DNA of 64,000 bases from Abditibacterium sp. (lineage in GTDB: Bacteria > Armatimonadota > Abditibacteriia > Abditibacteriales > Abditibacteriaceae). How positions within the stretch are numbered: position 1 is the stretch's first letter; each line of letters begins with the position of its first letter. A program made the translations under genes and the position numbers. Under the pieces are notes generated by a model, which had not been told where the DNA came from, searched no databases, and saw nothing but the letters and a program-made list of their open reading frames with translations. The DNA is taken from positions 768,001 to 832,000 of the forward strand of contig OZ251992.1 in NCBI GenBank assembly GCA_965246885.1, read 5' to 3'. This document shows, one piece after another, positions 1 to 64,000 of the stretch.

Positions 1-732
1 GGCGTGCCCAAAACGATGGACAACGACGTTCACGGCACCGACCAATGCTTCGGCTTCGACACTTCCGTCACGCTCGCCGTCGAAGCCATCGAGCGCTTGC
101 GCGACACCGCCGACAGCCACAACCGCGTCATTGTCCTCGAAGTTTTCGGGCGCAAAGCGGGCTGGACGGCGCTTTATACCGCCGTCGCCGCCGATGCCGA
201 CTACGTCCTCATCCCCGAACGCAACCCCGCCGACTTGGAGGGGATGTTCGCCAAACTGCGCGAAGTCAAAAAGCGCAGAGATTACGCCCTTGTCGTTGTC
301 GCCGAGGGCGCCGACCATCCCGATTTGGACGAGTGGGCCGACGAAATCGCGCGCGGCTTGAACGGCACGCGCTTGGGCGAAGCGGCAGTCGAGATAGATT
401 CCTTCGGCCACCCCATCCTCAAAGAGCGCCGCGTCGGGGACTGGTGCGCCTACAAGATCAAGCAAGAGTTGGGTTGGGACACCCGCGTATCCGTCATGGC
501 GCACCTCATGCGCGGCGGCGCCCCGACTCTCGAAGACCGCATCTTGGGCGCCCGCTTAGGCATCGCCGCCGCCGATTACGTCGCCGAGGGCAGATTCGGC
601 GTCATGGCCAGCCTCAAAGGGCAGGACATCGTGCCCTTCCCCTTGGAAGAGCTAACCGACGCGGACGGCAAGTCCATCACCCGCAACTGCACCCCCGACG
701 CGCTGCGAATGGCGGATGTTTTGATGAAGTAG
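1..732 (+). CDS. pfkA: 6-phosphofructokinase, C-terminal part (gene starts before the window)
   Basis: PFK motifs GVPKTMDND, FGFDT, VLEVFGRKAGW, VVVAEGA, RGGAPT..DRILG. Confidence 0.9.
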   Translation, partial: GVPKTMDNDVHGTDQCFGFDTSVTLAVEAIERLRDTADSHNRVIVLEVFGRKAGWTALYTAVAADADYVLIPERNPADLEGMFAKLREVKKRRDYALVVVAEGADHPDLDEWADEIARGLNGTRLGEAAVEIDSFGHPILKERRVGDWCAYKIKQELGWDTRVSVMAHLMRGGAPTLEDRILGARLGIAAADYVAEGRFGVMASLKGQDIVPFPLEELTDADGKSITRNCTPDALRMADVLMK

Positions 733-766
733 GACTGGGAAAAGCCGCGCTCATTTGGGCGCAGCT
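689..766 (+). repeat. Direct repeat copy A: pfkA 3' end plus downstream hairpin
   Basis: gcacccccgacgcgctgcgaatggcggatgttttgatgaagtag...aagccgcgctcatttgggcgc recurs, diverged, at 1533-1606. Confidence 0.85.
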
Positions 767-774
767 CTTGTATT

Positions 775-1461
775 TCAATGCGCTCTTCCTTCAATAGGCA
801 AACCGCTTTGTGCGAACTGGCGCCCGTTCCACATAAAAATAGTGGTAGTGGTCATGCCGCCACTGCCGCCGGTTTCAACCAGTTCATATTCGCCGAATGT
901 GCCTCGCGCAACCGAGTAGTAATTGTAGCCGCCTTCGCTTGCGTTAGATACTCTCGTGTCGCTTAGATAATCTCCGGCTAATCCATATGGGAACACGAAA
1001 AAAGTGTGGATCGTTGTGCTTGATTGATTATCATCCGCTTGAAACACTAATCCCTGCTTAGTCCGAGAGTTGAAGTAGCGCAATGAAATCTTGTCCGGCG
1101 CACGTTGGGCTGAGTAAGTGATGCTCGTCTGGTATATCGGTTTGACGGGATTCAAGAAGACGTCAAGGACAATAGGGGATTCGGTTAAGTGAGACCAAGA
1201 GCGCAGCTCTTGGGGTGTGATGGGGCCTTCATAGGAATTTCTGCCAACCGGGTAATCCTTGCCGTTTTTGGGAAAACGGCGCGGCGCTGTCCACACATGG
1301 ACGAGATACTTGGGCGCCCCCGGTGCAGGTGCGAGTTCGTAAGTGCCCAGTGAGACGATTCTCTGCGGCATCATCGCGCGAAGTTCGGGCGGCAAGGGTT
1401 TCGGCGCGGCCAACGCGGGCGCGGCGGAAACGGCCAAGGTGAGAAGGAGCAGTCGTTTCAT
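775..1461 (-). CDS. Secreted hypothetical protein, paralog family member 1
   Basis: Signal peptide MKRLLLLTLAVSAAPALA; shares HVWT, LDVF, GLVFQ and WNG motifs with 1590-2267. Confidence 0.8.
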   Translation of the reverse strand: MKRLLLLTLAVSAAPALAAPKPLPPELRAMMPQRIVSLGTYELAPAPGAPKYLVHVWTAPRRFPKNGKDYPVGRNSYEGPITPQELRSWSHLTESPIVLDVFLNPVKPIYQTSITYSAQRAPDKISLRYFNSRTKQGLVFQADDNQSSTTIHTFFVFPYGLAGDYLSDTRVSNASEGGYNYYSVARGTFGEYELVETGGSGGMTTTTIFMWNGRQFAQSGLPIEGRAH

Positions 1462-1532
1462 CGGAAAAGGCGCCGCGTGTGCGGCGCCTTCTAAACTTTA
1501 AACGGATTTGGGGCGTGGCGCATAATTCCGAG

Positions 1533-1606
1533 GCACCTCGACGTCCTGCGCATGGTAGATGTTTCGATGAAGTAGGGGAAGAGCCGCGCTCATTTGGGCG
1601 CGGCTT
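1533..1606 (+). repeat. Direct repeat copy B: degenerate copy of pfkA 3' end plus hairpin
   Basis: gcacctcgacgtcctgcgcatggtagatgtttcgatgaagtag...gagccgcgctcatttgggcgcggctt. Confidence 0.85.
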
Positions 1607-2267
1607 TGCCTTGCCTCAAGCGGAAGGCCACGCCGTTCCAGTCGTAGGTTTCGGTGCGTATGTCGTTTGGGGCGAGCTTCGTCACATGTGTGATTGTCAG
1701 CTTGCCGTTTGATGTGCGCGTTGGAAAGTAGGACTCGCGGAAGCCTTGGTAGTTGGTAGAAGTGAAAATCACCGTCTTGTAGTCGGCTGGTCTGTTTCGT
1801 CTTCCTCCGATTGTGTTGGGGAAGACAAAGAAGCGGTGCCGGGTTTCAGTGACCCTTTCCATCTCTTGGCTTTCGTAAGTCGTCGAATCGTTTACCTGAA
1901 ACACGAATCCCCATCTCACTTCGGCGTCGAGGAAGCGAAGAGAAACGCTGCTTGGCGCGCTGTTCGCGCCATATACAATGCTCTTTACGATGGTGGGCCG
2001 TCCCCCGACTGGCGAGGAGAAGATGTCCATCACAACCGGTGCCTCGCTTCGTAGGTCGCCGAAGTATTCTTTATGGTGCGAAGCTGGGCGGGGCAATGTC
2101 CACACATGAACGATGCACGTGTCGGTTCCCGGCTGGAACCTCAAGTGGTAGACACCAAGAGATACCGCGTGGCGCGGCATTTCCGCTCGAATAAAGTGCG
2201 GTAACGGCCTTGGCGCGGCCAATGCGGGCGCGGCTAAAGCCAAGGTGAGAAGGAGCAGTCGTTTCAT
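1590..2267 (-). CDS. Secreted hypothetical protein, paralog family member 2
   Basis: Signal peptide MKRLLLLTLALAAPALA, near-identical to member 1; HVWT, MDIF, GFVFQ and WNG motifs. Confidence 0.8.
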   Translation of the reverse strand: MKRLLLLTLALAAPALAAPRPLPHFIRAEMPRHAVSLGVYHLRFQPGTDTCIVHVWTLPRPASHHKEYFGDLRSEAPVVMDIFSSPVGGRPTIVKSIVYGANSAPSSVSLRFLDAEVRWGFVFQVNDSTTYESQEMERVTETRHRFFVFPNTIGGRRNRPADYKTVIFTSTNYQGFRESYFPTRTSNGKLTITHVTKLAPNDIRTETYDWNGVAFRLRQGKAAPK

Positions 2268-2374
2268 CGAAAAAGGCGCGGCGTGCGTGGCGCCTTTTCC
2301 ATTTTAATCGGGCTTGGCTGCTTATCGGCTCACGCGGACGGAGGTTAGCTGGCCCCTGAGCGCCGAGCGACGCC

Positions 2375-2413
2375 AGAAAAGCTAAGGCGTCGTGTCTTCC
2401 GACACGACGCCTT
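2375..2413 (-). terminator. Rho-independent terminator downstream of the prepilin gene
   Basis: Perfect 13-bp stem aaggcgtcgtgtc/gacacgacgcctt, GGAA loop on the minus strand, followed by agcttttct. Confidence 0.7.
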
Positions 2414-2471
2414 GGGGTGGGCGCACGTTGCCCCTTTAGTAAGCGGCAGTAGCAGAAGCAACAGGCCCGCG

Positions 2472-3413
2472 TCAATTGGGGCTGAAAGTGGCGGCATAGC
2501 TGGAGTTGGAAGCACCGGCTGCGGTGACGTCTTTAAGTAGCGGACAATCGGTGTTGACACCGACGGCGGCGTTGGTGTCGGGGTTAACCAAGCCCGGAGC
2601 CACCGCAGCGCCTTTGAGCCATTTGATGTGACCGTCGCAAAAGGCGTAGTTGGCCCCGTCCAGATGGCGACCGGGGCCGTTGTAATTGCCCCCACTTCCC
2701 ACTGGCCCCGTCATGTTACCGGTTTCATACTTGATTCCTTCAGGGTTGACGACATTGTTAGTGATAGACCCAGACGTACTAATCAAATTCCCTTGGCTCC
2801 CATAAGTGGCAGGAGAACAAGCAACGGTGTTGGCTTGACAGCCGCTTTCGTAACCGCCGATGGAAGCGGAAGCGCCAGAGACTTCGACCAGCATGACGGT
2901 TTTGGAGGGAGAGTTAAGGGCCGCCAGTTTGCCGTTGACGCCCATATGCACACCCACCGTGCATCCGTCCCCAACCCCGAAGCCGGAATCGGAAGGCACT
3001 GCGGCGTTGTAAGCGTAAGAAACGGCGGTGGTGTTGGCAACTGGGGCAGTCGTATCGCTGGGGCAGGTGAAAATCTGCGTGCTCTTGATGTAGGGAGCCA
3101 GTTGGCCCGCCCACCCCGGCCCGTTGGCCCCAACTCCAGCATAAGGCGTTCCAGAAAGGCCGTTGGCCGGAGGCTCTGGCCAAGCAGTCATGGCCACTCC
3201 CTGCGGACAAGTCTCATCGTAGTCCTGTTGGTATTGCATAATACCTAACCCAATCTGTTTGAGGTTGGATTGGCAAGAAGAGCGGCGGGCGTTTTCGCGG
3301 GCGCGGGCGAAGGCCGGAAAGAGTATGGCTGCAAGTATAGCGATGATGGCGATAACTACCAATAATTCTATAAGGGTAAACGCGTTCCGCTTGCTTGGAT
3401 GAAGGTGTCTCAT
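2472..3413 (-). CDS. Prepilin-type N-terminal cleavage/methylation protein, DUF1559 / H-X9-DG family
   Basis: [47 protein letters not shown]-terminal [13 protein letters not shown]; start refined to the ATG at 3413. Confidence 0.93.
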
Positions 3414-3507
3414 AGTAGAACCCAAAGTATTCCTTTGACAACCATCTGCGCCTGTGCGAGCGCGGCGTAAAGGCGCACCGGGGCGGTGAAATGGCATCAT
3501 TCCTTCT

Positions 3508-3513
3508 ATTATA
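3508..3513 (-). promoter_or_regulatory. Perfect TATAAT -10 element upstream of the prepilin gene
   Basis: Minus strand ttagaa-N16-TATAAT in an AT-rich intergenic region. Confidence 0.55.
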
Positions 3514-3575
3514 CCCACCAGAACACCGCTTCTAACACTTTGGCAAAAGAATTTTTCACACGTGTGGAGGCGCAT

Positions 3576-4910
3576 CTACCGGCTCACGCGGATGCGCTCG
3601 ACGCCGATGCGTTCGCTCATGATCTTTTCGACGGAGGGGAGTTGGATGTGCGGGGTGACAACGGCGGGCGGCGGGGCGGCGGGTTTTTCTTGGAAGACGA
3701 TTTCGTTGGGGGTGACGACTAAGCGCGGGGTTTCGACGGCGTTGGAGCGCACGAACTGGTCGCCGGGGGTGGACAGGTAGCGGGCGTTGGAAATGTCTTT
3801 GGCGTAGGTGCGGGCTTGTTCGGGCACGCGGGTGAGGCGGTAGTCGCCGTCGCCGTTTTGCCAGTTGAACCACGAGATCGCCTTGACGCGCGGGTAGCGC
3901 GTTTCAAGGGCGGCGAAGAACTGCTCGACCCACGTCACCTCGCCGGGGAAAAGGGAGTTGTAGCGGTTCTTTTCGGGCGAGGTCGCCCATTCGGTGATGA
4001 AGAACGGCTTGCGCGGCGCCAGTTCGCGGTAGATTGTGTCCATCGCGCTCATGCTGTTGCCCGAATAGAACGAGATGCCGACCCAATCCACGTAACTGTC
4101 GCCGGGATAATACGACTTGTAGGAGATGCCGCCGACATCGGGCACGTTGGGCGACCACACGAACGCCGCATTATTGGCGCCTTGCGCGCGGAAAATCGAA
4201 ACGATGTGGCGCCACGCCGCGACGTAATCGCTCGCCGTCGTGTTCGCGCCGGGAAAGGCTTGGGAGTAGGGATACCAGTTGCCGTTCATTTCGTGGTCTA
4301 TCGAGATGAAGACGGGGGATTTGAAATCCTTAATCGTGCGCGCGGCTTCGATGAAGTAAGCGTCCCACTGCCCGCCCGCGATGGCTTTGAGGTCGGCCAT
4401 CTTGCCGGTAGAAGCAAAGGCGTAGTCTTGCGTCGAGAACTTGACGAGCGACAGGGCGCCCAGCCGCTTGACGCGCTCCAAGGAGTAGGAGTAGTTCTGG
4501 CGCCAACTGGTGAGGCGCCCGTTTTCATAAGCGGAAGCAAACCACGTCACGACCGAGATGCGCTTGCCCGCCGCGCCATTGTATTGCGCGATCTGGCGGC
4601 GCAGGCCGTCCTCACTCCACGTGTCGGGCAGGCTCGCGCCGTGATAAACGCCGTTTCCGGCGGGTTCAAACTTGGCGCGCGGCCCGGTGATTTGCAAGTG
4701 CCCGGTGTCTATTAGGGGCGGCGGAATAACGACCGGGGTCGCGGAAGCGGCAACGCGGGGCGGCGAGGCCGCGAACGTGTCCGCCGGGAAAAAGACTGGC
4801 GCCTTTGGGATGGGCGGGAGGATAATTTTGATTTGCGCGCGCGCCCCCGACGCACTCGCAACACCCAGCGCAACGGCGAGAAAAAGGGGAGAACGAGAGG
4901 ACATGGCCAC
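3576..4910 (-). CDS. Secreted glycoside hydrolase family 26 (beta-mannanase-like)
   Basis: DHEMNGNWYPY (acid/base Glu), FVWSPN, YYPGDSYVDWVG, FITEWA (nucleophile); signal peptide. Confidence 0.88.
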   Translation of the reverse strand: MAMSSRSPLFLAVALGVASASGARAQIKIILPPIPKAPVFFPADTFAASPPRVAASATPVVIPPPLIDTGHLQITGPRAKFEPAGNGVYHGASLPDTWSEDGLRRQIAQYNGAAGKRISVVTWFASAYENGRLTSWRQNYSYSLERVKRLGALSLVKFSTQDYAFASTGKMADLKAIAGGQWDAYFIEAARTIKDFKSPVFISIDHEMNGNWYPYSQAFPGANTTASDYVAAWRHIVSIFRAQGANNAAFVWSPNVPDVGGISYKSYYPGDSYVDWVGISFYSGNSMSAMDTIYRELAPRKPFFITEWATSPEKNRYNSLFPGEVTWVEQFFAALETRYPRVKAISWFNWQNGDGDYRLTRVPEQARTYAKDISNARYLSTPGDQFVRSNAVETPRLVVTPNEIVFQEKPAAPPPAVVTPHIQLPSVEKIMSERIGVERIRVSR

Positions 4911-4956
4911 GAAGAACTGCTTCGGGTTATGCCATGTTTTTGCCGTTATAGTTGAT

Positions 4957-4982
4957 GGGGGCCAGCCTCCGGGCTGGCCCCC
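4957..4982 (-). terminator. GC-rich hairpin after the deacetylase gene
   Basis: gggggccagcc-tccg-ggctggccccc; no clear U-tract. Confidence 0.5.
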
Positions 4983-4991
4983 TGTTGAGCC

Positions 4992-6560
4992 TTACGAAGC
5001 GCCCGCGCTGGGTGCGGTGGTTTTGGCGGCGGCAGTCGCGGTAGTTGGCGCAGTCTTAGCGGCAGCTATTGGGGCGGCGGCGGCAGAAGTCGCCGATTTC
5101 GAGAACAAGACGGCTTGCGGCACGATTTGCCAGTTCTGGGTGCCATACGTCCACGCCAGATTAATCGCGCCCGCATTGGGGTCGGGGGTGTAGTCAATGC
5201 GAATCGGCACGCGCACCCCGCCCGTGAGCCAAGGGTAAACCGCCGAATTGCCCGACCCCGCGACCGCCCTGTCCACGACGAGTTGGTTGTTCACCCACAT
5301 CCGCGTCGCGCCAACGGAAGACAGCGACATGGTGTATTGGCCGGTAACGGGCGCAAGGAGGTCGCCCGTCCAACTGACAAGGAACTGGGTGCCGCTTACG
5401 CCTGCAACGGGCGCGACGCCCTGCCACGTGAAGTCCACCGTTTTGTCCACGCGCGTAGCGACGGGCGTCGAAAGGTTCGTCGTGTTGAAATAGGCGCCCG
5501 AAAGTCCGTCGCCAGTGGCGGGAACCGGCGTGGCGGTCGGCGCGGGGGTGGCAGTGGGAGCCGGGGTCGCCGTCGGTTTGGGCGTAGCGGTCGCGGTTGG
5601 CGCGGGTGTGGCCGTTGGTTTGGGGGTGGCCGTCGCTGTGGGTTTGGGGGTGGCAGTCGCGGTAGGCGTGGCGGTCGCCGTCGGCGTGGGCGTCGCTGTG
5701 GGTTTGGGCGTTGCAGTGGCAGTGGGTGCGGGGGTGGCCGTTGGCTTGGGTGTTGCTGTCGGGGTGGGGGCGGGTTTGGGCGTGGCCGTCGGCACGGGTG
5801 TTGGAGTGGCAGTGGGAGCGGGCGTCGGCGTGGGAACGGCGCGCTGGCGCAGCAAGTCGGGAACGGTGGCGAAGGAGTAGCCCTGTGCGCGCAGGTTGGC
5901 GATGATGGTGGGAAGCGCCGCGATGGTTTGCGAGCGGTCGCCGCCGCCATCGTGCATGAGCACGACCGCGCCCGGCGCCGCGTTCTTGGTCACGCTGTCA
6001 ATGATGCTTTGCGTGCCGGGCATAGACCAATCCTGCGGGTCAACCGACCAGACGATCACCGCGTCGTTCTGGTTTAGCGCCGCCTGAACCACGCCGTTAT
6101 CGAAGTTGCCGTACGGCGGGCGAAAAAGCGGCGTCGAGATGCCCAATTTAGCGAAAGAGGCGTCGGTGGTGGTGACTTCCCCGACCGGATCGCTCGGCGC
6201 TTGCAAGTGGTGGTAGGTGTGATTGCCCAAGGCGTGACCGCCGTTCTTTACAAGGGTGGTAAGCGCGGGGTTGGCGTCTATGTTGGCGCCGATCTCGAAG
6301 AAGGTGGCCTTGACGTTGTTATCGGCGAGAATCTTGAGGATGGCCTGCGTGTTGCCGGGTTGCGGGCCGTCATCGAAGGTGAGGGCGATCACCTTGTTGG
6401 TGGGCGCGACGGGCACGTTGTTGAAAACGTATCCTCTGGTGTCGGCAGGAATGGTGTATGTAGTCGTGATGGTCTGCGCGCGCGCCACGAGCGGCGACGA
6501 CAGCGCAAGTGCACCCGCGACGAGCAGGGCACCAATCGAACGGAAGACTGGAAATTTCAT
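4992..6560 (-). CDS. Secreted polysaccharide deacetylase (CE4/NodB) + Pro/Thr linker + PA14 domain
   Basis: [36 protein letters not shown]; long PTATP linker; GLSGAYF...[10 protein letters not shown]...WTG PA14 signature. Confidence 0.92.
5520..5835 (-). repeat. Coding low-complexity PT(A)T repeat linker
   Basis: Repeated [15 protein letters not shown] peptide units. Confidence 0.85.
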
Positions 6561-6597
6561 AACGCGGGGCAAAGTGTCACCGCGACTCCCGCGCGTG

Positions 6598-6626
6598 TCT
6601 ACGCGCCCTTGAGCGTTAAAGTTTCG
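6598..6626 (-). promoter_or_regulatory. Putative ECF-sigma promoter for the deacetylase gene
   Basis: Minus strand cGAAAC-N17-CGTAga, matching the SigW/SigM-type AAC...CGT consensus. Confidence 0.5.
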
Positions 6627-6695
6627 TTTCGCCGAAAAAAACCTTGGGGAAACCCCTCAACTTGTGGCAAACCCGGCGCGGGCGGGCGATTATGC

Positions 6696-7790
6696 TTACA
6701 CATTGAAGCGGAAGTGCATCACGTCGCCGTCCTTAACGATGTAGTCTTTGCCTTCCAAGCGCATCTTTCCGGCGGCCTTGGCGCCCTTTTCGCCTTGGAG
6801 GTCGATGTAGTCGGCGAAGGAGATGACCTCGGCGCGGATAAAGCCGCGCTCGAAATCGGTGTGAATGACGCCTGCCGCTTGCGGGGCGGTGGCGCCGACG
6901 GGCACTTCCCACGCTCGCACTTCCTTTTCACCCGCCGTGAAGTAGGTTTGCAAGCCCAATAGCTCGTAGCCCGCGCGGATGACGCGGTTCAGACCGGGTT
7001 CGCTGAGGCCGATTTCGCCCAAGAACTCCAACTTCTCCTCGTCGCTCATCTCGACGATCTCCGCTTCAAGCGACGCGCAGATGGGCACCACTAAGGCGCC
7101 TTCGCGCTCGGCGTGCGCGCGGACTGCGGGGAGAAACTCGTTGTCGTTCAAGTTCTGCGCGTCGGATACGTTGGCCACGAACATCACCGGCTTGAGCGTC
7201 AAAAAGGCGAAGGACTTCAAGAGAAGTTTCTCGTCGTCCGACCAGCCGAGCGAACGGAGCGACGCGCCGCCGTCTAAGGTTTCGCGCGCTTGCTCTAATA
7301 ACGGCGCGATTTGCCCCGCCGCTTTGTCGCCCATCTTCGCCAGCTTCTTAGTTTTCTCAAGGCTCTTTTCAACGGTGTTCAAGTCGGCCAGAGCCAGTTC
7401 CGTGTCTATCACGGCGATGTCGTCGAGCGGCGAAACGCGCCCCGCGACGTGCACGACGTCGTCGTTTTGAAAGCAGCGCACCACATGCGCGATCGCGTCG
7501 CACGAGCGGATGTTTGCCAGAAACTGGTTGCCCAACCCCTCGCCCTTGCTCGCACCGGCAACGAGGCCCGCGATGTCCACGAACTCGGTCGCCGCCGACA
7601 GAATGCGTTGCGGGTTAACAATAGCCGCGAGTTGCGCCAAGCGCGGGTCGGGCACCTCGACGATGCCGACGTTGGGTTCGATGGTGCAAAACGGATAATT
7701 CTCCGCCGCGATGCCCGCTTTGGTCAGCGCATTAAAAAGCGTGGACTTTCCCACATTGGGAAGCCCGACGATGCCACATTGAAGACTCAT
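6696..7790 (-). CDS. ychF: Redox-regulated ATPase YchF (OBG family)
   Basis: [36 protein letters not shown]-terminal TGS domain ending [11 protein letters not shown]. Confidence 0.98.
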
Positions 7791-7945
7791 GATGAATGGG
7801 CCAAAAGTATGACGGGTGGGGGAAGAGGTTCAAGCGAGGTCGCACTTAGGCCGATGAGCCAAGGGCTTGTAGCCCAAGCAGAAAAATAAGTCTCGCTGTG
7901 CATTGGTCGCCGGTTTTGCCCGCTCTGCCTTTCCCTAAATTATGT

Positions 7946-8113
7946 GATTCCTCGGAAGAAGCACCTGCTTCTTCGCTCCAGACACCGAATTCCCTCGAAG
8001 AAGCGGGTAACTTTTTGGAAGGATTGCCTACTTCTTCGAGGGAATTCGCTAACTCAACCGATGACCCACGTACCTCTTTCGTGGGCGTGGCTAATTGGCC
8101 GGGAAATTAAGCC
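7946..8113. repeat. Intergenic degenerate 21-nt-period array (8 units) containing an 18-bp inverted repeat
   Basis: Units such as gattcctcggaagaagcacct, aattccctcgaagaagcgggt, acttcttcgagggaattcgct; IR at 7986-8003 / 8031-8048. Confidence 0.7.
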
Positions 8114-8152
8114 GCTCCCCACTTGATTTACCTTGTTCGATACTAAAAATTG

Positions 8153-9094
8153 ATGAGCACTGTTCCGCTTTGGGCGTGGGTAGCCTTTCACGCCGCCGTT
8201 TTTGCGGTGTTGGCGCTGGATGTGGGGGTGCTCAATCGCGGCGCCAAGGTGCCGTCGGTGAGGAACTCATTGGGGTGGACGGGGTTTTGGGTGGCGTTGT
8301 CGCTTGGGTTTTGCGCGCTGCTGCACGGACAACTGGGCGCGGCCAAGGCGGGCGAGTGGCTGTTGGCGTATGTGCTCGAATACGCGCTGAGCGTGGACAA
8401 CATCTTCGTGTTCATCGTGGTGTTACGCTTTTTCGCCGTGCCGCCAGTGCGTCAACACAAAGTGTTGCTGTGGGGCATCGTGAGCGCGTTCTTTTTGCGG
8501 GCGGCGATGCTTCTCGCGGGCACGGCGGTGATCGCGCGCTTCGCGTGGGTGGAGGTGCCCTTCGGCGCGTTCCTTGTGTACACCGCGTGGAAGCTGGCGT
8601 TCGGGTCGGATGTGCAGGTCGAACCCGCGAAGAACCCGGCGTTGCGGGCATTGCGACGCGTGGTGCCGGTGGCGGATGCGTATGACGGCGGGCACTTTTG
8701 GACACTCGACAACGGGCGCCGCGCGGCGACACCGTTGCTGGCGGTGCTACTCGTTATTGAAACAACGGACGTCTTGTTCGCGCTCGATTCCATCCCCGCG
8801 ACGCTCTCCGTCGTCAAGTCGCGCGACCTGTTCGTGGCGTATACGGCGAACATCTGCGCGATTTTGGGGCTGCGCTCCTTGTTCTTCGCCGTCGCGGGGG
8901 TAATGGGGCTGTTCCGCTTCCTCAAATACGGGTTGTCGCTTGTCCTCGCGTTCGTGGGCGCGAAGATGCTGCTGCGCTTCGCCTTCCATGTGGATTTCCC
9001 GACGTGGGCATCGTTGCTGGTCATCGCCACGATTTTGGCGGGAAGTGTGTTGCTATCCGTTTTGCGCCCGGAGCCGCCGAGCGGCGTCTCTTAA
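8153..9094 (+). CDS. TerC/Alx family metal homeostasis membrane protein
   Basis: YVLEYALSVDNIFVF, QHKVLLWGI, ATPL, ETTDVLFALDSIPA, TANICAILGLRSLFF. Confidence 0.93.
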   Translation: MSTVPLWAWVAFHAAVFAVLALDVGVLNRGAKVPSVRNSLGWTGFWVALSLGFCALLHGQLGAAKAGEWLLAYVLEYALSVDNIFVFIVVLRFFAVPPVRQHKVLLWGIVSAFFLRAAMLLAGTAVIARFAWVEVPFGAFLVYTAWKLAFGSDVQVEPAKNPALRALRRVVPVADAYDGGHFWTLDNGRRAATPLLAVLLVIETTDVLFALDSIPATLSVVKSRDLFVAYTANICAILGLRSLFFAVAGVMGLFRFLKYGLSLVLAFVGAKMLLRFAFHVDFPTWASLLVIATILAGSVLLSVLRPEPPSGVS

Positions 9095-9097
9095 GCT

Positions 9098-9877
9098 ATG
9101 AAATGGGTCTTGGGGACGGTGCCGTATCTCAACGCCTTGCCGCTCATTTGGGCGTTGGAGCGGCGCCCAGACGTTCAGTTGGTGCGGCTGTTGCCGTCGC
9201 AGTTGGGCGCGCGACTGGGGGGTGGGGAGTTGCACGCATCTCTCTCGCCGGTCTTCGACGTGCTGTCGGGGGTGGGCGAAAGCGTGTTGGGCGATGGCAT
9301 CGTGGGCGCGACGCGGGAGGTGCGTTCGGTGCTGCTCTTTCACCGGACGCCCATCGAAGCGATGCAAAGCGTGGCGCTGGATGCCAGTTCGCACTCATCG
9401 GTCAACCTGACGCGGGTGCTCCTGCGCGACTTTTACCGCGCCGTACCGCGTTTTGCCGATGCCAAGCCGAACTTAGCGAATATGCTTGCGCACCACGACG
9501 GCGCCGTTCTGATTGGCGACCCCGCCCTCGAAGCGGCGCAGGTGGCGGGTGACTGGGAAGTGCTCGACTTGGCACGCGCGTGGCACGACTTCACCGGCCT
9601 GTCGTTCACTTTTGCGGCATGGACGGGGCGGCGCGGACTGGCGGACGGAGAAGCGCGGGAACTGGCGGCGTTGCTGAACGAGGCGCGCGATGTGGGCGTG
9701 CGAAGCGTAGCGGACATTGTCGCCGCGAACCCGACGCGCTCGCCGCTTCCGGCGCCGGTGCGGGCGTCGTATCTGACGGACGCCATCGAGTATCGGCTCA
9801 CTCCCGCACACGAGGCGGGGCTACGCGAATACGCGCGGCGCCTCGACTTGCCGTTTCCGCGTTTACTTGGGGGGTGA
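9098..9877 (+). CDS. mqnA: Chorismate dehydratase (futalosine menaquinone pathway)
   Basis: GTVPYLNALPL, VRSVLL, DASSHSSVNL, LIGDPAL, DLARAWHDFTGLSFTFAAW. Confidence 0.88.
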   Translation: MKWVLGTVPYLNALPLIWALERRPDVQLVRLLPSQLGARLGGGELHASLSPVFDVLSGVGESVLGDGIVGATREVRSVLLFHRTPIEAMQSVALDASSHSSVNLTRVLLRDFYRAVPRFADAKPNLANMLAHHDGAVLIGDPALEAAQVAGDWEVLDLARAWHDFTGLSFTFAAWTGRRGLADGEARELAALLNEARDVGVRSVADIVAANPTRSPLPAPVRASYLTDAIEYRLTPAHEAGLREYARRLDLPFPRLLGG

Positions 9878-10692
9878 AAACTGCTCCAAAGACCAACCTT
9901 CTCACCGTCAAACCCGGCCACAAGCTGCGCCTCAAAGATGTGGACGCTTCAGCCAAGGGCGCCTACAAAGCCAAAGATGACACCCGCGACCGGCTGGACG
10001 CCCTCCTTAAGCGGCGCGACGCCTTGCAAGAGCGGCTCTACGCCGAAGGCAAGCAAAGCCTGCTCGTCGTGTTCCAAGCGATGGACACCGGCGGCAAAGA
10101 CGGCGCCACCAAGCACCTCTTGGAAGGCCTGAACCCCGCCGGTTGCACCGTCTCCGCGTTCAAAGCGCCCACCAGAACCGAGATGGCCCACGACTTCCTG
10201 TGGCGCATCCACGCCGCCACGCCCGAAAAGGGCTTCATCGGCGTGTGGAACCGCTCGCACTACGAAGATGTGCTCATCGCCCGCGTGCATGAGCTTGTGC
10301 CCGAACAGGTCTGGCGCGCGCGTTACCGCCAAATCAACGACTTCGAGGAGATGCTGTCCGAAACCGGCACCACCATCCTCAAGTTCTACTTGCACATTTC
10401 CAAAGACGAGCAAAAGGCCCGCTTGGAAGCGCGCTTGGCCGACCCCGACAAGCATTGGAAGTTCAACGTCGCCGACCTCTCCGAGCGCAAGCTGTGGGAC
10501 AAATACCAAGCCGCCTATGAGGATGCCGTCAACGAGTGCTCGACAGAGTTCGCGCCTTGGCACGTCGTCCCCGCCAACCACAAGTGGGCGCGCGACATCG
10601 CCGTCGCCGAGCGCGTCAACGCCGCGTTGGAGGCGATGAACCCGCGCTTTCCCGACATCCACTTCGACCCGAAAGCGGTCGTTGTGGAGTAG
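9874..10692 (+). CDS. ppk2: Polyphosphate kinase 2 family protein
   Basis: FQAMDTGGKDG, FKAP, HDFLWR, WNRSHYEDVL, KFYLHISKDEQ; GTG start overlaps the mqnA TGA. Confidence 0.93.
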   Translation: MKTAPKTNLLTVKPGHKLRLKDVDASAKGAYKAKDDTRDRLDALLKRRDALQERLYAEGKQSLLVVFQAMDTGGKDGATKHLLEGLNPAGCTVSAFKAPTRTEMAHDFLWRIHAATPEKGFIGVWNRSHYEDVLIARVHELVPEQVWRARYRQINDFEEMLSETGTTILKFYLHISKDEQKARLEARLADPDKHWKFNVADLSERKLWDKYQAAYEDAVNECSTEFAPWHVVPANHKWARDIAVAERVNAALEAMNPRFPDIHFDPKAVVVE

Positions 10693-10704
10693 AGCGTCGG
10701 GGCT

Positions 10705-11550
10705 TCAATACTCCTTTTGCGCGACATCCAGTGGAATCCCATCGCCGGGGAAAGTCGGCGGGATGGGCTGCAAGATGCGGCGGCGCTCCGGGGTAAGCGA
10801 CGCGAGGAACTCCGTCGGATAAACGTAGCCAAAGCGCGAGGCGCCCCAAATGGGGCCGTAGCGGTAGATGGTGACGCGGCGCTCGCCGGGGTTGACGCGG
10901 CTCGAACCGCCGTGCATCAGGCCGTCGGCGAACAAGAGGGCGTCGCCTTTGTCCATGTGGAGCGGGATGGCGCCTTCGAGGGCGTCCATGCGAGCGCCGC
11001 CGTGATAATCGCCGTGACCGGGGTGCGGGAAATGGGATTTGTGCGAGCCGGGAATAACCATCGTCGGGCCGTCGCCTTCGTGTACGTCGGAGACGGCGAG
11101 GATGATATTGATTTGGCCGCAGCGAAACACGCCGTCCTCGTAGCGGTATTTGCCGCGCGAGGCGCCCCGATAGCCGCCAGAGTGCACCGGGTGGTGCCCG
11201 CCGCTTTCGCGGATGGAAGCGATGGACTCGTCAATGAACAGCCCCGCGACGTAGGAGTGCTCTTCGCCGCCGTAGTGCCGCACGAGTTCGATCCACGCGG
11301 GGTGGTCTATCAATTCCGCGAATGGTTCGCCAAGGGTGACGGCTTGGTGAAGTTCCATGCCGGTGTGGGGGTTGTAGTCGCGGCGCTGGGCGGCGCCCAG
11401 CCATGCGCCGATGGGCAAGTCGCGCGGAAACTCGTCGAAGCGCGCGTTGAGTCGGGCCAGCAAGTCGGCATCGGCGGCGCCCTTGAGAATTAAAAAGCCG
11501 TTGAGGTCGAAGAAGAAATCGTCGCGCGCGTTGGGTTGGCGGGTCTGCAT
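10705..11550 (-). CDS. Phytanoyl-CoA dioxygenase (PhyH) family Fe(II)/2OG enzyme with H-S-G in place of H-x-D
   Basis: FDLNGFLIL, LIDHP, HSGG, DGPTMVIPGSHK, GDALLF..GLMHG, RR. Confidence 0.82.
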   Translation of the reverse strand: MQTRQPNARDDFFFDLNGFLILKGAADADLLARLNARFDEFPRDLPIGAWLGAAQRRDYNPHTGMELHQAVTLGEPFAELIDHPAWIELVRHYGGEEHSYVAGLFIDESIASIRESGGHHPVHSGGYRGASRGKYRYEDGVFRCGQINIILAVSDVHEGDGPTMVIPGSHKSHFPHPGHGDYHGGARMDALEGAIPLHMDKGDALLFADGLMHGGSSRVNPGERRVTIYRYGPIWGASRFGYVYPTEFLASLTPERRRILQPIPPTFPGDGIPLDVAQKEY

Positions 11551-11631
11551 AGTGTTGAATTCCAATACAGCACACATTTTAGCGCGCCCAAACGCTTCTG
11601 TTTCGCACGCGTCCCTAAAGTTTCTCCCGTA

Positions 11632-11682
11632 TCCTCAGCGCAAAGCCGCGCTTCGAAGGGAAGTGCGGCTTTGCGCTGAGGA
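11632..11682. terminator. Long hairpin (about 23-bp stem) between co-oriented genes
   Basis: tcctcagcgcaaagccgcgcttc / gaagtgcggctttgcgctgagga. Confidence 0.55.
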
Positions 11683-11693
11683 GTTGGCGACCT

Positions 11694-12254
11694 TTACGAA
11701 TACGGAATTGCCGTTACCGACGGCTTCGCTCCAGTCGTGATGGGGGCCGTCGTTGCCGTTGGTTCCGGTGTTGTGGTGGGCGCCGATGTGGGCGTGGCGG
11801 TCGGACGTGGCGTCCTTGTGGGTTCCGGCTGTCTCGTCGGGCGCGGGGTGTGCGTCGCGTGTGGTATGCAGGTCGGGCGCGGGGTGGGGGTCACGCTTGG
11901 ATCGGGAGTCGGGCGCGGCGTACGCGTTGGCTCTGGCTGTCTGGTTGGACGCGGCTTGTGCGTTGGCTCCGGTGCTTCCGTTGGATGGGGGGCGTGCGTC
12001 GGGCGCGGAGTGGGCGTCACGTTCGGGTTGGGCGTCGGACGCGGGGTGCGCGTCGGGCGCGGGGTGCGCGTCGGGCGCGGCGTGCGGGACGGTTCAGGCG
12101 AGTGTTGCGGACGCGGCGTCAACGTGTTGGCGCCCGCGCTGTTCCCGTCACCGTCTGGGTGCGCGAAAGAAGCGCCGACGGCGAAAACGGATAGTGACAA
12201 GGCCATCCCTGTCGCCAGCAGAACCGAAGATTGCGTTTGTGCGCGGTTTTTCAT
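11694..12254 (-). CDS. Secreted Pro/Thr/Arg-rich repetitive protein with no visible folded domain
   Basis: Signal-like N-terminus, then TPRP/PTRQPEP repeats; SD-like gagga upstream on the minus strand. Confidence 0.7.
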   Translation of the reverse strand: MKNRAQTQSSVLLATGMALSLSVFAVGASFAHPDGDGNSAGANTLTPRPQHSPEPSRTPRPTRTPRPTRTPRPTPNPNVTPTPRPTHAPHPTEAPEPTHKPRPTRQPEPTRTPRPTPDPSVTPTPRPTCIPHATHTPRPTRQPEPTRTPRPTATPTSAPTTTPEPTATTAPITTGAKPSVTAIPYS

Positions 12255-12284
12255 AATGGTTGGATACGTCTTCCTCTATTTACC

Positions 12285-12887
12285 TCAATTCGCTGCCCGA
12301 TGCGATAGTTTCTCCAAAACTAAACGATTCTCCCGATAACGACGCGCCAAGAACTGTTGCATCCCGCTTGGTAGCGTCTTCCAATCGGCGCGGCCCGTTG
12401 GCGCGTAGAAGGGGTTGTAATCGGCGGGCGGCGGGGTATGGGTATGCGGTCGGTGGCGTGGCGGCGGTCCATCCCCGTCGCGGGGCGGGCGCCCCCCCCA
12501 TTCGTCACCTCGCGGCGGCCCCTCGTGGCCTTCCTCGCGCGGCGGGCGGCGGTTGGGACTTACGCCCGTGACCGCTTCCACTTTCTGCGCCAGTTGCCCC
12601 GCTTGCATGTCGCTCATCGTCGGGCGCACGGCCCAAGGTTTCACCAGCGATACCAACTGCCGCGCTTGCGCTTTGGACAATTCGTTTGGGCCGCGCTCCA
12701 ACCGCTCGGCTTCGTGCCATGCATGATCGAGTCTCCCCTTGGGGCCGTGATGGTGCGGCCCGCGCGGGTGTCCTCCCTCGTGCGGCGGCGGGCCGTCATC
12801 GGGAAGCGGTTGCGCGCATGCAAACGGCGCACGAGTGCCTAACAACAAAGGAGCGGCGAGGGCGAAAATGAGCGAAAGTCGTTGCAT
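12285..12887 (-). CDS. Secreted His/Pro/Gly-rich protein; possible CpxP/ZraP-like accessory protein
   Basis: Signal peptide MQRLSLIFALAAP; GPHHHGP; helical LSKAQARQL core; divergent from the CpxRA-like pair. Confidence 0.65.
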   Translation of the reverse strand: MQRLSLIFALAAPLLLGTRAPFACAQPLPDDGPPPHEGGHPRGPHHHGPKGRLDHAWHEAERLERGPNELSKAQARQLVSLVKPWAVRPTMSDMQAGQLAQKVEAVTGVSPNRRPPREEGHEGPPRGDEWGGRPPRDGDGPPPRHRPHTHTPPPADYNPFYAPTGRADWKTLPSGMQQFLARRYRENRLVLEKLSHRAAN

Positions 12888-12976
12888 CGGAAGGCGCCCC
12901 AAAGCGGCGCCTTCTAATCTTCACCATTTTGCCACAACGGAAGGCGAAGCGGGGGTTAATCCCTCTTGGGCGGCGC

Positions 12977-12991
12977 GTAAGATTTCTTAAG
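12977..12991 (+). promoter_or_regulatory. Putative OmpR/CpxR-type binding box
   Basis: GTAAG-N5-TTAAG, resembling the CpxR GTAAA-N5-GTAAA box, between the divergent genes. Confidence 0.45.
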
Positions 12992-13037
12992 CACCTCCTT
13001 ACGGAACGCCCGCGCCGCTCGGCCTACACTGGCAGAC

Positions 13038-13766
13038 ATGGAAGAACGAGAAAACGTGTCCGTCCTCATCGTGGACGACGACGTGAAACTGGGCGACTTG
13101 GTGCGCGAGTATTTGAAGCGCGACGGCATGGACGCGCACCTGATCCACGACGGCGAAAGCGGCCTCGCGCGCGCGCAAAGTGGCGACTACCAAATCGTCG
13201 TCCTCGACGTGATGCTCCCCGGCATCGGCGGTTTTGAAGTCTTGCGCCGTTTGCGCGCGTCGGGCACGTCCACCGCGAAGTTGCCCGTCTTGATGCTAAC
13301 CGCGCGCGGCGACGAACTCGACCGCGTTCTGGGCCTTGAAATGGGCGCCGACGACTACCTCGCCAAGCCCTTTTCGCCGCGCGAATTGGTCGCGCGCTTG
13401 CGGGCCATCTTGCGCCGCGCGAGCGGGCAGGGGTTTGCCTCCGACGACGCGTCCACCAAAGTGTTGCGCGTGGACGACCTCGAACTCGACGCTGGAGCAC
13501 GCGCCGTGCGGCGCGACGGCAAGCGAGTTGACCTGACCGGCGCCGAGTTCGACCTGCTTCGGTTACTCTTGCAAAGCGCCGGGAAAATCGTGGCGCGCGA
13601 GGAAATCTCCCGCGTGGCACTGGGCCGTGAACTGATGCCCTTCGACCGCGCCATAGACGTGCACGTGTCCAACCTGCGGCGCAAAATCGGCCCCGCCGCC
13701 GACGGGAGTGAGCGCCTCAAAGCCATTCGCGGCGTCGGCTACTTGTTCGCGCGCGCCGATAATTAG
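13038..13766 (+). CDS. OmpR-family response regulator (CpxR-like)
   Basis: LIVDDD, LDVMLP, MLTARG, GADDYLAKPF; winged helix ending RAIDVHVSNLRRK...IRGVGY. Confidence 0.95.
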   Translation: MEERENVSVLIVDDDVKLGDLVREYLKRDGMDAHLIHDGESGLARAQSGDYQIVVLDVMLPGIGGFEVLRRLRASGTSTAKLPVLMLTARGDELDRVLGLEMGADDYLAKPFSPRELVARLRAILRRASGQGFASDDASTKVLRVDDLELDAGARAVRRDGKRVDLTGAEFDLLRLLLQSAGKIVAREEISRVALGRELMPFDRAIDVHVSNLRRKIGPAADGSERLKAIRGVGYLFARADN

Positions 13767-13866
13767 GGGAAGAGGTTGGATGCCAAAAGTTAGAGTGGCC
13801 CCTCTGTGTCCACACCGCCTCGCGCTACTTCCTTCTCTTAACCTCTCGTTTCTAACCTCTTCTGTC

Positions 13867-15375
13867 ATGCGGACGCTGTTTTGGAAAATCTTCGCGTGGT
13901 TCGGCGCGGCGCAACTGCTCATTGTCGTCGCGCTGTATCTGCTCGCGTCCGCCACTCAACGTGGCTTCGACCGGGGGCTGGTGCGCACCGTCGGGCAAAG
14001 CCTCGAAGCCCGCTCGCGCGCGGCAGCGGTGGCCTACGAGTTGGGCGGCAACGCGGCTTTACAAGAAGCGTGGCATGCGCGCCCGTCGCACCCCGACGGG
14101 CCACCTCCCGATGATAGCCCGCCGCCGCCGCGCTTTGACGGCGACTCTTCGCCGGGGCCAGCGCCCAAAACTCTTTTCGATGGAGGCGGGCGCCCCGATG
14201 GGCCGCACGGCGGCCCGGACGAGCGCCGCTTCGCGTCGTTGTTCGTGTGGCGTAAAAGCGCGTCCACTCTGCTGATTGGCCCCGGCGTTCCCCCGGATGC
14301 GGCAGGCGTCATTACAGACGCCTTCCAAGCGGGCGAAGCCGTCAGCGACGCGGGCGGACGCTCGTTGTTGGCGCGGCGCGTGCAAACCGATTCCGGCGCG
14401 CTCTACGTCGGCGTTCAGCGCATCAACACGCGCGGTCACGCGTTCGGGCCGCTCCTTCAGTGGCTGCGGCTTGACGCCATGATGCCGATCCGCTTCGGCA
14501 TGGTCGCGGCCTTGATGGGCGCGCTGTGCTTTGGCTTGGCGCGTTACCTGTCGGCGCCTGCCCGCACCCTCGCCGGAGCCACTCGTCAACTGGCCGACGG
14601 CGACCTCTCGACCCGCGTCGGCGCCAAGATGGGCAGGCGCCGCGATGAATTAGCCGACTTGGGCCGCGACTTTGACGCGATGGCCGCGCGCATCGAAGAA
14701 CTCGTCGGCGCCCAGCGCCGCTTGCTTTCCGACATCTCCCACGAACTGCGCTCTCCGCTTGCGCGCCTCAACGTCGCTCTGGAATTGGCGGGAGACTCGC
14801 CCCCCGACGAAGCCGCCCGCTACCACGAGCGCATCCGCGAAGAAAGCGCCGAACTGGACGCCATGATCGGCCAACTGCTGTCGCTCCAGCGCCTCGAAGC
14901 CCACGAAGCCCCCATCGAACGAACGCCGCTCGACCTCGCCGCTTTGGTCAAGGGCATCGCCGATAACGTCGCTTTTGAAGCGCGCGGGCAGGGCACCGAA
15001 GTCGAAGTGCGCCGCCTCGACGCTTGCCAAATGACCGGTGACGCCGCCCTGCTCAAAAGCGCCGTGCAAAACGTGGCGCGCAACGCGGTTCTTCATTCCG
15101 GCCAGAACTGCGTCCACATCGCCCTCGAACGCAACGGCAACGAGGCCCTGCTGTGGGTGCGCGATTTTGGCCCCGGCGTGCCCGACGACGCCCTTGGCAA
15201 AATCTTCGACCCCTTCTACCGCGTCGCGTCCGCCCGCGACCGGCAAAGCGGCGGGACGGGCTTGGGCTTGTCCATCACCAAGCGCGCCGTCCAAGCGCAC
15301 GGCGGAAGCGTGCGCGCCCTCAACGTCCCCGATGGCGGCGGCTTGCGGGTTGAAATCCGCCTGCCGTTACACTAA
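13867..15375 (+). CDS. Membrane sensor histidine kinase (CpxA-like; HAMP, HisKA, HATPase)
   Basis: MRTLFWKIF, DELADLGRDF, SDISHELRSPLARL, NVARNA, DFGPGV, GGTGLGL. Confidence 0.93.
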   Translation: MRTLFWKIFAWFGAAQLLIVVALYLLASATQRGFDRGLVRTVGQSLEARSRAAAVAYELGGNAALQEAWHARPSHPDGPPPDDSPPPPRFDGDSSPGPAPKTLFDGGGRPDGPHGGPDERRFASLFVWRKSASTLLIGPGVPPDAAGVITDAFQAGEAVSDAGGRSLLARRVQTDSGALYVGVQRINTRGHAFGPLLQWLRLDAMMPIRFGMVAALMGALCFGLARYLSAPARTLAGATRQLADGDLSTRVGAKMGRRRDELADLGRDFDAMAARIEELVGAQRRLLSDISHELRSPLARLNVALELAGDSPPDEAARYHERIREESAELDAMIGQLLSLQRLEAHEAPIERTPLDLAALVKGIADNVAFEARGQGTEVEVRRLDACQMTGDAALLKSAVQNVARNAVLHSGQNCVHIALERNGNEALLWVRDFGPGVPDDALGKIFDPFYRVASARDRQSGGTGLGLSITKRAVQAHGGSVRALNVPDGGGLRVEIRLPLH

Positions 15376-18300
15376 TCCCGGCGCGTTCGCGCCGGTGCCG
15401 CGCCCTCGCCCCGCACCATCTCCCCCGCTTCGGCCAAGCGCACGCTCATCAGCGCCGACACCCCCGGCTCTTGTTGCGTCACGCCGTAAAGCACATCCGC
15501 CGCTTGCATCGTGCCGTTATTGTGCGTGATGACGATGAACTGCGTCGTGCCCGTGAACTCCCGCAGCAATTCCGTAAAGCGCCCGACATTGCTTTGGTCG
15601 AGCGGCGCATCCACCTCGTCCAGCACCACAAACGGCGACGGGCGCACCTTCAAGAGCGCCATCATAAACGCCAAGGCCGTCAGCGCCCGCTCGCCGCCAC
15701 TGAGCAAACCGATGTCTTGCGCCGCTTTGCCCGGCAGTTGCACGCGCAGTTCTATCCCGGTTTCAAGCAGGTTCTCCGGGCAGGTCAGCGCCAGCTTCGT
15801 CGCTCCGCCGCCCATCACGCGCACGAAGATGTCCTCAAAAGCGCCTTGCACCGCGCGGAACGTCCCAAGGAACTGCTCGCGCATGCGCCCATCTATCTCG
15901 GCAATGATGGCCTCCAACTCGCTCGCGGCGCCTTCCAAATCGTTCTTTTGCGCCGTCAGAAAGTCCAGCCGCTCTTTCACGGCGTCGTACTGCGCGACCG
16001 CGCCCATGTTGACCGGCCCCAGTTCGTCCAGTCGCGTGCGCAGTTGCTCGATTTCGCGCCTTTCTTTGCCGGGTTCCATTGGCAGGCCCTTCGCCGTGTT
16101 CGCGTCGTCTGGCTCCGTTCCAAATTCCTCGCGCAAGCGCCGCTCCATGTCGCCCACTTCGGCTTCAACTCCGGCCAAGCGCACCTCGACGCGGTGCAGT
16201 TCGTCCTCTTCCGTGTGCAACTGTTCCCGCGAAGTTTTGAGTTGCGCGCTGACCGCTTCCAATTGCCCCAACGCCGCACCGCGCCCCGTCCGCGCCGTAT
16301 TCAACTCCCCTTCGAGTTCATCCCGCCGCGCGCCGTGCGTTTCCAACCGCTCTTGCAAAGCGGCGACGCGGTTCGCCAAGCCGCCGTTTTCGCTTTGGGC
16401 GCGCTCGATTTGCGCGTCTTTGGCGCTGATTTGCCCTTCCAACGCGCGCGCCGCTTTTTCCAGTTCAGCCAATCCCCGCCGTAGCGCGTCCAACCGCTCG
16501 CCGCTTTGCGCCCACCCCTCGCGCACCCCCGCCACTTCATCGCGCACCGCTTCGCGCTCGCCGCTTTGCTCCGCGACCACTTCCGCCGCGCGCGCGACTT
16601 CCTTTTCCAACCGCGTCGCCGCTTCCTCCATGTCGCGCGCCGCTTGCTCGCCGTTCGCTTCGTGCGCGACACGCTCGGATAACTGCCCCTCCAACGCGCG
16701 CGCTTGTCCCACAACCGCTTCGGTTTGTCCCTTGATTCGCCGCACCTCGCGAGCCGCGCCCTCGACTTCCCGCTCGGCGCGCGCCACATGGTTGCCCGCC
16801 TCGCTTTCGGCACTTTGCGCCGCGCGCCACGCTTCCTGCGTTGCCGCAACCTGCGCGTTTGCGTCGGACAGCGCCGTTTCTTGGGCGGTTAACTGCTCCT
16901 CGAAGCCGTTCAAAGCCGCGCCCAATTCGTCCAGTTCCCGCTTGCGCGCGAGCAAGCCGCCCGCCCGGTGCTTGCCCGCGCCGCCGGTGATGGCGCCCGC
17001 CGGAAGCACGAGGTCGCCATCGAGCGATACCAAGCGCGCCCCCGCCTCGCAACGCGGCGCCAAGCGTAGCGCGTCTTCGAGCGTTTCCACGACCAGAAAG
17101 CGGTTCAACAAATACCCGACCGCGTCGTCGTGTTCGGGCTTGCACGATACCAGTTGCGCCGCCGACGCCACGCCCACTACACCCGGTTCACCCAGCAGGC
17201 GCAGCGTCCGCTCGCCCAAGAAAGAGGCCCGCAGCGATGCGAGCGGCAGAAAAGTCGCGCGACCGGCGCGGCGCTCCTTAAGGAAGGCGACCCCCTTGCG
17301 CGCCGCGCCGTCGTCGGGGCAAATCAGGTGGTGCACGCTCCCTCCCAGCGCGATTTCGATGGCCGTTTCAAAGCGCGGCTGAGCGCGGATGGCATCGGCA
17401 ACCGGCAGGTAGTCGGGCGGCAGTTCTCCCCGTCGCACCGCTTCCAATACGCCACGCGCCCCGCCTTGCATGCCTTCCAAGTTCTGCTCCAATTCGCGCA
17501 ACACCTTCGCGCGCGCTTGGAGGGAGGAGCGATTTTCCCGCGTCCGCGCCAATCCTTGCGCGCTGTCCCGCGCTTTGGCTTGTGCTTCTTGCCATGCGGC
17601 ACGCCGCTCTTCCGTTGCCGCGCGCGCGGCTTCCGCTCCGGCGCGTAGCGCGGCGAGAGATTCTTGCGCCGCCGTTTCTCCGCCGCGCGCCGCGAGCAGT
17701 TCCGCATGGAGATTAGCCGTCAACACGCCTAATTCCGCCAATCGCCCGCGTTCGTTTTCCATTCGCGCGCGCGCGGAAGCGGCGGCTTCTCGCATTGCTT
17801 GACCTGCGCGCAGCGTTTCCAACTGCCGCGCTTGCAACGCACCCAATGCGCGTGTCGCATCCGAAAGTTTGGCCGTCGCTTCGCCCAAGCGCGCTTCAGC
17901 CCGCGCCGCTTCGCCTGACAGAGCGCTCGCCTCGCGCGTCGCTTCCTCTAAAGCCTCGCGCGCCGCCGCAACTTCGCCTTGCACGCCTTCCAAGCGAACG
18001 CGCAATACCCCCGCTTCGCGCGCCGCGAACTCCCCGATTTCCCCCAGCGACTTCGCCCGCTCGCGCGCGACGGCCAGTTCTCCTTCGGCCCCCTTCTGCG
18101 CGCCGACCAACTCCGTCAGCCGCCCCGACAGCGCCTCGACTTCCCCTTCCAGCGCCCGCAATCGCTCGGTTCCCGACGCCTCGGCAAGTTCCAACTGCGC
18201 GATTTCCCCGCGCGCCTCGCTCACTTTACCCGCGCTTTCGTCCGCTTTGGCGCGCAGTTCCGCCACTTTCGCGGCCCGCAACGCATAATCGCGCGCCAAT

Positions 18301-18989
18301 ACCGCCAGTTGTAGCTCCCGCAACCGCGCGACGAGGCCATCATACTCCCGCGCGAGGGTCGCTTGCGCTTCGAGCGGCACCAGTTGCGCCTCCAACTCCG
18401 CCACGATGTCCCGCACGCGGGTGAGATCGGCTTCGACGCGCTCCAATTTCTTGCGCGTCTCGCTCCGGCGCGCGTGGTATTTCTGGATGCCCGCCGCGCC
18501 CTCGATTAAACCCCGCCGGTCTTCGGGCTTCGCCGACAAAATGGCGTCTATTTCGCCCTGCGAGATGATGCACAGCGTGTCCGGCCCCACGCCCGTGTCC
18601 AAAAACAAGTCCACCACGTCGCGCAAGCGGCACTTCGCTCCGCACAAGGTGTATTCGCCTTTCCCCCCGTCGCGCAGCAACACCCGCGAGACTTGCACTT
18701 CCTTATAAGGCAAGGGCAGCGCGCCGGACTCGTTGTCGAAGAACAGGTTCACTTCGGCCCGCCCCGTCGCGCGGCGGGTTTGGGTTCCGGCAAAGATAAC
18801 GTCGCTCGCGCTTTGGCCGCGTAGCGCCTTGTTCGAGCGCTCGCCCAAACACCACAAGAGCGCGTCCACGATGTTCGACTTGCCCGACCCGTTCGGCCCG
18901 ACGACGGCGGTGATGCCCGCGCCAAACTCAAGCGTCGTCTCGTCCGCAAACGATTTGAAGCCGGACAAATGAAGTCGGGAAAGTTGCAT
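15372..18989 (-). CDS. smc: Chromosome segregation protein SMC
   Basis: GFKSF, GPNGSGKSN Walker A, hinge GRATFLPL, LSGGE signature, LDEVDAPLD, QFIVITH. Confidence 0.97.
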   Translation of the reverse strand: MQLSRLHLSGFKSFADETTLEFGAGITAVVGPNGSGKSNIVDALLWCLGERSNKALRGQSASDVIFAGTQTRRATGRAEVNLFFDNESGALPLPYKEVQVSRVLLRDGGKGEYTLCGAKCRLRDVVDLFLDTGVGPDTLCIISQGEIDAILSAKPEDRRGLIEGAAGIQKYHARRSETRKKLERVEADLTRVRDIVAELEAQLVPLEAQATLAREYDGLVARLRELQLAVLARDYALRAAKVAELRAKADESAGKVSEARGEIAQLELAEASGTERLRALEGEVEALSGRLTELVGAQKGAEGELAVARERAKSLGEIGEFAAREAGVLRVRLEGVQGEVAAAREALEEATREASALSGEAARAEARLGEATAKLSDATRALGALQARQLETLRAGQAMREAAASARARMENERGRLAELGVLTANLHAELLAARGGETAAQESLAALRAGAEAARAATEERRAAWQEAQAKARDSAQGLARTRENRSSLQARAKVLRELEQNLEGMQGGARGVLEAVRRGELPPDYLPVADAIRAQPRFETAIEIALGGSVHHLICPDDGAARKGVAFLKERRAGRATFLPLASLRASFLGERTLRLLGEPGVVGVASAAQLVSCKPEHDDAVGYLLNRFLVVETLEDALRLAPRCEAGARLVSLDGDLVLPAGAITGGAGKHRAGGLLARKRELDELGAALNGFEEQLTAQETALSDANAQVAATQEAWRAAQSAESEAGNHVARAEREVEGAAREVRRIKGQTEAVVGQARALEGQLSERVAHEANGEQAARDMEEAATRLEKEVARAAEVVAEQSGEREAVRDEVAGVREGWAQSGERLDALRRGLAELEKAARALEGQISAKDAQIERAQSENGGLANRVAALQERLETHGARRDELEGELNTARTGRGAALGQLEAVSAQLKTSREQLHTEEDELHRVEVRLAGVEAEVGDMERRLREEFGTEPDDANTAKGLPMEPGKERREIEQLRTRLDELGPVNMGAVAQYDAVKERLDFLTAQKNDLEGAASELEAIIAEIDGRMREQFLGTFRAVQGAFEDIFVRVMGGGATKLALTCPENLLETGIELRVQLPGKAAQDIGLLSGGERALTALAFMMALLKVRPSPFVVLDEVDAPLDQSNVGRFTELLREFTGTTQFIVITHNNGTMQAADVLYGVTQQEPGVSALMSVRLAEAGEMVRGEGAAPARTRRD

Positions 18990-19020
18990 TGCGCGCCGTG
19001 TCGGTTGCCCTCGTGCCGCC

Positions 19021-19146
19021 TTCTGGCATCGGGGGACAGAAGAAATTCTAACGATTTTCGCCGTTCGTTACCGGAAGAATACCTCCCCGCATCCCATGAT
19101 TTCCTCCCGCCATGCGACGGCGGACGTCTCTCGTCGCGCTACCGCC
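19021..19146. repeat. Highly degenerate 21-nt-period intergenic tract upstream of smc
   Basis: cctccc at 19082 and 19103; contains cggaagaat and gacggcggacgtct, which occur in the other arrays. Confidence 0.4.
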
Positions 19147-19152
19147 ACTCAT

Positions 19153-20301
19153 TTATCGCGCATCTCCCTCCCGCACGACCCAATAGAACAGCGCGCTCCC
19201 GCCACTGGGGGCGCCCTTTAAATCCGGCGGGCACGTCAGGCGCGTCCGGCCATGCGCCGTCTTCCAAAAGATGTCCGCGACGTGCGACGGCACGAACTCG
19301 ATTTGCCCATCGGAGCGCCGCGCCGCGAGTTGTGCGAAATCGCCAGTTGTCACCAACACCGCCCCCCATGCGCCCTTCGACTTCCAAAAATTCTGCACAT
19401 CGAAAGCGCTCCAGCCGCCCGTGATAGGTGGCGTTTGGGCGTTCGTCGAGCCGCGCACTCGTAACGACAACGCCACGCGCGAGGCGGCTTCTGCTTCGGG
19501 GTCGTGAACAGACAGCATCCATAATTTCGCCCCGTCGCGGCTCCAGCCGAGCGATACGCGCGAGGTCTTCGTCCAATCGGTCTTGCCGAAAGTGCCTGCT
19601 TCCATTGGGCCGGGCGCTAAATACACGGGCCACTTCCCGCCGGTGGGCGCCCCGCCCAAAGTTAAGGGAGCACCATCTTTGACGAGACATTGCACCTCGC
19701 CCGTCCCCCATGTGTATGTGCGCAGTTGCGTGGGAGAAGGCCGCAAAACTGCCTCGAAGCGCGGCGCCTTTCCATCGCGCACGCCCACCACCCACGCTTG
19801 ATCCCAGTCAATGGCTGCCGCATTGAAGTACACCGCGCCGTTGTAGATGAGGGGCGCGACGTGATGCGCCCGGTCTTTCAAGACGATGCGATTGAAGCCG
19901 AACGGCCCGCCGTTGCACGCGGCGATGATGCGCCCGCCCTTGGCTTCGTGCGTCAAAATGTAGGCGGCGTTGCGGCCCCAGTAGCGGGCGCGGTCGTCAA
20001 AGGGGTGGGGACTGTCCGAGTTTTGGTCGAATAGTTCCAAGCGCAAGCGCGGGTTGGTCTTAAAGTCGAACTCGATCAAGTCCACGTCCGTTCCATCGGC
20101 GTCGCGCGCGATGAAATGCGTCACGCCGCGCGGCCCATTCTGGGTCTTCGCGCCGACGAGGGGCCACTTCGCCAACGCTGACGGAGGAGCCAAAACAGCG
20201 ATGGTCGCAGGAGCCACAACGGGAGCGCGCGTTTTCCACACCCACACGCCTAAAACCGCGAGGGCGCCGCCCATCAGCCACAGGTAAGTTTTTTCGGACA
20301 T
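19153..20301 (-). CDS. Membrane-anchored phosphodiester glycosidase (NAGPA/DUF2233)-like protein
   Basis: N-terminal TM; IIAACNGG; SRVSLGWSRDG.KLW; the canonical C-terminal DGGGS is not conserved. Confidence 0.55.
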   Translation of the reverse strand: MSEKTYLWLMGGALAVLGVWVWKTRAPVVAPATIAVLAPPSALAKWPLVGAKTQNGPRGVTHFIARDADGTDVDLIEFDFKTNPRLRLELFDQNSDSPHPFDDRARYWGRNAAYILTHEAKGGRIIAACNGGPFGFNRIVLKDRAHHVAPLIYNGAVYFNAAAIDWDQAWVVGVRDGKAPRFEAVLRPSPTQLRTYTWGTGEVQCLVKDGAPLTLGGAPTGGKWPVYLAPGPMEAGTFGKTDWTKTSRVSLGWSRDGAKLWMLSVHDPEAEAASRVALSLRVRGSTNAQTPPITGGWSAFDVQNFWKSKGAWGAVLVTTGDFAQLAARRSDGQIEFVPSHVADIFWKTAHGRTRLTCPPDLKGAPSGGSALFYWVVREGDAR

Positions 20302-20467
20302 GGCGCCTCCCCCCATTGAGACGCCTTGGAGTTTCCCTGACCGCGCGCCGCCGCGCCACCCCCTTAGGGTGTTGCCGATGGGTTTCGCGGCGGTAAAAGT
20401 TGGGCGCGAGGGGCTATTTTTGGCATTTTACTTGAAACTTCTCGTCCGGTCTGATATTCAATAAAGG

Positions 20468-20506
20468 GTGGCTTTTGATTTTCCCCTGAACAAAAGCCAC
20501 TTTCTT
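20468..20506 (+). promoter_or_regulatory. Hairpin plus T-rich tail in the long prkA upstream region
   Basis: gtggcttttg...caaaagccac followed by tttctt. Confidence 0.4.
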
Positions 20507-20730
20507 GCGTTCTACGCTTTCTTCCTTGCCAGTCTTTTGAAGCCCGACGACCGTTTTCCGGGCCACTCGACATAGGCGTCGCACCTTGCTCGTTGTTCAA
20601 TTTGAACACCGTAACGCCGCGCGACGCTTTCCTAAGGGCGTTCGCACATCCCCGAATGAGACGCCGCCGTTGTTGGAGCGGCGCTTAAACGGACACTTGC
20701 TCCCCATCTTCCGTCTCACAAGGAGGCTGC

Positions 20731-22761
20731 ATGAGCGCCCTGTTAGAAGCCCTTTCTTCGTTTCAAAATACAAATCAATACCAAGCCTTAGCTTGGGAAG
20801 GCACGTTTTCCGACTATCTCGAACGTGTCCAAGGCGCTCCGCACCTGAGCGGAACGGCTTACCAGCGCGTGTATGACATGATCCTCTCTTACGGCACCAC
20901 CGAATACGAGGAGAACAAAGAACCCATCACGCGCTACACCTTTTTCTCCGACCCCTTCGACAATGGCCGCGACGCCGTGTTCGGTTTAGATCGCGCCTTG
21001 ATGCAATTGGTGCAGTTCTTTAAATCTGCCGCGCGCGGCTACGGAACTGAAAAGCGCGTGTTGCTACTTCATGGCCCCGTTGGAAGCGCTAAATCAACTC
21101 TTGTGCGCCTTTTGAAGAAAGGCTTGGAGGCTTACTCGCATACCGAGCACGGCGCGCTTTACACCTTCGGTTGGAAGCAACCGGACGGCACTCTTATGGC
21201 GTGTCCGATGAACGAGGAGCCGCTCCATTTGGTGCCTGCCGAACTGCGCGGACAACTTGAAGCGATGCTCAACGAGGGCATCGAAGACCCCGAAAAGCAG
21301 GTCGCCATTCGCGGCGATTTGTGCCCGATGTGCCGCTTCTTGTTCCGCGAGGAACTCAAGCGCGCCGAGGGGGATTGGGCCAAAGCGCTCGATTCCGTCG
21401 TCGTTAAGCGCCTGATTTTAAGCGAGCAAGACCGCGTCGGCATCGGCACGTTCCAGCCCAAGGACGAGAAGAATCAGGATTCTACCGAGCTAACCGGCGA
21501 CATCAACTATCGCAAGATCGCCGAATACGGTAGCGAGTCCGACCCGCGCGCTTTCAACTTCGACGGCGAATTTAACATCGCCAACCGGGGATTGATTGAG
21601 TTCGTCGAAGTGTTGAAATTGGATGTCGCCTTTCTTTACGACCTGTTAGGTGCTTCTCAAGAGCACAAGATCAAGCCCAAGCGCTTCCCGCAGACCGATA
21701 TAGACGAGGTGATTATCGGTCACACGAACTCGCCGGAGTATAAGAAGCTCCAAAACAACGAGTTTATGGAGGCGTTGCGAGATCGGACGGTAAAGATAGA
21801 CATTCCGTATAATACCCGCCTCAGCGATGAAATCCGCATCTACGAGCGGGACTACAACTCCAAGCGTATCAAAGGGAAACATATCGCTCCGCATACCCTC
21901 GAAATCGCTGCGATGTGGGCCGTCATGACTCGTTTAGAGGAACCGCATAAGGCCGACCTCAGCTTGCTCCAAAAGCTCAAGTTGTATGATGGCAAGACGT
22001 TGCCTGGATACACTGAAGACAACATCCGCGAACTTCGCACGCAGGCCAAGAACGAGGGGATGGAGGGCATTTCGCCTCGCTATGTTCAAGATAAAATCTC
22101 GAACGCGCTCGTCAGCGATATTCACGGCACTTCCATCAACCCGTTCATGGTGTTGAACGAGTTGGAAGAGGGGTTGCGCAGTCACTCGCTGATTAACTCT
22201 GAGGAAACAAAGAAGCGTTACCGCGAACTATTCGCCGTTGTCAAATCGGAATACGACGAGATCGTTAAGTCCGAGGTGCAACGTGCTATCGCTGCCGACG
22301 AAGAAGCTCTCAAACGACTCAGTGGTAACTACATAGACAACTTGAACGCTTACGTGTCCAAGCAGAAAGTCAAGAACAAATTCACTGGCGCTGACGAGAA
22401 TCCCGATGAACGTCTCATGCGCTCCGTCGAAGAGAAGATAGACATCCCCGAATCGCGTAAGGACGACTTCCGCCGCGAAATCATGAATTACATCGGTTCG
22501 ATGGCGCTACAAGGCAAGGTCTTCGCGCACGACTCTAATCCTCGCTTGCACCGCGCACTAGAACTGAAGCTGTTTGAAGATCAGAAGGATTCCATCAAAC
22601 TCACCTCCATCGTTTCCAACGTTGTGGACAAGGACACGCAAGAGAAGATAGACATCGTTAAAACCCGGCTCATCAAAGAGTTCGGTTACGATGACCAAAG
22701 CGCCAACGATGTCTTGCAATACGTCGCTTCCATCTTCGCACGCGGCGACGCGCGGAAGTAA
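20731..22761 (+). CDS. prkA: PrkA/YeaG family AAA+ serine protein kinase
   Basis: [64 protein letters not shown] aggagg. Confidence 0.95.
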
Positions 22762-22800
22762 GAACGAACTGCTTCGAGAATAGCCAAGGAGGGCTAAACA

Positions 22801-23898
22801 ATGGCTCAGAAGATAGATTCGGATGCAGCGCGGTTTCGGCAAATCGTGCGCGGCAAGATCAAGTCGCAACTCAAGGAATATATTTCCAACGGCGAAATGA
22901 TTGGCAAGAAAGGCCGCGACTTGGTTTCCATACCCGTCCCGCAGATTACCCTGCCCCAGTTCCGCTTCGGCCATAAACAAACCGGCGGTGCGGGGCAGGG
23001 CGAGGGCGATGTCGGGCAACCTCTCGGCGGCGATGGGAGTCAAAAGGGCAAAGCGGGGCAGGGCGGGGGCAAGCACATCCTCGAAGTAGACGTGTCGCTG
23101 GATGAACTCGCCCAAATGTTGGGCGAGGAACTCGAACTGCCGCGAATCGAGCCGCGCGGCAAAAAGAATATCACTCAAACCGTAGACAAATACACCGGTA
23201 TTTCCACTACTGGCCCGCAATCGCTGCGACACTTTAAACGCACCTACAAACAGGCCCTACGCCGCCAAGTGCTAACAGGCACTTACGACCCCGTTGATCC
23301 GAAAATCGTGCCGGTTAAGGAGGACACTCGCTACCGTTCTTGGAACACCGAAACCAAACCCGAAGCCAACGCTGCCATCATCTATGCGATGGATGTGTCG
23401 GGTTCGATGGGCGATGAACAAAAAGAGTTAGTCCGCATCACCGCGTTTTGGCTCGATACATGGCTGCGCTCGCAATACAAAGAACTATCGCGCGCCTATA
23501 TAGTCCATGACTCGACCGCGCGCGAGGTAGACGAGCACACCTTCTATCATACCCGCGAAGGCGGAGGGACGAAGATTAGTTCGGCATTCAAAGCGATGAA
23601 CGCGTTGATAGACGAACGCTTCCCGCCGAGCGAGTGGAATATCTACTGCTTTCACTTTTCCGACGGCGATAACTGGGAAGAGGACAACGACTTGTGCGCG
23701 ACGCTGTTGGAGGAACAAATGTTGCCCAAAGTCAATCAGTTCTCCTACGGACAAGTGACGAGTTATTGGGGGTCAGGACAGTTCTTGCAAGAGTTGACCG
23801 AAGACTTTGGAGAGGAGGAAAAGGTTGTAGCCTGTGAAATTAATGACCGCGACGAAGTTCTGGGCGCGCTCAAAACATTTTTAGGGAAAGGTAGGTGA
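22801..23898 (+). CDS. yeaH: YeaH/YhbH (DUF444, vWA-like) protein
   Basis: ELELPRIEP, DTRYR, MDVSGSM, GGTKISSA, WNIYCFHFSDGDNW. Confidence 0.92.
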   Translation: MAQKIDSDAARFRQIVRGKIKSQLKEYISNGEMIGKKGRDLVSIPVPQITLPQFRFGHKQTGGAGQGEGDVGQPLGGDGSQKGKAGQGGGKHILEVDVSLDELAQMLGEELELPRIEPRGKKNITQTVDKYTGISTTGPQSLRHFKRTYKQALRRQVLTGTYDPVDPKIVPVKEDTRYRSWNTETKPEANAAIIYAMDVSGSMGDEQKELVRITAFWLDTWLRSQYKELSRAYIVHDSTAREVDEHTFYHTREGGGTKISSAFKAMNALIDERFPPSEWNIYCFHFSDGDNWEEDNDLCATLLEEQMLPKVNQFSYGQVTSYWGSGQFLQELTEDFGEEEKVVACEINDRDEVLGALKTFLGKGR

Positions 23899-23904
23899 CG
23901 CACG

Positions 23905-25383
23905 ATGCTATCATCCAAACAAGTGCGCGATGCGCAAGAAGAAATCGAGGACTATGCCGTCGCAATGGGTTTTGACTTCTTCCCCATTGTGTATGAGATG
24001 TGCTCCCATGAGACTATTTCCGAGGTCGCGGCTTTTGGCGGCTTCCCGACGCGCTATCCGCACTGGTCGTTTGGGATGGAGTACGAGCGACTGTCCAAAG
24101 GATATGGTTACGGCTTGCAGAAGATATACGAGATGGTGATCAACACTGATCCAGTGTATGCTTATCTACTCGACACGAATCAACTCGTTGACCAGCAATT
24201 GGTGATTGCCCACGTCTGTGGGCACGCGCATTTCTTCAAGCATAACTACATGTTCGGCCCGACGAACCGGAAGATGCTAGATGAGATGGCGAATCACGCG
24301 GTGCGGGTGCGGCGCTACATGGCAAAGTATGGGGTGGATACCGTCGAGAACTTCATTGACTGCTGTCTGACAGTGGATGATTTAATAGATCAGCACGCGC
24401 CCTTTATTAAGCGACATGAAGAGGCGCCGCTTAACTCCAATGAGGATGGCGAAGAAGCGCAGATTTCGCAGCGTTTAAAGGGCGACCGCTCGTATATGCG
24501 CGACTTTATTAATCCACCCGCTTGGGTCGAAGAGCAGCGCCAAAAGGCGCGCGACGAAGCCCAAGAAGCGCGGCGCTTTCCGGGGGAGCCGCGCCGCGAT
24601 GTTTTGGAGTTTTTGTTGCATTATGCGCCGTTGGAATCTTGGCAACGGGATGTGCTGGACATAATCCGCGAGGAAGCCTATTACTTTGCTCCACAGGGGC
24701 AAACGAAGATAATGAACGAAGGGTGCGCGTGTTGGGCGCACACGCGGCTGATGACCAAGCACATTCTTAAGGCGGAAGATGTCGTGGACTACGCGGATCA
24801 TCATTCGGGAACAGTCGCCGCTCATCCGGGAAGAATCAATCCCTACCGCTTGGGATTGGCGCTTCTCAACAATATCGAGGAACGCTGGAACAAAGGGCAG
24901 TTCGGACGCGAATGGGAGGGGATAGAAGATTGGAAAACCAAGAAAGCCTTCGATAACGGCGCGATGTTTGGCAAAGAGAAGGTCTTCGAGGTTTGGAAGC
25001 ACTACAACGATGTATCGTTCCTCGACGAGTTCCTCACGCCGGAGTTCGTGGCGGAACATATGCTGTTCGGCTACGATTGGAACGACGAAACAGAAATGTA
25101 TGAGGTTGCTACACGCGACTTTCCGAAGGTGAAAGAAAAGCTGCTGTTCGGGTTATCCAATCACGGGCGCCCGTTTATCTACGTCGTGGACGGGAACTAC
25201 GAGAACCGGGGCGAACTATTGCTCCAGCATCGCTACGAGGGCATCGAACTAAATGCCGACGAAGCGACGGATGTGTTGCGCAACGTGCAAACCATTTGGG
25301 GGCGTCCCGTGCACTTGGAGACCGTGCAAAATGATCATCAAGTGATTCTGAGCTTCGATGGGCAGGTCACAATCAAAGTTTAA
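23905..25383 (+). CDS. spoVR: SpoVR/YcgB family protein
   Basis: GFPTRYPHWSFG, KIYEMVIN, AHVCGHAHFFK, EAYYFAPQGQTKIMNEG, NPYRLG. Confidence 0.95.
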   Translation: MLSSKQVRDAQEEIEDYAVAMGFDFFPIVYEMCSHETISEVAAFGGFPTRYPHWSFGMEYERLSKGYGYGLQKIYEMVINTDPVYAYLLDTNQLVDQQLVIAHVCGHAHFFKHNYMFGPTNRKMLDEMANHAVRVRRYMAKYGVDTVENFIDCCLTVDDLIDQHAPFIKRHEEAPLNSNEDGEEAQISQRLKGDRSYMRDFINPPAWVEEQRQKARDEAQEARRFPGEPRRDVLEFLLHYAPLESWQRDVLDIIREEAYYFAPQGQTKIMNEGCACWAHTRLMTKHILKAEDVVDYADHHSGTVAAHPGRINPYRLGLALLNNIEERWNKGQFGREWEGIEDWKTKKAFDNGAMFGKEKVFEVWKHYNDVSFLDEFLTPEFVAEHMLFGYDWNDETEMYEVATRDFPKVKEKLLFGLSNHGRPFIYVVDGNYENRGELLLQHRYEGIELNADEATDVLRNVQTIWGRPVHLETVQNDHQVILSFDGQVTIKV

Positions 25384-25395
25384 AGGAGGTCTGGA

Positions 25396-25908
25396 ATGTC
25401 TTTAGGAAAACGCTTAGTTCAATCGGCACAAAAAGAAGCGGCGTTGGGGAGGCCCCTGCCGCTCGAAGCGAGCGCGAGCGAAACGCTCAAGGGTGGCGCG
25501 ACCATCCACGCCCACGCGCGCTTGGTCGACGCCGATAAATACACCAAACTCACCGGCGAAGTCCGCGTTTCACTTGAAAGCACGGCCCCCAAGAGCGCTG
25601 GCTTGACGCCCCAAGAACGCGCCGAACGGTTCGCGGCGGGCGCGACGTATCTCAGCGAGGCCCTCGCGTTTGTCGAAACCGATGCGGGCGGCACGGCCAT
25701 CGTGCGCTCGACGCCCGAAACGATGACCGGGCGCCGAAGCGCTTACTACGAAGCGCAAGTCAAAGCCGACGAAGTGCGCTTGCAACGCTTTCGGGCTGCC
25801 GAGAGTGGGCCGGGGCGCGAAGCCGTTCCCTTCCCCTTGACGGACGACACCCTCGCGCGCCTTGTGGAAGACGCCGCGAGAGCGCTCAAGCCCCGCAGCG
25901 AACGATAG
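25396..25908 (+). CDS. Hypothetical protein, fourth gene of the prkA operon
   Basis: Strong SD aaggagg, 12-nt gap after the spoVR stop; TYL.E....E.D...RS.P...YYE pattern. Confidence 0.8.
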   Translation: MSLGKRLVQSAQKEAALGRPLPLEASASETLKGGATIHAHARLVDADKYTKLTGEVRVSLESTAPKSAGLTPQERAERFAAGATYLSEALAFVETDAGGTAIVRSTPETMTGRRSAYYEAQVKADEVRLQRFRAAESGPGREAVPFPLTDDTLARLVEDAARALKPRSER

Positions 25909-25931
25909 TAGGGACGGCGCGAGAGAATCCG

Positions 25932-27203
25932 CTACTGCTGAAGAGGCGGCGCAGGCGGAGTCGTGGGTAAATCGGCAGGCGCGATGGCCGCCGGGTCAGT
26001 CGGCGCGGCTTGACCGTCGGTCAGTTTCTTGATTTGCTCGCGCGCGAAGTGCGCGACGTTGGTGTTTCCTTTTACGTCGGCGAGTTTGGCGGCGGCCTCG
26101 TACTGCTCGCGGGCGCCGAGGGTATCTCCCGTTGCGCGCAGGGCGTTCGCGTACATGAGTGTCAAGTCGAGGCGCTGATTGTCGTCGTGGACACTATTGA
26201 GGCGCGGCGCCGCCATATCGAGGTATTTCTTCGCCCCCGCCGCATCCGTTGCGCCTTGTAACGACGCGATTAACAACATTGAGCGCGTCGCGTCGTCAGA
26301 TTTACCGCTCGCTTCTTCCAATGGATACAAGCGCATGAGCGCAGCGATGGCATCCACCGGTTTGTTCGCGCGCAAATAAAGCGCGGTCAATCCGTCCATC
26401 ACCCCCACTTGAAGCGAGATTGGAGTTTGCTGCGCGAGTTTGAACGCGCGCTCGTAGAGAGTCGCCGCCTCGTCGGTTTTCCCAGCCGTGCCTAAAATAT
26501 CGGCCTGCCCTTCGAGGCCCAGCACCTGCGCGAGCGGGTTGCCGATGCGCTCGCCAAGGGTTTGCCCGCGCTTGAACGATTCGAGCGCTTTCTCCGGCTG
26601 CTTGAGTTCCAAATACAAAATCGCCACATCCTGACTGGCGAGTGCCTCGCCCGATGCGTCGTTCATGCCAGAGGCCGTTTCCGCCGCTTTGCGCGCCAAA
26701 TCGAGCGCTTTGGTCAATTGTCCGGCGGCGCGCGCCGCGCGGCTTTGGTCAATCAACTTGCTGGAATAGGGGTTCGACTCCAGCGTGCCGACGGTGGTGA
26801 GGTCGCCGTATCCTTGGAGCAGAATGACCTCGCGGACAATAACCGTGCCGTCCGGCCCGTTTTTGCCGATGACGGCGATGGTGGACTTGAGCTTGACATC
26901 CTTGAGCGCCACTTTTTGGGTTTTGCCGATGGGATGAATGACGGCGCCCAGCGCGAGTTGGACAGTCTTGTTTTTCACTTCGTCAAACTCGGTCGAAACG
27001 CCGCGCGGCGACGTCCACGAGATGGCGTCGAGTTGCCACGTTCCGGCGCCTAAAATGGCGGTGATTTTGCCGTCCAAACGCAGTTCGCCCGCGTTGATTT
27101 TTTCCAAAGAGGACGGCTTGGTGGACGCTTGGGGCTTGGCATCGGCGGCAAGCGCCAAAGGCGCGGCGCCGAGCAGCAAGAGAGGAAGCAGGATTTTTTG
27201 CAT
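25932..27203 (-). CDS. Secreted TPR-repeat protein with an N-terminal beta-rich (DUF5666/OB-like) domain
   Basis: Signal peptide; GKITAI...VIGKNGPDGTVIVREVIL; several TPR-like helices. Confidence 0.7.
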   Translation of the reverse strand: MQKILLPLLLLGAAPLALAADAKPQASTKPSSLEKINAGELRLDGKITAILGAGTWQLDAISWTSPRGVSTEFDEVKNKTVQLALGAVIHPIGKTQKVALKDVKLKSTIAVIGKNGPDGTVIVREVILLQGYGDLTTVGTLESNPYSSKLIDQSRAARAAGQLTKALDLARKAAETASGMNDASGEALASQDVAILYLELKQPEKALESFKRGQTLGERIGNPLAQVLGLEGQADILGTAGKTDEAATLYERAFKLAQQTPISLQVGVMDGLTALYLRANKPVDAIAALMRLYPLEEASGKSDDATRSMLLIASLQGATDAAGAKKYLDMAAPRLNSVHDDNQRLDLTLMYANALRATGDTLGAREQYEAAAKLADVKGNTNVAHFAREQIKKLTDGQAAPTDPAAIAPADLPTTPPAPPLQQ

Positions 27204-27261
27204 CGGGTTAAGGTTCCCACACCCAGTTTAAGAGGCTATGAAAATTGCAAACTACTCCTTC

Positions 27262-27933
27262 ATGACCCCGCTCCATTCGTGGGATTTATCGCCGTCCGAG
27301 GCCGTCGCGCTGCAACGGGAATTGGCGTTGCGCGTGGAGGTAGTGCCCCTTGCCGCGCCGCCGCGCTTCATCGCAGGCGCGGACTTGTCGTTCGATAAAG
27401 GCTCGGACATCGTGTGGGCGGGCATCGTGGTCTTATCATTTCCCGATTTGGAAGTGGTCGAGGAGCGCGGCTTGCAAACGAAGGCGCCGTTTCCCTATAT
27501 ACCGGGGCTACTGTCATTTCGGGAAGCGCCTGCTCTGTTACAAGTGTGGGAGTTGCTCGAACATAAGCCGGATGTGCTGGTGTTGGACGGGCAGGGGTTA
27601 GCGCATCCGCGCCGCTTTGGACTTGCGTGTCACCTCGGTTTGTGGCTTCAAACGCCGACGTATGGCAGTGCGAAGACGCTCTTTGTTGGGGAGTTCGAGG
27701 CGTTGGGCGAAGAGCGCGGCGCGGTCGCCGACTTGGTGCATCGCGGCGAAGTGGTCGGCGCGGCGGTGCGCACCAAGAGCAAAACCACCCCAGTTTACGT
27801 GTCGGTGGGACATAAACTCACGCTCTCTGATGCCGTCGGGCTGACGCTCGCCTGCGATGGCGGATACCGCGTGCCCGAACCGACGCGGCGCGCGCATTTG
27901 TTCGTGAATCGGTTGCGACGCGGGGAGAGTTAG
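27262..27933 (+). CDS. nfi: Endonuclease V
   Basis: IAGADLSF, FPYIPGLLSFRE, DGQGLAHPRRFGLACHLG, PVYVSVGH, YRVPEPTR. Confidence 0.96.
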   Translation: MTPLHSWDLSPSEAVALQRELALRVEVVPLAAPPRFIAGADLSFDKGSDIVWAGIVVLSFPDLEVVEERGLQTKAPFPYIPGLLSFREAPALLQVWELLEHKPDVLVLDGQGLAHPRRFGLACHLGLWLQTPTYGSAKTLFVGEFEALGEERGAVADLVHRGEVVGAAVRTKSKTTPVYVSVGHKLTLSDAVGLTLACDGGYRVPEPTRRAHLFVNRLRRGES

Positions 27934-28817
27934 CGCCGCAGTTTGCTTAGGCCGTACTTGGCGAGCGATCTGAGCGTGTAGACGGGCGCCATTTTGAAGG
28001 AAAGCAGCAAGAACTTACGCGCCTGCGCCGTTTGGCCGTCTTTAAAGTGGACGCGGCTGCGGTCGTAGGCCTTGGCTCCCCACGCGTTACGGGTGGGCTT
28101 GAAGTTACTGATGGCGGCGCGCTCCGCTTGTCGGTTTCCTTCGATGCGAGCTATGCGGATGTGGTTCTTCAAAATCATGAATTGCTCTTCAACCGAAGCG
28201 GCGACATTGCTGGAAATGTTGAAACTATGCACCCGGTATCCGGCCAACGGCTTGGGCACGAACCCGATGTCGTGATGCATGGCGATCTTGAGCCACATAT
28301 CGTAATCTTGGTTGAGGCGCGCCAGAGGATCCATTAAACCGGATTCGGCCAGACATGTCCGGCGAATCACCACTGTCGAAGCGCAGATGAGGTTCGAGGC
28401 CAAAAGTCCGACGTAGTTCTTAATGTCACCGCCAAACCCCGGCCCAGTGACAAGGCCATCTTCATCTATCACTTCGTGGGCGGTGTGGCACATGCCAAAC
28501 TCTGGGTGTTGTTCCATGAGTTCCAGTTGCAAGGCCAGTTTTTCGGGATACCACACATCATCGGCATCCAGAAGCGCAATGTACGGCCCGTCCGAAGCGA
28601 GCATGGCCACGTTGCGCGCGACCGACGCGCCCTTGTTGCTTTGCCGGATGAGCCGCACGCGCGAGTCCATCCGCTCAACGCGGCTTAGGTCTTCTTTGGA
28701 GCCGTCATCCACCACGATGCACTCCCAGTCGCGGTGCGTTTGGGCGAGGAGCGACTCGATGGCGAGGTCTATGTACGGCCCCGGATTGTAAGCGGGCATC
28801 ACGATGCTGAACTTCAT
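27930..28817 (-). CDS. Glycosyltransferase family 2
   Basis: SIVMPAYN, VVDDGS, NKGASVARN, LDADD, QDYDMWLK. Confidence 0.93.
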   Translation of the reverse strand: MKFSIVMPAYNPGPYIDLAIESLLAQTHRDWECIVVDDGSKEDLSRVERMDSRVRLIRQSNKGASVARNVAMLASDGPYIALLDADDVWYPEKLALQLELMEQHPEFGMCHTAHEVIDEDGLVTGPGFGGDIKNYVGLLASNLICASTVVIRRTCLAESGLMDPLARLNQDYDMWLKIAMHHDIGFVPKPLAGYRVHSFNISSNVAASVEEQFMILKNHIRIARIEGNRQAERAAISNFKPTRNAWGAKAYDRSRVHFKDGQTAQARKFLLLSFKMAPVYTLRSLAKYGLSKLRR

Positions 28818-28909
28818 AGCGGCAAACGAACTGCCTTGCAGTTAACACTTTTCCTCCCATAAGGGGCGACACACGAAAGTCGGAAAGGGTAAAATCGCTT
28901 GGGATTTTT

Positions 28910-29551
28910 ATGCTCCAACCCAACGACGACATTGTGTTTTTCGGCGATTCCATCACCGATTGTGGCCGCGACCGCGACGCACCTGCGGGCGCCGAAGCGG
29001 GCTGGGGGAATGGCTACGCCGCCATGCTGTCCGCCCAACTGAGCGCGCGCTCTCCCGAACTTCTGCTGCGCTTTTCCAATAAAGGCGTGTCGGGCGACCG
29101 CGTGTCCGACCTCGAAGCGCGCTTGGAGCGCGACGTGCTCAGCCTGCGTCCCAACCTCGTTTCCATCCTGATTGGCATCAACGACGTGTGGCGCGAGTTC
29201 GATTCCGGCATCCCCTCGCCCATCGAAGAGTTCCGCGCCTCGTATCGGCGCATTTTGGAGCGCATCACGGCGGCAGGGAGCGAGCTAATCTTGATCGATC
29301 CCTTCGTCCTCCGCACGCGCGCCGAGTTCGATGCATGGCGCCCCGTGCTTGACCCGAAGATTGAGGTTGTCCGCGAAATGGCCCACGAGTTCGCCGCCAC
29401 CCATGTCCCGGTGGACGACATTTTCGCCGCCGCCAGTCAAAAGCGCGACGCCGCATTTTGGGCCGAAGACGCCGTGCATCCGACCCTCGCAGGCCATGCC
29501 CTCATCGCGCAAAGCTGGCTTCAAGCCATCGGTCGCGCCGACGACCGATAG
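28910..29551 (+). CDS. SGNH/GDSL hydrolase
   Basis: FFGDSITD, NKGVSG, LIGIND, DAVHP. Confidence 0.93.
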   Translation: MLQPNDDIVFFGDSITDCGRDRDAPAGAEAGWGNGYAAMLSAQLSARSPELLLRFSNKGVSGDRVSDLEARLERDVLSLRPNLVSILIGINDVWREFDSGIPSPIEEFRASYRRILERITAAGSELILIDPFVLRTRAEFDAWRPVLDPKIEVVREMAHEFAATHVPVDDIFAAASQKRDAAFWAEDAVHPTLAGHALIAQSWLQAIGRADDR

Positions 29552-29559
29552 GGCCGCGC

Positions 29560-29740
29560 CAACGGTTAATTTATGCGCGCCGACCGTCCACGCGCCTAAT
29601 TCTTCCGCCCACGCGCCTATTCTTCCGCTCACTTGTGTGATTCCGCCGTTGACGCAGCTAACTCTTTCCTTGGCACGCCTAATTCTTCGGAAGAATTACG
29701 TGTATGGACGGAAGAATTAAGCCGTTCATGGAGGTAATCT
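29560..29740. repeat. Intergenic 21-nt-period array that inverts at a palindromic junction
   Basis: ccacgcgcctaattcttccgc, ccacgcgcctattcttccgc, tggcacgcctaattcttcgga, then reverse-complement ggaagaatta units. Confidence 0.75.
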
Positions 29741-29769
29741 GGCGGCGCGTTTACACTGCGCCTTCTCTC

Positions 29770-31359
29770 ATGCCGAAAATTTTAGTGGGCGACCAAATCG
29801 CCGAGAACGGCCTCGCCATCCTGCGCACGGTGGGCGAGGTCGAGGAACGCATTGGCTTATCCGAAGCGGAATTGGTGGCGATTGCGCCCGAATATGATGC
29901 CGTCATGGTGCGGTCGGGCACCAAAATCACGCGGGCCGTCTTGCAAGCGGCGACCAAGCTCCGTATCGTCGGGCGGGCGGGCGTGGGCGTGGACAACATA
30001 GACGTTCCCGCCGCAACCGAAGCCGGGGTCGTGGTGGTGAACAGCCCCGCCGGGAACACGGTCGCGGTCGCGGAACTTGCGCTGGGCATGATGATTTCCC
30101 TCGTGCGCAAGCTCAATCCCGCGCACAACTCGGTCGTGGCGGGGGAGTGGAAACGCGCGAAGTTTCTGGGTTCGGAACTGTATGGCAAGACGCTGGGAAT
30201 TGTGGGCGTCGGGCGCATCGGGGTGGAAGTCACCAAGCGTGCGCAGAGTTTTGGCATGACCGTGCTGGGCTTCGACCCCTTTTTAAGCTCGAACCGAGCG
30301 GCGCAGTTGGGCATAGAAGCCGTGTCGCTGGAGGAAATCTGGCGGCGCTGCGACTTCATCACCCTGCACACGCCGCTCACCAAGGAAACGACGCACATGG
30401 TGGACGCGCAGGTGCTGGCGCAGATGAAGCCGACGGCGATTTTGCTGAACTGCGCGCGCGGCGGCATCATAGACGAGGCGGCGCTTTATGAAGCCTTGAA
30501 AAGCGGCAAACTGGGTGGCGCGGGTTTGGATGTTTATGAGCAGGAGCCGCCCAAAACCTCGCCGCTTCTGGCGCTCGATAACGTAATCCTCACGCCCCAT
30601 CTGGGGGCCTCGACCGAAGAAGCGCAGGTTGAGGTGGCGCTGGATGTGGCGCGGCAGATAGTGGACGTGCTCGAAGGGCGCCCGCCCTCAAGCGCCGTCA
30701 ACTTGCCGCCGCTCCCGCCCGAAACGCGGGAACTCATCGCGCCGTTTTTGGGGCTGATGGAGAAACTGGGCCGCATCCAAGCGCAAATTGCACCGGGGCG
30801 CATCGAAAAAATAGAACTCGTCTACTCCGGTGAGTTGGCGCAAAACGACACGAGGGCGCTGACGCGTGTCTTTTTGAAGGGGTTGCTCCAAGGGCAGGTC
30901 GAGAACGTCTCCTATGTGAACGCGCCCACTTTGGCGGCGGCGCGCGGCGTGGAAGTGGTGGAAACCAAGCGCGGAGCGATTGGGGATTACGCGAACTTGG
31001 TGGCGACCTGCTCGACCCGTAACGATAACGGCCACATCCGTACGCGCGGGGTGGACGGCACGGTCTTCAACGGGCGCGAGCCGCACATCGTTTCCATCCA
31101 AGACCTGCGCGTGGACATCATCCCGGATGGCACCATCCTGCTGATTCCCAACCACGACCGCCCCGGTATGATCGGCCACGTCGGAACGATTCTGGGCAAG
31201 CATGGCGTTAACATCGCGGGCATGCAAGTGGGCCGCCGCGCCGTCGGCGAGCGCGCGGTGATGATCATCAACTTGGAAGAACCCGTCTCGGACGCAGTGA
31301 TTGCCGAGTTGGACGCCGTGCCCGACCTGTTCGGCGCGCGCCTCATTGACTTGCGGTAG
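29770..31359 (+). CDS. serA: D-3-phosphoglycerate dehydrogenase (long form with ACT domain)
   Basis: GRAGVGVDNID, GVGRIG, NCARGG, TPHLGAST.EAQ, DRPGMIG. Confidence 0.96.
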   Translation: MPKILVGDQIAENGLAILRTVGEVEERIGLSEAELVAIAPEYDAVMVRSGTKITRAVLQAATKLRIVGRAGVGVDNIDVPAATEAGVVVVNSPAGNTVAVAELALGMMISLVRKLNPAHNSVVAGEWKRAKFLGSELYGKTLGIVGVGRIGVEVTKRAQSFGMTVLGFDPFLSSNRAAQLGIEAVSLEEIWRRCDFITLHTPLTKETTHMVDAQVLAQMKPTAILLNCARGGIIDEAALYEALKSGKLGGAGLDVYEQEPPKTSPLLALDNVILTPHLGASTEEAQVEVALDVARQIVDVLEGRPPSSAVNLPPLPPETRELIAPFLGLMEKLGRIQAQIAPGRIEKIELVYSGELAQNDTRALTRVFLKGLLQGQVENVSYVNAPTLAAARGVEVVETKRGAIGDYANLVATCSTRNDNGHIRTRGVDGTVFNGREPHIVSIQDLRVDIIPDGTILLIPNHDRPGMIGHVGTILGKHGVNIAGMQVGRRAVGERAVMIINLEEPVSDAVIAELDAVPDLFGARLIDLR

Positions 31360-31364
31360 CAAGT

Positions 31365-31898
31365 CTACTGTGGAAGCGGAGCGGTGGACACAGCAAAGTC
31401 AAAGCTCCCCGCCGCATCCCACGAGCCGCCGCGATAGCGCCACAAGTTCAAGCCGAGCGCGGTGCCGTTCATCGGTTGCCAAGCCGCGTCGAGTTCGTGG
31501 AACAGGGCGCGCGCGGCGTCGGGCGCCACTTTGTTTTGAACCGTGACGTGCGGACGGCGGTAGGGCGCGGCGTCTTGAGGGGTTAAAAACGGGCGCCATC
31601 GGTCAGCGAGAAACTCGCGTAGCCGAACGAGCGATGGCGAGGGCGCGTCAACTGCGACGCCTCCGCCAAGCAAGAAGACGCCCGGAAAGGCGACGGGAAA
31701 CCGAGCCGTCAAGCGCGCGACGCGTTCCAATTCGGCGCGGATTTCCGTCTCGCGCGCGGCGGGCAGGGCGTGAAAGAGAGTGATGTGCGCGCCGACTTTG
31801 AGGCGTTCGGGCGGAAAGTGGCGGGTGCGGAGCGCGTCCAAGGCGGCGAACGAGTCGGCGTCAAGGGCGAGCGAGACGATGAAGGGGGCGGAATCCAT
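31365..31898 (-). CDS. 2H phosphoesterase (2'-5' RNA ligase family)
   Basis: Two HxT motifs (AHITLF, PHVTVQNKV); start refined to the ATG at 31898. Confidence 0.85.
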   Translation of the reverse strand: MDSAPFIVSLALDADSFAALDALRTRHFPPERLKVGAHITLFHALPAARETEIRAELERVARLTARFPVAFPGVFLLGGGVAVDAPSPSLVRLREFLADRWRPFLTPQDAAPYRRPHVTVQNKVAPDAARALFHELDAAWQPMNGTALGLNLWRYRGGSWDAAGSFDFAVSTAPLPQ

Positions 31899-31959
31899 AC
31901 GGGCAGATTTGCCCAAATGCCGTGCCTCATCCGTGCGCAAAGGTGCCACACTTCCTCTT

Positions 31960-32574
31960 ATGTTCACCGGATTAGTCGAGCGATTGGGCCGCGTGGCGCG
32001 CGTCGAGGAGTTTGCCGGGGCGCGGCGTTTTACCTTCCAAGTCGGCGATGACGAATTTTTGGCCGACCCCGCCGAGGGCGAAAGCATCTCGTGCAACGGC
32101 GTGTGCTTGACGGCGCTGGATTTGACGGCGCGGGCGTATTCCGTCGTCGCCGTCGAGGAAACGCTGCGCCGCACGACGTTGGGCGCCCTGCGCGAGGGTG
32201 ATGAAGTGAACCTCGAACGGGCGCTCAAAGTGTCGGCGCGCTTGGGCGGCCACATCGTGCAGGGGCACGTGGACGGCGTGGCCGATGTCGTCGCGGCGCG
32301 CGAGGAAGGCGAAAGTTTATGGGTGACGTTCCAACCGCCTTGGACGCTGATGAAGTATGTCGTGGAGAAGGGTTCGGTCTGCTTGGATGGCGTCTCGCTC
32401 ACAGTGGCGAACGTGGCGTATGACAAGTTCTCGATTGCCCTCATCCCGCATACGCGCGAAGTGACCAACGCGAAATCGTGGCTCCCCGGTGCGCGCGTCA
32501 ACGTCGAAGTGGACATCCTCGCCAAATACATCGAGCGTTTGACGAAGTGGACGCGCACCCAAGAAGCGCAGTAG
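31960..32574 (+). CDS. ribE: Riboflavin synthase
   Basis: MFTG start, SISCNGVCLT, VNLERAL, GGHIVQGHVD, KGSVCLDGVSLT. Confidence 0.96.
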   Translation: MFTGLVERLGRVARVEEFAGARRFTFQVGDDEFLADPAEGESISCNGVCLTALDLTARAYSVVAVEETLRRTTLGALREGDEVNLERALKVSARLGGHIVQGHVDGVADVVAAREEGESLWVTFQPPWTLMKYVVEKGSVCLDGVSLTVANVAYDKFSIALIPHTREVTNAKSWLPGARVNVEVDILAKYIERLTKWTRTQEAQ

Positions 32575-32580
32575 ACCCCG

Positions 32581-33834
32581 ATGACCCCGCCATTTTCCAC
32601 CATCGAAGAAGCACTCGCCGATTTCAAAGTCGGCAAGATGGTGCTTGTCACCGACGACGAGCACCGCGAGAACGAGGGCGACCTGATTATGGCGGCGCAG
32701 TTTTGCGACGCCAAAGCGATTAACTTCATGCTGCGCCGCACGTCGGGCATCATCTGCGTTCCTTTGGAGGGGCGGCGCTGCGACGAGTTGCAACTGCCAG
32801 CCATGACGCAAAGCTCGACCGACCGGAGGGGAACGGCCTACACCATTTCGGTGGACGCGCGCGACGGGACGACGACTGGCATCGCCGCGAGCGAGCGCGC
32901 CCGCACAGTCCAACTGCTCGCCGACCCCCATGCCAAGCCGGAAGACTTTCTGCGCCCCGGCCACACCTTTCCTTTGCGCGCGCGCGAGGGCGGCGTATTG
33001 GCACGCGCCGGGCACACCGAAGCGGCGGTAGATTTGGCGCGGCTGGCCGGATTAACTCCGGCGGGCGTCATTTGCGAGGTGGTGGACGATGAGGGCGAAC
33101 CGGCTCGCTTGCCGTTTTTGCAGAACTTCGCCCGCGAGCATGACATCAAGCTCATCACGGTTGCGGAACTCATCCGCTATCGGCGGCAAACCGAGAAGTT
33201 AGTGACGTTCGTCGCGCAGGCGCGTTTGCCGACGCAGTTCGGCGAGTTCCGGGCCTTGGCGTACGAGGCGAACTTGGACAAGACGCCGTATGTGGCGCTC
33301 GTTAAAGGGGAAATAAAGCCGGAAGAGCCGACGCTGGTGCGCGTTCATTCTGGGTGTCTCACGGGGGACGCGCTGGGGTCGCTCCGGTGTGATTGCGGGG
33401 AGCAGTTGCACGCGGCGCTCGCGCAAATCGAAGCGGCGGGAAGCGGCGTGTTGCTGTATATCGAGCACCACGAAGGAAGGGGCATCGGCATCCTCAATAA
33501 GATACGCGCCTACTCCTTGCAAGACGGCGGCGCCGACACGGAGCAGGCCAACCACGCCCTTGGCTTTGCCTCCGATGCGCGAGATTATGGCATCGGAGCG
33601 CAGGTGCTCTACGATTTGGGCGTGCGGAAGATGCGTCTGCTCACCAATAACCCCTCCAAGCGTGTGGGGTTGGACGGCTACGGCTTGGAAATCGTCGAGC
33701 GCGTCCCGATTCGCCCGACAGTGAGCGCGGAGAACCGCTTCTACTTGCAAACCAAGCAGGACAAGATGGGTCACATAGACATCGTGCCGGTCGAGAAGTT
33801 GGACGAGCAAAGCGAGGAGGCGCCGTCGGGGTAG
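32581..33834 (+). CDS. ribBA: Bifunctional DHBP synthase / GTP cyclohydrolase II
   Basis: DDEHRENEGD, RPGH, RAGHTEA, RVHSGCLTGD..GSLRCDCG, LLTNNP. Confidence 0.97.
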   Translation: MTPPFSTIEEALADFKVGKMVLVTDDEHRENEGDLIMAAQFCDAKAINFMLRRTSGIICVPLEGRRCDELQLPAMTQSSTDRRGTAYTISVDARDGTTTGIAASERARTVQLLADPHAKPEDFLRPGHTFPLRAREGGVLARAGHTEAAVDLARLAGLTPAGVICEVVDDEGEPARLPFLQNFAREHDIKLITVAELIRYRRQTEKLVTFVAQARLPTQFGEFRALAYEANLDKTPYVALVKGEIKPEEPTLVRVHSGCLTGDALGSLRCDCGEQLHAALAQIEAAGSGVLLYIEHHEGRGIGILNKIRAYSLQDGGADTEQANHALGFASDARDYGIGAQVLYDLGVRKMRLLTNNPSKRVGLDGYGLEIVERVPIRPTVSAENRFYLQTKQDKMGHIDIVPVEKLDEQSEEAPSG

Positions 33835-33882
33835 AGCACGTTTCCCGGCGGGCAGGGCGCGCTTTGGCTCAAACTGGCGTTG

Positions 33883-34374
33883 ATGAATCCAACACCACCT
33901 GCGCGCCGGACATGGCTCATTATCTTCGCCGCGCTGTCGGCGACCGTGTTTGTGTATGGGCTACTTGCCTATCTCATCGAGCACAACCCGCAGTCGCACC
34001 GCACGGTTAATCCGGCGAGCGTGGCGACGATGCGCCCGCTACTCATCCTGCTCGCGCTGGGAATGTTGGGAGCGTCGGTCGCGTGGCTGCGCTTTCGGGT
34101 GGACGGGAAGATAGGCGAGGACGGGCGGGAGCTTCTGCTGACGCCGGGGCAGTTCCAGACTGACTCGATTGTCTCCCTCGCGCTGAGTGAGGCGTGTACC
34201 ATCTACGGGTTGCTTCTCTTCTTTTTGGGCGCGCCGCTCCGCGAATATGCGCTGTTCGGGCTGGGAACACTGCTCGTGAACTTCGCGTTCATCCTACCGC
34301 GCGGTCTCGCGTTTTGGGCGGCGTGGGAAAAGCAAGCGGCGGCGGGCGACAATCCGTTAAACCCTATGCCATGA
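33883..34374 (+). CDS. Small four-TM membrane protein within the rib cluster
   Basis: Four hydrophobic segments; stop overlaps the ribH start (ATGA). Confidence 0.75.
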   Translation: MNPTPPARRTWLIIFAALSATVFVYGLLAYLIEHNPQSHRTVNPASVATMRPLLILLALGMLGASVAWLRFRVDGKIGEDGRELLLTPGQFQTDSIVSLALSEACTIYGLLLFFLGAPLREYALFGLGTLLVNFAFILPRGLAFWAAWEKQAAAGDNPLNPMP

Positions 34375-34841
34375 CAACACACGAAGGGCGCCTTGGGGCG
34401 CCGTCCGAATTGAAAGTCGCCATCGCCGTTTCGCGCTTCAACGAGCTAATCACCGAGCGGTTATTAGAAGGCGCGCTGTGGGCGTGGAAGCGGCACGGCG
34501 GAAGCGAGGAGAACGTCGAAGTCGCGCGCGTTCCGGGCGCCTTCGAGCTTCCGTTGGCGGCCAAGGCGCTGGCGGCGACGGGGCGTTTTGGGGCGGTCGT
34601 GTGTTTGGGCGCGGTAATTCGCGGCGCCACGACGCACTACGACTATGTGTGCTCGGCGGCGACTTCCGGGATAGCGAGCGTGGGTTTGGAAAGCGGTTTG
34701 CCAGTTGTGTTCGGGGTGCTGACAACCGACACCTTGGAGCAAGCGTTTGAGCGCGCGGGGTCAAAAGCTGGCAACAAGGGCGCCGAAGCGATGGAGGTCG
34801 CGCTCGAAATGAGCGACCTTTTGCGCCAACTGAAGTCGTAA
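34371..34841 (+). CDS. ribH: 6,7-dimethyl-8-ribityllumazine synthase
   Basis: VSRFN, VPGAFELP, LGAVIRGATTHYDYV, FGVLT, GNKG. Confidence 0.97.
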   Translation: MTTHEGRLGAPSELKVAIAVSRFNELITERLLEGALWAWKRHGGSEENVEVARVPGAFELPLAAKALAATGRFGAVVCLGAVIRGATTHYDYVCSAATSGIASVGLESGLPVVFGVLTTDTLEQAFERAGSKAGNKGAEAMEVALEMSDLLRQLKS

Positions 34842-34843
34842 CG

Positions 34844-35668
34844 ATGGAAATTCCAATCACCGCCCCCTTTGATCTGCACTGCCACGCCTTGCCTGACTGG
34901 GACGACGGGCCGGACAATCTCGACGGCTCCCTTGCGCTGTTAGGGCGGGCGGAAAGTGCCGGAACGCAAACGCTCGTCGCCACCCCGCACATCGGGCGCA
35001 AGTGGAAGCACCGCGAGAATCACTCCTCCGAAGCCATCGCGGATGCCGTCGAGCGGTTGAACGCCGCCGCGCGCGCGCGCGGCTTGTCTATCCGCGTCGT
35101 GCCCGGCGCTGAGCTTTTGATGGGCGCCATAGATATTGGCGGCGCCGACGAAATCAAGGCTTCGTGGACATACGGCAACGCGGGCAAGTGGGCGCTGATC
35201 GAATCGCCCGGCGTGACGTGGCCCACGTTTGGGAACCATATCGTCTACGAACTGGCGCGGCGTGGCATCCGCAGTGTTTTGGCGCACCCCGAACGCTACG
35301 CCGACGTGCAAAAGGACGTAAACGTATTGGCGACCGCGCTGGGGCAGGGCGCGTTGGTGCAAATCACGGCGGGCGTCCTGTCGGGGCAGATGGCCGACAA
35401 AGCGATGAGCCGTTGCGCGGCGCAGTTGCTGCGCGCGGGTATGGTGCATCTGGTGGCGTCCGATGCGCATATGGCGGAGCACACCATGCCGGGAGAAGTG
35501 GTCGCGCACGTGGTGGAGCGCGTCGGCGAACTGCGCGCGCGCCAGATTTTCGAGGACAACCCGCGCGCCGTGTTGGAAGGCGGCTCCGTCGCGCCGCAGT
35601 TCGACGTCGCGCCCCAAGCGGCGGCAAGTGGAAGTTTTTGGGGAAAACTGTGGGGCAGGGGCGGCTAA
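34844..35668 (+). CDS. PHP-family tyrosine-protein phosphatase (CpsB/CapC/YwqE)
   Basis: DLHCHALP..DDG, VATPH, AHPERY, VASDAH. Confidence 0.92.
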   Translation: MEIPITAPFDLHCHALPDWDDGPDNLDGSLALLGRAESAGTQTLVATPHIGRKWKHRENHSSEAIADAVERLNAAARARGLSIRVVPGAELLMGAIDIGGADEIKASWTYGNAGKWALIESPGVTWPTFGNHIVYELARRGIRSVLAHPERYADVQKDVNVLATALGQGALVQITAGVLSGQMADKAMSRCAAQLLRAGMVHLVASDAHMAEHTMPGEVVAHVVERVGELRARQIFEDNPRAVLEGGSVAPQFDVAPQAAASGSFWGKLWGRGG

Positions 35669-35746
35669 ACGACGCGCCTTGACACTCGCCCCCTTCATAC
35701 GGATGCACGAAAAAGCGGGGAACGCGCACACTCTAAGGAAGTGGCG

Positions 35747-35773
35747 TGACCCTTTTGGGCTGTGCGGCGTCTA
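35747..35773 (+). promoter_or_regulatory. Putative ECF-sigma promoter upstream of the polysaccharide export gene
   Basis: TGACC-N16-CGTCTA. Confidence 0.45.
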
Positions 35774-35809
35774 ACGTCCGCTCGGCACCTCTTGCTCGAA
35801 CCCGTTCTT

Positions 35810-37801
35810 ATGAAATCGTTTCTTTGGATCTTTTCTCCGCTTGTAGGCTTAGGCGGTGCGTTGATGTGTGGTGCACCTGCGAGCGCGGGCGCGAGCGCGG
35901 CTCCGGCTCGTCCGCTTCCGGGCGCGGCGGCGCCCTTGGCCGTTGACGCGGCGCGCTACGTGTTGGGGCCGGATGACGTCGTTTCGGTGGCCGTCGTGCG
36001 CCACCCCGAATTTTCCGCCGACAACGTGGTCGTGCCCAGTTCCGGCTCGATTGTTCTGCCCGTTGCGGGCGCGGTTCGTTTTGCGGGGCGCACGCTCGCC
36101 CAAGTGGATGCGGAGATCACGCAAAAGATGCGCGTGCGTTTGGTGCATCCCGAAGTTAACGTCGCACTCACCCGCCCGCGCCCGCGCCCGCTCTACGTTC
36201 AAGGCGCCGTCAAAGCGGGCGGCGTGTTGGAATTCAAGAACGGCTGGCGCATCACTCAAGCGCTCGCGGCGGCGGGCGGCTTGTCGAGTGACCCCGACTT
36301 GGCGGCAGTCTCGCTCACGCGCGGCGGACGAATCATTCTGGACGAGAAAATCTCCCCGATCCTGAGCGACGCGACGGGCAAGTCGAACATCGCGCTTGAA
36401 GTCGGCGACACGCTGCGCTTTTATGGGCGCGTGGTGAATGTGAGTGTGAGCGGCGCCGTCGCTAAACCGGGCTTCTTCGCCATTCCGCGCGGCGGCGGAG
36501 TCGTCGAAGCGGTCGGCTTGGCGGGCGGGCCGACCGAAACCGCTTCGCTGTCCAAGGCCACCATCCGCCGCGCGACGGGGGCGGTCATCGCCGTCAACTT
36601 GTTCAAGGCGCTCCGCGGAAACGACGCCTCGCAAAACATCCCCTTGCGCGAAGGTGACACCATCAATGTGCCCGCCACCCTCGACCGCGTTTCCGTCTTG
36701 GGCGAAGTGAAAACGCAGGGCGTGGTGCCCATTGAGGACGGGCGCACGCTCCATGTTTCGGACGCCGTCGCCCGCGCAGGCGGCCCGACCGAATACGCCG
36801 CTCTCACGCGCGCCACCATCGGCCACGCCAACGGCACCACGCAACCCGTCAACTTGTATAGCATCATCTCCAAGGGCCAAAAGAGCGCCGATTTTGCGCT
36901 CCTTCCCGGCGACGTCATCAACGTCCCGCGCGCGCGCGGCATCACTGTGACGGGCGAAGTCAACAAGGGCGGCATTATTCCCCTCGAAGAAGGGGGAGAG
37001 CCGCGCGTCTTGGACGCCATCGCTGCGGCGGGCAACCTCGTTTCAACGCTTAAGCCCGAACGCGCCCACATTTCCATCGCGCGCATCCAACCCGACGGCA
37101 AAACCTTCCCCATCATTGTGGACGCGGCGGGCCTCCTCAACCAGACCGATCTGGGCCAAAACGTGCGCTTGCAAGACGGCGACGTCGTCTCCGTCTCGGC
37201 AGTTGCGCGCGCCCTCGTGACGGTGAACGGCAACGTGAAAACGTCCGGTCAATACGAGATAGATGCGGGCGACGGCGTGCCCGAAGTCATCGCCCGCGCA
37301 GGCGGCGCAACCGACGATGCGGCCTTGTCGCGTATCTCCATCGCGCGGCGCGGCGACAAGCAACCCGTGTTTCTGTCGTATGTGGACGCCATCAAACGCG
37401 GCGGCGCGCGGCCCGATTATCCCCTGCAAAACGGTGACGTCATCACCGTCGCGCGCAACGAGTCGCGCGCAACGGTGCTGGCGGCGGTCAACAAACCCGG
37501 CAACTACGCCTTGCCCGAAGACCGCGTGGCCACCATCGGTGATTTAATCACCTTTGCGGGCGGCACCAGCTTTCAAGCCAAAACGCGCGAAGTGGCGCTT
37601 CTGCGCAAGACCCCGTCGGGCGTCAAGCAGTGGGTGTATCCGATGGACAAGCCGAACAAGGAAGGCGTCTTGGCGGTGGATGTCCCTGTACAAGCGGGCG
37701 ACGTGCTGTATGTGCCCACCGTTAAAACCAGCCCCTCCACCCTGAGCAATCTCGCCGGTATTTTAGGGGCCGTCGGCTCCGTCCGTTACACTTTCAAATA
37801 A
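35810..37801 (+). CDS. Polysaccharide export protein (Poly_export plus about six SLBB domains; Wza/KpsD-like)
   Basis: YVLGPDDVV, then repeated V.G.V..PG...A..AGG...L.GD.I.V units. Confidence 0.88.
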   Translation: MKSFLWIFSPLVGLGGALMCGAPASAGASAAPARPLPGAAAPLAVDAARYVLGPDDVVSVAVVRHPEFSADNVVVPSSGSIVLPVAGAVRFAGRTLAQVDAEITQKMRVRLVHPEVNVALTRPRPRPLYVQGAVKAGGVLEFKNGWRITQALAAAGGLSSDPDLAAVSLTRGGRIILDEKISPILSDATGKSNIALEVGDTLRFYGRVVNVSVSGAVAKPGFFAIPRGGGVVEAVGLAGGPTETASLSKATIRRATGAVIAVNLFKALRGNDASQNIPLREGDTINVPATLDRVSVLGEVKTQGVVPIEDGRTLHVSDAVARAGGPTEYAALTRATIGHANGTTQPVNLYSIISKGQKSADFALLPGDVINVPRARGITVTGEVNKGGIIPLEEGGEPRVLDAIAAAGNLVSTLKPERAHISIARIQPDGKTFPIIVDAAGLLNQTDLGQNVRLQDGDVVSVSAVARALVTVNGNVKTSGQYEIDAGDGVPEVIARAGGATDDAALSRISIARRGDKQPVFLSYVDAIKRGGARPDYPLQNGDVITVARNESRATVLAAVNKPGNYALPEDRVATIGDLITFAGGTSFQAKTREVALLRKTPSGVKQWVYPMDKPNKEGVLAVDVPVQAGDVLYVPTVKTSPSTLSNLAGILGAVGSVRYTFK

Positions 37802-37834
37802 GCAGATAGCGTCCTCCCCCGCGACCACTCCATC

Positions 37835-40054
37835 ATGCAAAACGGTAAAGACCCACACTTCGCTATGACACCGCCTTCGTCCGATGAGCGCAATGGCAAC
37901 GGCGTCTCGGTTTTGGCGACGCACAGCGAACCGGGTTGGAGCGCCTCTTATGCGCGCGAGCGCGAGGAAGACGACTCCTTTCAGTGGCACAAGCTCATGG
38001 CCATCGTGCGCCGCCGCCGCAAGACGGCGTTGGCCACCTTCGCGGCTATATTGGGTCTGGGCGCCGTTTACTATGCCCTCGCGCCGCGCATCTATCAAGC
38101 GCAGGCCGACCTGCGCATCTCCAGCCCCAATTCGGGATTCGGCTCCTCATTGGGCGACTCCTTGCCCGCTTTTGCCGGTCTGCTCGACACCACGCGCGCT
38201 GGCTCGCAGGAAACCGAAGCCGCCATCTTAGGCTCCAAGCCGATGCAGCAGAACGCGCTCAAGCAGTTGTCCCCGCGCTACAGTGGCAAGGGCGCCCGCG
38301 CCATGCACGTGGATATTCGCCCGCTCCACTCGACCGAGATCATCTCCGTTGTGGTGTCGGGCCGCGACAAAAACGGCGCCATCGCTTATGCCAACGCCAT
38401 CTGCGACACCTACCTGCGGGAGAACCAGCGCAACAGTTCCGACGTGTATCGCGGCACGGCGGCGTATGTTTTGACCGAGCTAAAGAAAACCCGCGACGAA
38501 CTCGACCGTGCGCGCGCGGCGGTGCGCGATTACAAGGACAAGCACGGCGTGGTTGACCTGAGCCGCGAAGGGGAAGCGCGCGTGAAACTGCTCGGCGACC
38601 TGACGGCGCAGTATCAAAGCGCTGTCGCCGACGCCAACGGCGCGCAGCAAGGGTTGGCCTCGCTGCAAAATCAGTTGCCCGCCCTTGCGCCCGAACAGGA
38701 AGCCTCGCGCACCCTCGTGCAAAGCCCGCGCGTGGTGCAACTGCGCCAGCAACTGACCAGCCTCGAAGCGCAGAACTTGCAACTGCGCCAAGAGTTCACA
38801 CCCACTTCCCCCGAAGTGCGCGAGGTCGAAGGCAACATCGCGGCGCTTAAAGCGCAACTGGGCAACACCATCCAATCGGAAGTTTCCTCCTCGGTGCGCC
38901 AACCGAACGTGTTGCGCACGCAAGTGCAAAGCGACATTTCCAAGACGCGCACGCTGATCCTGACCAGCCAAGCCCGCGCTGATGCCCTCAAACAGTCCAT
39001 TGCTCAGGAACAGCAGAAACTGCGGGCGCTTCCGACCAACGAATTCCGTTTGTCGCAATTGCAATCCGACCTTGCCATCGCCGAGCGAACGTATGGCCTG
39101 CTTTCCGATAAATACCAAACGCTGCGGATTTCGCAAGAAGCGCCTTCGGCCAATGCACGCATCATCGCGCGCGCCGATGAAGCCGTGCTGGTGTCGCCGA
39201 TATTTCGCACCACTTTGCTGGCGACTCTGCTCTTGGGCCTCGCGGCGGCGCTGGGCGTGGCCGCGCTGTTAGACCGCATAGACGACCGCATCTTCGGCGA
39301 GGACGACGTGCGCTCCCTAACGGGCCTGCCCGTGCTCGCTCAAATCCCGTTGCTCAAAAACGTGCCGCGCCCGCTTATCCATTTGGCGTCGGTGCCGCCC
39401 TCGCTGTTGGAAAGCTACCGGATGTTGCGCACGCAACTGGTGCTGTCCGCGCCGCGCGGCTCAATGAAGACCATCCTTGTCACCAGTAGCCAACCGCACG
39501 AGGGAAAGTCCACTACCGCCTCCAACATCGCCATTGCGATGGCGCTCAACGGTCATCGCGTCATCCTCGTGGACTGCGACCTGCGCCGCCCGCACATGCA
39601 CGTCAACTTCGAGATAGACAACAGCATTGGACTCACGTCGGTGGTGGCCGGCGTTAACACGCTCGAAGAAGCCCTCGTGGACTCGGCAGTCGAAGGGTTG
39701 CGGTTGTTGCCCGGTGGCCCGATGCCCCCCAACCCGCCCGAACTGCTCGACGCCCTGCCGACCCGCCAGTTGATCGCCCTTCTGCGCGACATGGCCGACG
39801 TCGTAATTCTCGACTCGCCGCCCGTTTTGATGATGGCCGACGCTCAAATCGTGGCGACGATGGCCGATGGGGTCGTTCTCGTCGTTTCGGCGCACGAAGC
39901 CAAGCGTCATGCGACCGAGCGCGCCGTTTCGCTGATCGAGATGACCGGCGCGCGTTTGCTCGGCATCGTGCTCAACAAGCAGGACGTGCGGTCTGGCAAC
40001 TACTACGGTTACTACCAGCAAAGCACCTACGCCCTCGATGCCCACGCGAAGTAA
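37835..40054 (+). CDS. wzc: Polysaccharide co-polymerase / tyrosine autokinase (Wzc-like)
   Basis: TM, coiled coil, TM; ESYRMLRT, SSQPHEGKST, DCDLRRP, DSPP; C-terminal YYGYY cluster. Confidence 0.9.
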   Translation: MQNGKDPHFAMTPPSSDERNGNGVSVLATHSEPGWSASYAREREEDDSFQWHKLMAIVRRRRKTALATFAAILGLGAVYYALAPRIYQAQADLRISSPNSGFGSSLGDSLPAFAGLLDTTRAGSQETEAAILGSKPMQQNALKQLSPRYSGKGARAMHVDIRPLHSTEIISVVVSGRDKNGAIAYANAICDTYLRENQRNSSDVYRGTAAYVLTELKKTRDELDRARAAVRDYKDKHGVVDLSREGEARVKLLGDLTAQYQSAVADANGAQQGLASLQNQLPALAPEQEASRTLVQSPRVVQLRQQLTSLEAQNLQLRQEFTPTSPEVREVEGNIAALKAQLGNTIQSEVSSSVRQPNVLRTQVQSDISKTRTLILTSQARADALKQSIAQEQQKLRALPTNEFRLSQLQSDLAIAERTYGLLSDKYQTLRISQEAPSANARIIARADEAVLVSPIFRTTLLATLLLGLAAALGVAALLDRIDDRIFGEDDVRSLTGLPVLAQIPLLKNVPRPLIHLASVPPSLLESYRMLRTQLVLSAPRGSMKTILVTSSQPHEGKSTTASNIAIAMALNGHRVILVDCDLRRPHMHVNFEIDNSIGLTSVVAGVNTLEEALVDSAVEGLRLLPGGPMPPNPPELLDALPTRQLIALLRDMADVVILDSPPVLMMADAQIVATMADGVVLVVSAHEAKRHATERAVSLIEMTGARLLGIVLNKQDVRSGNYYGYYQQSTYALDAHAK

Positions 40055-40102
40055 ATTGCCGCGCCGCCCCGATTTGTGCGCCGCTCGCTCCTCTGGCACA
40101 CC

Positions 40103-41470
40103 ATGAGTTTTTTACAAACTGCCGCCCTTGAAATGCTGGTGTGCCTACCGTTTTGCATTAGTTTGTCGCGGCGCACCGGCCTGCTTTCGCCCGCCGCGAC
40201 TTCGGCCAACTTCGCCTTCGCGTGCCTGCTGTTCGCCTTCGTTATCAAGTGGACGAACTTTGATTTGTGGTCGCTTCCCGTCGGCGGTATCGCATTTCGC
40301 CTCACTGCCACCGAGGGCGCCTACATTGCCGCCGCGCATATCTACACCTTTTTCATCCTGCTCACCTATTGCAGCGCGTGGGGCATCCGCCAGCGCAAGG
40401 CGCCCGAAGCCGGGGAAGCGCCCTCCAAAATCGCGGCGAGGATTCAAAAAATGGCGCGCCGCGCGCGTGGCTTTCATAGCCTGTTCGCGCCCGCTCTCTT
40501 TACGGGGTGCGCGCTTCACTTTCTCTTCGCCCTCCTTCCTAACCTCCAAAACTTCTACTTCACGGATCGTTCCAACATCCTCATCGGCCCCATCTTGTTG
40601 GTTTCCACAATTCTGTGCTACTATTCTTCCAAGATGGCCAGAAAGTCCTACTTCGTCTTCTACCTCATCTGCTTCTTCTACTCTTTCGGGATTATGCTCG
40701 GCTCTTACTCGCGCATCATCCCTTTAATCTTCCTCGTTTTGGCGCTTTGCGTTTCGATAGATTCCAGCATCAAGAAGCCTTGGCTCCGTGTATCGGGGGC
40801 GACGGTCTTGGGTATCTTGACCGTCTTCTTCATGATCTACTCGCTGCTCGGTCGCACCTACCGCGACGACGGTTTGAACTACGCGCTCGTTTGGAAGACG
40901 CTCCAGCAATCGGCAGACCCGGCCAACGCTTACATCCTTACGACCGCTCTTACTAACGTCTTTCATGGCGTCCTCTTGTTGGCCGAATGCATGGACACTA
41001 CTGGCGCGGCTTACTCCTCTTCTTATCAGTGGCTTTCCTTGTCTCCTTTCCCCTCCTTCATTGATGGCTGGGATCAAGTATTGGACGAGCAGATCAGAAT
41101 CAACATCTACACACCGTTCAGCACCTTCGCCGAAGCCTACTTCTTCTCCCTTGTGCCGCAAGTCGCGCTGATAGCCATTTATTTTGGCTGCACCCGGACG
41201 ATGACCCGCTTCCACGCCAACCACTCCGGCTGGCGGAGGATATTCATCACTTCTTTCAGTTTGTTGTGCTGGGCTATTATGAGCCAATATCCCGTCCGCA
41301 ACATCCTCCGCATCTTTTTGTTGGCGACGGTTTTGTGCGCGGTGTTGCGCGTGCGTCGCCCTAAAACGGCTCCGCGCCGGGGGAGCGCGCCGCCCTTTGC
41401 GCCGCGTGGCCCCATCGCCGTGCAAACTGGCCGCGTCGGGGGGCCGCGCTTGAACGCACCTCCCCGCTAA
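40103..41470 (+). CDS. Multi-pass membrane protein, probable Wzy-type polymerase
   Basis: About 10 hydrophobic segments and a large loop; directly after wzc; more AT-rich. Confidence 0.55.
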   Translation: MSFLQTAALEMLVCLPFCISLSRRTGLLSPAATSANFAFACLLFAFVIKWTNFDLWSLPVGGIAFRLTATEGAYIAAAHIYTFFILLTYCSAWGIRQRKAPEAGEAPSKIAARIQKMARRARGFHSLFAPALFTGCALHFLFALLPNLQNFYFTDRSNILIGPILLVSTILCYYSSKMARKSYFVFYLICFFYSFGIMLGSYSRIIPLIFLVLALCVSIDSSIKKPWLRVSGATVLGILTVFFMIYSLLGRTYRDDGLNYALVWKTLQQSADPANAYILTTALTNVFHGVLLLAECMDTTGAAYSSSYQWLSLSPFPSFIDGWDQVLDEQIRINIYTPFSTFAEAYFFSLVPQVALIAIYFGCTRTMTRFHANHSGWRRIFITSFSLLCWAIMSQYPVRNILRIFLLATVLCAVLRVRRPKTAPRRGSAPPFAPRGPIAVQTGRVGGPRLNAPPR

Positions 41471-41473
41471 AGC

Positions 41474-42190
41474 GTGCAACTCTTCGACTTTTCCGCCGCT
41501 TCTCCCGCCGCTAACCTTGCCTTGGACGAGGCTTTGCTTGACGCTGCCGAGGAAGAAGGCGGCCCGCCCACGTTACGATTCTGGGAATCGCCGACACCCT
41601 TCATCGCGCTCGGCTACACCAACCGCGCGGCGACCGAAACCGACGAAGCGGCCTGCCGCGCGCACGGCGTCCCTATCCTGCGCCGCGCGAGCGGCGGCGG
41701 GACTGTTTTGCAAGGGCCGGGGTGCTTAAACTATGCGCTCATCGAGCGCATCGGGGGCGACGGAACTTTCCACGTCGGTGCGACGAACGAGTGGGTAATG
41801 TCCCGCGTGCGTGGCGCGCTCGACCCATTACTCGGCGGGGAAGTTTTGCTCCAAGGCACCACCGACCTGACGTGGCGCGGGCGCAAGTTTTCCGGCAACG
41901 CGCAAAAGCGGCGCGCGCGCTGCTTTCTCTTTCACGGCACCGTTCTCCTTGACTTCAACCTCGCCTTCGTGGGGCAATTGCTACGACCTCCCTCGAAAGA
42001 ACCTGCCTACCGCGCGGGGCGCCCGCACGCCGCCTTCATCGGCAACGTGCCTTTGGAACGCGCCGCCGTTAAAGCCGCGCTCGCCCTCGCGTTTGGCGCC
42101 GATGAAGCTGCGACCGATGTGCCCCGCGCGCGTGCGGACGCCCTTGTCGCCGCGCGCTACGGGCGCGACGAGTGGAACTTCCGCTTTTAA
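41474..42190 (+). CDS. Lipoate-protein ligase A family protein
   Basis: NLALDEALL, LRFW, RRASGGGTV, KFSGNAQ, HGTVL. Confidence 0.9.
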   Translation: MQLFDFSAASPAANLALDEALLDAAEEEGGPPTLRFWESPTPFIALGYTNRAATETDEAACRAHGVPILRRASGGGTVLQGPGCLNYALIERIGGDGTFHVGATNEWVMSRVRGALDPLLGGEVLLQGTTDLTWRGRKFSGNAQKRRARCFLFHGTVLLDFNLAFVGQLLRPPSKEPAYRAGRPHAAFIGNVPLERAAVKAALALAFGADEAATDVPRARADALVAARYGRDEWNFRF

Positions 42191-42274
42191 CCGTGTGGGT
42201 AGAGCGCCGTAAAAGCGGCGAACCGAACCGCCTTCCCAACCATCAGGAACAGGGCGGCCCCTACGCCCCCCGCC

Positions 42275-43702
42275 ATGACTTTCGCCGCGCTTGGAGCGCC
42301 TCCCCTTGCCCCCGGCACCCTCGTCGGGGCGGGCCGCTTCGCGCTCGAAGAGGAAATCGGGCGCGGCGGCTACGGCATCACTTACCGCGCGCGGCGCGTC
42401 GAAACGGGGGAAGCCGTCGCGGTCAAAGAGTGCGTGCTTTCCTCCTGCACCCGCGAGAGCACCCTCGTGGCCCCATGTGACGACGCGGCGGCGGACGCGC
42501 TTGCCGTCTGGGGCGAGCGCGTTGTGGCTCAGACACTCCAGTTGGAATCCTTGGAGCACCCGCACTTGGCGCGCGTGTTCGAGGCGTGGGCCGAAAACAA
42601 CACGGTTTATCTCGCAATGGAACTGTTGGAAGGGCCGACGTTGGCGGAGCACATCGGGGAGCACGGGCCGCTTTCCGTTGACGAGGCGCTCCTTCATGCG
42701 CGCGCGGTCGCCGATGCCTTGGGCGCGCTCCACCAACGCGGGCTGGCGCACTTGGATGTCAAGCCGGAAAACATCGTCCTTTCGGAGCGCGGCGCCGTGT
42801 TATTGGACTTCGACTTGGTGCAACCGTGCGGGGTGGAGCAGGTCTCGACGCGGCCCCTGTCGCTCGCGGGGCGCATCGGCACCCCCGGCTATGCGCCGCC
42901 CGAAGCGTATGGCGAAGTTGCCCCTCAAGGCGCGCGCTCGGACATTTATTCGCTCGGCGCCACCTTGTATTTCCTGCTAAGTGGGTGTATACCGCCTGCG
43001 GCGGTTGACCGAGCGGCGGGCATCGAACTCCCCGCGCTTTCGGTCGCGCCGCATTTGGGAGAAGCCCTTGTCGCCGCGCTGCAATTGCCCATCGAAGCGC
43101 GCCCCGCAACCGTCGCCGAACTGCGCGAACTCTGGGTTGCTCCCCCACCGCCGCCCGCGCCGGAAGAGGATTATTCCTTCTCGGCGCACGCCGCCAACCT
43201 CGCGCAGTCCAAGTCGTCCACCGGCATCTGCCGCGTTGTGCTTACGACGAGCAACCCCAAATTCCCGCCGCGTTGCGCTTGCTGCTTTGAGCGCGCCGAC
43301 GACGGCGTGTCGCTCATCCTTCCTTCCGCGTCGGGTCGGCAATACATACCGGGTTGCGCCGCGTGCCTGCGCCATCAGCACGTGGCGCGCGCCTCGGCCA
43401 ACGGCACCGGTTGGGGATTGATTTTGTCGTCCGTTTTGGCGCTTGCGGGCGCGTGGCTGTCCATCCTCATTGACTCGCCCGTGCTGATGGTGTTGTGCAT
43501 TTCTGCTCTTGTCATCTGCTTTGGAACGATGGCCTACGGCGCCCTCAAATCCTCGCGCGCCGAGGAGATGCTCAAGTCCACCTGCTGCCACTCGGTCGAA
43601 CCGGTCGCGTATAACTTCAATGGCCGCGCCCATATTTGGCGCTTTAAGAACATGATGTACGCCGAAGAGTTCAAGAAAAAGAACGCGGAGTGGGTGGTTT
43701 GA
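42275..43702 (+). CDS. Hanks-type Ser/Thr protein kinase with a C-terminal Cys-rich, two-TM domain
   Basis: IGRGGYG, VAVKE, HLDVKPEN, DFD, GTPGYAPPE, SDIYSLG; CACC...CAAC; two TMs. Confidence 0.9.
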   Translation: MTFAALGAPPLAPGTLVGAGRFALEEEIGRGGYGITYRARRVETGEAVAVKECVLSSCTRESTLVAPCDDAAADALAVWGERVVAQTLQLESLEHPHLARVFEAWAENNTVYLAMELLEGPTLAEHIGEHGPLSVDEALLHARAVADALGALHQRGLAHLDVKPENIVLSERGAVLLDFDLVQPCGVEQVSTRPLSLAGRIGTPGYAPPEAYGEVAPQGARSDIYSLGATLYFLLSGCIPPAAVDRAAGIELPALSVAPHLGEALVAALQLPIEARPATVAELRELWVAPPPPPAPEEDYSFSAHAANLAQSKSSTGICRVVLTTSNPKFPPRCACCFERADDGVSLILPSASGRQYIPGCAACLRHQHVARASANGTGWGLILSSVLALAGAWLSILIDSPVLMVLCISALVICFGTMAYGALKSSRAEEMLKSTCCHSVEPVAYNFNGRAHIWRFKNMMYAEEFKKKNAEWVV

Positions 43703-43713
43703 GCCGCGCGCCT

Positions 43714-44364
43714 TCAGTGTTCATCGTCCAACCAGCCGCGCTTGAGCGCGTAGCGCACCAACTCCACGCGCGACGTGAGGCCCAGCTTCTCGAACAAGCG
43801 GGTTTTGTAGCCTTCGACGGTTTTGCTCGAAACGTGGAGGCGCACCGCCATGTCTTTGTTGGAATACCCCCACGCGACCAAGCGCACTACCTCGACTTCG
43901 CGTGTGGACAAGGGAATGTCGCTTTGGAACACCTGCCCCAGTTCGTCGCCCGCAACGGGCAGGAGGTCGGGCGCGAAGTGCGTTCCGCCTTCCGCGACGG
44001 TTCGGATGGCGGCGACCAACTCCCCGGCGGCGGCGTGCTTCAAGACGTACCCCGACGCGCCCGCTTCGACGAACGCGCGCACATGGGCGGCGTCGCCATA
44101 CGCCGATAGCCCCAGTATCTTTACCCCCGCGCACCCGGCTTTGATGCGCGCCGCCACCTGCGCGCCGTTGAGTTGTGGGAGCGACACATCGAGTACCGCC
44201 ACGTCGGGCGACACTTCCCGCACCACGCGCCACGCGCTTTCGCCGTCCCCCGCCGCGCCGACGACTTCCATATCGCTTTGCGTGTTGATAAGGAGCACCA
44301 GCCCCTCGCGCACAAGCGCATGATCTTCGGCCACAAACACCCGCAGCATTTGGTCAGGTCTCAT
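43714..44364 (-). CDS. NarL/LuxR-family response regulator
   Basis: AEDHALVREGL, LDVSLP, GASGYVLK, LSTREVEV..GYSNK HTH. Confidence 0.95.
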   Translation of the reverse strand: MRPDQMLRVFVAEDHALVREGLVLLINTQSDMEVVGAAGDGESAWRVVREVSPDVAVLDVSLPQLNGAQVAARIKAGCAGVKILGLSAYGDAAHVRAFVEAGASGYVLKHAAAGELVAAIRTVAEGGTHFAPDLLPVAGDELGQVFQSDIPLSTREVEVVRLVAWGYSNKDMAVRLHVSSKTVEGYKTRLFEKLGLTSRVELVRYALKRGWLDDEH

Positions 44365-44430
44365 AGTTGCATCTTGAAAACAAGTCTTGAGTGTGACAGG
44401 CGGAGTCGGATTTTCTCCAAGTTGCCACCG

Positions 44431-44600
44431 GACAGACCGCAATCGCCGCCCCGCCGACGCACGCCGACGAACGACAGACGTCGGCGTGCCGCTCCGGGAC
44501 GTCGGCGGACAAAGGACAGACGTCTGTCACTGAGCGGCGGACGTCTGTTACTGAGCGGCGGACGTCTGCCACTGAGCGGCAGACGTCTGTCACCGCGTCG
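44431..44600. repeat. Intergenic 21-nt tandem repeat (about 8 units) with a palindromic GACGTC core
   Basis: GACGTC at 44477, 44498, 44519, 44540, 44561 and 44582; near-perfect units gacgtctgtcactgagcggcg. Confidence 0.9.
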
Positions 44601-44614
44601 CCGCCCTCTGGCCG

Positions 44615-46177
44615 TCAAAGCCCATTCTTATCTAGCGAGTAATCGGTGTCCAGCGGGACGCGCGCGAAAATGGTGGTGCGGCGACCGACCTCGCTTTCGA
44701 TTTGCAAGACGCCACCGACCGAATGAAGGCGCTCGCGCATCCCAACCAAGCCCAAGCGGTTTCCGACCGCCTCGTCCGTCAAAAAGCCGCGTCCGTCGTC
44801 CTCGACAATGGCCATCAGTTCGCCGACCGGTTGTTGCAACAACACGCTGACGGTGCGCGCGCCGGAATGACGCGCGACGTTGGTGAGGGCTTCTTGGACG
44901 ACGCGATACAGCGCGACTTCGATTTCCGGCGCAAAACGGGCGCCGCGATTTTCCAGACCGAGCACGTCGAACTGCGCGCCGATGCCCGTCGCGCGCGCCC
45001 ATTCGCTCACCAACTGCTGCAACGCCGACGGCAAGCCGAGTGTATCGAGCGAGGGCGGGCGCAGTTCGCGCGCGAGCGAGCCGACTTGCTCGCCCAGCGC
45101 GCCCAGTTGGCCTTGCAACCCCGCGACGCGGCGTTCCAATTCGATGGCGACCGCTTCATTGTGCGGAAGCAGGCCGCGTAGCGTCTCGCGCACAAAGTCG
45201 GCTAACCCACCCACGTTCATCGCCACGACGGTGAGGGTTTGGCCCATCTGATCGTGCAATTCGCGCGACAAACGGAGCCGCTCGGCTTCCTGAGCTTCGA
45301 CCAAGCGCGCCAACAAGCGGCGGCGCAGGTCGGCCAATTCTTCGCGCGCGGACTTGGCTTGGCCTTGCATCTCCTCGTGCGAGCGGCGCAGGATGATTTC
45401 GGCTTCTTTTTGCGGCGTAATGTCGGACAGCACGCCCATCATGCGGGTCGCTTCGCCGCTCGCGTCGCGGGCGAAGATGCGGCCCATCGTGCGCACCCAA
45501 ATAATCTCGCCGTCCGAGCGCACCAAGCGGTACTCCATTTCGGTGACGTCGTCGGTTTGCAGCGCGGCGCTCGTTTGCGCGGCGATGCCCTGCGCGTCGT
45601 CATCGTGGATGTGGATGAGGAAGTCAGAAACGAGGCGCGGCATTTCCGTTCCTTGTCCAAACAGTTGCTGCTTTCCGTCGTTCCACGCCAACCCTCCCGT
45701 TACGATGTTCCAGTCCCACACGGCGGTGCCACTCACGGCGAGGGCGAAACGCAGCCGTTCCTCGCCCTCGCGCAAAAGCTCTCCGGCGCTCAGGGTGTCT
45801 TCGACGTCGGTGAGCGTGCCGATCCACTCCGTCACGATGCCCTCGTGTCGCACCGGCACACCGCGCACCGCCACGCGCCGGTATTGGCTGTCGAAGCGGT
45901 GCAAGCGGTAGGTTGTCTCGAAGGCTTGCTCGGCTTGCGCCGCGTTCATCCACACGGCATGTAGCGCTGGCCCATCGTCGGGATGCACTTGCGACAGCCA
46001 GCCCAGACCGCGCGCTTCCTCTGCCGTTTGTCCGGTGAACTCGTGCCAACCGGGTTCATCGTCGAAGAACTCGCCGCCCGGTGTCGTGCGCCACACGACA
46101 AGGGGCGACGCCAGCACAAGGGCACGGTAGCGTTCGCCCGCTTCGCCCAGTGGCGCGTCTTCGTCGAATGGGTTCAT
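44615..46177 (-). CDS. Cytoplasmic PAS-PAS sensor histidine kinase (HisKA_3, NarX-like)
   Basis: Two PAS domains (VHPDD; IHDDD, EYRL), RELHDQMGQ, QEALTNVARH, DDGRGF, GLVGMRER. Confidence 0.92.
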   Translation of the reverse strand: MNPFDEDAPLGEAGERYRALVLASPLVVWRTTPGGEFFDDEPGWHEFTGQTAEEARGLGWLSQVHPDDGPALHAVWMNAAQAEQAFETTYRLHRFDSQYRRVAVRGVPVRHEGIVTEWIGTLTDVEDTLSAGELLREGEERLRFALAVSGTAVWDWNIVTGGLAWNDGKQQLFGQGTEMPRLVSDFLIHIHDDDAQGIAAQTSAALQTDDVTEMEYRLVRSDGEIIWVRTMGRIFARDASGEATRMMGVLSDITPQKEAEIILRRSHEEMQGQAKSAREELADLRRRLLARLVEAQEAERLRLSRELHDQMGQTLTVVAMNVGGLADFVRETLRGLLPHNEAVAIELERRVAGLQGQLGALGEQVGSLARELRPPSLDTLGLPSALQQLVSEWARATGIGAQFDVLGLENRGARFAPEIEVALYRVVQEALTNVARHSGARTVSVLLQQPVGELMAIVEDDGRGFLTDEAVGNRLGLVGMRERLHSVGGVLQIESEVGRRTTIFARVPLDTDYSLDKNGL

Positions 46178-46196
46178 CGGGTGGTCGCCTCCAAAC

Positions 46197-46229
46197 AAAA
46201 CAACGAAGGCGAAGGGCCTTCGTTGTTTT
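46197..46229. terminator. Bidirectional-type intrinsic terminator
   Basis: aaaacaacgaaggc-gaagg-gccttcgttgtttt. Confidence 0.7.
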
Positions 46230-46246
46230 TAAGTGTGACAGGGTTC

Positions 46247-46363
46247 TTAGCGGCGCTCTACGTAATCGCCCAGCTTGAGCTTCGCCAACCCCGCCGAAAT
46301 AACGACGGCGGCGCCGGTGAGAAACCACAGCCAGCTTCCAATGTCTTTGTCGAGTTTTTCCAT
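46247..46363 (-). CDS. 38-aa single-TM small protein MEKLDKDIGSWLWFLTGAAVVISAGLAKLKLGDYVERR (not in the ORF track)
   Basis: ATG to TAA, hand-translated; ggga upstream; GC-rich third positions; terminator directly downstream. Confidence 0.6.
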   Translation of the reverse strand: MEKLDKDIGSWLWFLTGAAVVISAGLAKLKLGDYVERR

Positions 46364-46437
46364 AATAGTCCCGGTGAACATCCAGTTAGATGCCACGCTT
46401 GCCCCGGAAGTTCATGCTTTTGGGCCGGTGCTGCAAT

Positions 46438-48204
46438 TCAGATCTGCTCCAGCGTCTCGATGCCCAGCAGACCCAATCCGGTCTGAAGCGTGCGAGCCGT
46501 CAGGTCGCACAGCGCCAGACGCGATGCCCGCACCTCGTCGGGCGCGTCCAACACGCGGCAGTCGCGGTTGAACGCCGAGAACGCGCCCGCCAACTCATAC
46601 AGGTAATCCGTCAGCGCGTTCAAGCGGTAGTCGCGCCGCGCCGCGCCAAGCGCCTCCGCGAAGCGCAATAAGCACTTGCCAAGTTCCACTTCCGCCGGTT
46701 CTCCCAAATGTGGCGCCGCCAGAGCCATGTCTATGCCGCGCTCGCTCGCGCGGCGGAAGATGGAGCGCACGCGGGCGAAAGCGTATAGCAAGTAAACCGC
46801 GCTGTTGCCCGACAGCGCGAGCATCTTATCCCACGAAAACAGGTAATCGGACGCGCGGTTCTGCGACAGGTCGGCGTATTTGACGGCACCAATCCCCACG
46901 ACGCGCGCGATATGTTCAAGGGCCGCTTCGGGTAGTGCGGGGTTCTTTTCGCGCACCACTTCGAGGGCGCGGCTTTGGGCTTCGGCGAGGAGGGTGGCCA
47001 GTTTGACCGGCGCCCCGTCGCGGGTTTTGAGCGGCGTCTTGTCTTCGCCCAAGACTGAGCCAAACGCGACGTGTTGCGCCCCAAACTGCGCATCGGGCTT
47101 CCAGCGCGCGAACGCCGCGAAGACTTGGCGGAAATGCCCCGCTTGCGGTGCCCCGGTCACGTATAAAATCTTCTGCGCGCCCAGTTCGTCCAAACGATAT
47201 TCCAGCGTCGCCAAGTCGGTCGTCGCGTACGTCGCGGCGCCGTCGCGCTTGCGCACGATGGCCGGAAAGTCCGTCCATTCGCCGTCGCGCGAAATCAGAA
47301 AGGGGTCGTCTTTGGGTGCGAGCGTCCCGTCCGAAAACACGCACACCGCCCCGTCCGATTCGCGCGCCACGCCCTTGGCTAAGAGTTCCTCGACCAAGCC
47401 CGGTAAACGCGGGTTATAGAACGATTCGCCCAGCGTTTGGTCGAAGGAGACGCCCAGCAACGCGTAAATGGTGTCGAACTGCTCTTGCGACAGTTCGCGC
47501 ACGCGGCGCCAAATGGCGAGGTTCTCCTCGTCGCCCGCTTGAAGCGCCGCCACTTCCGCGCGCGCAGCGTTCTCGGTGGCTGGGTCGGTTTTGCCGCGCT
47601 CGTTGATAAGTTTGTAAAGCCGCTCCATCTCGCCGATGGGGTCGGACGCAAGCTGCGCTTCGTCCAACTCGCTTTTCCAGCCGACGATGATTTTTCCGAA
47701 CGCCGTGCCCCAGTCGCCGATATGGTTATCAGAAACCACCGCGTGCCCCTGAAAGCGCAGAAGGCGGACAATGGCGTCGCCAATGATAGTCGAGCGGATG
47801 TGTCCGACGTGCATCGGCTTGGCGACGTTGGGCGAGGAAAAGTCCACGACGAACCGCTCCGGCGCTTCGGCCAACGGCACGCCCAACCGCTCATCCGCGC
47901 GCGCTTTGTCAAGGGCGGCTTCGATCCAATCCGTCTTGAGCCGGAAGTTGAGAAACCCCGGCCCCGCGATTTCGGGCGGCTCACAGATGGCGCTCATATC
48001 CAAGCGCGCGAGAACCCCCGCCGCGATGTCGCGCGGTTTTTGGCGCAGAGTTTTGGCAAGCGGCAAGGCGCCGTTCCATTGGTAGTCGCCGAACTGCGGG
48101 TTCGAGGAGGGCACGACTTGCAGTGCGTCGGAGGTGACGCCCGTCGTGTCGAAAGCGGCAAGGGCGGCGTCGAGGGCGGATTGGAGGATGGTTTGGGCGG
48201 ACAT
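46438..48204 (-). CDS. argS: Arginine--tRNA ligase
   Basis: FGDYQ, AGPGFLNF, DFSSPNVAKPMHVGHIRSTIIGD, GAVKYADL, DALR domain. Confidence 0.97.
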   Translation of the reverse strand: MSAQTILQSALDAALAAFDTTGVTSDALQVVPSSNPQFGDYQWNGALPLAKTLRQKPRDIAAGVLARLDMSAICEPPEIAGPGFLNFRLKTDWIEAALDKARADERLGVPLAEAPERFVVDFSSPNVAKPMHVGHIRSTIIGDAIVRLLRFQGHAVVSDNHIGDWGTAFGKIIVGWKSELDEAQLASDPIGEMERLYKLINERGKTDPATENAARAEVAALQAGDEENLAIWRRVRELSQEQFDTIYALLGVSFDQTLGESFYNPRLPGLVEELLAKGVARESDGAVCVFSDGTLAPKDDPFLISRDGEWTDFPAIVRKRDGAATYATTDLATLEYRLDELGAQKILYVTGAPQAGHFRQVFAAFARWKPDAQFGAQHVAFGSVLGEDKTPLKTRDGAPVKLATLLAEAQSRALEVVREKNPALPEAALEHIARVVGIGAVKYADLSQNRASDYLFSWDKMLALSGNSAVYLLYAFARVRSIFRRASERGIDMALAAPHLGEPAEVELGKCLLRFAEALGAARRDYRLNALTDYLYELAGAFSAFNRDCRVLDAPDEVRASRLALCDLTARTLQTGLGLLGIETLEQI

Positions 48205-48219
48205 AGCGAGAGAGGTGAT

Positions 48220-49599
48220 TTACGCGAGCGCGGCAATTTCTGCTTTGAACTCGCTTTGCATGGCATGCGCTTGCTCGTCGGTGCGGGCTTCGAGGATGAG
48301 GCGGACAATCGGCTCCGTCCCGCTTCCGCGCACGTGAACCCAACCCCCGTCGGAAAAGTCGAGGCGCAACCCGTCGCGTTCGTCGCGGGCGGCGTCGGGG
48401 TATTTGGCTTTAAGATGCGCGAGCAGGGCGGCGAGTTTCTCGCGCGGGAAGTCGTGGGTGGTCTTCAATATGGTGTAGCGCGGCAGTTCGGCGCCCACTT
48501 GCGCGGCACCCTTGCCTTCAAGCGCGAGAAACTCAAGTGTGAGCGCAATGGCGGCGATGCCGTCGCGCCCCAACTGCATCTCCGGCCAAATCACGCCGCC
48601 GTTGCCTTCGCCGCCAATGGCCGCGCCGACTTCGAGCATCTTGCCGGACACATTCGCGTCGCCGACAGGAGCGCGGTAAAAAGCGCAGCCATATTGTTTG
48701 GCGAGGGTTTCGACGGCGCTGGAAGTGGAGAGGTTGGTGACAACGGGGCCGAGCTTTCGGTTCTTGAGGACGTGCGCGACGGCCCACACGAGCGAGTAGT
48801 CCTCGCCGATGGGCTGCCCCGCGTCGGTCACGATGGCCACGCGGTCGGCGTCGGCGTCGTGGGCGAAACCGATGTCCGCGCCGCGCTCCTTCACCGCGCT
48901 CATCAGTTGCGCCATGTTCTCGTTGAGCGGTTCGGGATTGTGCGCGAACAAGCCGTTGAGTTCGCCGTTGATGATGGAGGTGTCGCAGCCCAGCCGGTCG
49001 AGTAGGAGTGGCGAGATGGTGCCGCCCGCGCCGTTGCAAGCATCGAGAACGACGCGGAAGCGCCGCGCCCGTATCGCTTCGACGTTTACCAAGGAGAGAA
49101 TCTTGGACAAATGCGCTTCGATAGCCTCGCCCGCCGTGTCGTGTTCAAGCGCGCCCATCCGCGTCCAATCGCCGCAACGAAACCAGTGGTCGGCGTTGAT
49201 GCGGATGACCTCGCCGCCCTGCGCTTTGTCCAGATACATCCCCGATGGCTGGAAGAACTTGAGCGCGTTCCACTCGACCGGGTTATGCGACGCGGTGATG
49301 CAAATCGCGCCCGCCGCGCCCAAGCGGTGGATGGCGAACTGAAGCGTCGGCGTCGAAACCACGCCCAAATCCAACACCCGCGCCCCGCCCGCGAGTAATC
49401 CCGCCAAGGCCGCGTGCCGCATCATCTCCCCCGTTGGCCGCGTGTCCCGCGCCAAGAGAACAAGCGGGCGGTCGCTCGTTTGGCCAAGATACGCCGCGTA
49501 GGACTGGACGAAATCCAGCGCCACCCCCGGCGTGAGAGAGTCGCCCACCACGCCGCGAATCCCCGACACCGACACCATGAGTTGAGAAGAATGAGCCAT
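48220..49599 (-). CDS. Alpha-D-phosphohexomutase (phosphoglucosamine mutase / phosphomannomutase family)
   Basis: SGIRG, TASHNP, DADADR, GGEGNGG, RGSGTEP. Confidence 0.92.
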   Translation of the reverse strand: MAHSSQLMVSVSGIRGVVGDSLTPGVALDFVQSYAAYLGQTSDRPLVLLARDTRPTGEMMRHAALAGLLAGGARVLDLGVVSTPTLQFAIHRLGAAGAICITASHNPVEWNALKFFQPSGMYLDKAQGGEVIRINADHWFRCGDWTRMGALEHDTAGEAIEAHLSKILSLVNVEAIRARRFRVVLDACNGAGGTISPLLLDRLGCDTSIINGELNGLFAHNPEPLNENMAQLMSAVKERGADIGFAHDADADRVAIVTDAGQPIGEDYSLVWAVAHVLKNRKLGPVVTNLSTSSAVETLAKQYGCAFYRAPVGDANVSGKMLEVGAAIGGEGNGGVIWPEMQLGRDGIAAIALTLEFLALEGKGAAQVGAELPRYTILKTTHDFPREKLAALLAHLKAKYPDAARDERDGLRLDFSDGGWVHVRGSGTEPIVRLILEARTDEQAHAMQSEFKAEIAALA

Positions 49600-49633
49600 T
49601 GAGAAGCGCGCCAGTTTAACGGCTGGCTCGGAA

Positions 49634-50686
49634 TTATTGGCCATACATTGCCATGTCGCGCGCTTCTGGTTTGAGACGAACGTTAATGTCAAGTGGCCAA
49701 GCGTTCTCACGCGAAAGCCGCAAGTGGAGCGAGATGGGCGTCTTTACAGTTTTCCAACCGCCACGCGGTGCTTCCGTCCAGACCACGTTGAACACATCGT
49801 CACCAATAGGCAATTTGGCCCCAAGTGACGAACGGTTTCGCATTCCGAAACCGGCGGGCCAGATTTCTGAGCCTGTGCCGTTGTTATCGAAGAGACGGAT
49901 TCTTCGCCCATTCGCATCGAGTAACCCGAACTCTAACAGTGAAAGGTTCAATTGCTCGTTCATGCCGCTCATCTGTTGCTTGCGAACGCGCACCAGAATA
50001 TCGTTCCCTCGTGGTGTGGAGGAGAACCAGCGCGCCTCCACAAACTGAAAACCCGCTTGACGTGACACCTGCGGGCGCGGGAACGGTTCGTCAGGACGCT
50101 TGACGACGATGTCGAATGGCGCGTGCGCGGCCACCGACCAGAATCGGTATTTGTATTTGCTATTCTCCGTAGTTTTGAAGTAGCCAGAGGTCGGTGCCCA
50201 GCTGGAAGGGGCTTGGAACGAACGGCTAATTTTGAAGTAACCGCGTGCGCGCACTTCCTGTGCGTCGTGCGGCACCGACGACAAACGAAAGCGCACAGTA
50301 ACGCCCGAATCCGCAATGAGAAAGGAGTAGGGGAGTTCGTCTTTGGCCGCGCGAGCCTCTTTCCACTGCTGCGCCGCGCGAGGACGGTATTCTAAGTGAA
50401 AGGTTTTCGGCTCAATCCAGTATTGAGGGGTGAACGTGTAAAAAGGGCGTGGCGCCTCGACTTCGCCCCACAACTTGACCTGCGTCTTCACAGCGAACTT
50501 GTAGCCCTGCGCCACATCGCTGGGAGTGACGGCGACTCGCTCCCAAGTTAACGGCGACAGCCGGGGTGGCCCTTTAGTCTGCTCAGCGCGCAAACTCGCC
50601 CGATGGTTGAACCACCACGCCCCGCCGCCCAGCAGGACGACGGGGGCGGTCATCCACCACAACTCGCGGCCAAGGCGCTTTTTCAT
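49634..50686 (-). CDS. Membrane-anchored hypothetical protein
   Basis: N-terminal TM (WWMTAPVVLLGGGAWWF); TACACT 6 nt before the ATG. Confidence 0.7.
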   Translation of the reverse strand: MKKRLGRELWWMTAPVVLLGGGAWWFNHRASLRAEQTKGPPRLSPLTWERVAVTPSDVAQGYKFAVKTQVKLWGEVEAPRPFYTFTPQYWIEPKTFHLEYRPRAAQQWKEARAAKDELPYSFLIADSGVTVRFRLSSVPHDAQEVRARGYFKISRSFQAPSSWAPTSGYFKTTENSKYKYRFWSVAAHAPFDIVVKRPDEPFPRPQVSRQAGFQFVEARWFSSTPRGNDILVRVRKQQMSGMNEQLNLSLLEFGLLDANGRRIRLFDNNGTGSEIWPAGFGMRNRSSLGAKLPIGDDVFNVVWTEAPRGGWKTVKTPISLHLRLSRENAWPLDINVRLKPEARDMAMYGQ

Positions 50687-50704
50687 GGGGTGAGTGTACG
50701 GGGG

Positions 50705-51235
50705 TCAGCTTTCTTCGTTGGGTTGAAAGAGGCGGTTGGCTTTGAGTGTCCAGCTGAGGACGGCGGGTTCGGCATTGGCGGTTTCGCCGCGCTTGAAGAG
50801 GATGGGGGTAGTGGGGTTTTGGGCGGTGTAGGAGCGCACGACTTCGGGGCTGAGCAGGTCAACGTCCCACACGACGAGGGTGCCCGCCGCGAAGTAGTCG
50901 GCGCGCTTTTGGGCCATCTCCTCCTCCATTGCGGCGCCGTAGTCGCCTTCGGAGCGCACTTCGACGGCGAAGACGGGCGCTTCGGGAAAGAACTTCATGC
51001 CCGCGCGCGGCCCGGTGTGATAGGCCGCATCGGGCGAGAACGACTTGCGGTGGGGCAAATCGCAGCGAAAGCCTTTGTTGTCGCCAACGGCTTGGCCCCG
51101 GCGCACCTGTTCTATATACAATCGCAGCGAGAAAGTGATCTCGTCGCCCGCGTATCCGGGTTCATCTCCTGTTGCTATATATTCAACAATCTCCCCATTA
51201 ACAATCTCATCTTGTTCCGTGTCTAAAGCGACCAT
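50705..51235 (-). CDS. Uma2 family (DUF820) PD-(D/E)xK endonuclease-like protein
   Basis: EIVNGEIV, SFSPDAA, APVFAVEVRS, KRADYFAAGTLVVWDVD; SD ggagg. Confidence 0.88.
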   Translation of the reverse strand: MVALDTEQDEIVNGEIVEYIATGDEPGYAGDEITFSLRLYIEQVRRGQAVGDNKGFRCDLPHRKSFSPDAAYHTGPRAGMKFFPEAPVFAVEVRSEGDYGAAMEEEMAQKRADYFAAGTLVVWDVDLLSPEVVRSYTAQNPTTPILFKRGETANAEPAVLSWTLKANRLFQPNEES

Positions 51236-51247
51236 AAAAGCACCTCC

Positions 51248-51278
51248 AAAAAAGGCGCGACCCACTGGGCCGCGCCTT
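51248..51278 (-). terminator. Rho-independent terminator after pdxS
   Basis: Minus strand aaggcgcggcccagtgggtcgcgcc followed by T6. Confidence 0.75.
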
Positions 51279-51298
51279 GAGTTTATCCCTGCTCCCGC

Positions 51299-52213
51299 TC
51301 ACCAACCGCGCGAACTCATCAGTTGCGAGTCGTCTAATTTGCGCGCTTCGAGGGAGTCCATCGCTTCGCCTAAGCCGGTCGAGATTTCGGCTAACTTCGC
51401 GGGGTCGTTGTAAAAGTTGACGGCGTCCACGATGGCGCGCCCACGCGCTTCGGGGTCGCCGCTTTTGAAGATGCCAGACCCGACGAAGACGGTTTCGGCG
51501 CCAAGCATCATCATCAAGGCGGCATCGGCGGGGGTAGCGACGCCGCCCGCGCTGAAGTTGGGGACGGGCAACTTGCCATGTTCGGCGACCCACACCACGA
51601 GTTCATAGGGCGCGCCCAGATTCTTGGCGGCGGTCATCAGTTCCTCCTTAGGGAGCGACGCGAGGCGGCGGATTTCGCCGTGAACCACGCGCAAGTGCCG
51701 CACGGCTTCGACAACGTCGCCCGTCCCCGGCTCGCCTTTGGTGCGAATCAGGGCGGCGCCTTCGCCGATGCGACGGAGAGCCTCGCCTAAATCTTTGCAA
51801 CCGCACACGAACGGCACTTTGAAGTCGTGCTTGAGAATGTGGAACTGCTCGTCGGCGGGCGTGAGGACTTCGGACTCGTCTATGAAGTCCACGCCGAGGG
51901 CTTCGAGAATGCGCGCTTCGGCGATGTGGCCGATGCGACATTTGGCCATCACGGGGACAGTCACGGCGGCTTGGATTTCGCGGATCATTTGCGGGTCGCT
52001 CATGCGCGCGACGCCGCCGTGCTTGCGAATATCGGACGGCACGCGCTCCAACGCCATCACCGCGCACGCGCCCGCGCGCTCGGCGATGCGCGCCTGTTCG
52101 ACGTTGGCAACATCCATAATGACGCCGCCCTTGAGCATTTCGGCCAGTCCGACCTTAGTGGCAAACGTGGCGACTTGCGCGGCGCCGTTCAAATGTGTTC
52201 CGTTGGTTTCCAT
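51299..52213 (-). CDS. pdxS: Pyridoxal 5'-phosphate synthase lyase subunit
   Basis: [56 protein letters not shown]. Confidence 0.98.
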
Positions 52214-52285
52214 GATGCTATCAAGAGGCATGACGCCCGCGCAGGTTCGCCGTGCCTTTGTGGGGGAGTTATTGCGCGGCGCCAT

Positions 52286-52867
52286 TTAAGGGAAGGCGTC
52301 GAGAAGTACGGCCCCGTCCCGCTCCAGCGCAGGCCACGACTTCGTGTGGAAGCGGAAACAGCATCGGTTACCCACCGAGGGAGGCGCCCAACTGTGGGCG
52401 ATATGAGCTTCGTGAACACAAGTCCCCAACCACTTGCGCTCGTTCTCGTTCAACTGCGCGGCGTCAAGTTCAATCCACTCCAGCTTTTGCCATTCGATGC
52501 TGCGCTCCGGCCAGACAATGCCTTCTGAGTCGAAGTCAAAGCCCGCTTGCCACGAGGTCACAAAGCCAGAATCCAGTTCCTTGGCTCGGAAAGCGACCGG
52601 CCAGCCCAGCAGTTGCGCGGCAACGGCTTCCCTGTTTTCGGCGCGCGTCGAAGCAATCGTGTCGCTTGTAGCCAATGGCTCCCGCACTTCGCGCTCGTAT
52701 TGCTCCCGTCGCTGCTGCTCGTGCGCTGCCCACTGCTCGGCGGGCAGAGGCTCCATGTTGCTCAGGAGTTCGAGGAAATTAGCCATGATGAGCGCCTCCT
52801 CTTCGTCTTCCTCATATGGCGTTTGCCACTCTTCCTTCGTTTGCGCGCGGCGCTGTTCGAGATTCAT
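52286..52867 (-). CDS. Hypothetical protein
   Basis: 193-aa ORF filling the gap between the SDR gene and pdxS on the same strand. Confidence 0.55.
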   Translation of the reverse strand: MNLEQRRAQTKEEWQTPYEEDEEEALIMANFLELLSNMEPLPAEQWAAHEQQRREQYEREVREPLATSDTIASTRAENREAVAAQLLGWPVAFRAKELDSGFVTSWQAGFDFDSEGIVWPERSIEWQKLEWIELDAAQLNENERKWLGTCVHEAHIAHSWAPPSVGNRCCFRFHTKSWPALERDGAVLLDAFP

Positions 52868-52882
52868 TGGCGCGAAGTTTCC

Positions 52883-53635
52883 TTACAAATGAATCCCACC
52901 TGCGACTTCGATGCGTTGGCCGTTGATCCATCGGGTGTCGTCGGAAAGGAGCGAGGCGATGACGCCGCCGATGTCTTCGGGCTGTCCGACGCGGCCCAAG
53001 GCGGTTTGGGCGGCGATTTGCGCGCTGAGTTGTTCGTTGTCGCGCACATGACCGCCGCCGAAATCGGTCTTGATGGCGCCGGGAGCAACGACGTTGACGG
53101 CGATGCCACGCGCGCCCAATTCTTTTGCCATGTAGCGGCTGAGAACTTCGACGCCGCCTTTCATCGAAGCGTAGGCGCTGGAGCCGGGATAAGAGAAGCG
53201 CGCCAAGCCAGACGAGATGTTGATGATACGCCCGCCATCCGCCATCAACGGCAGCAGCTTTTGCGTCAGGAAAAAGGTGGACTTGAGGTGGACGTTCACC
53301 ATCTGGTCGAACTGCGCTTCAGTTGTTTCCATGAACGGCGCATACAAACCGACGCCCGCGTTGTTGACGAGGAAATCGAAGCTCTCGCGCCCGAACGTCG
53401 TATGGAGCGCTTCTTTGACGCGGCCCGCGAAGGCGTCGAAAGTTTTGGAGTCGGACACATCCAGTTGCAGCGCAACCGCTTTGCGCCCGACGGCTTCGAT
53501 TTGTGCGACGACTGCGCGCGCTTCGTCCTCTTTGGAGTGGTAGGTCAACACCACGTCGCGCCCCGCCCGCGCCAAATGCAGCGCCATCTCTTTGCCCAAG
53601 CCCCGGCTCCCGCCCGTAATCAGTGCGATTTTCAT
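52883..53635 (-). CDS. Short-chain dehydrogenase/reductase
   Basis: TGGSRGLG, NNAG, YASMK, VAPGAIKTD. Confidence 0.95.
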   Translation of the reverse strand: MKIALITGGSRGLGKEMALHLARAGRDVVLTYHSKEDEARAVVAQIEAVGRKAVALQLDVSDSKTFDAFAGRVKEALHTTFGRESFDFLVNNAGVGLYAPFMETTEAQFDQMVNVHLKSTFFLTQKLLPLMADGGRIINISSGLARFSYPGSSAYASMKGGVEVLSRYMAKELGARGIAVNVVAPGAIKTDFGGGHVRDNEQLSAQIAAQTALGRVGQPEDIGGVIASLLSDDTRWINGQRIEVAGGIHL

Positions 53636-53695
53636 ATTCGGTACGGTTGCGTGCGTGCTTCGTGCCATCCGGAGAAGAATCGCGGTGTCACGGGC

Positions 53696-54418
53696 TTAAG
53701 GCGATGGAACTTCGGGGCCGGTAACGCCTGCGCGGTAGCCTTTGCCATTCCATGTGTGCGGCGTGAAGCGCGACGTGTTTTGGTTGCTGTCGTAAGATTG
53801 ATGCATCAAAAAGAAGCGTCCATCCGTTCCCCGCGCCGGTAGATAACGCTCGCCGCCGCCGGGTTCGCTCATGGTGGTGCAATCGTCCGAGAACGCTTGA
53901 CCGCGTAGGCCACTCGGCAAGGTTACCACGATCATCGGCTCGGAAGAAGACGAAAACGAGGCGTTTTCAGACGACCACTCTACAACCAATACGCTCCCGC
54001 GATGGGCGCGCGTGTCAAAGGGCGTTGTGCGAACACTCATCCCCATTACGCCTTGACTTTGAACGTCGCCCAGCACCGCGCGGTTGACGCGGCGGGGGGT
54101 CTTCGAACGCGAGCGTTTGCCTGCGCGCGATGCGAAGCGCGGCGCCGCTATCGGTGCAAAGATGTCTAGCGTAGTGCGAGGATTGTCGCCAATTTGCCAG
54201 CCGTGTAGTAATACCACGACCCCTTCGAGTTGCACGCGTTGGCAGAACAGGGTCTTCGCGCCGCGTGGTAGTCCAGCCCGAACAACGGCAGGCGCCGCCA
54301 CAATTCGAGCAGCTTGCAGTGTCGGTTTCGAGAAAACCGGCGCAGTTTGGGCGCCTGCTTGCGCCCAAAGGCCGCAAGTCAGGGCAAAGGCGAGAATGAT
54401 AGGATGAGAGCGTTTCAT
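53696..54418 (-). CDS. Secreted hypothetical protein, paralog family member 3 (related to 775-1461 and 1590-2267)
   Basis: Signal peptide; RAGLP, LHGW, LDIF, YLPARG..G, WNG motifs. Confidence 0.7.
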   Translation of the reverse strand: MKRSHPIILAFALTCGLWAQAGAQTAPVFSKPTLQAARIVAAPAVVRAGLPRGAKTLFCQRVQLEGVVVLLHGWQIGDNPRTTLDIFAPIAAPRFASRAGKRSRSKTPRRVNRAVLGDVQSQGVMGMSVRTTPFDTRAHRGSVLVVEWSSENASFSSSSEPMIVVTLPSGLRGQAFSDDCTTMSEPGGGERYLPARGTDGRFFLMHQSYDSNQNTSRFTPHTWNGKGYRAGVTGPEVPSP

Positions 54419-54444
54419 GTGAGAAAAATCGGCAGCGCGGCGCT

Positions 54445-55326
54445 TCACGGAAAAAGCTGGTCGCAGCGTTCGCGCGCAAAAGTTTGAAGGCCCTCGTCCA
54501 ACGCACGGAGCGGAAGCGGCAACAGCGCGGTGGGAAACGGGGCGGCGCTTCGCCATGCCCCCACCAGTTGAAGATGCAACTCCATGAAATGCTGCGTGTC
54601 GCAATCTACGGCGAGCGCGAAGAACAAATGCGCGTAGTCGTCGGGCTGCTCCCAGAAGTTAAGTAGCCAGTAAGCCGCGAGCGCATTGTGCCGCTTTAGC
54701 ACGTCGCGCAATACTCCCAAGGCGGGTTCGGGCGGCAAACCGGCGACGGGACGCATCACCTCGGCCTCGCCACAAGGAACAGGCGCATCCGGGTTCGCGG
54801 GCACGAAGTTGCGCGCCAAAACGCGAAAGGCGAGCGGCGGTAGCGTCATCTCGTCGGGCGAGTTCGGGTTGACGAGTAGCTTTTCGACTCCGAAGTTAGC
54901 GGCCATATCGCACGCGGTTTGGCCAGCCACAAGCGCGACAGAAAGCGTGTCGCCCTCGACGGGTAGCGAACCTTTGAAGGCGACCCGAATATGTTCGGGA
55001 CTGGTGAAGGCGTAAAACGCGGTTTCTTCCCGGAACACCATCGCGTGAACGCGGCGACCTTCGGCGGTTTCGAGGTCAGCATCGAAGACCGGCACCCATA
55101 GCTTCGCGCTTAAGAGCGCCCGCCACATTGCGCCGTGATCGCTTTGCGCCGCGCGCCGCAGGGTTTGTATCGCGGCTTCAAGTTCGGCGTTTTGTGGCAG
55201 TTGATCGTGGGTGCGACTGCTGCCCAAAAGCATCAAGCGCGGCGTGCCTTCGATAAGCGTCGCGGCGGAAACGATGGGATTGTCTCGCGGCGCGGCGTCC
55301 TGTTTCTTGAAGAGGTTCCACATCAT
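54445..55326 (-). CDS. SseB-family-like protein
   Basis: ALLSAKLWVPV, AFTS, LLVNP pattern typical of the SseB N-domain, plus a C-terminal domain. Confidence 0.6.
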   Translation of the reverse strand: MMWNLFKKQDAAPRDNPIVSAATLIEGTPRLMLLGSSRTHDQLPQNAELEAAIQTLRRAAQSDHGAMWRALLSAKLWVPVFDADLETAEGRRVHAMVFREETAFYAFTSPEHIRVAFKGSLPVEGDTLSVALVAGQTACDMAANFGVEKLLVNPNSPDEMTLPPLAFRVLARNFVPANPDAPVPCGEAEVMRPVAGLPPEPALGVLRDVLKRHNALAAYWLLNFWEQPDDYAHLFFALAVDCDTQHFMELHLQLVGAWRSAAPFPTALLPLPLRALDEGLQTFARERCDQLFP

Positions 55327-55473
55327 ATCGCTCTGTTTGTTTTTGACGACGCGCGACCTTCGCCACTCGCCTATCCTTACACTGACAAGTGCTTTTGGCT
55401 CGCGCGCGGGCTTGCTTTGTACCGCGCTTTACCCGATGCCAGTTCCGGCATCGGTGCGCGACGTGATGCTGAA

Positions 55474-56382
55474 CTAACTGGGAAAGCCCGAATCGCCCGG
55501 CGTGATGTCAGGGTTGAGGAACTCTTTGATGGTCTCCGAAACGGACACGTTTTGCGGCACGCAGTAGTTCGCGGGCACATCGAACTCAGCGCTACGCCTT
55601 AAAAGGTAGCCCCATTTAGATGGGGAGTACAGCTCTGCGGTATAACGGCCCGGCGGCGCGAAGATTTTGAAGTCGCCGTTGCCATCTACGTGGCCGGTAT
55701 ATCCGGATACCCCTCCCTGCACACCGCCGAGAGCCGTCGAGTCGTCGTAAAGCAGCACTTGGCCATCGGTGCGCCTCAGCCACACTTGCCATGTCGTCGG
55801 GTCGAGCGCGGCTTTCAAATCGTTTTCGCTCAGTTGGTTTTTCGCTTTGATGCGCGCCCGCAGTGCGGGCGTGACCTGAGCAGTGTGACCGTAAGCGCCG
55901 CCTGTGGGTTTAGGACGGTTGATTTCGATTGTAACGTTTTGGCGCGTGTAAAATCCTTCGGCAACCGGTTTGAAGTCGCTTATGGCCAGACCTGACGCAG
56001 ATTGCCCGTCCTTGGCGACGATGCCCACCATATACACACCGGGAGCAACCGAAACCTTGAAGTCCCCATGTGCATCGAGCCGCCCTTTGGCGACGAGATG
56101 CATACCGTTTGCGAAGACGCCGATCTCAACTCCTTCCTGACCTGCCGCCCGTTCACTTTGGCTGTCCGGTTCGCCCTGCGTGTGAACGAACAGCGTGCCA
56201 TAAACGCCCTGAGAAACCGCAACCGGTGCGCCGGGCTTGCGGCCCGGTTTGGCGGATTTCGTGGTGGGCGATGGCTGGCGCGGCGCGCTTTGCGCCGCGT
56301 TTTCCAACATGCCGCAACCCGACAGCGCGCTCAGGATCGCAAGCGCGGCCAACCCCCCACGATTGTTTTTGCTTTTCATCAT
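55474..56382 (-). CDS. Lipoprotein with two beta-sandwich (carboxypeptidase-regulatory-like) repeats
   Basis: Lipobox LSGC; repeated D..GDFK....PG.Y. Confidence 0.7.
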   Translation of the reverse strand: MMKSKNNRGGLAALAILSALSGCGMLENAAQSAPRQPSPTTKSAKPGRKPGAPVAVSQGVYGTLFVHTQGEPDSQSERAAGQEGVEIGVFANGMHLVAKGRLDAHGDFKVSVAPGVYMVGIVAKDGQSASGLAISDFKPVAEGFYTRQNVTIEINRPKPTGGAYGHTAQVTPALRARIKAKNQLSENDLKAALDPTTWQVWLRRTDGQVLLYDDSTALGGVQGGVSGYTGHVDGNGDFKIFAPPGRYTAELYSPSKWGYLLRRSAEFDVPANYCVPQNVSVSETIKEFLNPDITPGDSGFPS

Positions 56383-56417
56383 TTGCGGTTGGTCATCCAG
56401 ATTTCGCTGTTGAAGCG

Positions 56418-57275
56418 TTATTTCAACACCAGACCCGCATCGGTAAAGCGCATCCGTTCAGGCGAGATGTTGAACGCTTGTTTCAAGTTGTCGCGCGCGA
56501 GGGAGCGGCCCAGTTTGATCGTCTTCTCGTCGTGGTGCTGCCCGCCCGCGACGACGGTGAACTCTGCCATAACAGGCCAGATTAGCAGAGTCTCATACGT
56601 CAGTTGCTTGTCGTGATCGTTTAGCACCGCAAAGTTCTGATCCCTCAAGAGCAGGCCGCGCACTTGTTCGCGGAGCGCCTTCGTTTGCGCTTCAGTGGGC
56701 GGTGTGGGCGGGCCTTTGCGATGCAAATTAGTAAGCGCCACTTCGCGCGACACCGTCAGGTAATACGACACCGCGCGCGACACATCGTTCATTTGCAGGC
56801 TTTTGTCGGGGTTCTTCGAGAGGTCTCCCTTGGCGGCCTGCAAGCAGAAGTTCAGAAACTTCTCGGCCTCGGCGGGATCGCCCTTGCCCGCGATGGCGCG
56901 GGCGAACAGTTTGGGCGCGAGCGAGGGCGCAACCGGCTTGAACAAAAGCACCGACGCGGGCGCTTTGGGCGCGGGTTTATCCGTCGAAGCGGCGCCTTCG
57001 GGTGCGGCGGTTTGGCCTCGCCCCCTTTGCTGCGAACGCTCCGACCGCGAACGCTCTATCGCTTGATCCACAAGCAAGTCCGTCGTTCGTTGGTCGCCTT
57101 GCCGAACCACGTTGAAATAGTCGTTCCAACGCTGCGTCTGGTTTTCAAAGAGTTGCGATTGGCTCCAGGGATTGTATTCGTAGTTGCCCGTAGAAGGGTT
57201 GAAACTGGTATCGGCGCGCGCCATCGGCGTCAGCGATAGCAAGACAAGTGCGCCCAAAAGAAGTTGACGTTTCAT
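56418..57275 (-). CDS. Secreted helical protein, DUF6683-like (paralog of 57290-58141)
   Basis: Signal peptide; NDVSRAVSYY, LNDHDKQLTYETL, C-terminal PERMRFTDAGLV. Confidence 0.65.
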   Translation of the reverse strand: MKRQLLLGALVLLSLTPMARADTSFNPSTGNYEYNPWSQSQLFENQTQRWNDYFNVVRQGDQRTTDLLVDQAIERSRSERSQQRGRGQTAAPEGAASTDKPAPKAPASVLLFKPVAPSLAPKLFARAIAGKGDPAEAEKFLNFCLQAAKGDLSKNPDKSLQMNDVSRAVSYYLTVSREVALTNLHRKGPPTPPTEAQTKALREQVRGLLLRDQNFAVLNDHDKQLTYETLLIWPVMAEFTVVAGGQHHDEKTIKLGRSLARDNLKQAFNISPERMRFTDAGLVLK

Positions 57276-57289
57276 AGATTTGCTTGCTC

Positions 57290-58141
57290 CTACGAGATGA
57301 CGAGTCCCCCCTCGTCGAAGGCCAAGCGCTTGGGGTCAACGCCGACCATGCCTTTGAGATTGATGTCGGCAAGCCCGCGAAAGCCCGTCTTGACTTGCTC
57401 GCGCTTGGAAGCTTCCAACTTGGGCGCGACGTTCTCGATGCCGTAGTCCACCAAGAAGGTGAGAATAACGAGGGTTTCGTTCATCTCCTGCTTTTGCGCG
57501 TTGCTCAGGGCGCGAAACGACTTATCTTCCGATAGCGCGGTGCGAATCTTGCCGCGCAGGGCGCCGATTTGCGCTTCGCTGGGAAGCGTGCCGGAGCGGT
57601 GGTAGTAGTTGGCCGCGATGCAAAACGCAAGAGTGCGCGCGATGTCGGTCGCGGGCGCGTTCAGTTGCTTCGAGCGGTCTTTATAGCCGTTCACGAAAAT
57701 GGTAAACAGCTTCTCAAAGGCGGCGCGGTTCTCCGGGTGCTTGGTGCCATCGGCAAAGGCGGCGGCCAAACGCGCGGGCATCACAGATTTTCCGGTGTGA
57801 TACATGGTGCCCTGATACTTGGCGAAGCGCACCGCCTCGGAACGCTCGCGCACGGGTATGGCTTTAAGGCGCGCCGCGCGGCGGCTTGAAGCGGAACTGT
57901 GGGAACCGGCGCGACTATGAATGCGCGATTCCGCCATGAGCAATTGGGAGTTCATCAGCGAGTTGCTGTAAATCCGGTTGATGTTCGACTGGTAGATCTG
58001 GGTCATCGTGTTGTTATACGGGTTGACCCAGCCGCTCGAATAATAGTTGTTGCTCATGTCCAACTGGGCCTGAGCGCGTGGCGCGAGGACGCCCACCAAC
58101 AGCGTACCGCTCAAAGCGGCGGCGAAGAGAGACTTGTTCAT
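57290..58141 (-). CDS. Secreted helical protein, DUF6683-like (paralog of 56418-57275)
   Basis: Signal peptide; TDIARTLAF, LSNAQKQEMNETL, C-terminal PKRLAFDEGGLV. Confidence 0.65.
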   Translation of the reverse strand: MNKSLFAAALSGTLLVGVLAPRAQAQLDMSNNYYSSGWVNPYNNTMTQIYQSNINRIYSNSLMNSQLLMAESRIHSRAGSHSSASSRRAARLKAIPVRERSEAVRFAKYQGTMYHTGKSVMPARLAAAFADGTKHPENRAAFEKLFTIFVNGYKDRSKQLNAPATDIARTLAFCIAANYYHRSGTLPSEAQIGALRGKIRTALSEDKSFRALSNAQKQEMNETLVILTFLVDYGIENVAPKLEASKREQVKTGFRGLADINLKGMVGVDPKRLAFDEGGLVIS

Positions 58142-58154
58142 GGTAAAAGTCTGG

Positions 58155-58712
58155 TCAGACGTTGCGCACTGCTCCATCGAGAAGACACATCCACACCAAC
58201 TGGTCGGCGACGCCCTTGGTGTTCACGTTTTTGTGGGCGAAGCGAAACGCATCTTGCATGGCGCGCAGGCTCGCTTCCGTTTGGCGCCCAAATACGCCGT
58301 CGAGTGCCACAGAAGGCGGGGCCGGTTCGTAACTGGTATTGTTGAGGAGGGTTTGCAGGGCGCGCACTGCATCGCCGCTCGCGCCGCGCCGCAATGTTGG
58401 GCAGAGCGCCGCCCACGTTTTTGGCCCGACCACGCCGTCGGCGCTCAAGCCGTGCGCGCGCTGGAACTTCTTCACGGCGGCTTCGGTTTGCTGTCCAAAC
58501 GTGCCGTCCACGTCGCAACGATAGCCGCGCGCCCGCAACAGATATTGCAGCGCGCGAATGGTGTTGTCAAAGGCTTCGGTATCCGAATGTCTCGAAAGGC
58601 GCGGCCACTGCGTGTCCCTTTGCGCGCGTGCGCAAGGCGTGAAGTGAGGCGCAAGCACACTCGGCGCCAGAAGAGACGCGCCCACAAGAAATAGAAGGTG
58701 TCGTTTCATCAT
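58155..58712 (-). CDS. Secreted protein made of two peptidoglycan-binding (PGBD) domains
   Basis: ALQYLL..GY...VDGTFGQQTEAAVKKFQ...GL.ADGVVGPKTW; second LRRGASGDAVRALQ...DGVFG. Confidence 0.88.
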   Translation of the reverse strand: MMKRHLLFLVGASLLAPSVLAPHFTPCARAQRDTQWPRLSRHSDTEAFDNTIRALQYLLRARGYRCDVDGTFGQQTEAAVKKFQRAHGLSADGVVGPKTWAALCPTLRRGASGDAVRALQTLLNNTSYEPAPPSVALDGVFGRQTEASLRAMQDAFRFAHKNVNTKGVADQLVWMCLLDGAVRNV

Positions 58713-58768
58713 GTCCCTTTCAAACGGTTCGCCTTTATAGCTGCAAACCGAAAGCCAATCCCGTCATA

Positions 58769-59365
58769 TTATAATTCCCGGCGCCCCCGGAGCGCCCCGG
58801 CAATGGTCACTTGGTCGGCGTAATCCAAGTCGCCGCCAAAAGGGAGGCCGCGCGCGAGTTGGGTCACTTTGACGCCGTGCGGGTCGAGGGCGCGGGCGAC
58901 GAGGCTGCCCGTCGTTTCGCCTTCGACAGTCGGGGACAAGGCGAGGATAACCTCACTGATGGATTCTTTGGGAAGGCGGACAACCAATTCGCTGATGTGG
59001 AGCTTTTCTGGCCCGATGCCTTCAAGTGGGTTGAACAGGCCGCCCAAGACGTGATACCTGCCGAAGAACTCGTTGGAGTTTTCGATGGCCAAGACATCGC
59101 GCGCTTCGGCAACGACGCACAAGAGGCCGTTTTCGCGCTTGGGGCTGGCGCAGATGTCGCAGATCTCCACGTCGGTGAAGTTGCCGCAGTTGTCGCACGG
59201 GCGGATTTTGGCCTTCACGTCGCGGATGGCGCCCGCCAAGTCTTCGTTCTGCTGTTTGTCACGGCGCAGGAGCGCAAACGCAAGGCGCTGCGCCGACTTT
59301 GGCCCGACGCCGGGGAGCTTTTCGAGTTCGTAGAGCAGGGCTTCGAGGGGGCGGGGATAAAGCAT
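58769..59365 (-). CDS. recR: Recombination mediator RecR
   Basis: LPGVGPKSAQRLAF, C4 zinc finger, YHVLGG, TOPRIM, EGETT, GGDLDYAD. Confidence 0.98.
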   Translation of the reverse strand: MLYPRPLEALLYELEKLPGVGPKSAQRLAFALLRRDKQQNEDLAGAIRDVKAKIRPCDNCGNFTDVEICDICASPKRENGLLCVVAEARDVLAIENSNEFFGRYHVLGGLFNPLEGIGPEKLHISELVVRLPKESISEVILALSPTVEGETTGSLVARALDPHGVKVTQLARGLPFGGDLDYADQVTIAGALRGRREL

Positions 59366-59377
59366 TTCGGGTCGCCA

Positions 59378-59448
59378 AAGAACCCAGAGCGTAAGCGACA
59401 GGCACGCACAAGTGTTTAGCGTGCCCGTCGCTTACGCTCTGGGTTCTT
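59378..59448. repeat. REP-like 30-bp inverted repeat between ybaB and recR
   Basis: aagaacccagagcgtaagcgacaggcacgc / gcgtgcccgtcgcttacgctctgggttctt with one mismatch. Confidence 0.8.
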
Positions 59449-59773
59449 AGAAAATGCCCTTGGGAAGGGAACCCATCAGGCCTGCGGGCATGGCGGCGTT
59501 CATTTTGTCGGTCTTGTGCTTTTCGGCTTTGTCGGCGGCTTCGCGCAGGGCCGAGACGACGAGGTCTTGCAGCATCTCGATGTCGGAGGGGTCAACGATT
59601 TCGGGGGCGAGCTTGATGTCGAGGATTTCGCCTTTGCCGTTGGTCGAGATTTTGACCATGCCGCCGCCGGAGGAGGTTTCGAGGCGGGTGTTTTCGAGTT
59701 CTTCTTGGGCACGCGCCATGTCTTCTTGCATCTTTTGAACTTGCTTTTGTAAGCCGGGAATGTTGGGTAGCAT
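59447..59773 (-). CDS. ybaB: YbaB/EbfC nucleoid-associated protein
   Basis: QKMQ..M..AQEEL, SGGGMVK, DIEMLQDLV; directly upstream of recR. Confidence 0.95.
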   Translation of the reverse strand: MLPNIPGLQKQVQKMQEDMARAQEELENTRLETSSGGGMVKISTNGKGEILDIKLAPEIVDPSDIEMLQDLVVSALREAADKAEKHKTDKMNAAMPAGLMGSLPKGIF

Positions 59774-59845
59774 TGATGTTCCTTGGAAACGCGCCCAGTT
59801 TAACTACGCGCGGCGCAAAGGCCCAAACTAAGGAGTAGATTTCTT

Positions 59846-61180
59846 ATGGCTCATTTCCGCTACGAAGGGTTCGACCAACTGGGCAAAGCGCGGCGCGGCA
59901 CCGTTGAGGCGGGCGACCAGAACTCCGCACTCGTCGGCATCCGCTCGCAAGGCGTCAACCCCACGCGCGTCGAACCCATCGCCGCGCCCGTTCCGCGTCC
60001 CCGCCCGCAAGTCGCGCCCTTCGCCCCGCCCCCCGAAGTCGAAGCGCCCTTGCCCGAAGCGCCGCAACGCTTTATTCCCGGCACGTCCGGCTCGCGGCCC
60101 AACCCCGGCACGAGCGCTTCAGCCATGCTCCCGCGCCAGCCGCTTTTGCGCTGCAACTCCCGCGACATGGCGCTTTTCTACCGCAACATGGCTTCGCTTA
60201 TCAACGCTGGAACCGGCATCGGTGCAGCCTTGAAATCTATGTCAACGGCGGCGTCCAACGGCGCGCTGCGCCGCGCGTGCGCGCAAATGGCGGAGCGCTC
60301 CATGACCGGCACGCCGATGAGCGACATGATGCCCGCCTTCCCCGGCGTCTTTTCGCCGTTGCAAAATGGCATCGTCGCGGCAGGCGAGCGCGGCGGCCTC
60401 CTTGTCGCCGCGTTTGAGCGACTTGCTAACTATTGCGAGCGCGATCACGAACTGCGGACGATGGTGATAGGCCAACTGGCTCATCCCGGAATCGTTGCCA
60501 TCGCTGCGCTTTTTATTCCCTCCATCGTCACCCTCGTGCTGCTGGGCGGGCACGCTTGGGCGGTGGGCATGGTGCCGGTCATCGAACGCATCGTGGCCTT
60601 CATTCTGCTGCTCGTTGTGTGGCACTACGCTAAGCCTTTCGTTCCCTCTGAGAATCCCGTTAAGGCGGTGTGGGATCGGGTGCGCCTTCAAATTCCTGTC
60701 TTCGGGCGGGTCGTGCGTAGCTTGGCCACCGCCAAGTTTTGCCGTTCGTATGGCGCGCTTTATAGTGCGGGCGTTGGCCCCGGCGAAGCAATTCGGCTTT
60801 CGGCGGTGGCGTGTGGAAATATGGCTATCGGCACGGACTCGGTAGCGCAAATTTCCAACATTGAAAAAGGAAGTTCGCTCACTCAAGCACTGCGTTCAAC
60901 CAACCACTTCCCGCCATTGTCTTTGCAGATGATGCAAATCGGCGAGCAGACGGGCGACATTGACACCTCAATGGACAAAGTCGCTGATTTCTTGGAGCAG
61001 GACGCCGAATCTGCCATCCGCAGAGCTATTCCCTTGATAGGCATTTTGATGCTCCTGTTTGTGGCTTACTTCCTTGTGCTGCCGCAATTGAAGCAGATGG
61101 TCGAGTTCATCAGCAAAATCTACGACAACGCCGCTGACCCTGATGGTTCGTCAACGACCCCAACTTTTGGCGCACAGTAA
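59846..61180 (+). CDS. Type II secretion system F / PilC family inner-membrane platform protein
   Basis: FRYEG.D..GK..RG.VEA, ASLINAG, AGERGG.L, IPVFG, IGEQTGDID; SD aaggag. Confidence 0.9.
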   Translation: MAHFRYEGFDQLGKARRGTVEAGDQNSALVGIRSQGVNPTRVEPIAAPVPRPRPQVAPFAPPPEVEAPLPEAPQRFIPGTSGSRPNPGTSASAMLPRQPLLRCNSRDMALFYRNMASLINAGTGIGAALKSMSTAASNGALRRACAQMAERSMTGTPMSDMMPAFPGVFSPLQNGIVAAGERGGLLVAAFERLANYCERDHELRTMVIGQLAHPGIVAIAALFIPSIVTLVLLGGHAWAVGMVPVIERIVAFILLLVVWHYAKPFVPSENPVKAVWDRVRLQIPVFGRVVRSLATAKFCRSYGALYSAGVGPGEAIRLSAVACGNMAIGTDSVAQISNIEKGSSLTQALRSTNHFPPLSLQMMQIGEQTGDIDTSMDKVADFLEQDAESAIRRAIPLIGILMLLFVAYFLVLPQLKQMVEFISKIYDNAADPDGSSTTPTFGAQ

Positions 61181-61972
61181 ATGAGCAACGACGACCCATA
61201 CTTCGTTTTAGGCGTGGCGCGCACCTGTTCCGGGGAGGAACTCAAGCTCGCTTACCGCAAGTTGGCGCGCGAGAACCACCCCGACATGGCGCGCGACAAA
61301 GGGGCCGCCACCATCCGTATGACGCGCATCAATGCGGCGTGGGCGCTGGTCGGCGACCCACAAAAACGCTCCGCGTTCGATGCGCGCTGGCGTTTGGACG
61401 AACTCGACCGCGCCCGCCGCGCCGAGCCAATCCGCGCCGCCAGCGTTCCCAAACCCCCTGCGCCGCCCCCATCCACCCCAACTAAAACCGCCCCGCCGCC
61501 GCGACCGCCCAAAGCCGAAGCGCCCCCGCCCGCACCCCCCCAAACCAAATCGAAAGCCGCCCCGCGCCGCCCCGCGTCGGTTTCGACCGGTGCCGCCCGC
61601 CACGCGCGCTTGGCCGAAGCCTCCCGCCTCCTCTTCAAACAGAACAAGCCCAACGAGGCGCTCGACGTGTGCAAGTCCATCCTCAAAAGCGACTTCCGCA
61701 ACATCCCCGCGCGCGAACTGATGGGCGAAGCCTACCTGCGCTTGGGCCAAACCGACCGCGCCCTCGCCGTCTGGGAGCAAGCCCTCGTGCTCGCGCCCGC
61801 CAACATTACCCTGCGCCGTCGCTGGCTCAGCCTCATGACCCCCGAAACCCGCGCCGTTTACGAGCAAAGGGTCGCCTTGCCCAAGTCCGCTCCCGTTGCC
61901 ACTAACCTGCCGCGCCCCAAAACTTCGCCCAGTCTCCTCTCGCGGCTGGTGGGGAAACTCAAGCGGCGTTAG
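61181..61972 (+). CDS. J-domain protein with Pro-rich linker and TPR
   Basis: DPYFVLGV, AYRKLARENHPD, INAAW; C-terminal TPR (MGEAYLRLGQTDRA). Confidence 0.88.
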   Translation: MSNDDPYFVLGVARTCSGEELKLAYRKLARENHPDMARDKGAATIRMTRINAAWALVGDPQKRSAFDARWRLDELDRARRAEPIRAASVPKPPAPPPSTPTKTAPPPRPPKAEAPPPAPPQTKSKAAPRRPASVSTGAARHARLAEASRLLFKQNKPNEALDVCKSILKSDFRNIPARELMGEAYLRLGQTDRALAVWEQALVLAPANITLRRRWLSLMTPETRAVYEQRVALPKSAPVATNLPRPKTSPSLLSRLVGKLKRR

Positions 61973-62002
61973 GGCGTGGAACGCCGCACCATACTCTAAC
62001 CA

Positions 62003-62908
62003 ATGTTCCCCCTGTCCATCTTCGCCCGCAAAAAGGCCGACAAAATCCCGCTTGCAATGGTCGCCCTTTCCGACGCGCCGTCCGCTCAAATCGCGTGCGA
62101 CGCGGGGCTGGACGCCCTGCTTGTGGGCGATTCTTTGGGCAATACCGCGCTTGGTTTCGATTCCACTCTCCCCGTCACGATGGACATGATGGCGCACCAT
62201 CTCGCCGCCGTCGTGCGCGGCGTCAAAGCCTCCGCGCGCCCCGACACGCCCATCATCGCCGATATGCCCTTCGGCTCCTATGCGACGGTGGATAAGGGCG
62301 TCGAAAACGCGGTGCGCTTGATGCAAGGGGGCGCGCACGGCGTGAAAATTGAATCACCGCCTCTGTCTCTCACACACTCTATGTTGTTGCCTTTGTATGC
62401 TGCTCTGCGCTCGACGGGCGTTCCGGTGATGGGGCATATTGGCTTCACGCCACAATCGCAACTCGCTCTGGGCGGCGTCGTGCAAGGCAAAACGGCGGAC
62501 GAGGCTCTCTCCCTGCTCACCCAAGCCAAGTTCGTGTCGGCATCGGGATGTTTCGCCGTTGTCTTGGAAGCCACCACCGAGGAAGTGGCGAGCAAGATCA
62601 CCGACTGGCTTCCCTGCGCTACCATCGGCATCGGCGCCGGTAACGGTTGCGATGGGCAGGTGTTGGTGTGGCACGACTTAGTGGGCATTTCGGCACGGAC
62701 TTTGAAGATGGCCAAAGCCTACACTGACACGCGGCAAAATTGGCTGGATGCTCTGGCCCAATACAAGCGCGAAGTCGAGGGCAAAGCGTTCCCCACCACC
62801 GACAACAGTTGGCACATGGCGCCCGACGAGCGGGAACAGTTTGTGCAACTGCTGGAAGGTGAATGGGAAAAGGATTTCGGAGCTTCCGACCCCTTCGCCA
62901 ATGACTGA
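62003..62908 (+). CDS. panB: 3-methyl-2-oxobutanoate hydroxymethyltransferase
   Basis: LVGDSLG, ADMPFGSY, VKIE, MGHIG, IGIGAG..CDGQVLV.HD. Confidence 0.95.
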   Translation: MFPLSIFARKKADKIPLAMVALSDAPSAQIACDAGLDALLVGDSLGNTALGFDSTLPVTMDMMAHHLAAVVRGVKASARPDTPIIADMPFGSYATVDKGVENAVRLMQGGAHGVKIESPPLSLTHSMLLPLYAALRSTGVPVMGHIGFTPQSQLALGGVVQGKTADEALSLLTQAKFVSASGCFAVVLEATTEEVASKITDWLPCATIGIGAGNGCDGQVLVWHDLVGISARTLKMAKAYTDTRQNWLDALAQYKREVEGKAFPTTDNSWHMAPDEREQFVQLLEGEWEKDFGASDPFAND

Positions 62909-63767
62909 ACTCCCCATGCACCTCTTCTCCGACCCGCGCGCGATGCAGCGCCAGTGCGCCGCTTGGCATTGCCAGAGCCAAACGATTGGTTTCGGGCCGA
63001 CAATGGGCGCGCTTCATGCCGGACATTTGGCGCTGGCCCGCCGCGCCAAGGCGGAAAATGATCGGCTGGTGGCGTCCATCTTCGTCAATCCCGCACAGTT
63101 CGGCCCGCACGAGGACTTGAATCGCTACCCGCACCCGTTCGAGCGTGACTGCGAACTGTTGCGCGAGGCCGGTTGCGACGCCATCTTCGCGCCGACCAAG
63201 GAAGCGATGTATGGCGACACCGACTTCCGGCACGGCACGTGGGTGGACGTGACGCCCTTCGATGAGATGTGGGAAGGCGTGACGCGCCCCGGCCATCTGC
63301 GCGGCGTGGCGACGGTCGTGACCAAGCTGTTCAACATCTGCGCCCCGACGCGCGCTTATTTTGGTGAGAAAGATTTTCAACAGCTACGCGTCGTGCAAGC
63401 GCTCGTGCACGACCTCAATTTCCCAACCGAAGTCGTGCCGTGCGAGACTATTCGTGAAGCCGACGGCTTGGCGCTGAGCAGTCGCAATGCATATCTTTCG
63501 CCCGACGAGCGGCAAAGCGCGGCGGTGATTTTCCGGGCAATGCAAGCCGGGAAGCAACTGGCCGGGGTCGGCGAGAAATCCGTCGCCCGCATCGGCGAGG
63601 AGATTGGCCGCGTGTTGCAAAGCGAGCCGGAACTCAAGCCGCAATACGTGGCAGTTGTGGACGCCGACAGGCTCGCGCCCTTGCGCGAACTGACCGGCAC
63701 CCCCGCGCGCATCCTGTTTGCGGGACACTTGGGCAAAACGAGGTTAATTGACAACTTAGCGCTGTAG
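62901..63767 (+). CDS. panC: Pantoate--beta-alanine ligase
   Basis: PTMGALHAGH, SIFVNPAQF, RPGH, FGEKDFQQ, DGLALSSRN, RLIDN. Confidence 0.97.
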   Translation: MTELPMHLFSDPRAMQRQCAAWHCQSQTIGFGPTMGALHAGHLALARRAKAENDRLVASIFVNPAQFGPHEDLNRYPHPFERDCELLREAGCDAIFAPTKEAMYGDTDFRHGTWVDVTPFDEMWEGVTRPGHLRGVATVVTKLFNICAPTRAYFGEKDFQQLRVVQALVHDLNFPTEVVPCETIREADGLALSSRNAYLSPDERQSAAVIFRAMQAGKQLAGVGEKSVARIGEEIGRVLQSEPELKPQYVAVVDADRLAPLRELTGTPARILFAGHLGKTRLIDNLAL

Positions 63768-63789
63768 TTCTGCGATTCCCGCAACCCGG

Positions 63790-63936
63790 CGGACGATTCG
63801 CGTGCGCGCGCGGACGGAAGAATTAGGTGCGCGGACGAAATAACTGGTTGCGCCGACGAAAGAATTAGGCGCGCGGACGGTTCGCCGGTGTGGGCGGATG
63901 CTCCGCCGATGACGGCGGACGAGAAAACTACCTCTG
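63790..63936. repeat. Intergenic 21-nt-period array (7 units) with a conserved CGGACG anchor
   Basis: cggacg/ccgacg/cggatg at 63790, 63811, 63832, 63853, 63874, 63895 and 63916; units contain gaagaattagg. Confidence 0.85.
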
Positions 63937-63964
63937 TCATCGCGTCGCCGACGCCCCTCTCGCC

Positions 63965-64000
63965 ATGAAAACCGCCTTTTTTACTTCGCCCCGCTTCGGT
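63965..64000 (+). CDS. Probable start of the next gene (MKTAFFTSPRFG...), truncated by the window end
   Basis: ATG with an open frame to the window edge. Confidence 0.35.
   Translation, partial: MKTAFFTSPRFG

Follow-up and report, generated by a model that had tools for sequence, protein, structure and literature searches.

What are the short, regularly spaced repeats found between genes at five places in this part of an Abditibacteriaceae genome, and do the five belong together? A preliminary description of the window, the whole 64-kb stretch of DNA that was analysed, had read them as one dispersed family of intergenic arrays built on a 21-nt register. Indeed, all five tracts lie where that description placed them, between genes, and none is assigned to a strand. 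Identity at a lag of 21 nt was compared with 5000 shuffles of each tract, for which the mean was 0.25-0.28. The strongly dyad-symmetric array at 7946..8113, between divergent ychF-like and terC-like genes, reaches 0.41; the array at 29560..29740, of the GAAGAATTA sub-family, with a GDSL lipase gene on one side and a serA-like gene on the other, reaches 0.46; the array at 44431..44600, of the GACAGACGTCTGTC sub-family and located between genes for a PAS histidine kinase and a LuxR-type regulator, reaches 0.60; and the array at 63790..63936, which lies downstream of panC, belongs again to the GAAGAATTA sub-family and is oriented opposite to that at 29560, reaches 0.59 (p=0.0002 for each; TRF period 21 for the last two). 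The array at 19021..19146, which lies upstream of smc and is a degenerate member of the CCTCCCCGCA sub-family, has a weak register: its lag-21 identity is 0.34 (p=0.03), and a different lag reaches 0.41.

The sequences that had been quoted as common to these tracts are also present: the core occurs as CGCCTAATTCTTC at 29593 and 29676 and as GGAAGAATTAGG at 63816, the sequence GAAATTAAGCCG that ends the 7946 array occurs at 8103, and its counterpart GAATTAAGCCG at 29714. A further shared string, GGCGGACG, is found too, but seven of its 12 matches in the window fall outside the arrays, so that it is weak evidence alone. The 29560 and 63790 arrays have 11 10-mers in common, other pairs of the five 0-3. 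When compared with arrays elsewhere in the genome, all loci but 7946 share 15-22 11-mers (20 for 29560; 22 for 19021, in common with two other loci) against a null 99th percentile of 11, whereas 7946 shares three, inside the null. Judged by such shared words, four window loci are assigned to genome-wide sub-families and 7946 is periodic but weakly linked; the five are not one sequence family. No letter of the 29560 and 44431 arrays differs in contigs of two public runs (X1 and X2, from one study and possibly the source sample), and these contigs, which drop rare variants, contain no length variants of either array. Scanning the window for Rfam families and tRNAs gave no matches; with units that are recurrent mosaics and no Cas family among the 63 window ORFs, a CRISPR array is ruled out, as had been anticipated.

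Across the 3.56-Mb genome (G000) we identified 274 arrays whose period is exactly 21 nt, corresponding to one per 13 kb and about 1.1% of the sequence. By lag, 273 arrays were counted at 21 nt as compared to two at 20 nt and one at 22 nt. The recurrence of 8-mers over the whole genome is likewise concentrated at lag 21, with 6110 occurrences as compared to 498-839 at lags divisible by three but not by 21 and 114-242 at the remaining lags (64-66, attributed to CRISPR, were left out), and the step spectrum of 8-mers in intergenic arrays has 4020 steps at 21 nt and 1088 at 42 nt, as compared to 31 at 41 nt. Neither an absence of lag-21 enrichment nor a lack of similarity between loci was therefore found, and the arrays are confirmed as real and far more numerous than the five window loci. 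Among 327 arrays there are 2410 sequence links, as compared to 32-47 in column-permuted controls, and 267 of the 327 form the largest linked component. They divide into 18 communities of 2-79 loci each and 46 singletons, with motifs that are specific to sub-families; even the commonest 12-mer is present in 35 of the 327. Dyad symmetry at p<=0.05 was detected in 74 of 192 intergenic arrays, and both orientations are mixed within single arrays. The tetranucleotide CGTC was found within the central palindrome of one sub-family. The suggestion of a lineage-specific dispersed repeat is borne out by the main-family pattern, which has 190 matches in G000 and none in 20 of 26 family relatives; its ten matches in the relative G010 are located on a contig that matches G000 at 97-99% identity.

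Most arrays (186 of 274) are intergenic, an enrichment of p=2e-99 relative to gene calls made in the present analysis. Together with the palindromic units and the numerous arrays in upstream regions, this enrichment is what one might expect of sequence-specific operators for a regulator or nucleoid protein that controls a large regulon. However, the relations of arrays to genes, 176 upstream and 187 downstream, show no upstream bias; 71 lie inside genes; their sequences are many and unrelated, are hypervariable between near-identical copies and, at one syntenic site, are absent from relatives. We therefore consider operators highly improbable. The neighbours of the arrays are mostly ordinary genes, and no paralog family other than large ordinary ones was enriched beside them. 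Among uncalled ORFs next to arrays, 21 candidates were inspected by eye and none was convincing. The arrays closest to the sole reverse transcriptase of the genome (C1:1313420) are about 3.4 kb away from it.

The arrays that reside within genes are in frame, and 39 of 68 such arrays share at least five 12-mers with intergenic arrays. For example, a urea carboxylase carries a loop 53 residues longer than in two orthologs, and this loop is made of array. Given that 21 nt equals seven codons, the in-frame arrays might encode hidden seven-residue repeat peptides under protein-level selection. Yet the codon-phase contrast (0.166) matches that of controls (0.167), as does the number of open frames (3.43 versus 3.31), a single array family is read in differing frames and strands in different genes, and 22-nt arrays exist as well. 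The missing codon-phase signal rules out coding heptads, to which we accord next to no credence; the arrays carry no codon signal and are non-coding.

Spread of the arrays to new sites is supported. At the 44431 site, the gap between the kinase and regulator genes is 143-185 nt shorter in four relatives (G002, G003, G010 and G012) and the array is missing. Change within arrays can be followed on the near-identical G010 contig (C24). This contig may represent an island that the two genomes share, or it may have been mis-binned from a close strain; the comparison is valid in either case. All three shared arrays differ there, by +126, -84 and -21 nt, which are exact multiples of 21. Units could have been miscounted in either assembly, but those of the third shared array are non-identical, which speaks against pure assembly collapse. 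In one array a 14-nt block was swapped in place for its own reverse complement, a micro-inversion. Where neighbouring units differ, however, exact inversions explain only six of the 822 blocks (none of 822 in two controls), which counts against the explanation favoured below. Whole-unit change is compatible with replication slippage. Inversion of a spacer is compatible with polymerase template switching between inverted repeats, as described in PMC8604942.

Two orphan genes have an array just upstream, P0002 at 47 nt and P0001 at 75 nt. Both encode a helical N-terminus, and for one of the two an FnIII C-terminus is shown: fold searches with the P0002 model matched only the FnIII half, with FnIII entries filling the match lists. 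P0001 may be FnIII-like as judged from Atlas look-alikes, its own model, built with no alignment, being unusable (pLDDT 39.9), and homology between P0001 and P0002 was not detectable (hhalign probability 0.4). Within the P0002 family, a lag-21 array is present at most 600 nt upstream in 38 of 48 full-length loci and downstream in one of 48; these loci are best hits across the phylum and include close kin, and so are not independent. Four of six P0001 relatives also have an upstream array, as does a Bacteroidetes locus (L083), and in the G299 sample an array found blind proved to be located upstream of a family gene. These home arrays mostly lie 30-150 nt before the start codon, and 26 of 43 gene-linked arrays have dyad symmetry at p<=0.05. 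Three genes with 22-nt arrays encode one long-branched protein clade (SH-aLRT 93 in a quick tree); this clade is a single event and could be the outcome of one indel sweep. In addition, home arrays have copies that lack a partner gene: three other G000 loci have 25, 21 and 9 9-mers in common with the P0002 array and the urea carboxylase insert has five, and the array of L079 has a copy in G053 amid ordinary genes, with 43 shared 10-mers. The PQLLE partner (NF052641) was rejected, its best score in the genome being 19.6 bits against a cut-off of 80.

Several observations temper the role of this protein. In this assembly the family profiles match P0002 alone at full length, and the large array families and most G000 arrays, including four window loci, are without a partner gene here. 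Among relatives sampled over 15-80 kb each, G157 has 16 profile matches and one doubtful array in 80 kb, and G056 has five matches and no array in 60 kb; since both are nearly array-free as compared to G000, dispersal does not scale with gene count. A Pfam search of 133 family members returned nothing above noise (three single-member hits) and no toxin or RNase family, no obvious catalytic motif was found in the partner protein, and its median net charge is -1. With most local families partnerless and no evident catalytic fold, the case for the protein as driver is weakened. Moreover, array similarity is 0.36-0.51 at 79-91% protein identity, as compared to a mean of 0.36 and a 95th percentile of 0.44 for unrelated pairs; array sequence thus approaches the unrelated level while proteins are still 80-90% identical, which argues against tight sequence recognition.

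These data bear on a protein-independent origin, in which the arrays are selfish or neutral minisatellites: slippage would keep the period, template switching would yield palindromes, ectopic conversion would spread copies, a 21-nt unit would spare both frame and helical phase, and the partner gene would only carry an array as its own regulatory element. The partnerless majority of G000 arrays, dispersal independent of gene count, variation between near-identical copies like that of ordinary VNTRs, tolerance of in-frame arrays in genes and the occurrence of the class in many phyla, as given in PMC8161180, all agree with it. Minisatellites leave unexplained, however, why the 38 of 48 family genes and L083 keep upstream arrays of the same period and unrelated sequence, and why period and protein clade shift together at 22 nt; frame neutrality, in turn, is irrelevant to the 186 intergenic arrays and to 22-nt arrays. 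We regard this origin as somewhat doubtful, if a serious contender.

The position of home arrays before start codons also raises the possibility that they act as RNA, either as a leader of repeats that is transcribed together with the gene and recognized by the gene product, much like a type III toxin-antitoxin array or a titrating multi-hairpin RNA, or, in the dispersed copies, by affecting mRNA stability as REPs do. Folding is stronger than that of shuffles in three of the five arrays of the window (z -2.6 to -6.7 with DNA parameters, the lowest at 7946). Against this, unit sequence is not conserved, orientations are mixed inside arrays, the 133 members include no Pfam toxin or RNase family, and a two-turn period is a B-DNA number; a simple scan of one locus revealed no terminator-like site between the array and P0002, where a type III toxin-antitoxin would have a terminator. 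An RNA role is unlikely.

A gene beside home copies further recalls REP, BIME and REPIN-RAYT systems which, as described in parts of PMC3733652 and PMC3116915, comprise dispersed palindromic mosaics, mainly extragenic but in some cases in frame within genes, whose home copies lie beside a cognate gene. The arrays might accordingly be REP/BIME-type elements amplified by REP-associated tyrosine transposases of this genome, which has five Y1_Tnp matches, and in 10 of 11 one-sided cases, tallied post hoc, the terminal half-unit points inward. But the partner gene is not an HUH transposase, and the repeats form tandem arrays that keep a fixed register, not hairpin doublets. The search for a linked transposase or nuclease, proposed at the outset, found none: RAYT flanks consist of other long hairpins with 4-26 copies of their own, and the seven flanks share at most three 11-mers with any array. 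Flank sequence thus rules out a RAYT as driver, and we hold amplification of this type to be very unlikely.

The explanation we favour, with about an even chance of being right, is that non-autonomous DNA arrays with a 21-nt step probably spread from home arrays in front of the helical-plus-FnIII gene, whose product would set or select the spacing. The arrays, non-coding and often dyad-symmetric, alter by gain or loss of whole units and by small inversions. With an odd period and dyad symmetry, symmetry axes recur at intervals of 10.5 bp and lie on one face of B-DNA. The protein is predicted to set or select this two-turn spacing, putatively forming a symmetric dimer or polymer along the array and reading spacing more than sequence. 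Copies would reach new sites through host recombination or template switching rather than through an enzyme of their own, and would be tolerated because 21n bases preserve reading frame and helical phase. The preliminary interpretation, which had left open phased binding sites, a non-autonomous element or structured RNA, is therefore partly supported: of the three, a non-autonomous element, made of DNA and with two-turn geometry, is now the best supported, phased binding by a protein is plausible, and structured RNA has no direct support. That description had overlooked how many loci there are (about 270), that they fall into several distinct sub-families, that some copies sit in frame within genes, and that a partner gene family exists.

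Plasmid iterons are direct repeats conserved together with a known DNA-binding fold. Like iterons and parC/parS centromere arrays, the arrays here are helically phased 20-22-bp repeats upstream of a possible binder gene, but they outpace the protein in sequence turnover, mix orientations and have copies all over the chromosome; repeat sequence was not found to be conserved alongside the adjacent protein (similarity 0.36-0.51). Small dispersed repeats of Nostoc are single units of 21-27 nt. Both these and Rickettsia palindromic elements (the latter mentioned in PMC3733652) are very small mobile repeats that preserve frame in genes, but they occur as single units rather than as multi-unit arrays of many sequences with one period. 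The closest precedent is a published class of bacterial tandem repeats of constant 20-21-nt size and variable sequence, whose function is unexplained (Subirana and Messeguer 2021, PMC8161180); its authors remark on two helical turns. As set out in the parts of that paper covered, the class has a fixed unit, several species-specific families per genome and a mostly non-coding location, all of which we find here (species specificity for one main-family pattern). The class is also described as having a short motif that most arrays of a species conserve; in G000, motifs are specific to sub-families. Its Table 4 lists 22-30 in the richest Bacillus genomes as compared to about 270 here, at differing detection thresholds; the term 'palindrom' is absent from its main text, and inversions, a partner gene and a period shift go unreported in the parts covered. 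No published description of the gene-array pairing was found in the literature searched, 2026 preprints included (section 2.3 of 10.64898/2026.10.21.760802), though an earlier one is possible. The arrays are a variant of the published class.

What causes exact 20-21-nt repeats of free sequence in unrelated bacteria was left open in PMC8161180. G000 is rich in such arrays and offers near-identical copies for comparison as well as a named candidate protein, and the clade with 22-nt arrays offers a natural control for whether the protein sets the period. A bolder and distinctly tentative proposal, which we think probably goes too far, is a protein-ruled repeat class in which the small helical-plus-FnIII protein measures two turns and in this way makes or preserves palindromic arrays whose sequence is nearly free, seeds copies chromosome-wide and into genes, and resets the period from 21 to 22 nt on divergence. 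If true, such a class would parallel REPIN-RAYT, though lacking a known transposase, and would supply the cause so far missing for bacterial constant-size 20-21-nt repeats. Whatever their origin, the arrays, through their coverage of this genome and the new loops they add to proteins, are a source of variation.

The five tracts of the window that the preliminary description placed on a 21-nt register do exist and sit between genes, as judged by our gene calls and Pfam. The window spans C1:768001-832000 of G000, a 3.56-Mb assembly of 62.5% GC in 2 contigs, for which a hexamer model of our own called 3079 genes (87% coding); intergenic status therefore depends on that model, with Pfam backing for the window. 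The register is clear in the arrays starting at 7946, 29560, 44431 and 63790 (lag-21 identity 0.41-0.60, p=0.0002) but weak in that at 19021 (p=0.03), which despite this has strong sequence in common with other arrays. The proposed common sequence held up as sub-family membership but not as one family, since at least three sub-families are represented, and the 7946 array has no significant link to any of them by 11-mer sharing. In contigs from two runs of a single study, the 29560 and 44431 arrays recur letter for letter. Elsewhere in the window, positions 5520-5833 and 11836-12086 hold ordinary Pro/Thr-rich coding linker repeats (period 6-60), unrelated to the arrays.

The 21-nt arrays are a real genome-wide feature. 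Recurrences of 8-mers number 6110 at lag 21, 4771 at lag 42 and 3434 at lag 63, as compared to 498-839 at other multiples of three, and a segment scan (score 20 or more) returned 273 arrays at lag 21, with 27, 2, 1, 18 and 14 at lags 18, 20, 22, 24 and 27, respectively. Merging left 274 arrays, which have a median length of 132 nt, cover 39.8 kb and are spread evenly over the genome; 186 are intergenic and 71 mostly coding. In a larger set of 327 arrays, obtained with a lower score cut-off, there were 2410 links by shared 12-mers versus 32-47 in controls preserving period and composition, and one network joins 267 of these arrays.

Units can be read as a pair of inverted 10-nt halves with one extra base, taken from a vocabulary that recurs, and dyad symmetry is significant in 74 of 192 intergenic arrays. 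The odd period combined with inverted halves places symmetry axes every 10.5 bp. Array ends tend to be capped by one inward-facing half-unit (10 of 11 one-sided cases), a feature chosen after looking. Neither a codon-phase signal nor an excess of open frames was seen in the arrays. Of 68 in-gene arrays, 39 have vocabulary in common with intergenic ones. The array in urea carboxylase forms a loop that exceeds its counterpart in two orthologs by 53 residues; the one in UvrA fills a variable loop with no length gain.

Presence at orthologous sites varies: in four other genomes (G002, G003, G010 and G012), the syntenic gap is shorter by 143-185 nt and lacks the 44431 array. A main-family search pattern has 190 matches in G000; 20 of 26 relatives have none and the others no more than 10. 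Samples of 15-80 kb, taken from 17 relatives, contained between 0 and 2 lag-21 arrays apiece, and some of these are 7-mer or coding repeats. Other fixed periods do occur in the genus, given 16-nt-period arrays in G004 and G006 (L041:4480-4576, L044:15580-15622 and the upstream flank of L012) and 7-nt repeats in other relatives.

A 32-kb contig, G010:C24 (L172-L173), is 97-99% identical to G000:C1:2505407-2525720, an island beside a large G000 CRISPR array, and carries a related CRISPR array with different spacers; the contig is either mis-binned or an island that both genomes share. The two have 15 kb in common at that level of identity and also a further block that contains an array, and all three common arrays differ in length (+126, -84 and -21 nt). 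In one, a 14-nt block between short inverted arms is swapped for its own reverse complement. The changes fit slippage and template-switch spacer inversion, the latter described in PMC8604942. Only 6 of 822 difference blocks between neighbours are explained by an exact inversion, so most variation is more layered.

Looking for a linked transposase was among the suggested checks. No such link emerged: five Y1 transposase (RAYT-like) matches (G000:C1:1930464-1930895, 10546-10974, 1335092-1335535, 567387-567800 and 1381397-1382014) share almost nothing with the arrays, and each has, at its flanks, long hairpins of a family of its own with 4-26 copies in the genome. They appear to be REPIN-RAYT systems of the ordinary sort, distinct from the 21-nt arrays. 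Two helical-plus-FnIII loci, L057 and L058 (G000:C1:1334880-1335828 and 526584), each adjoin a copy of one such hairpin family (about 26 loci genome-wide), and the orphan gene P0001 lies directly upstream of the corresponding RAYT gene; this may be chance. One reverse transcriptase gene (G000:C1:1313420-1314037; 531-aa frame) lies about 3.4 kb from two arrays, which sit in a 1.4-kb gene-free gap.

Two orphan genes have an array just upstream: P0002 (231 aa; C1:525622-526317), at 47 nt, and P0001 (214 aa; C1:1335829-1336473), at 75 nt. A third array stands ahead of a fragment resembling FnIII. Locus L059 (G000:C1:346474-347310) holds an array and, after it, two short FnIII-like C-terminal fragments around an inverted toxin-antitoxin-like gene pair, by our reading of the translations; it looks like a decayed partner gene. 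At E<=0.001 the P0002 family counts 569 representatives, and it has no consistent match in Pfam. The predicted structure of P0002 itself (pLDDT 95) has two halves, one helical, with a helix of 41 residues, and one of FnIII type. The 48 full-length loci examined, which are best hits from two 300-genome searches plus two locus searches, contain close kin and no partial matches. A lag-21 array lies no more than 600 nt upstream of the gene in 38 of them, and downstream in one. In a 53-protein tree, upstream arrays have period 21 in 39 cases, 22 in 3 and 17 in 1, with none in 9 and one protein without upstream sequence; the three period-22 arrays (L069, L094 and L117, in three genomes) belong to related proteins forming one clade. 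Of six P0001 relatives, four have an array, one has an assembly gap at the site and one falls below threshold. Gene-less copies of home arrays, those in front of such partner genes, are present elsewhere in G000 and in G053. At L071 (G259:C398), a 726-aa protein with no upstream array fuses two copies of the P0002-family helical N-terminal half to other domains.

The P0002 and P0001 products are candidate drivers, with putative array binding and dimerisation. Several points count against this role: the major G000 array families have no partner gene in the 93%-complete assembly, genomes with many copies of the gene have no visible excess of dispersed arrays, the P0002-family protein is not basic and showed no catalytic motif, the protein changes far more slowly than the array sequence, and the architecture common to P0001 and P0002 comes from separate lines of evidence only.

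Constant-size 20-21-nt repeats of variable sequence are described in many bacteria by Subirana and Messeguer (PMC8161180), whose account, in the part consulted, remarks on two helical turns and gives no function. The G000 arrays share most features of that class as set out there, and work partly like REPIN-RAYT systems, yet fall outside REPIN-RAYT membership. Our literature searches, whose coverage of relevant papers is incomplete, found no printed account of the gene-array pairing. The G000 arrays belong to a known, unexplained kind of repeat. To this kind the genome adds the density of its arrays, their dyad structure, copy-number changes and an inversion observed directly, the colonisation of genes in frame, gene-less copies of a home array and a shift of period that goes with one protein clade.
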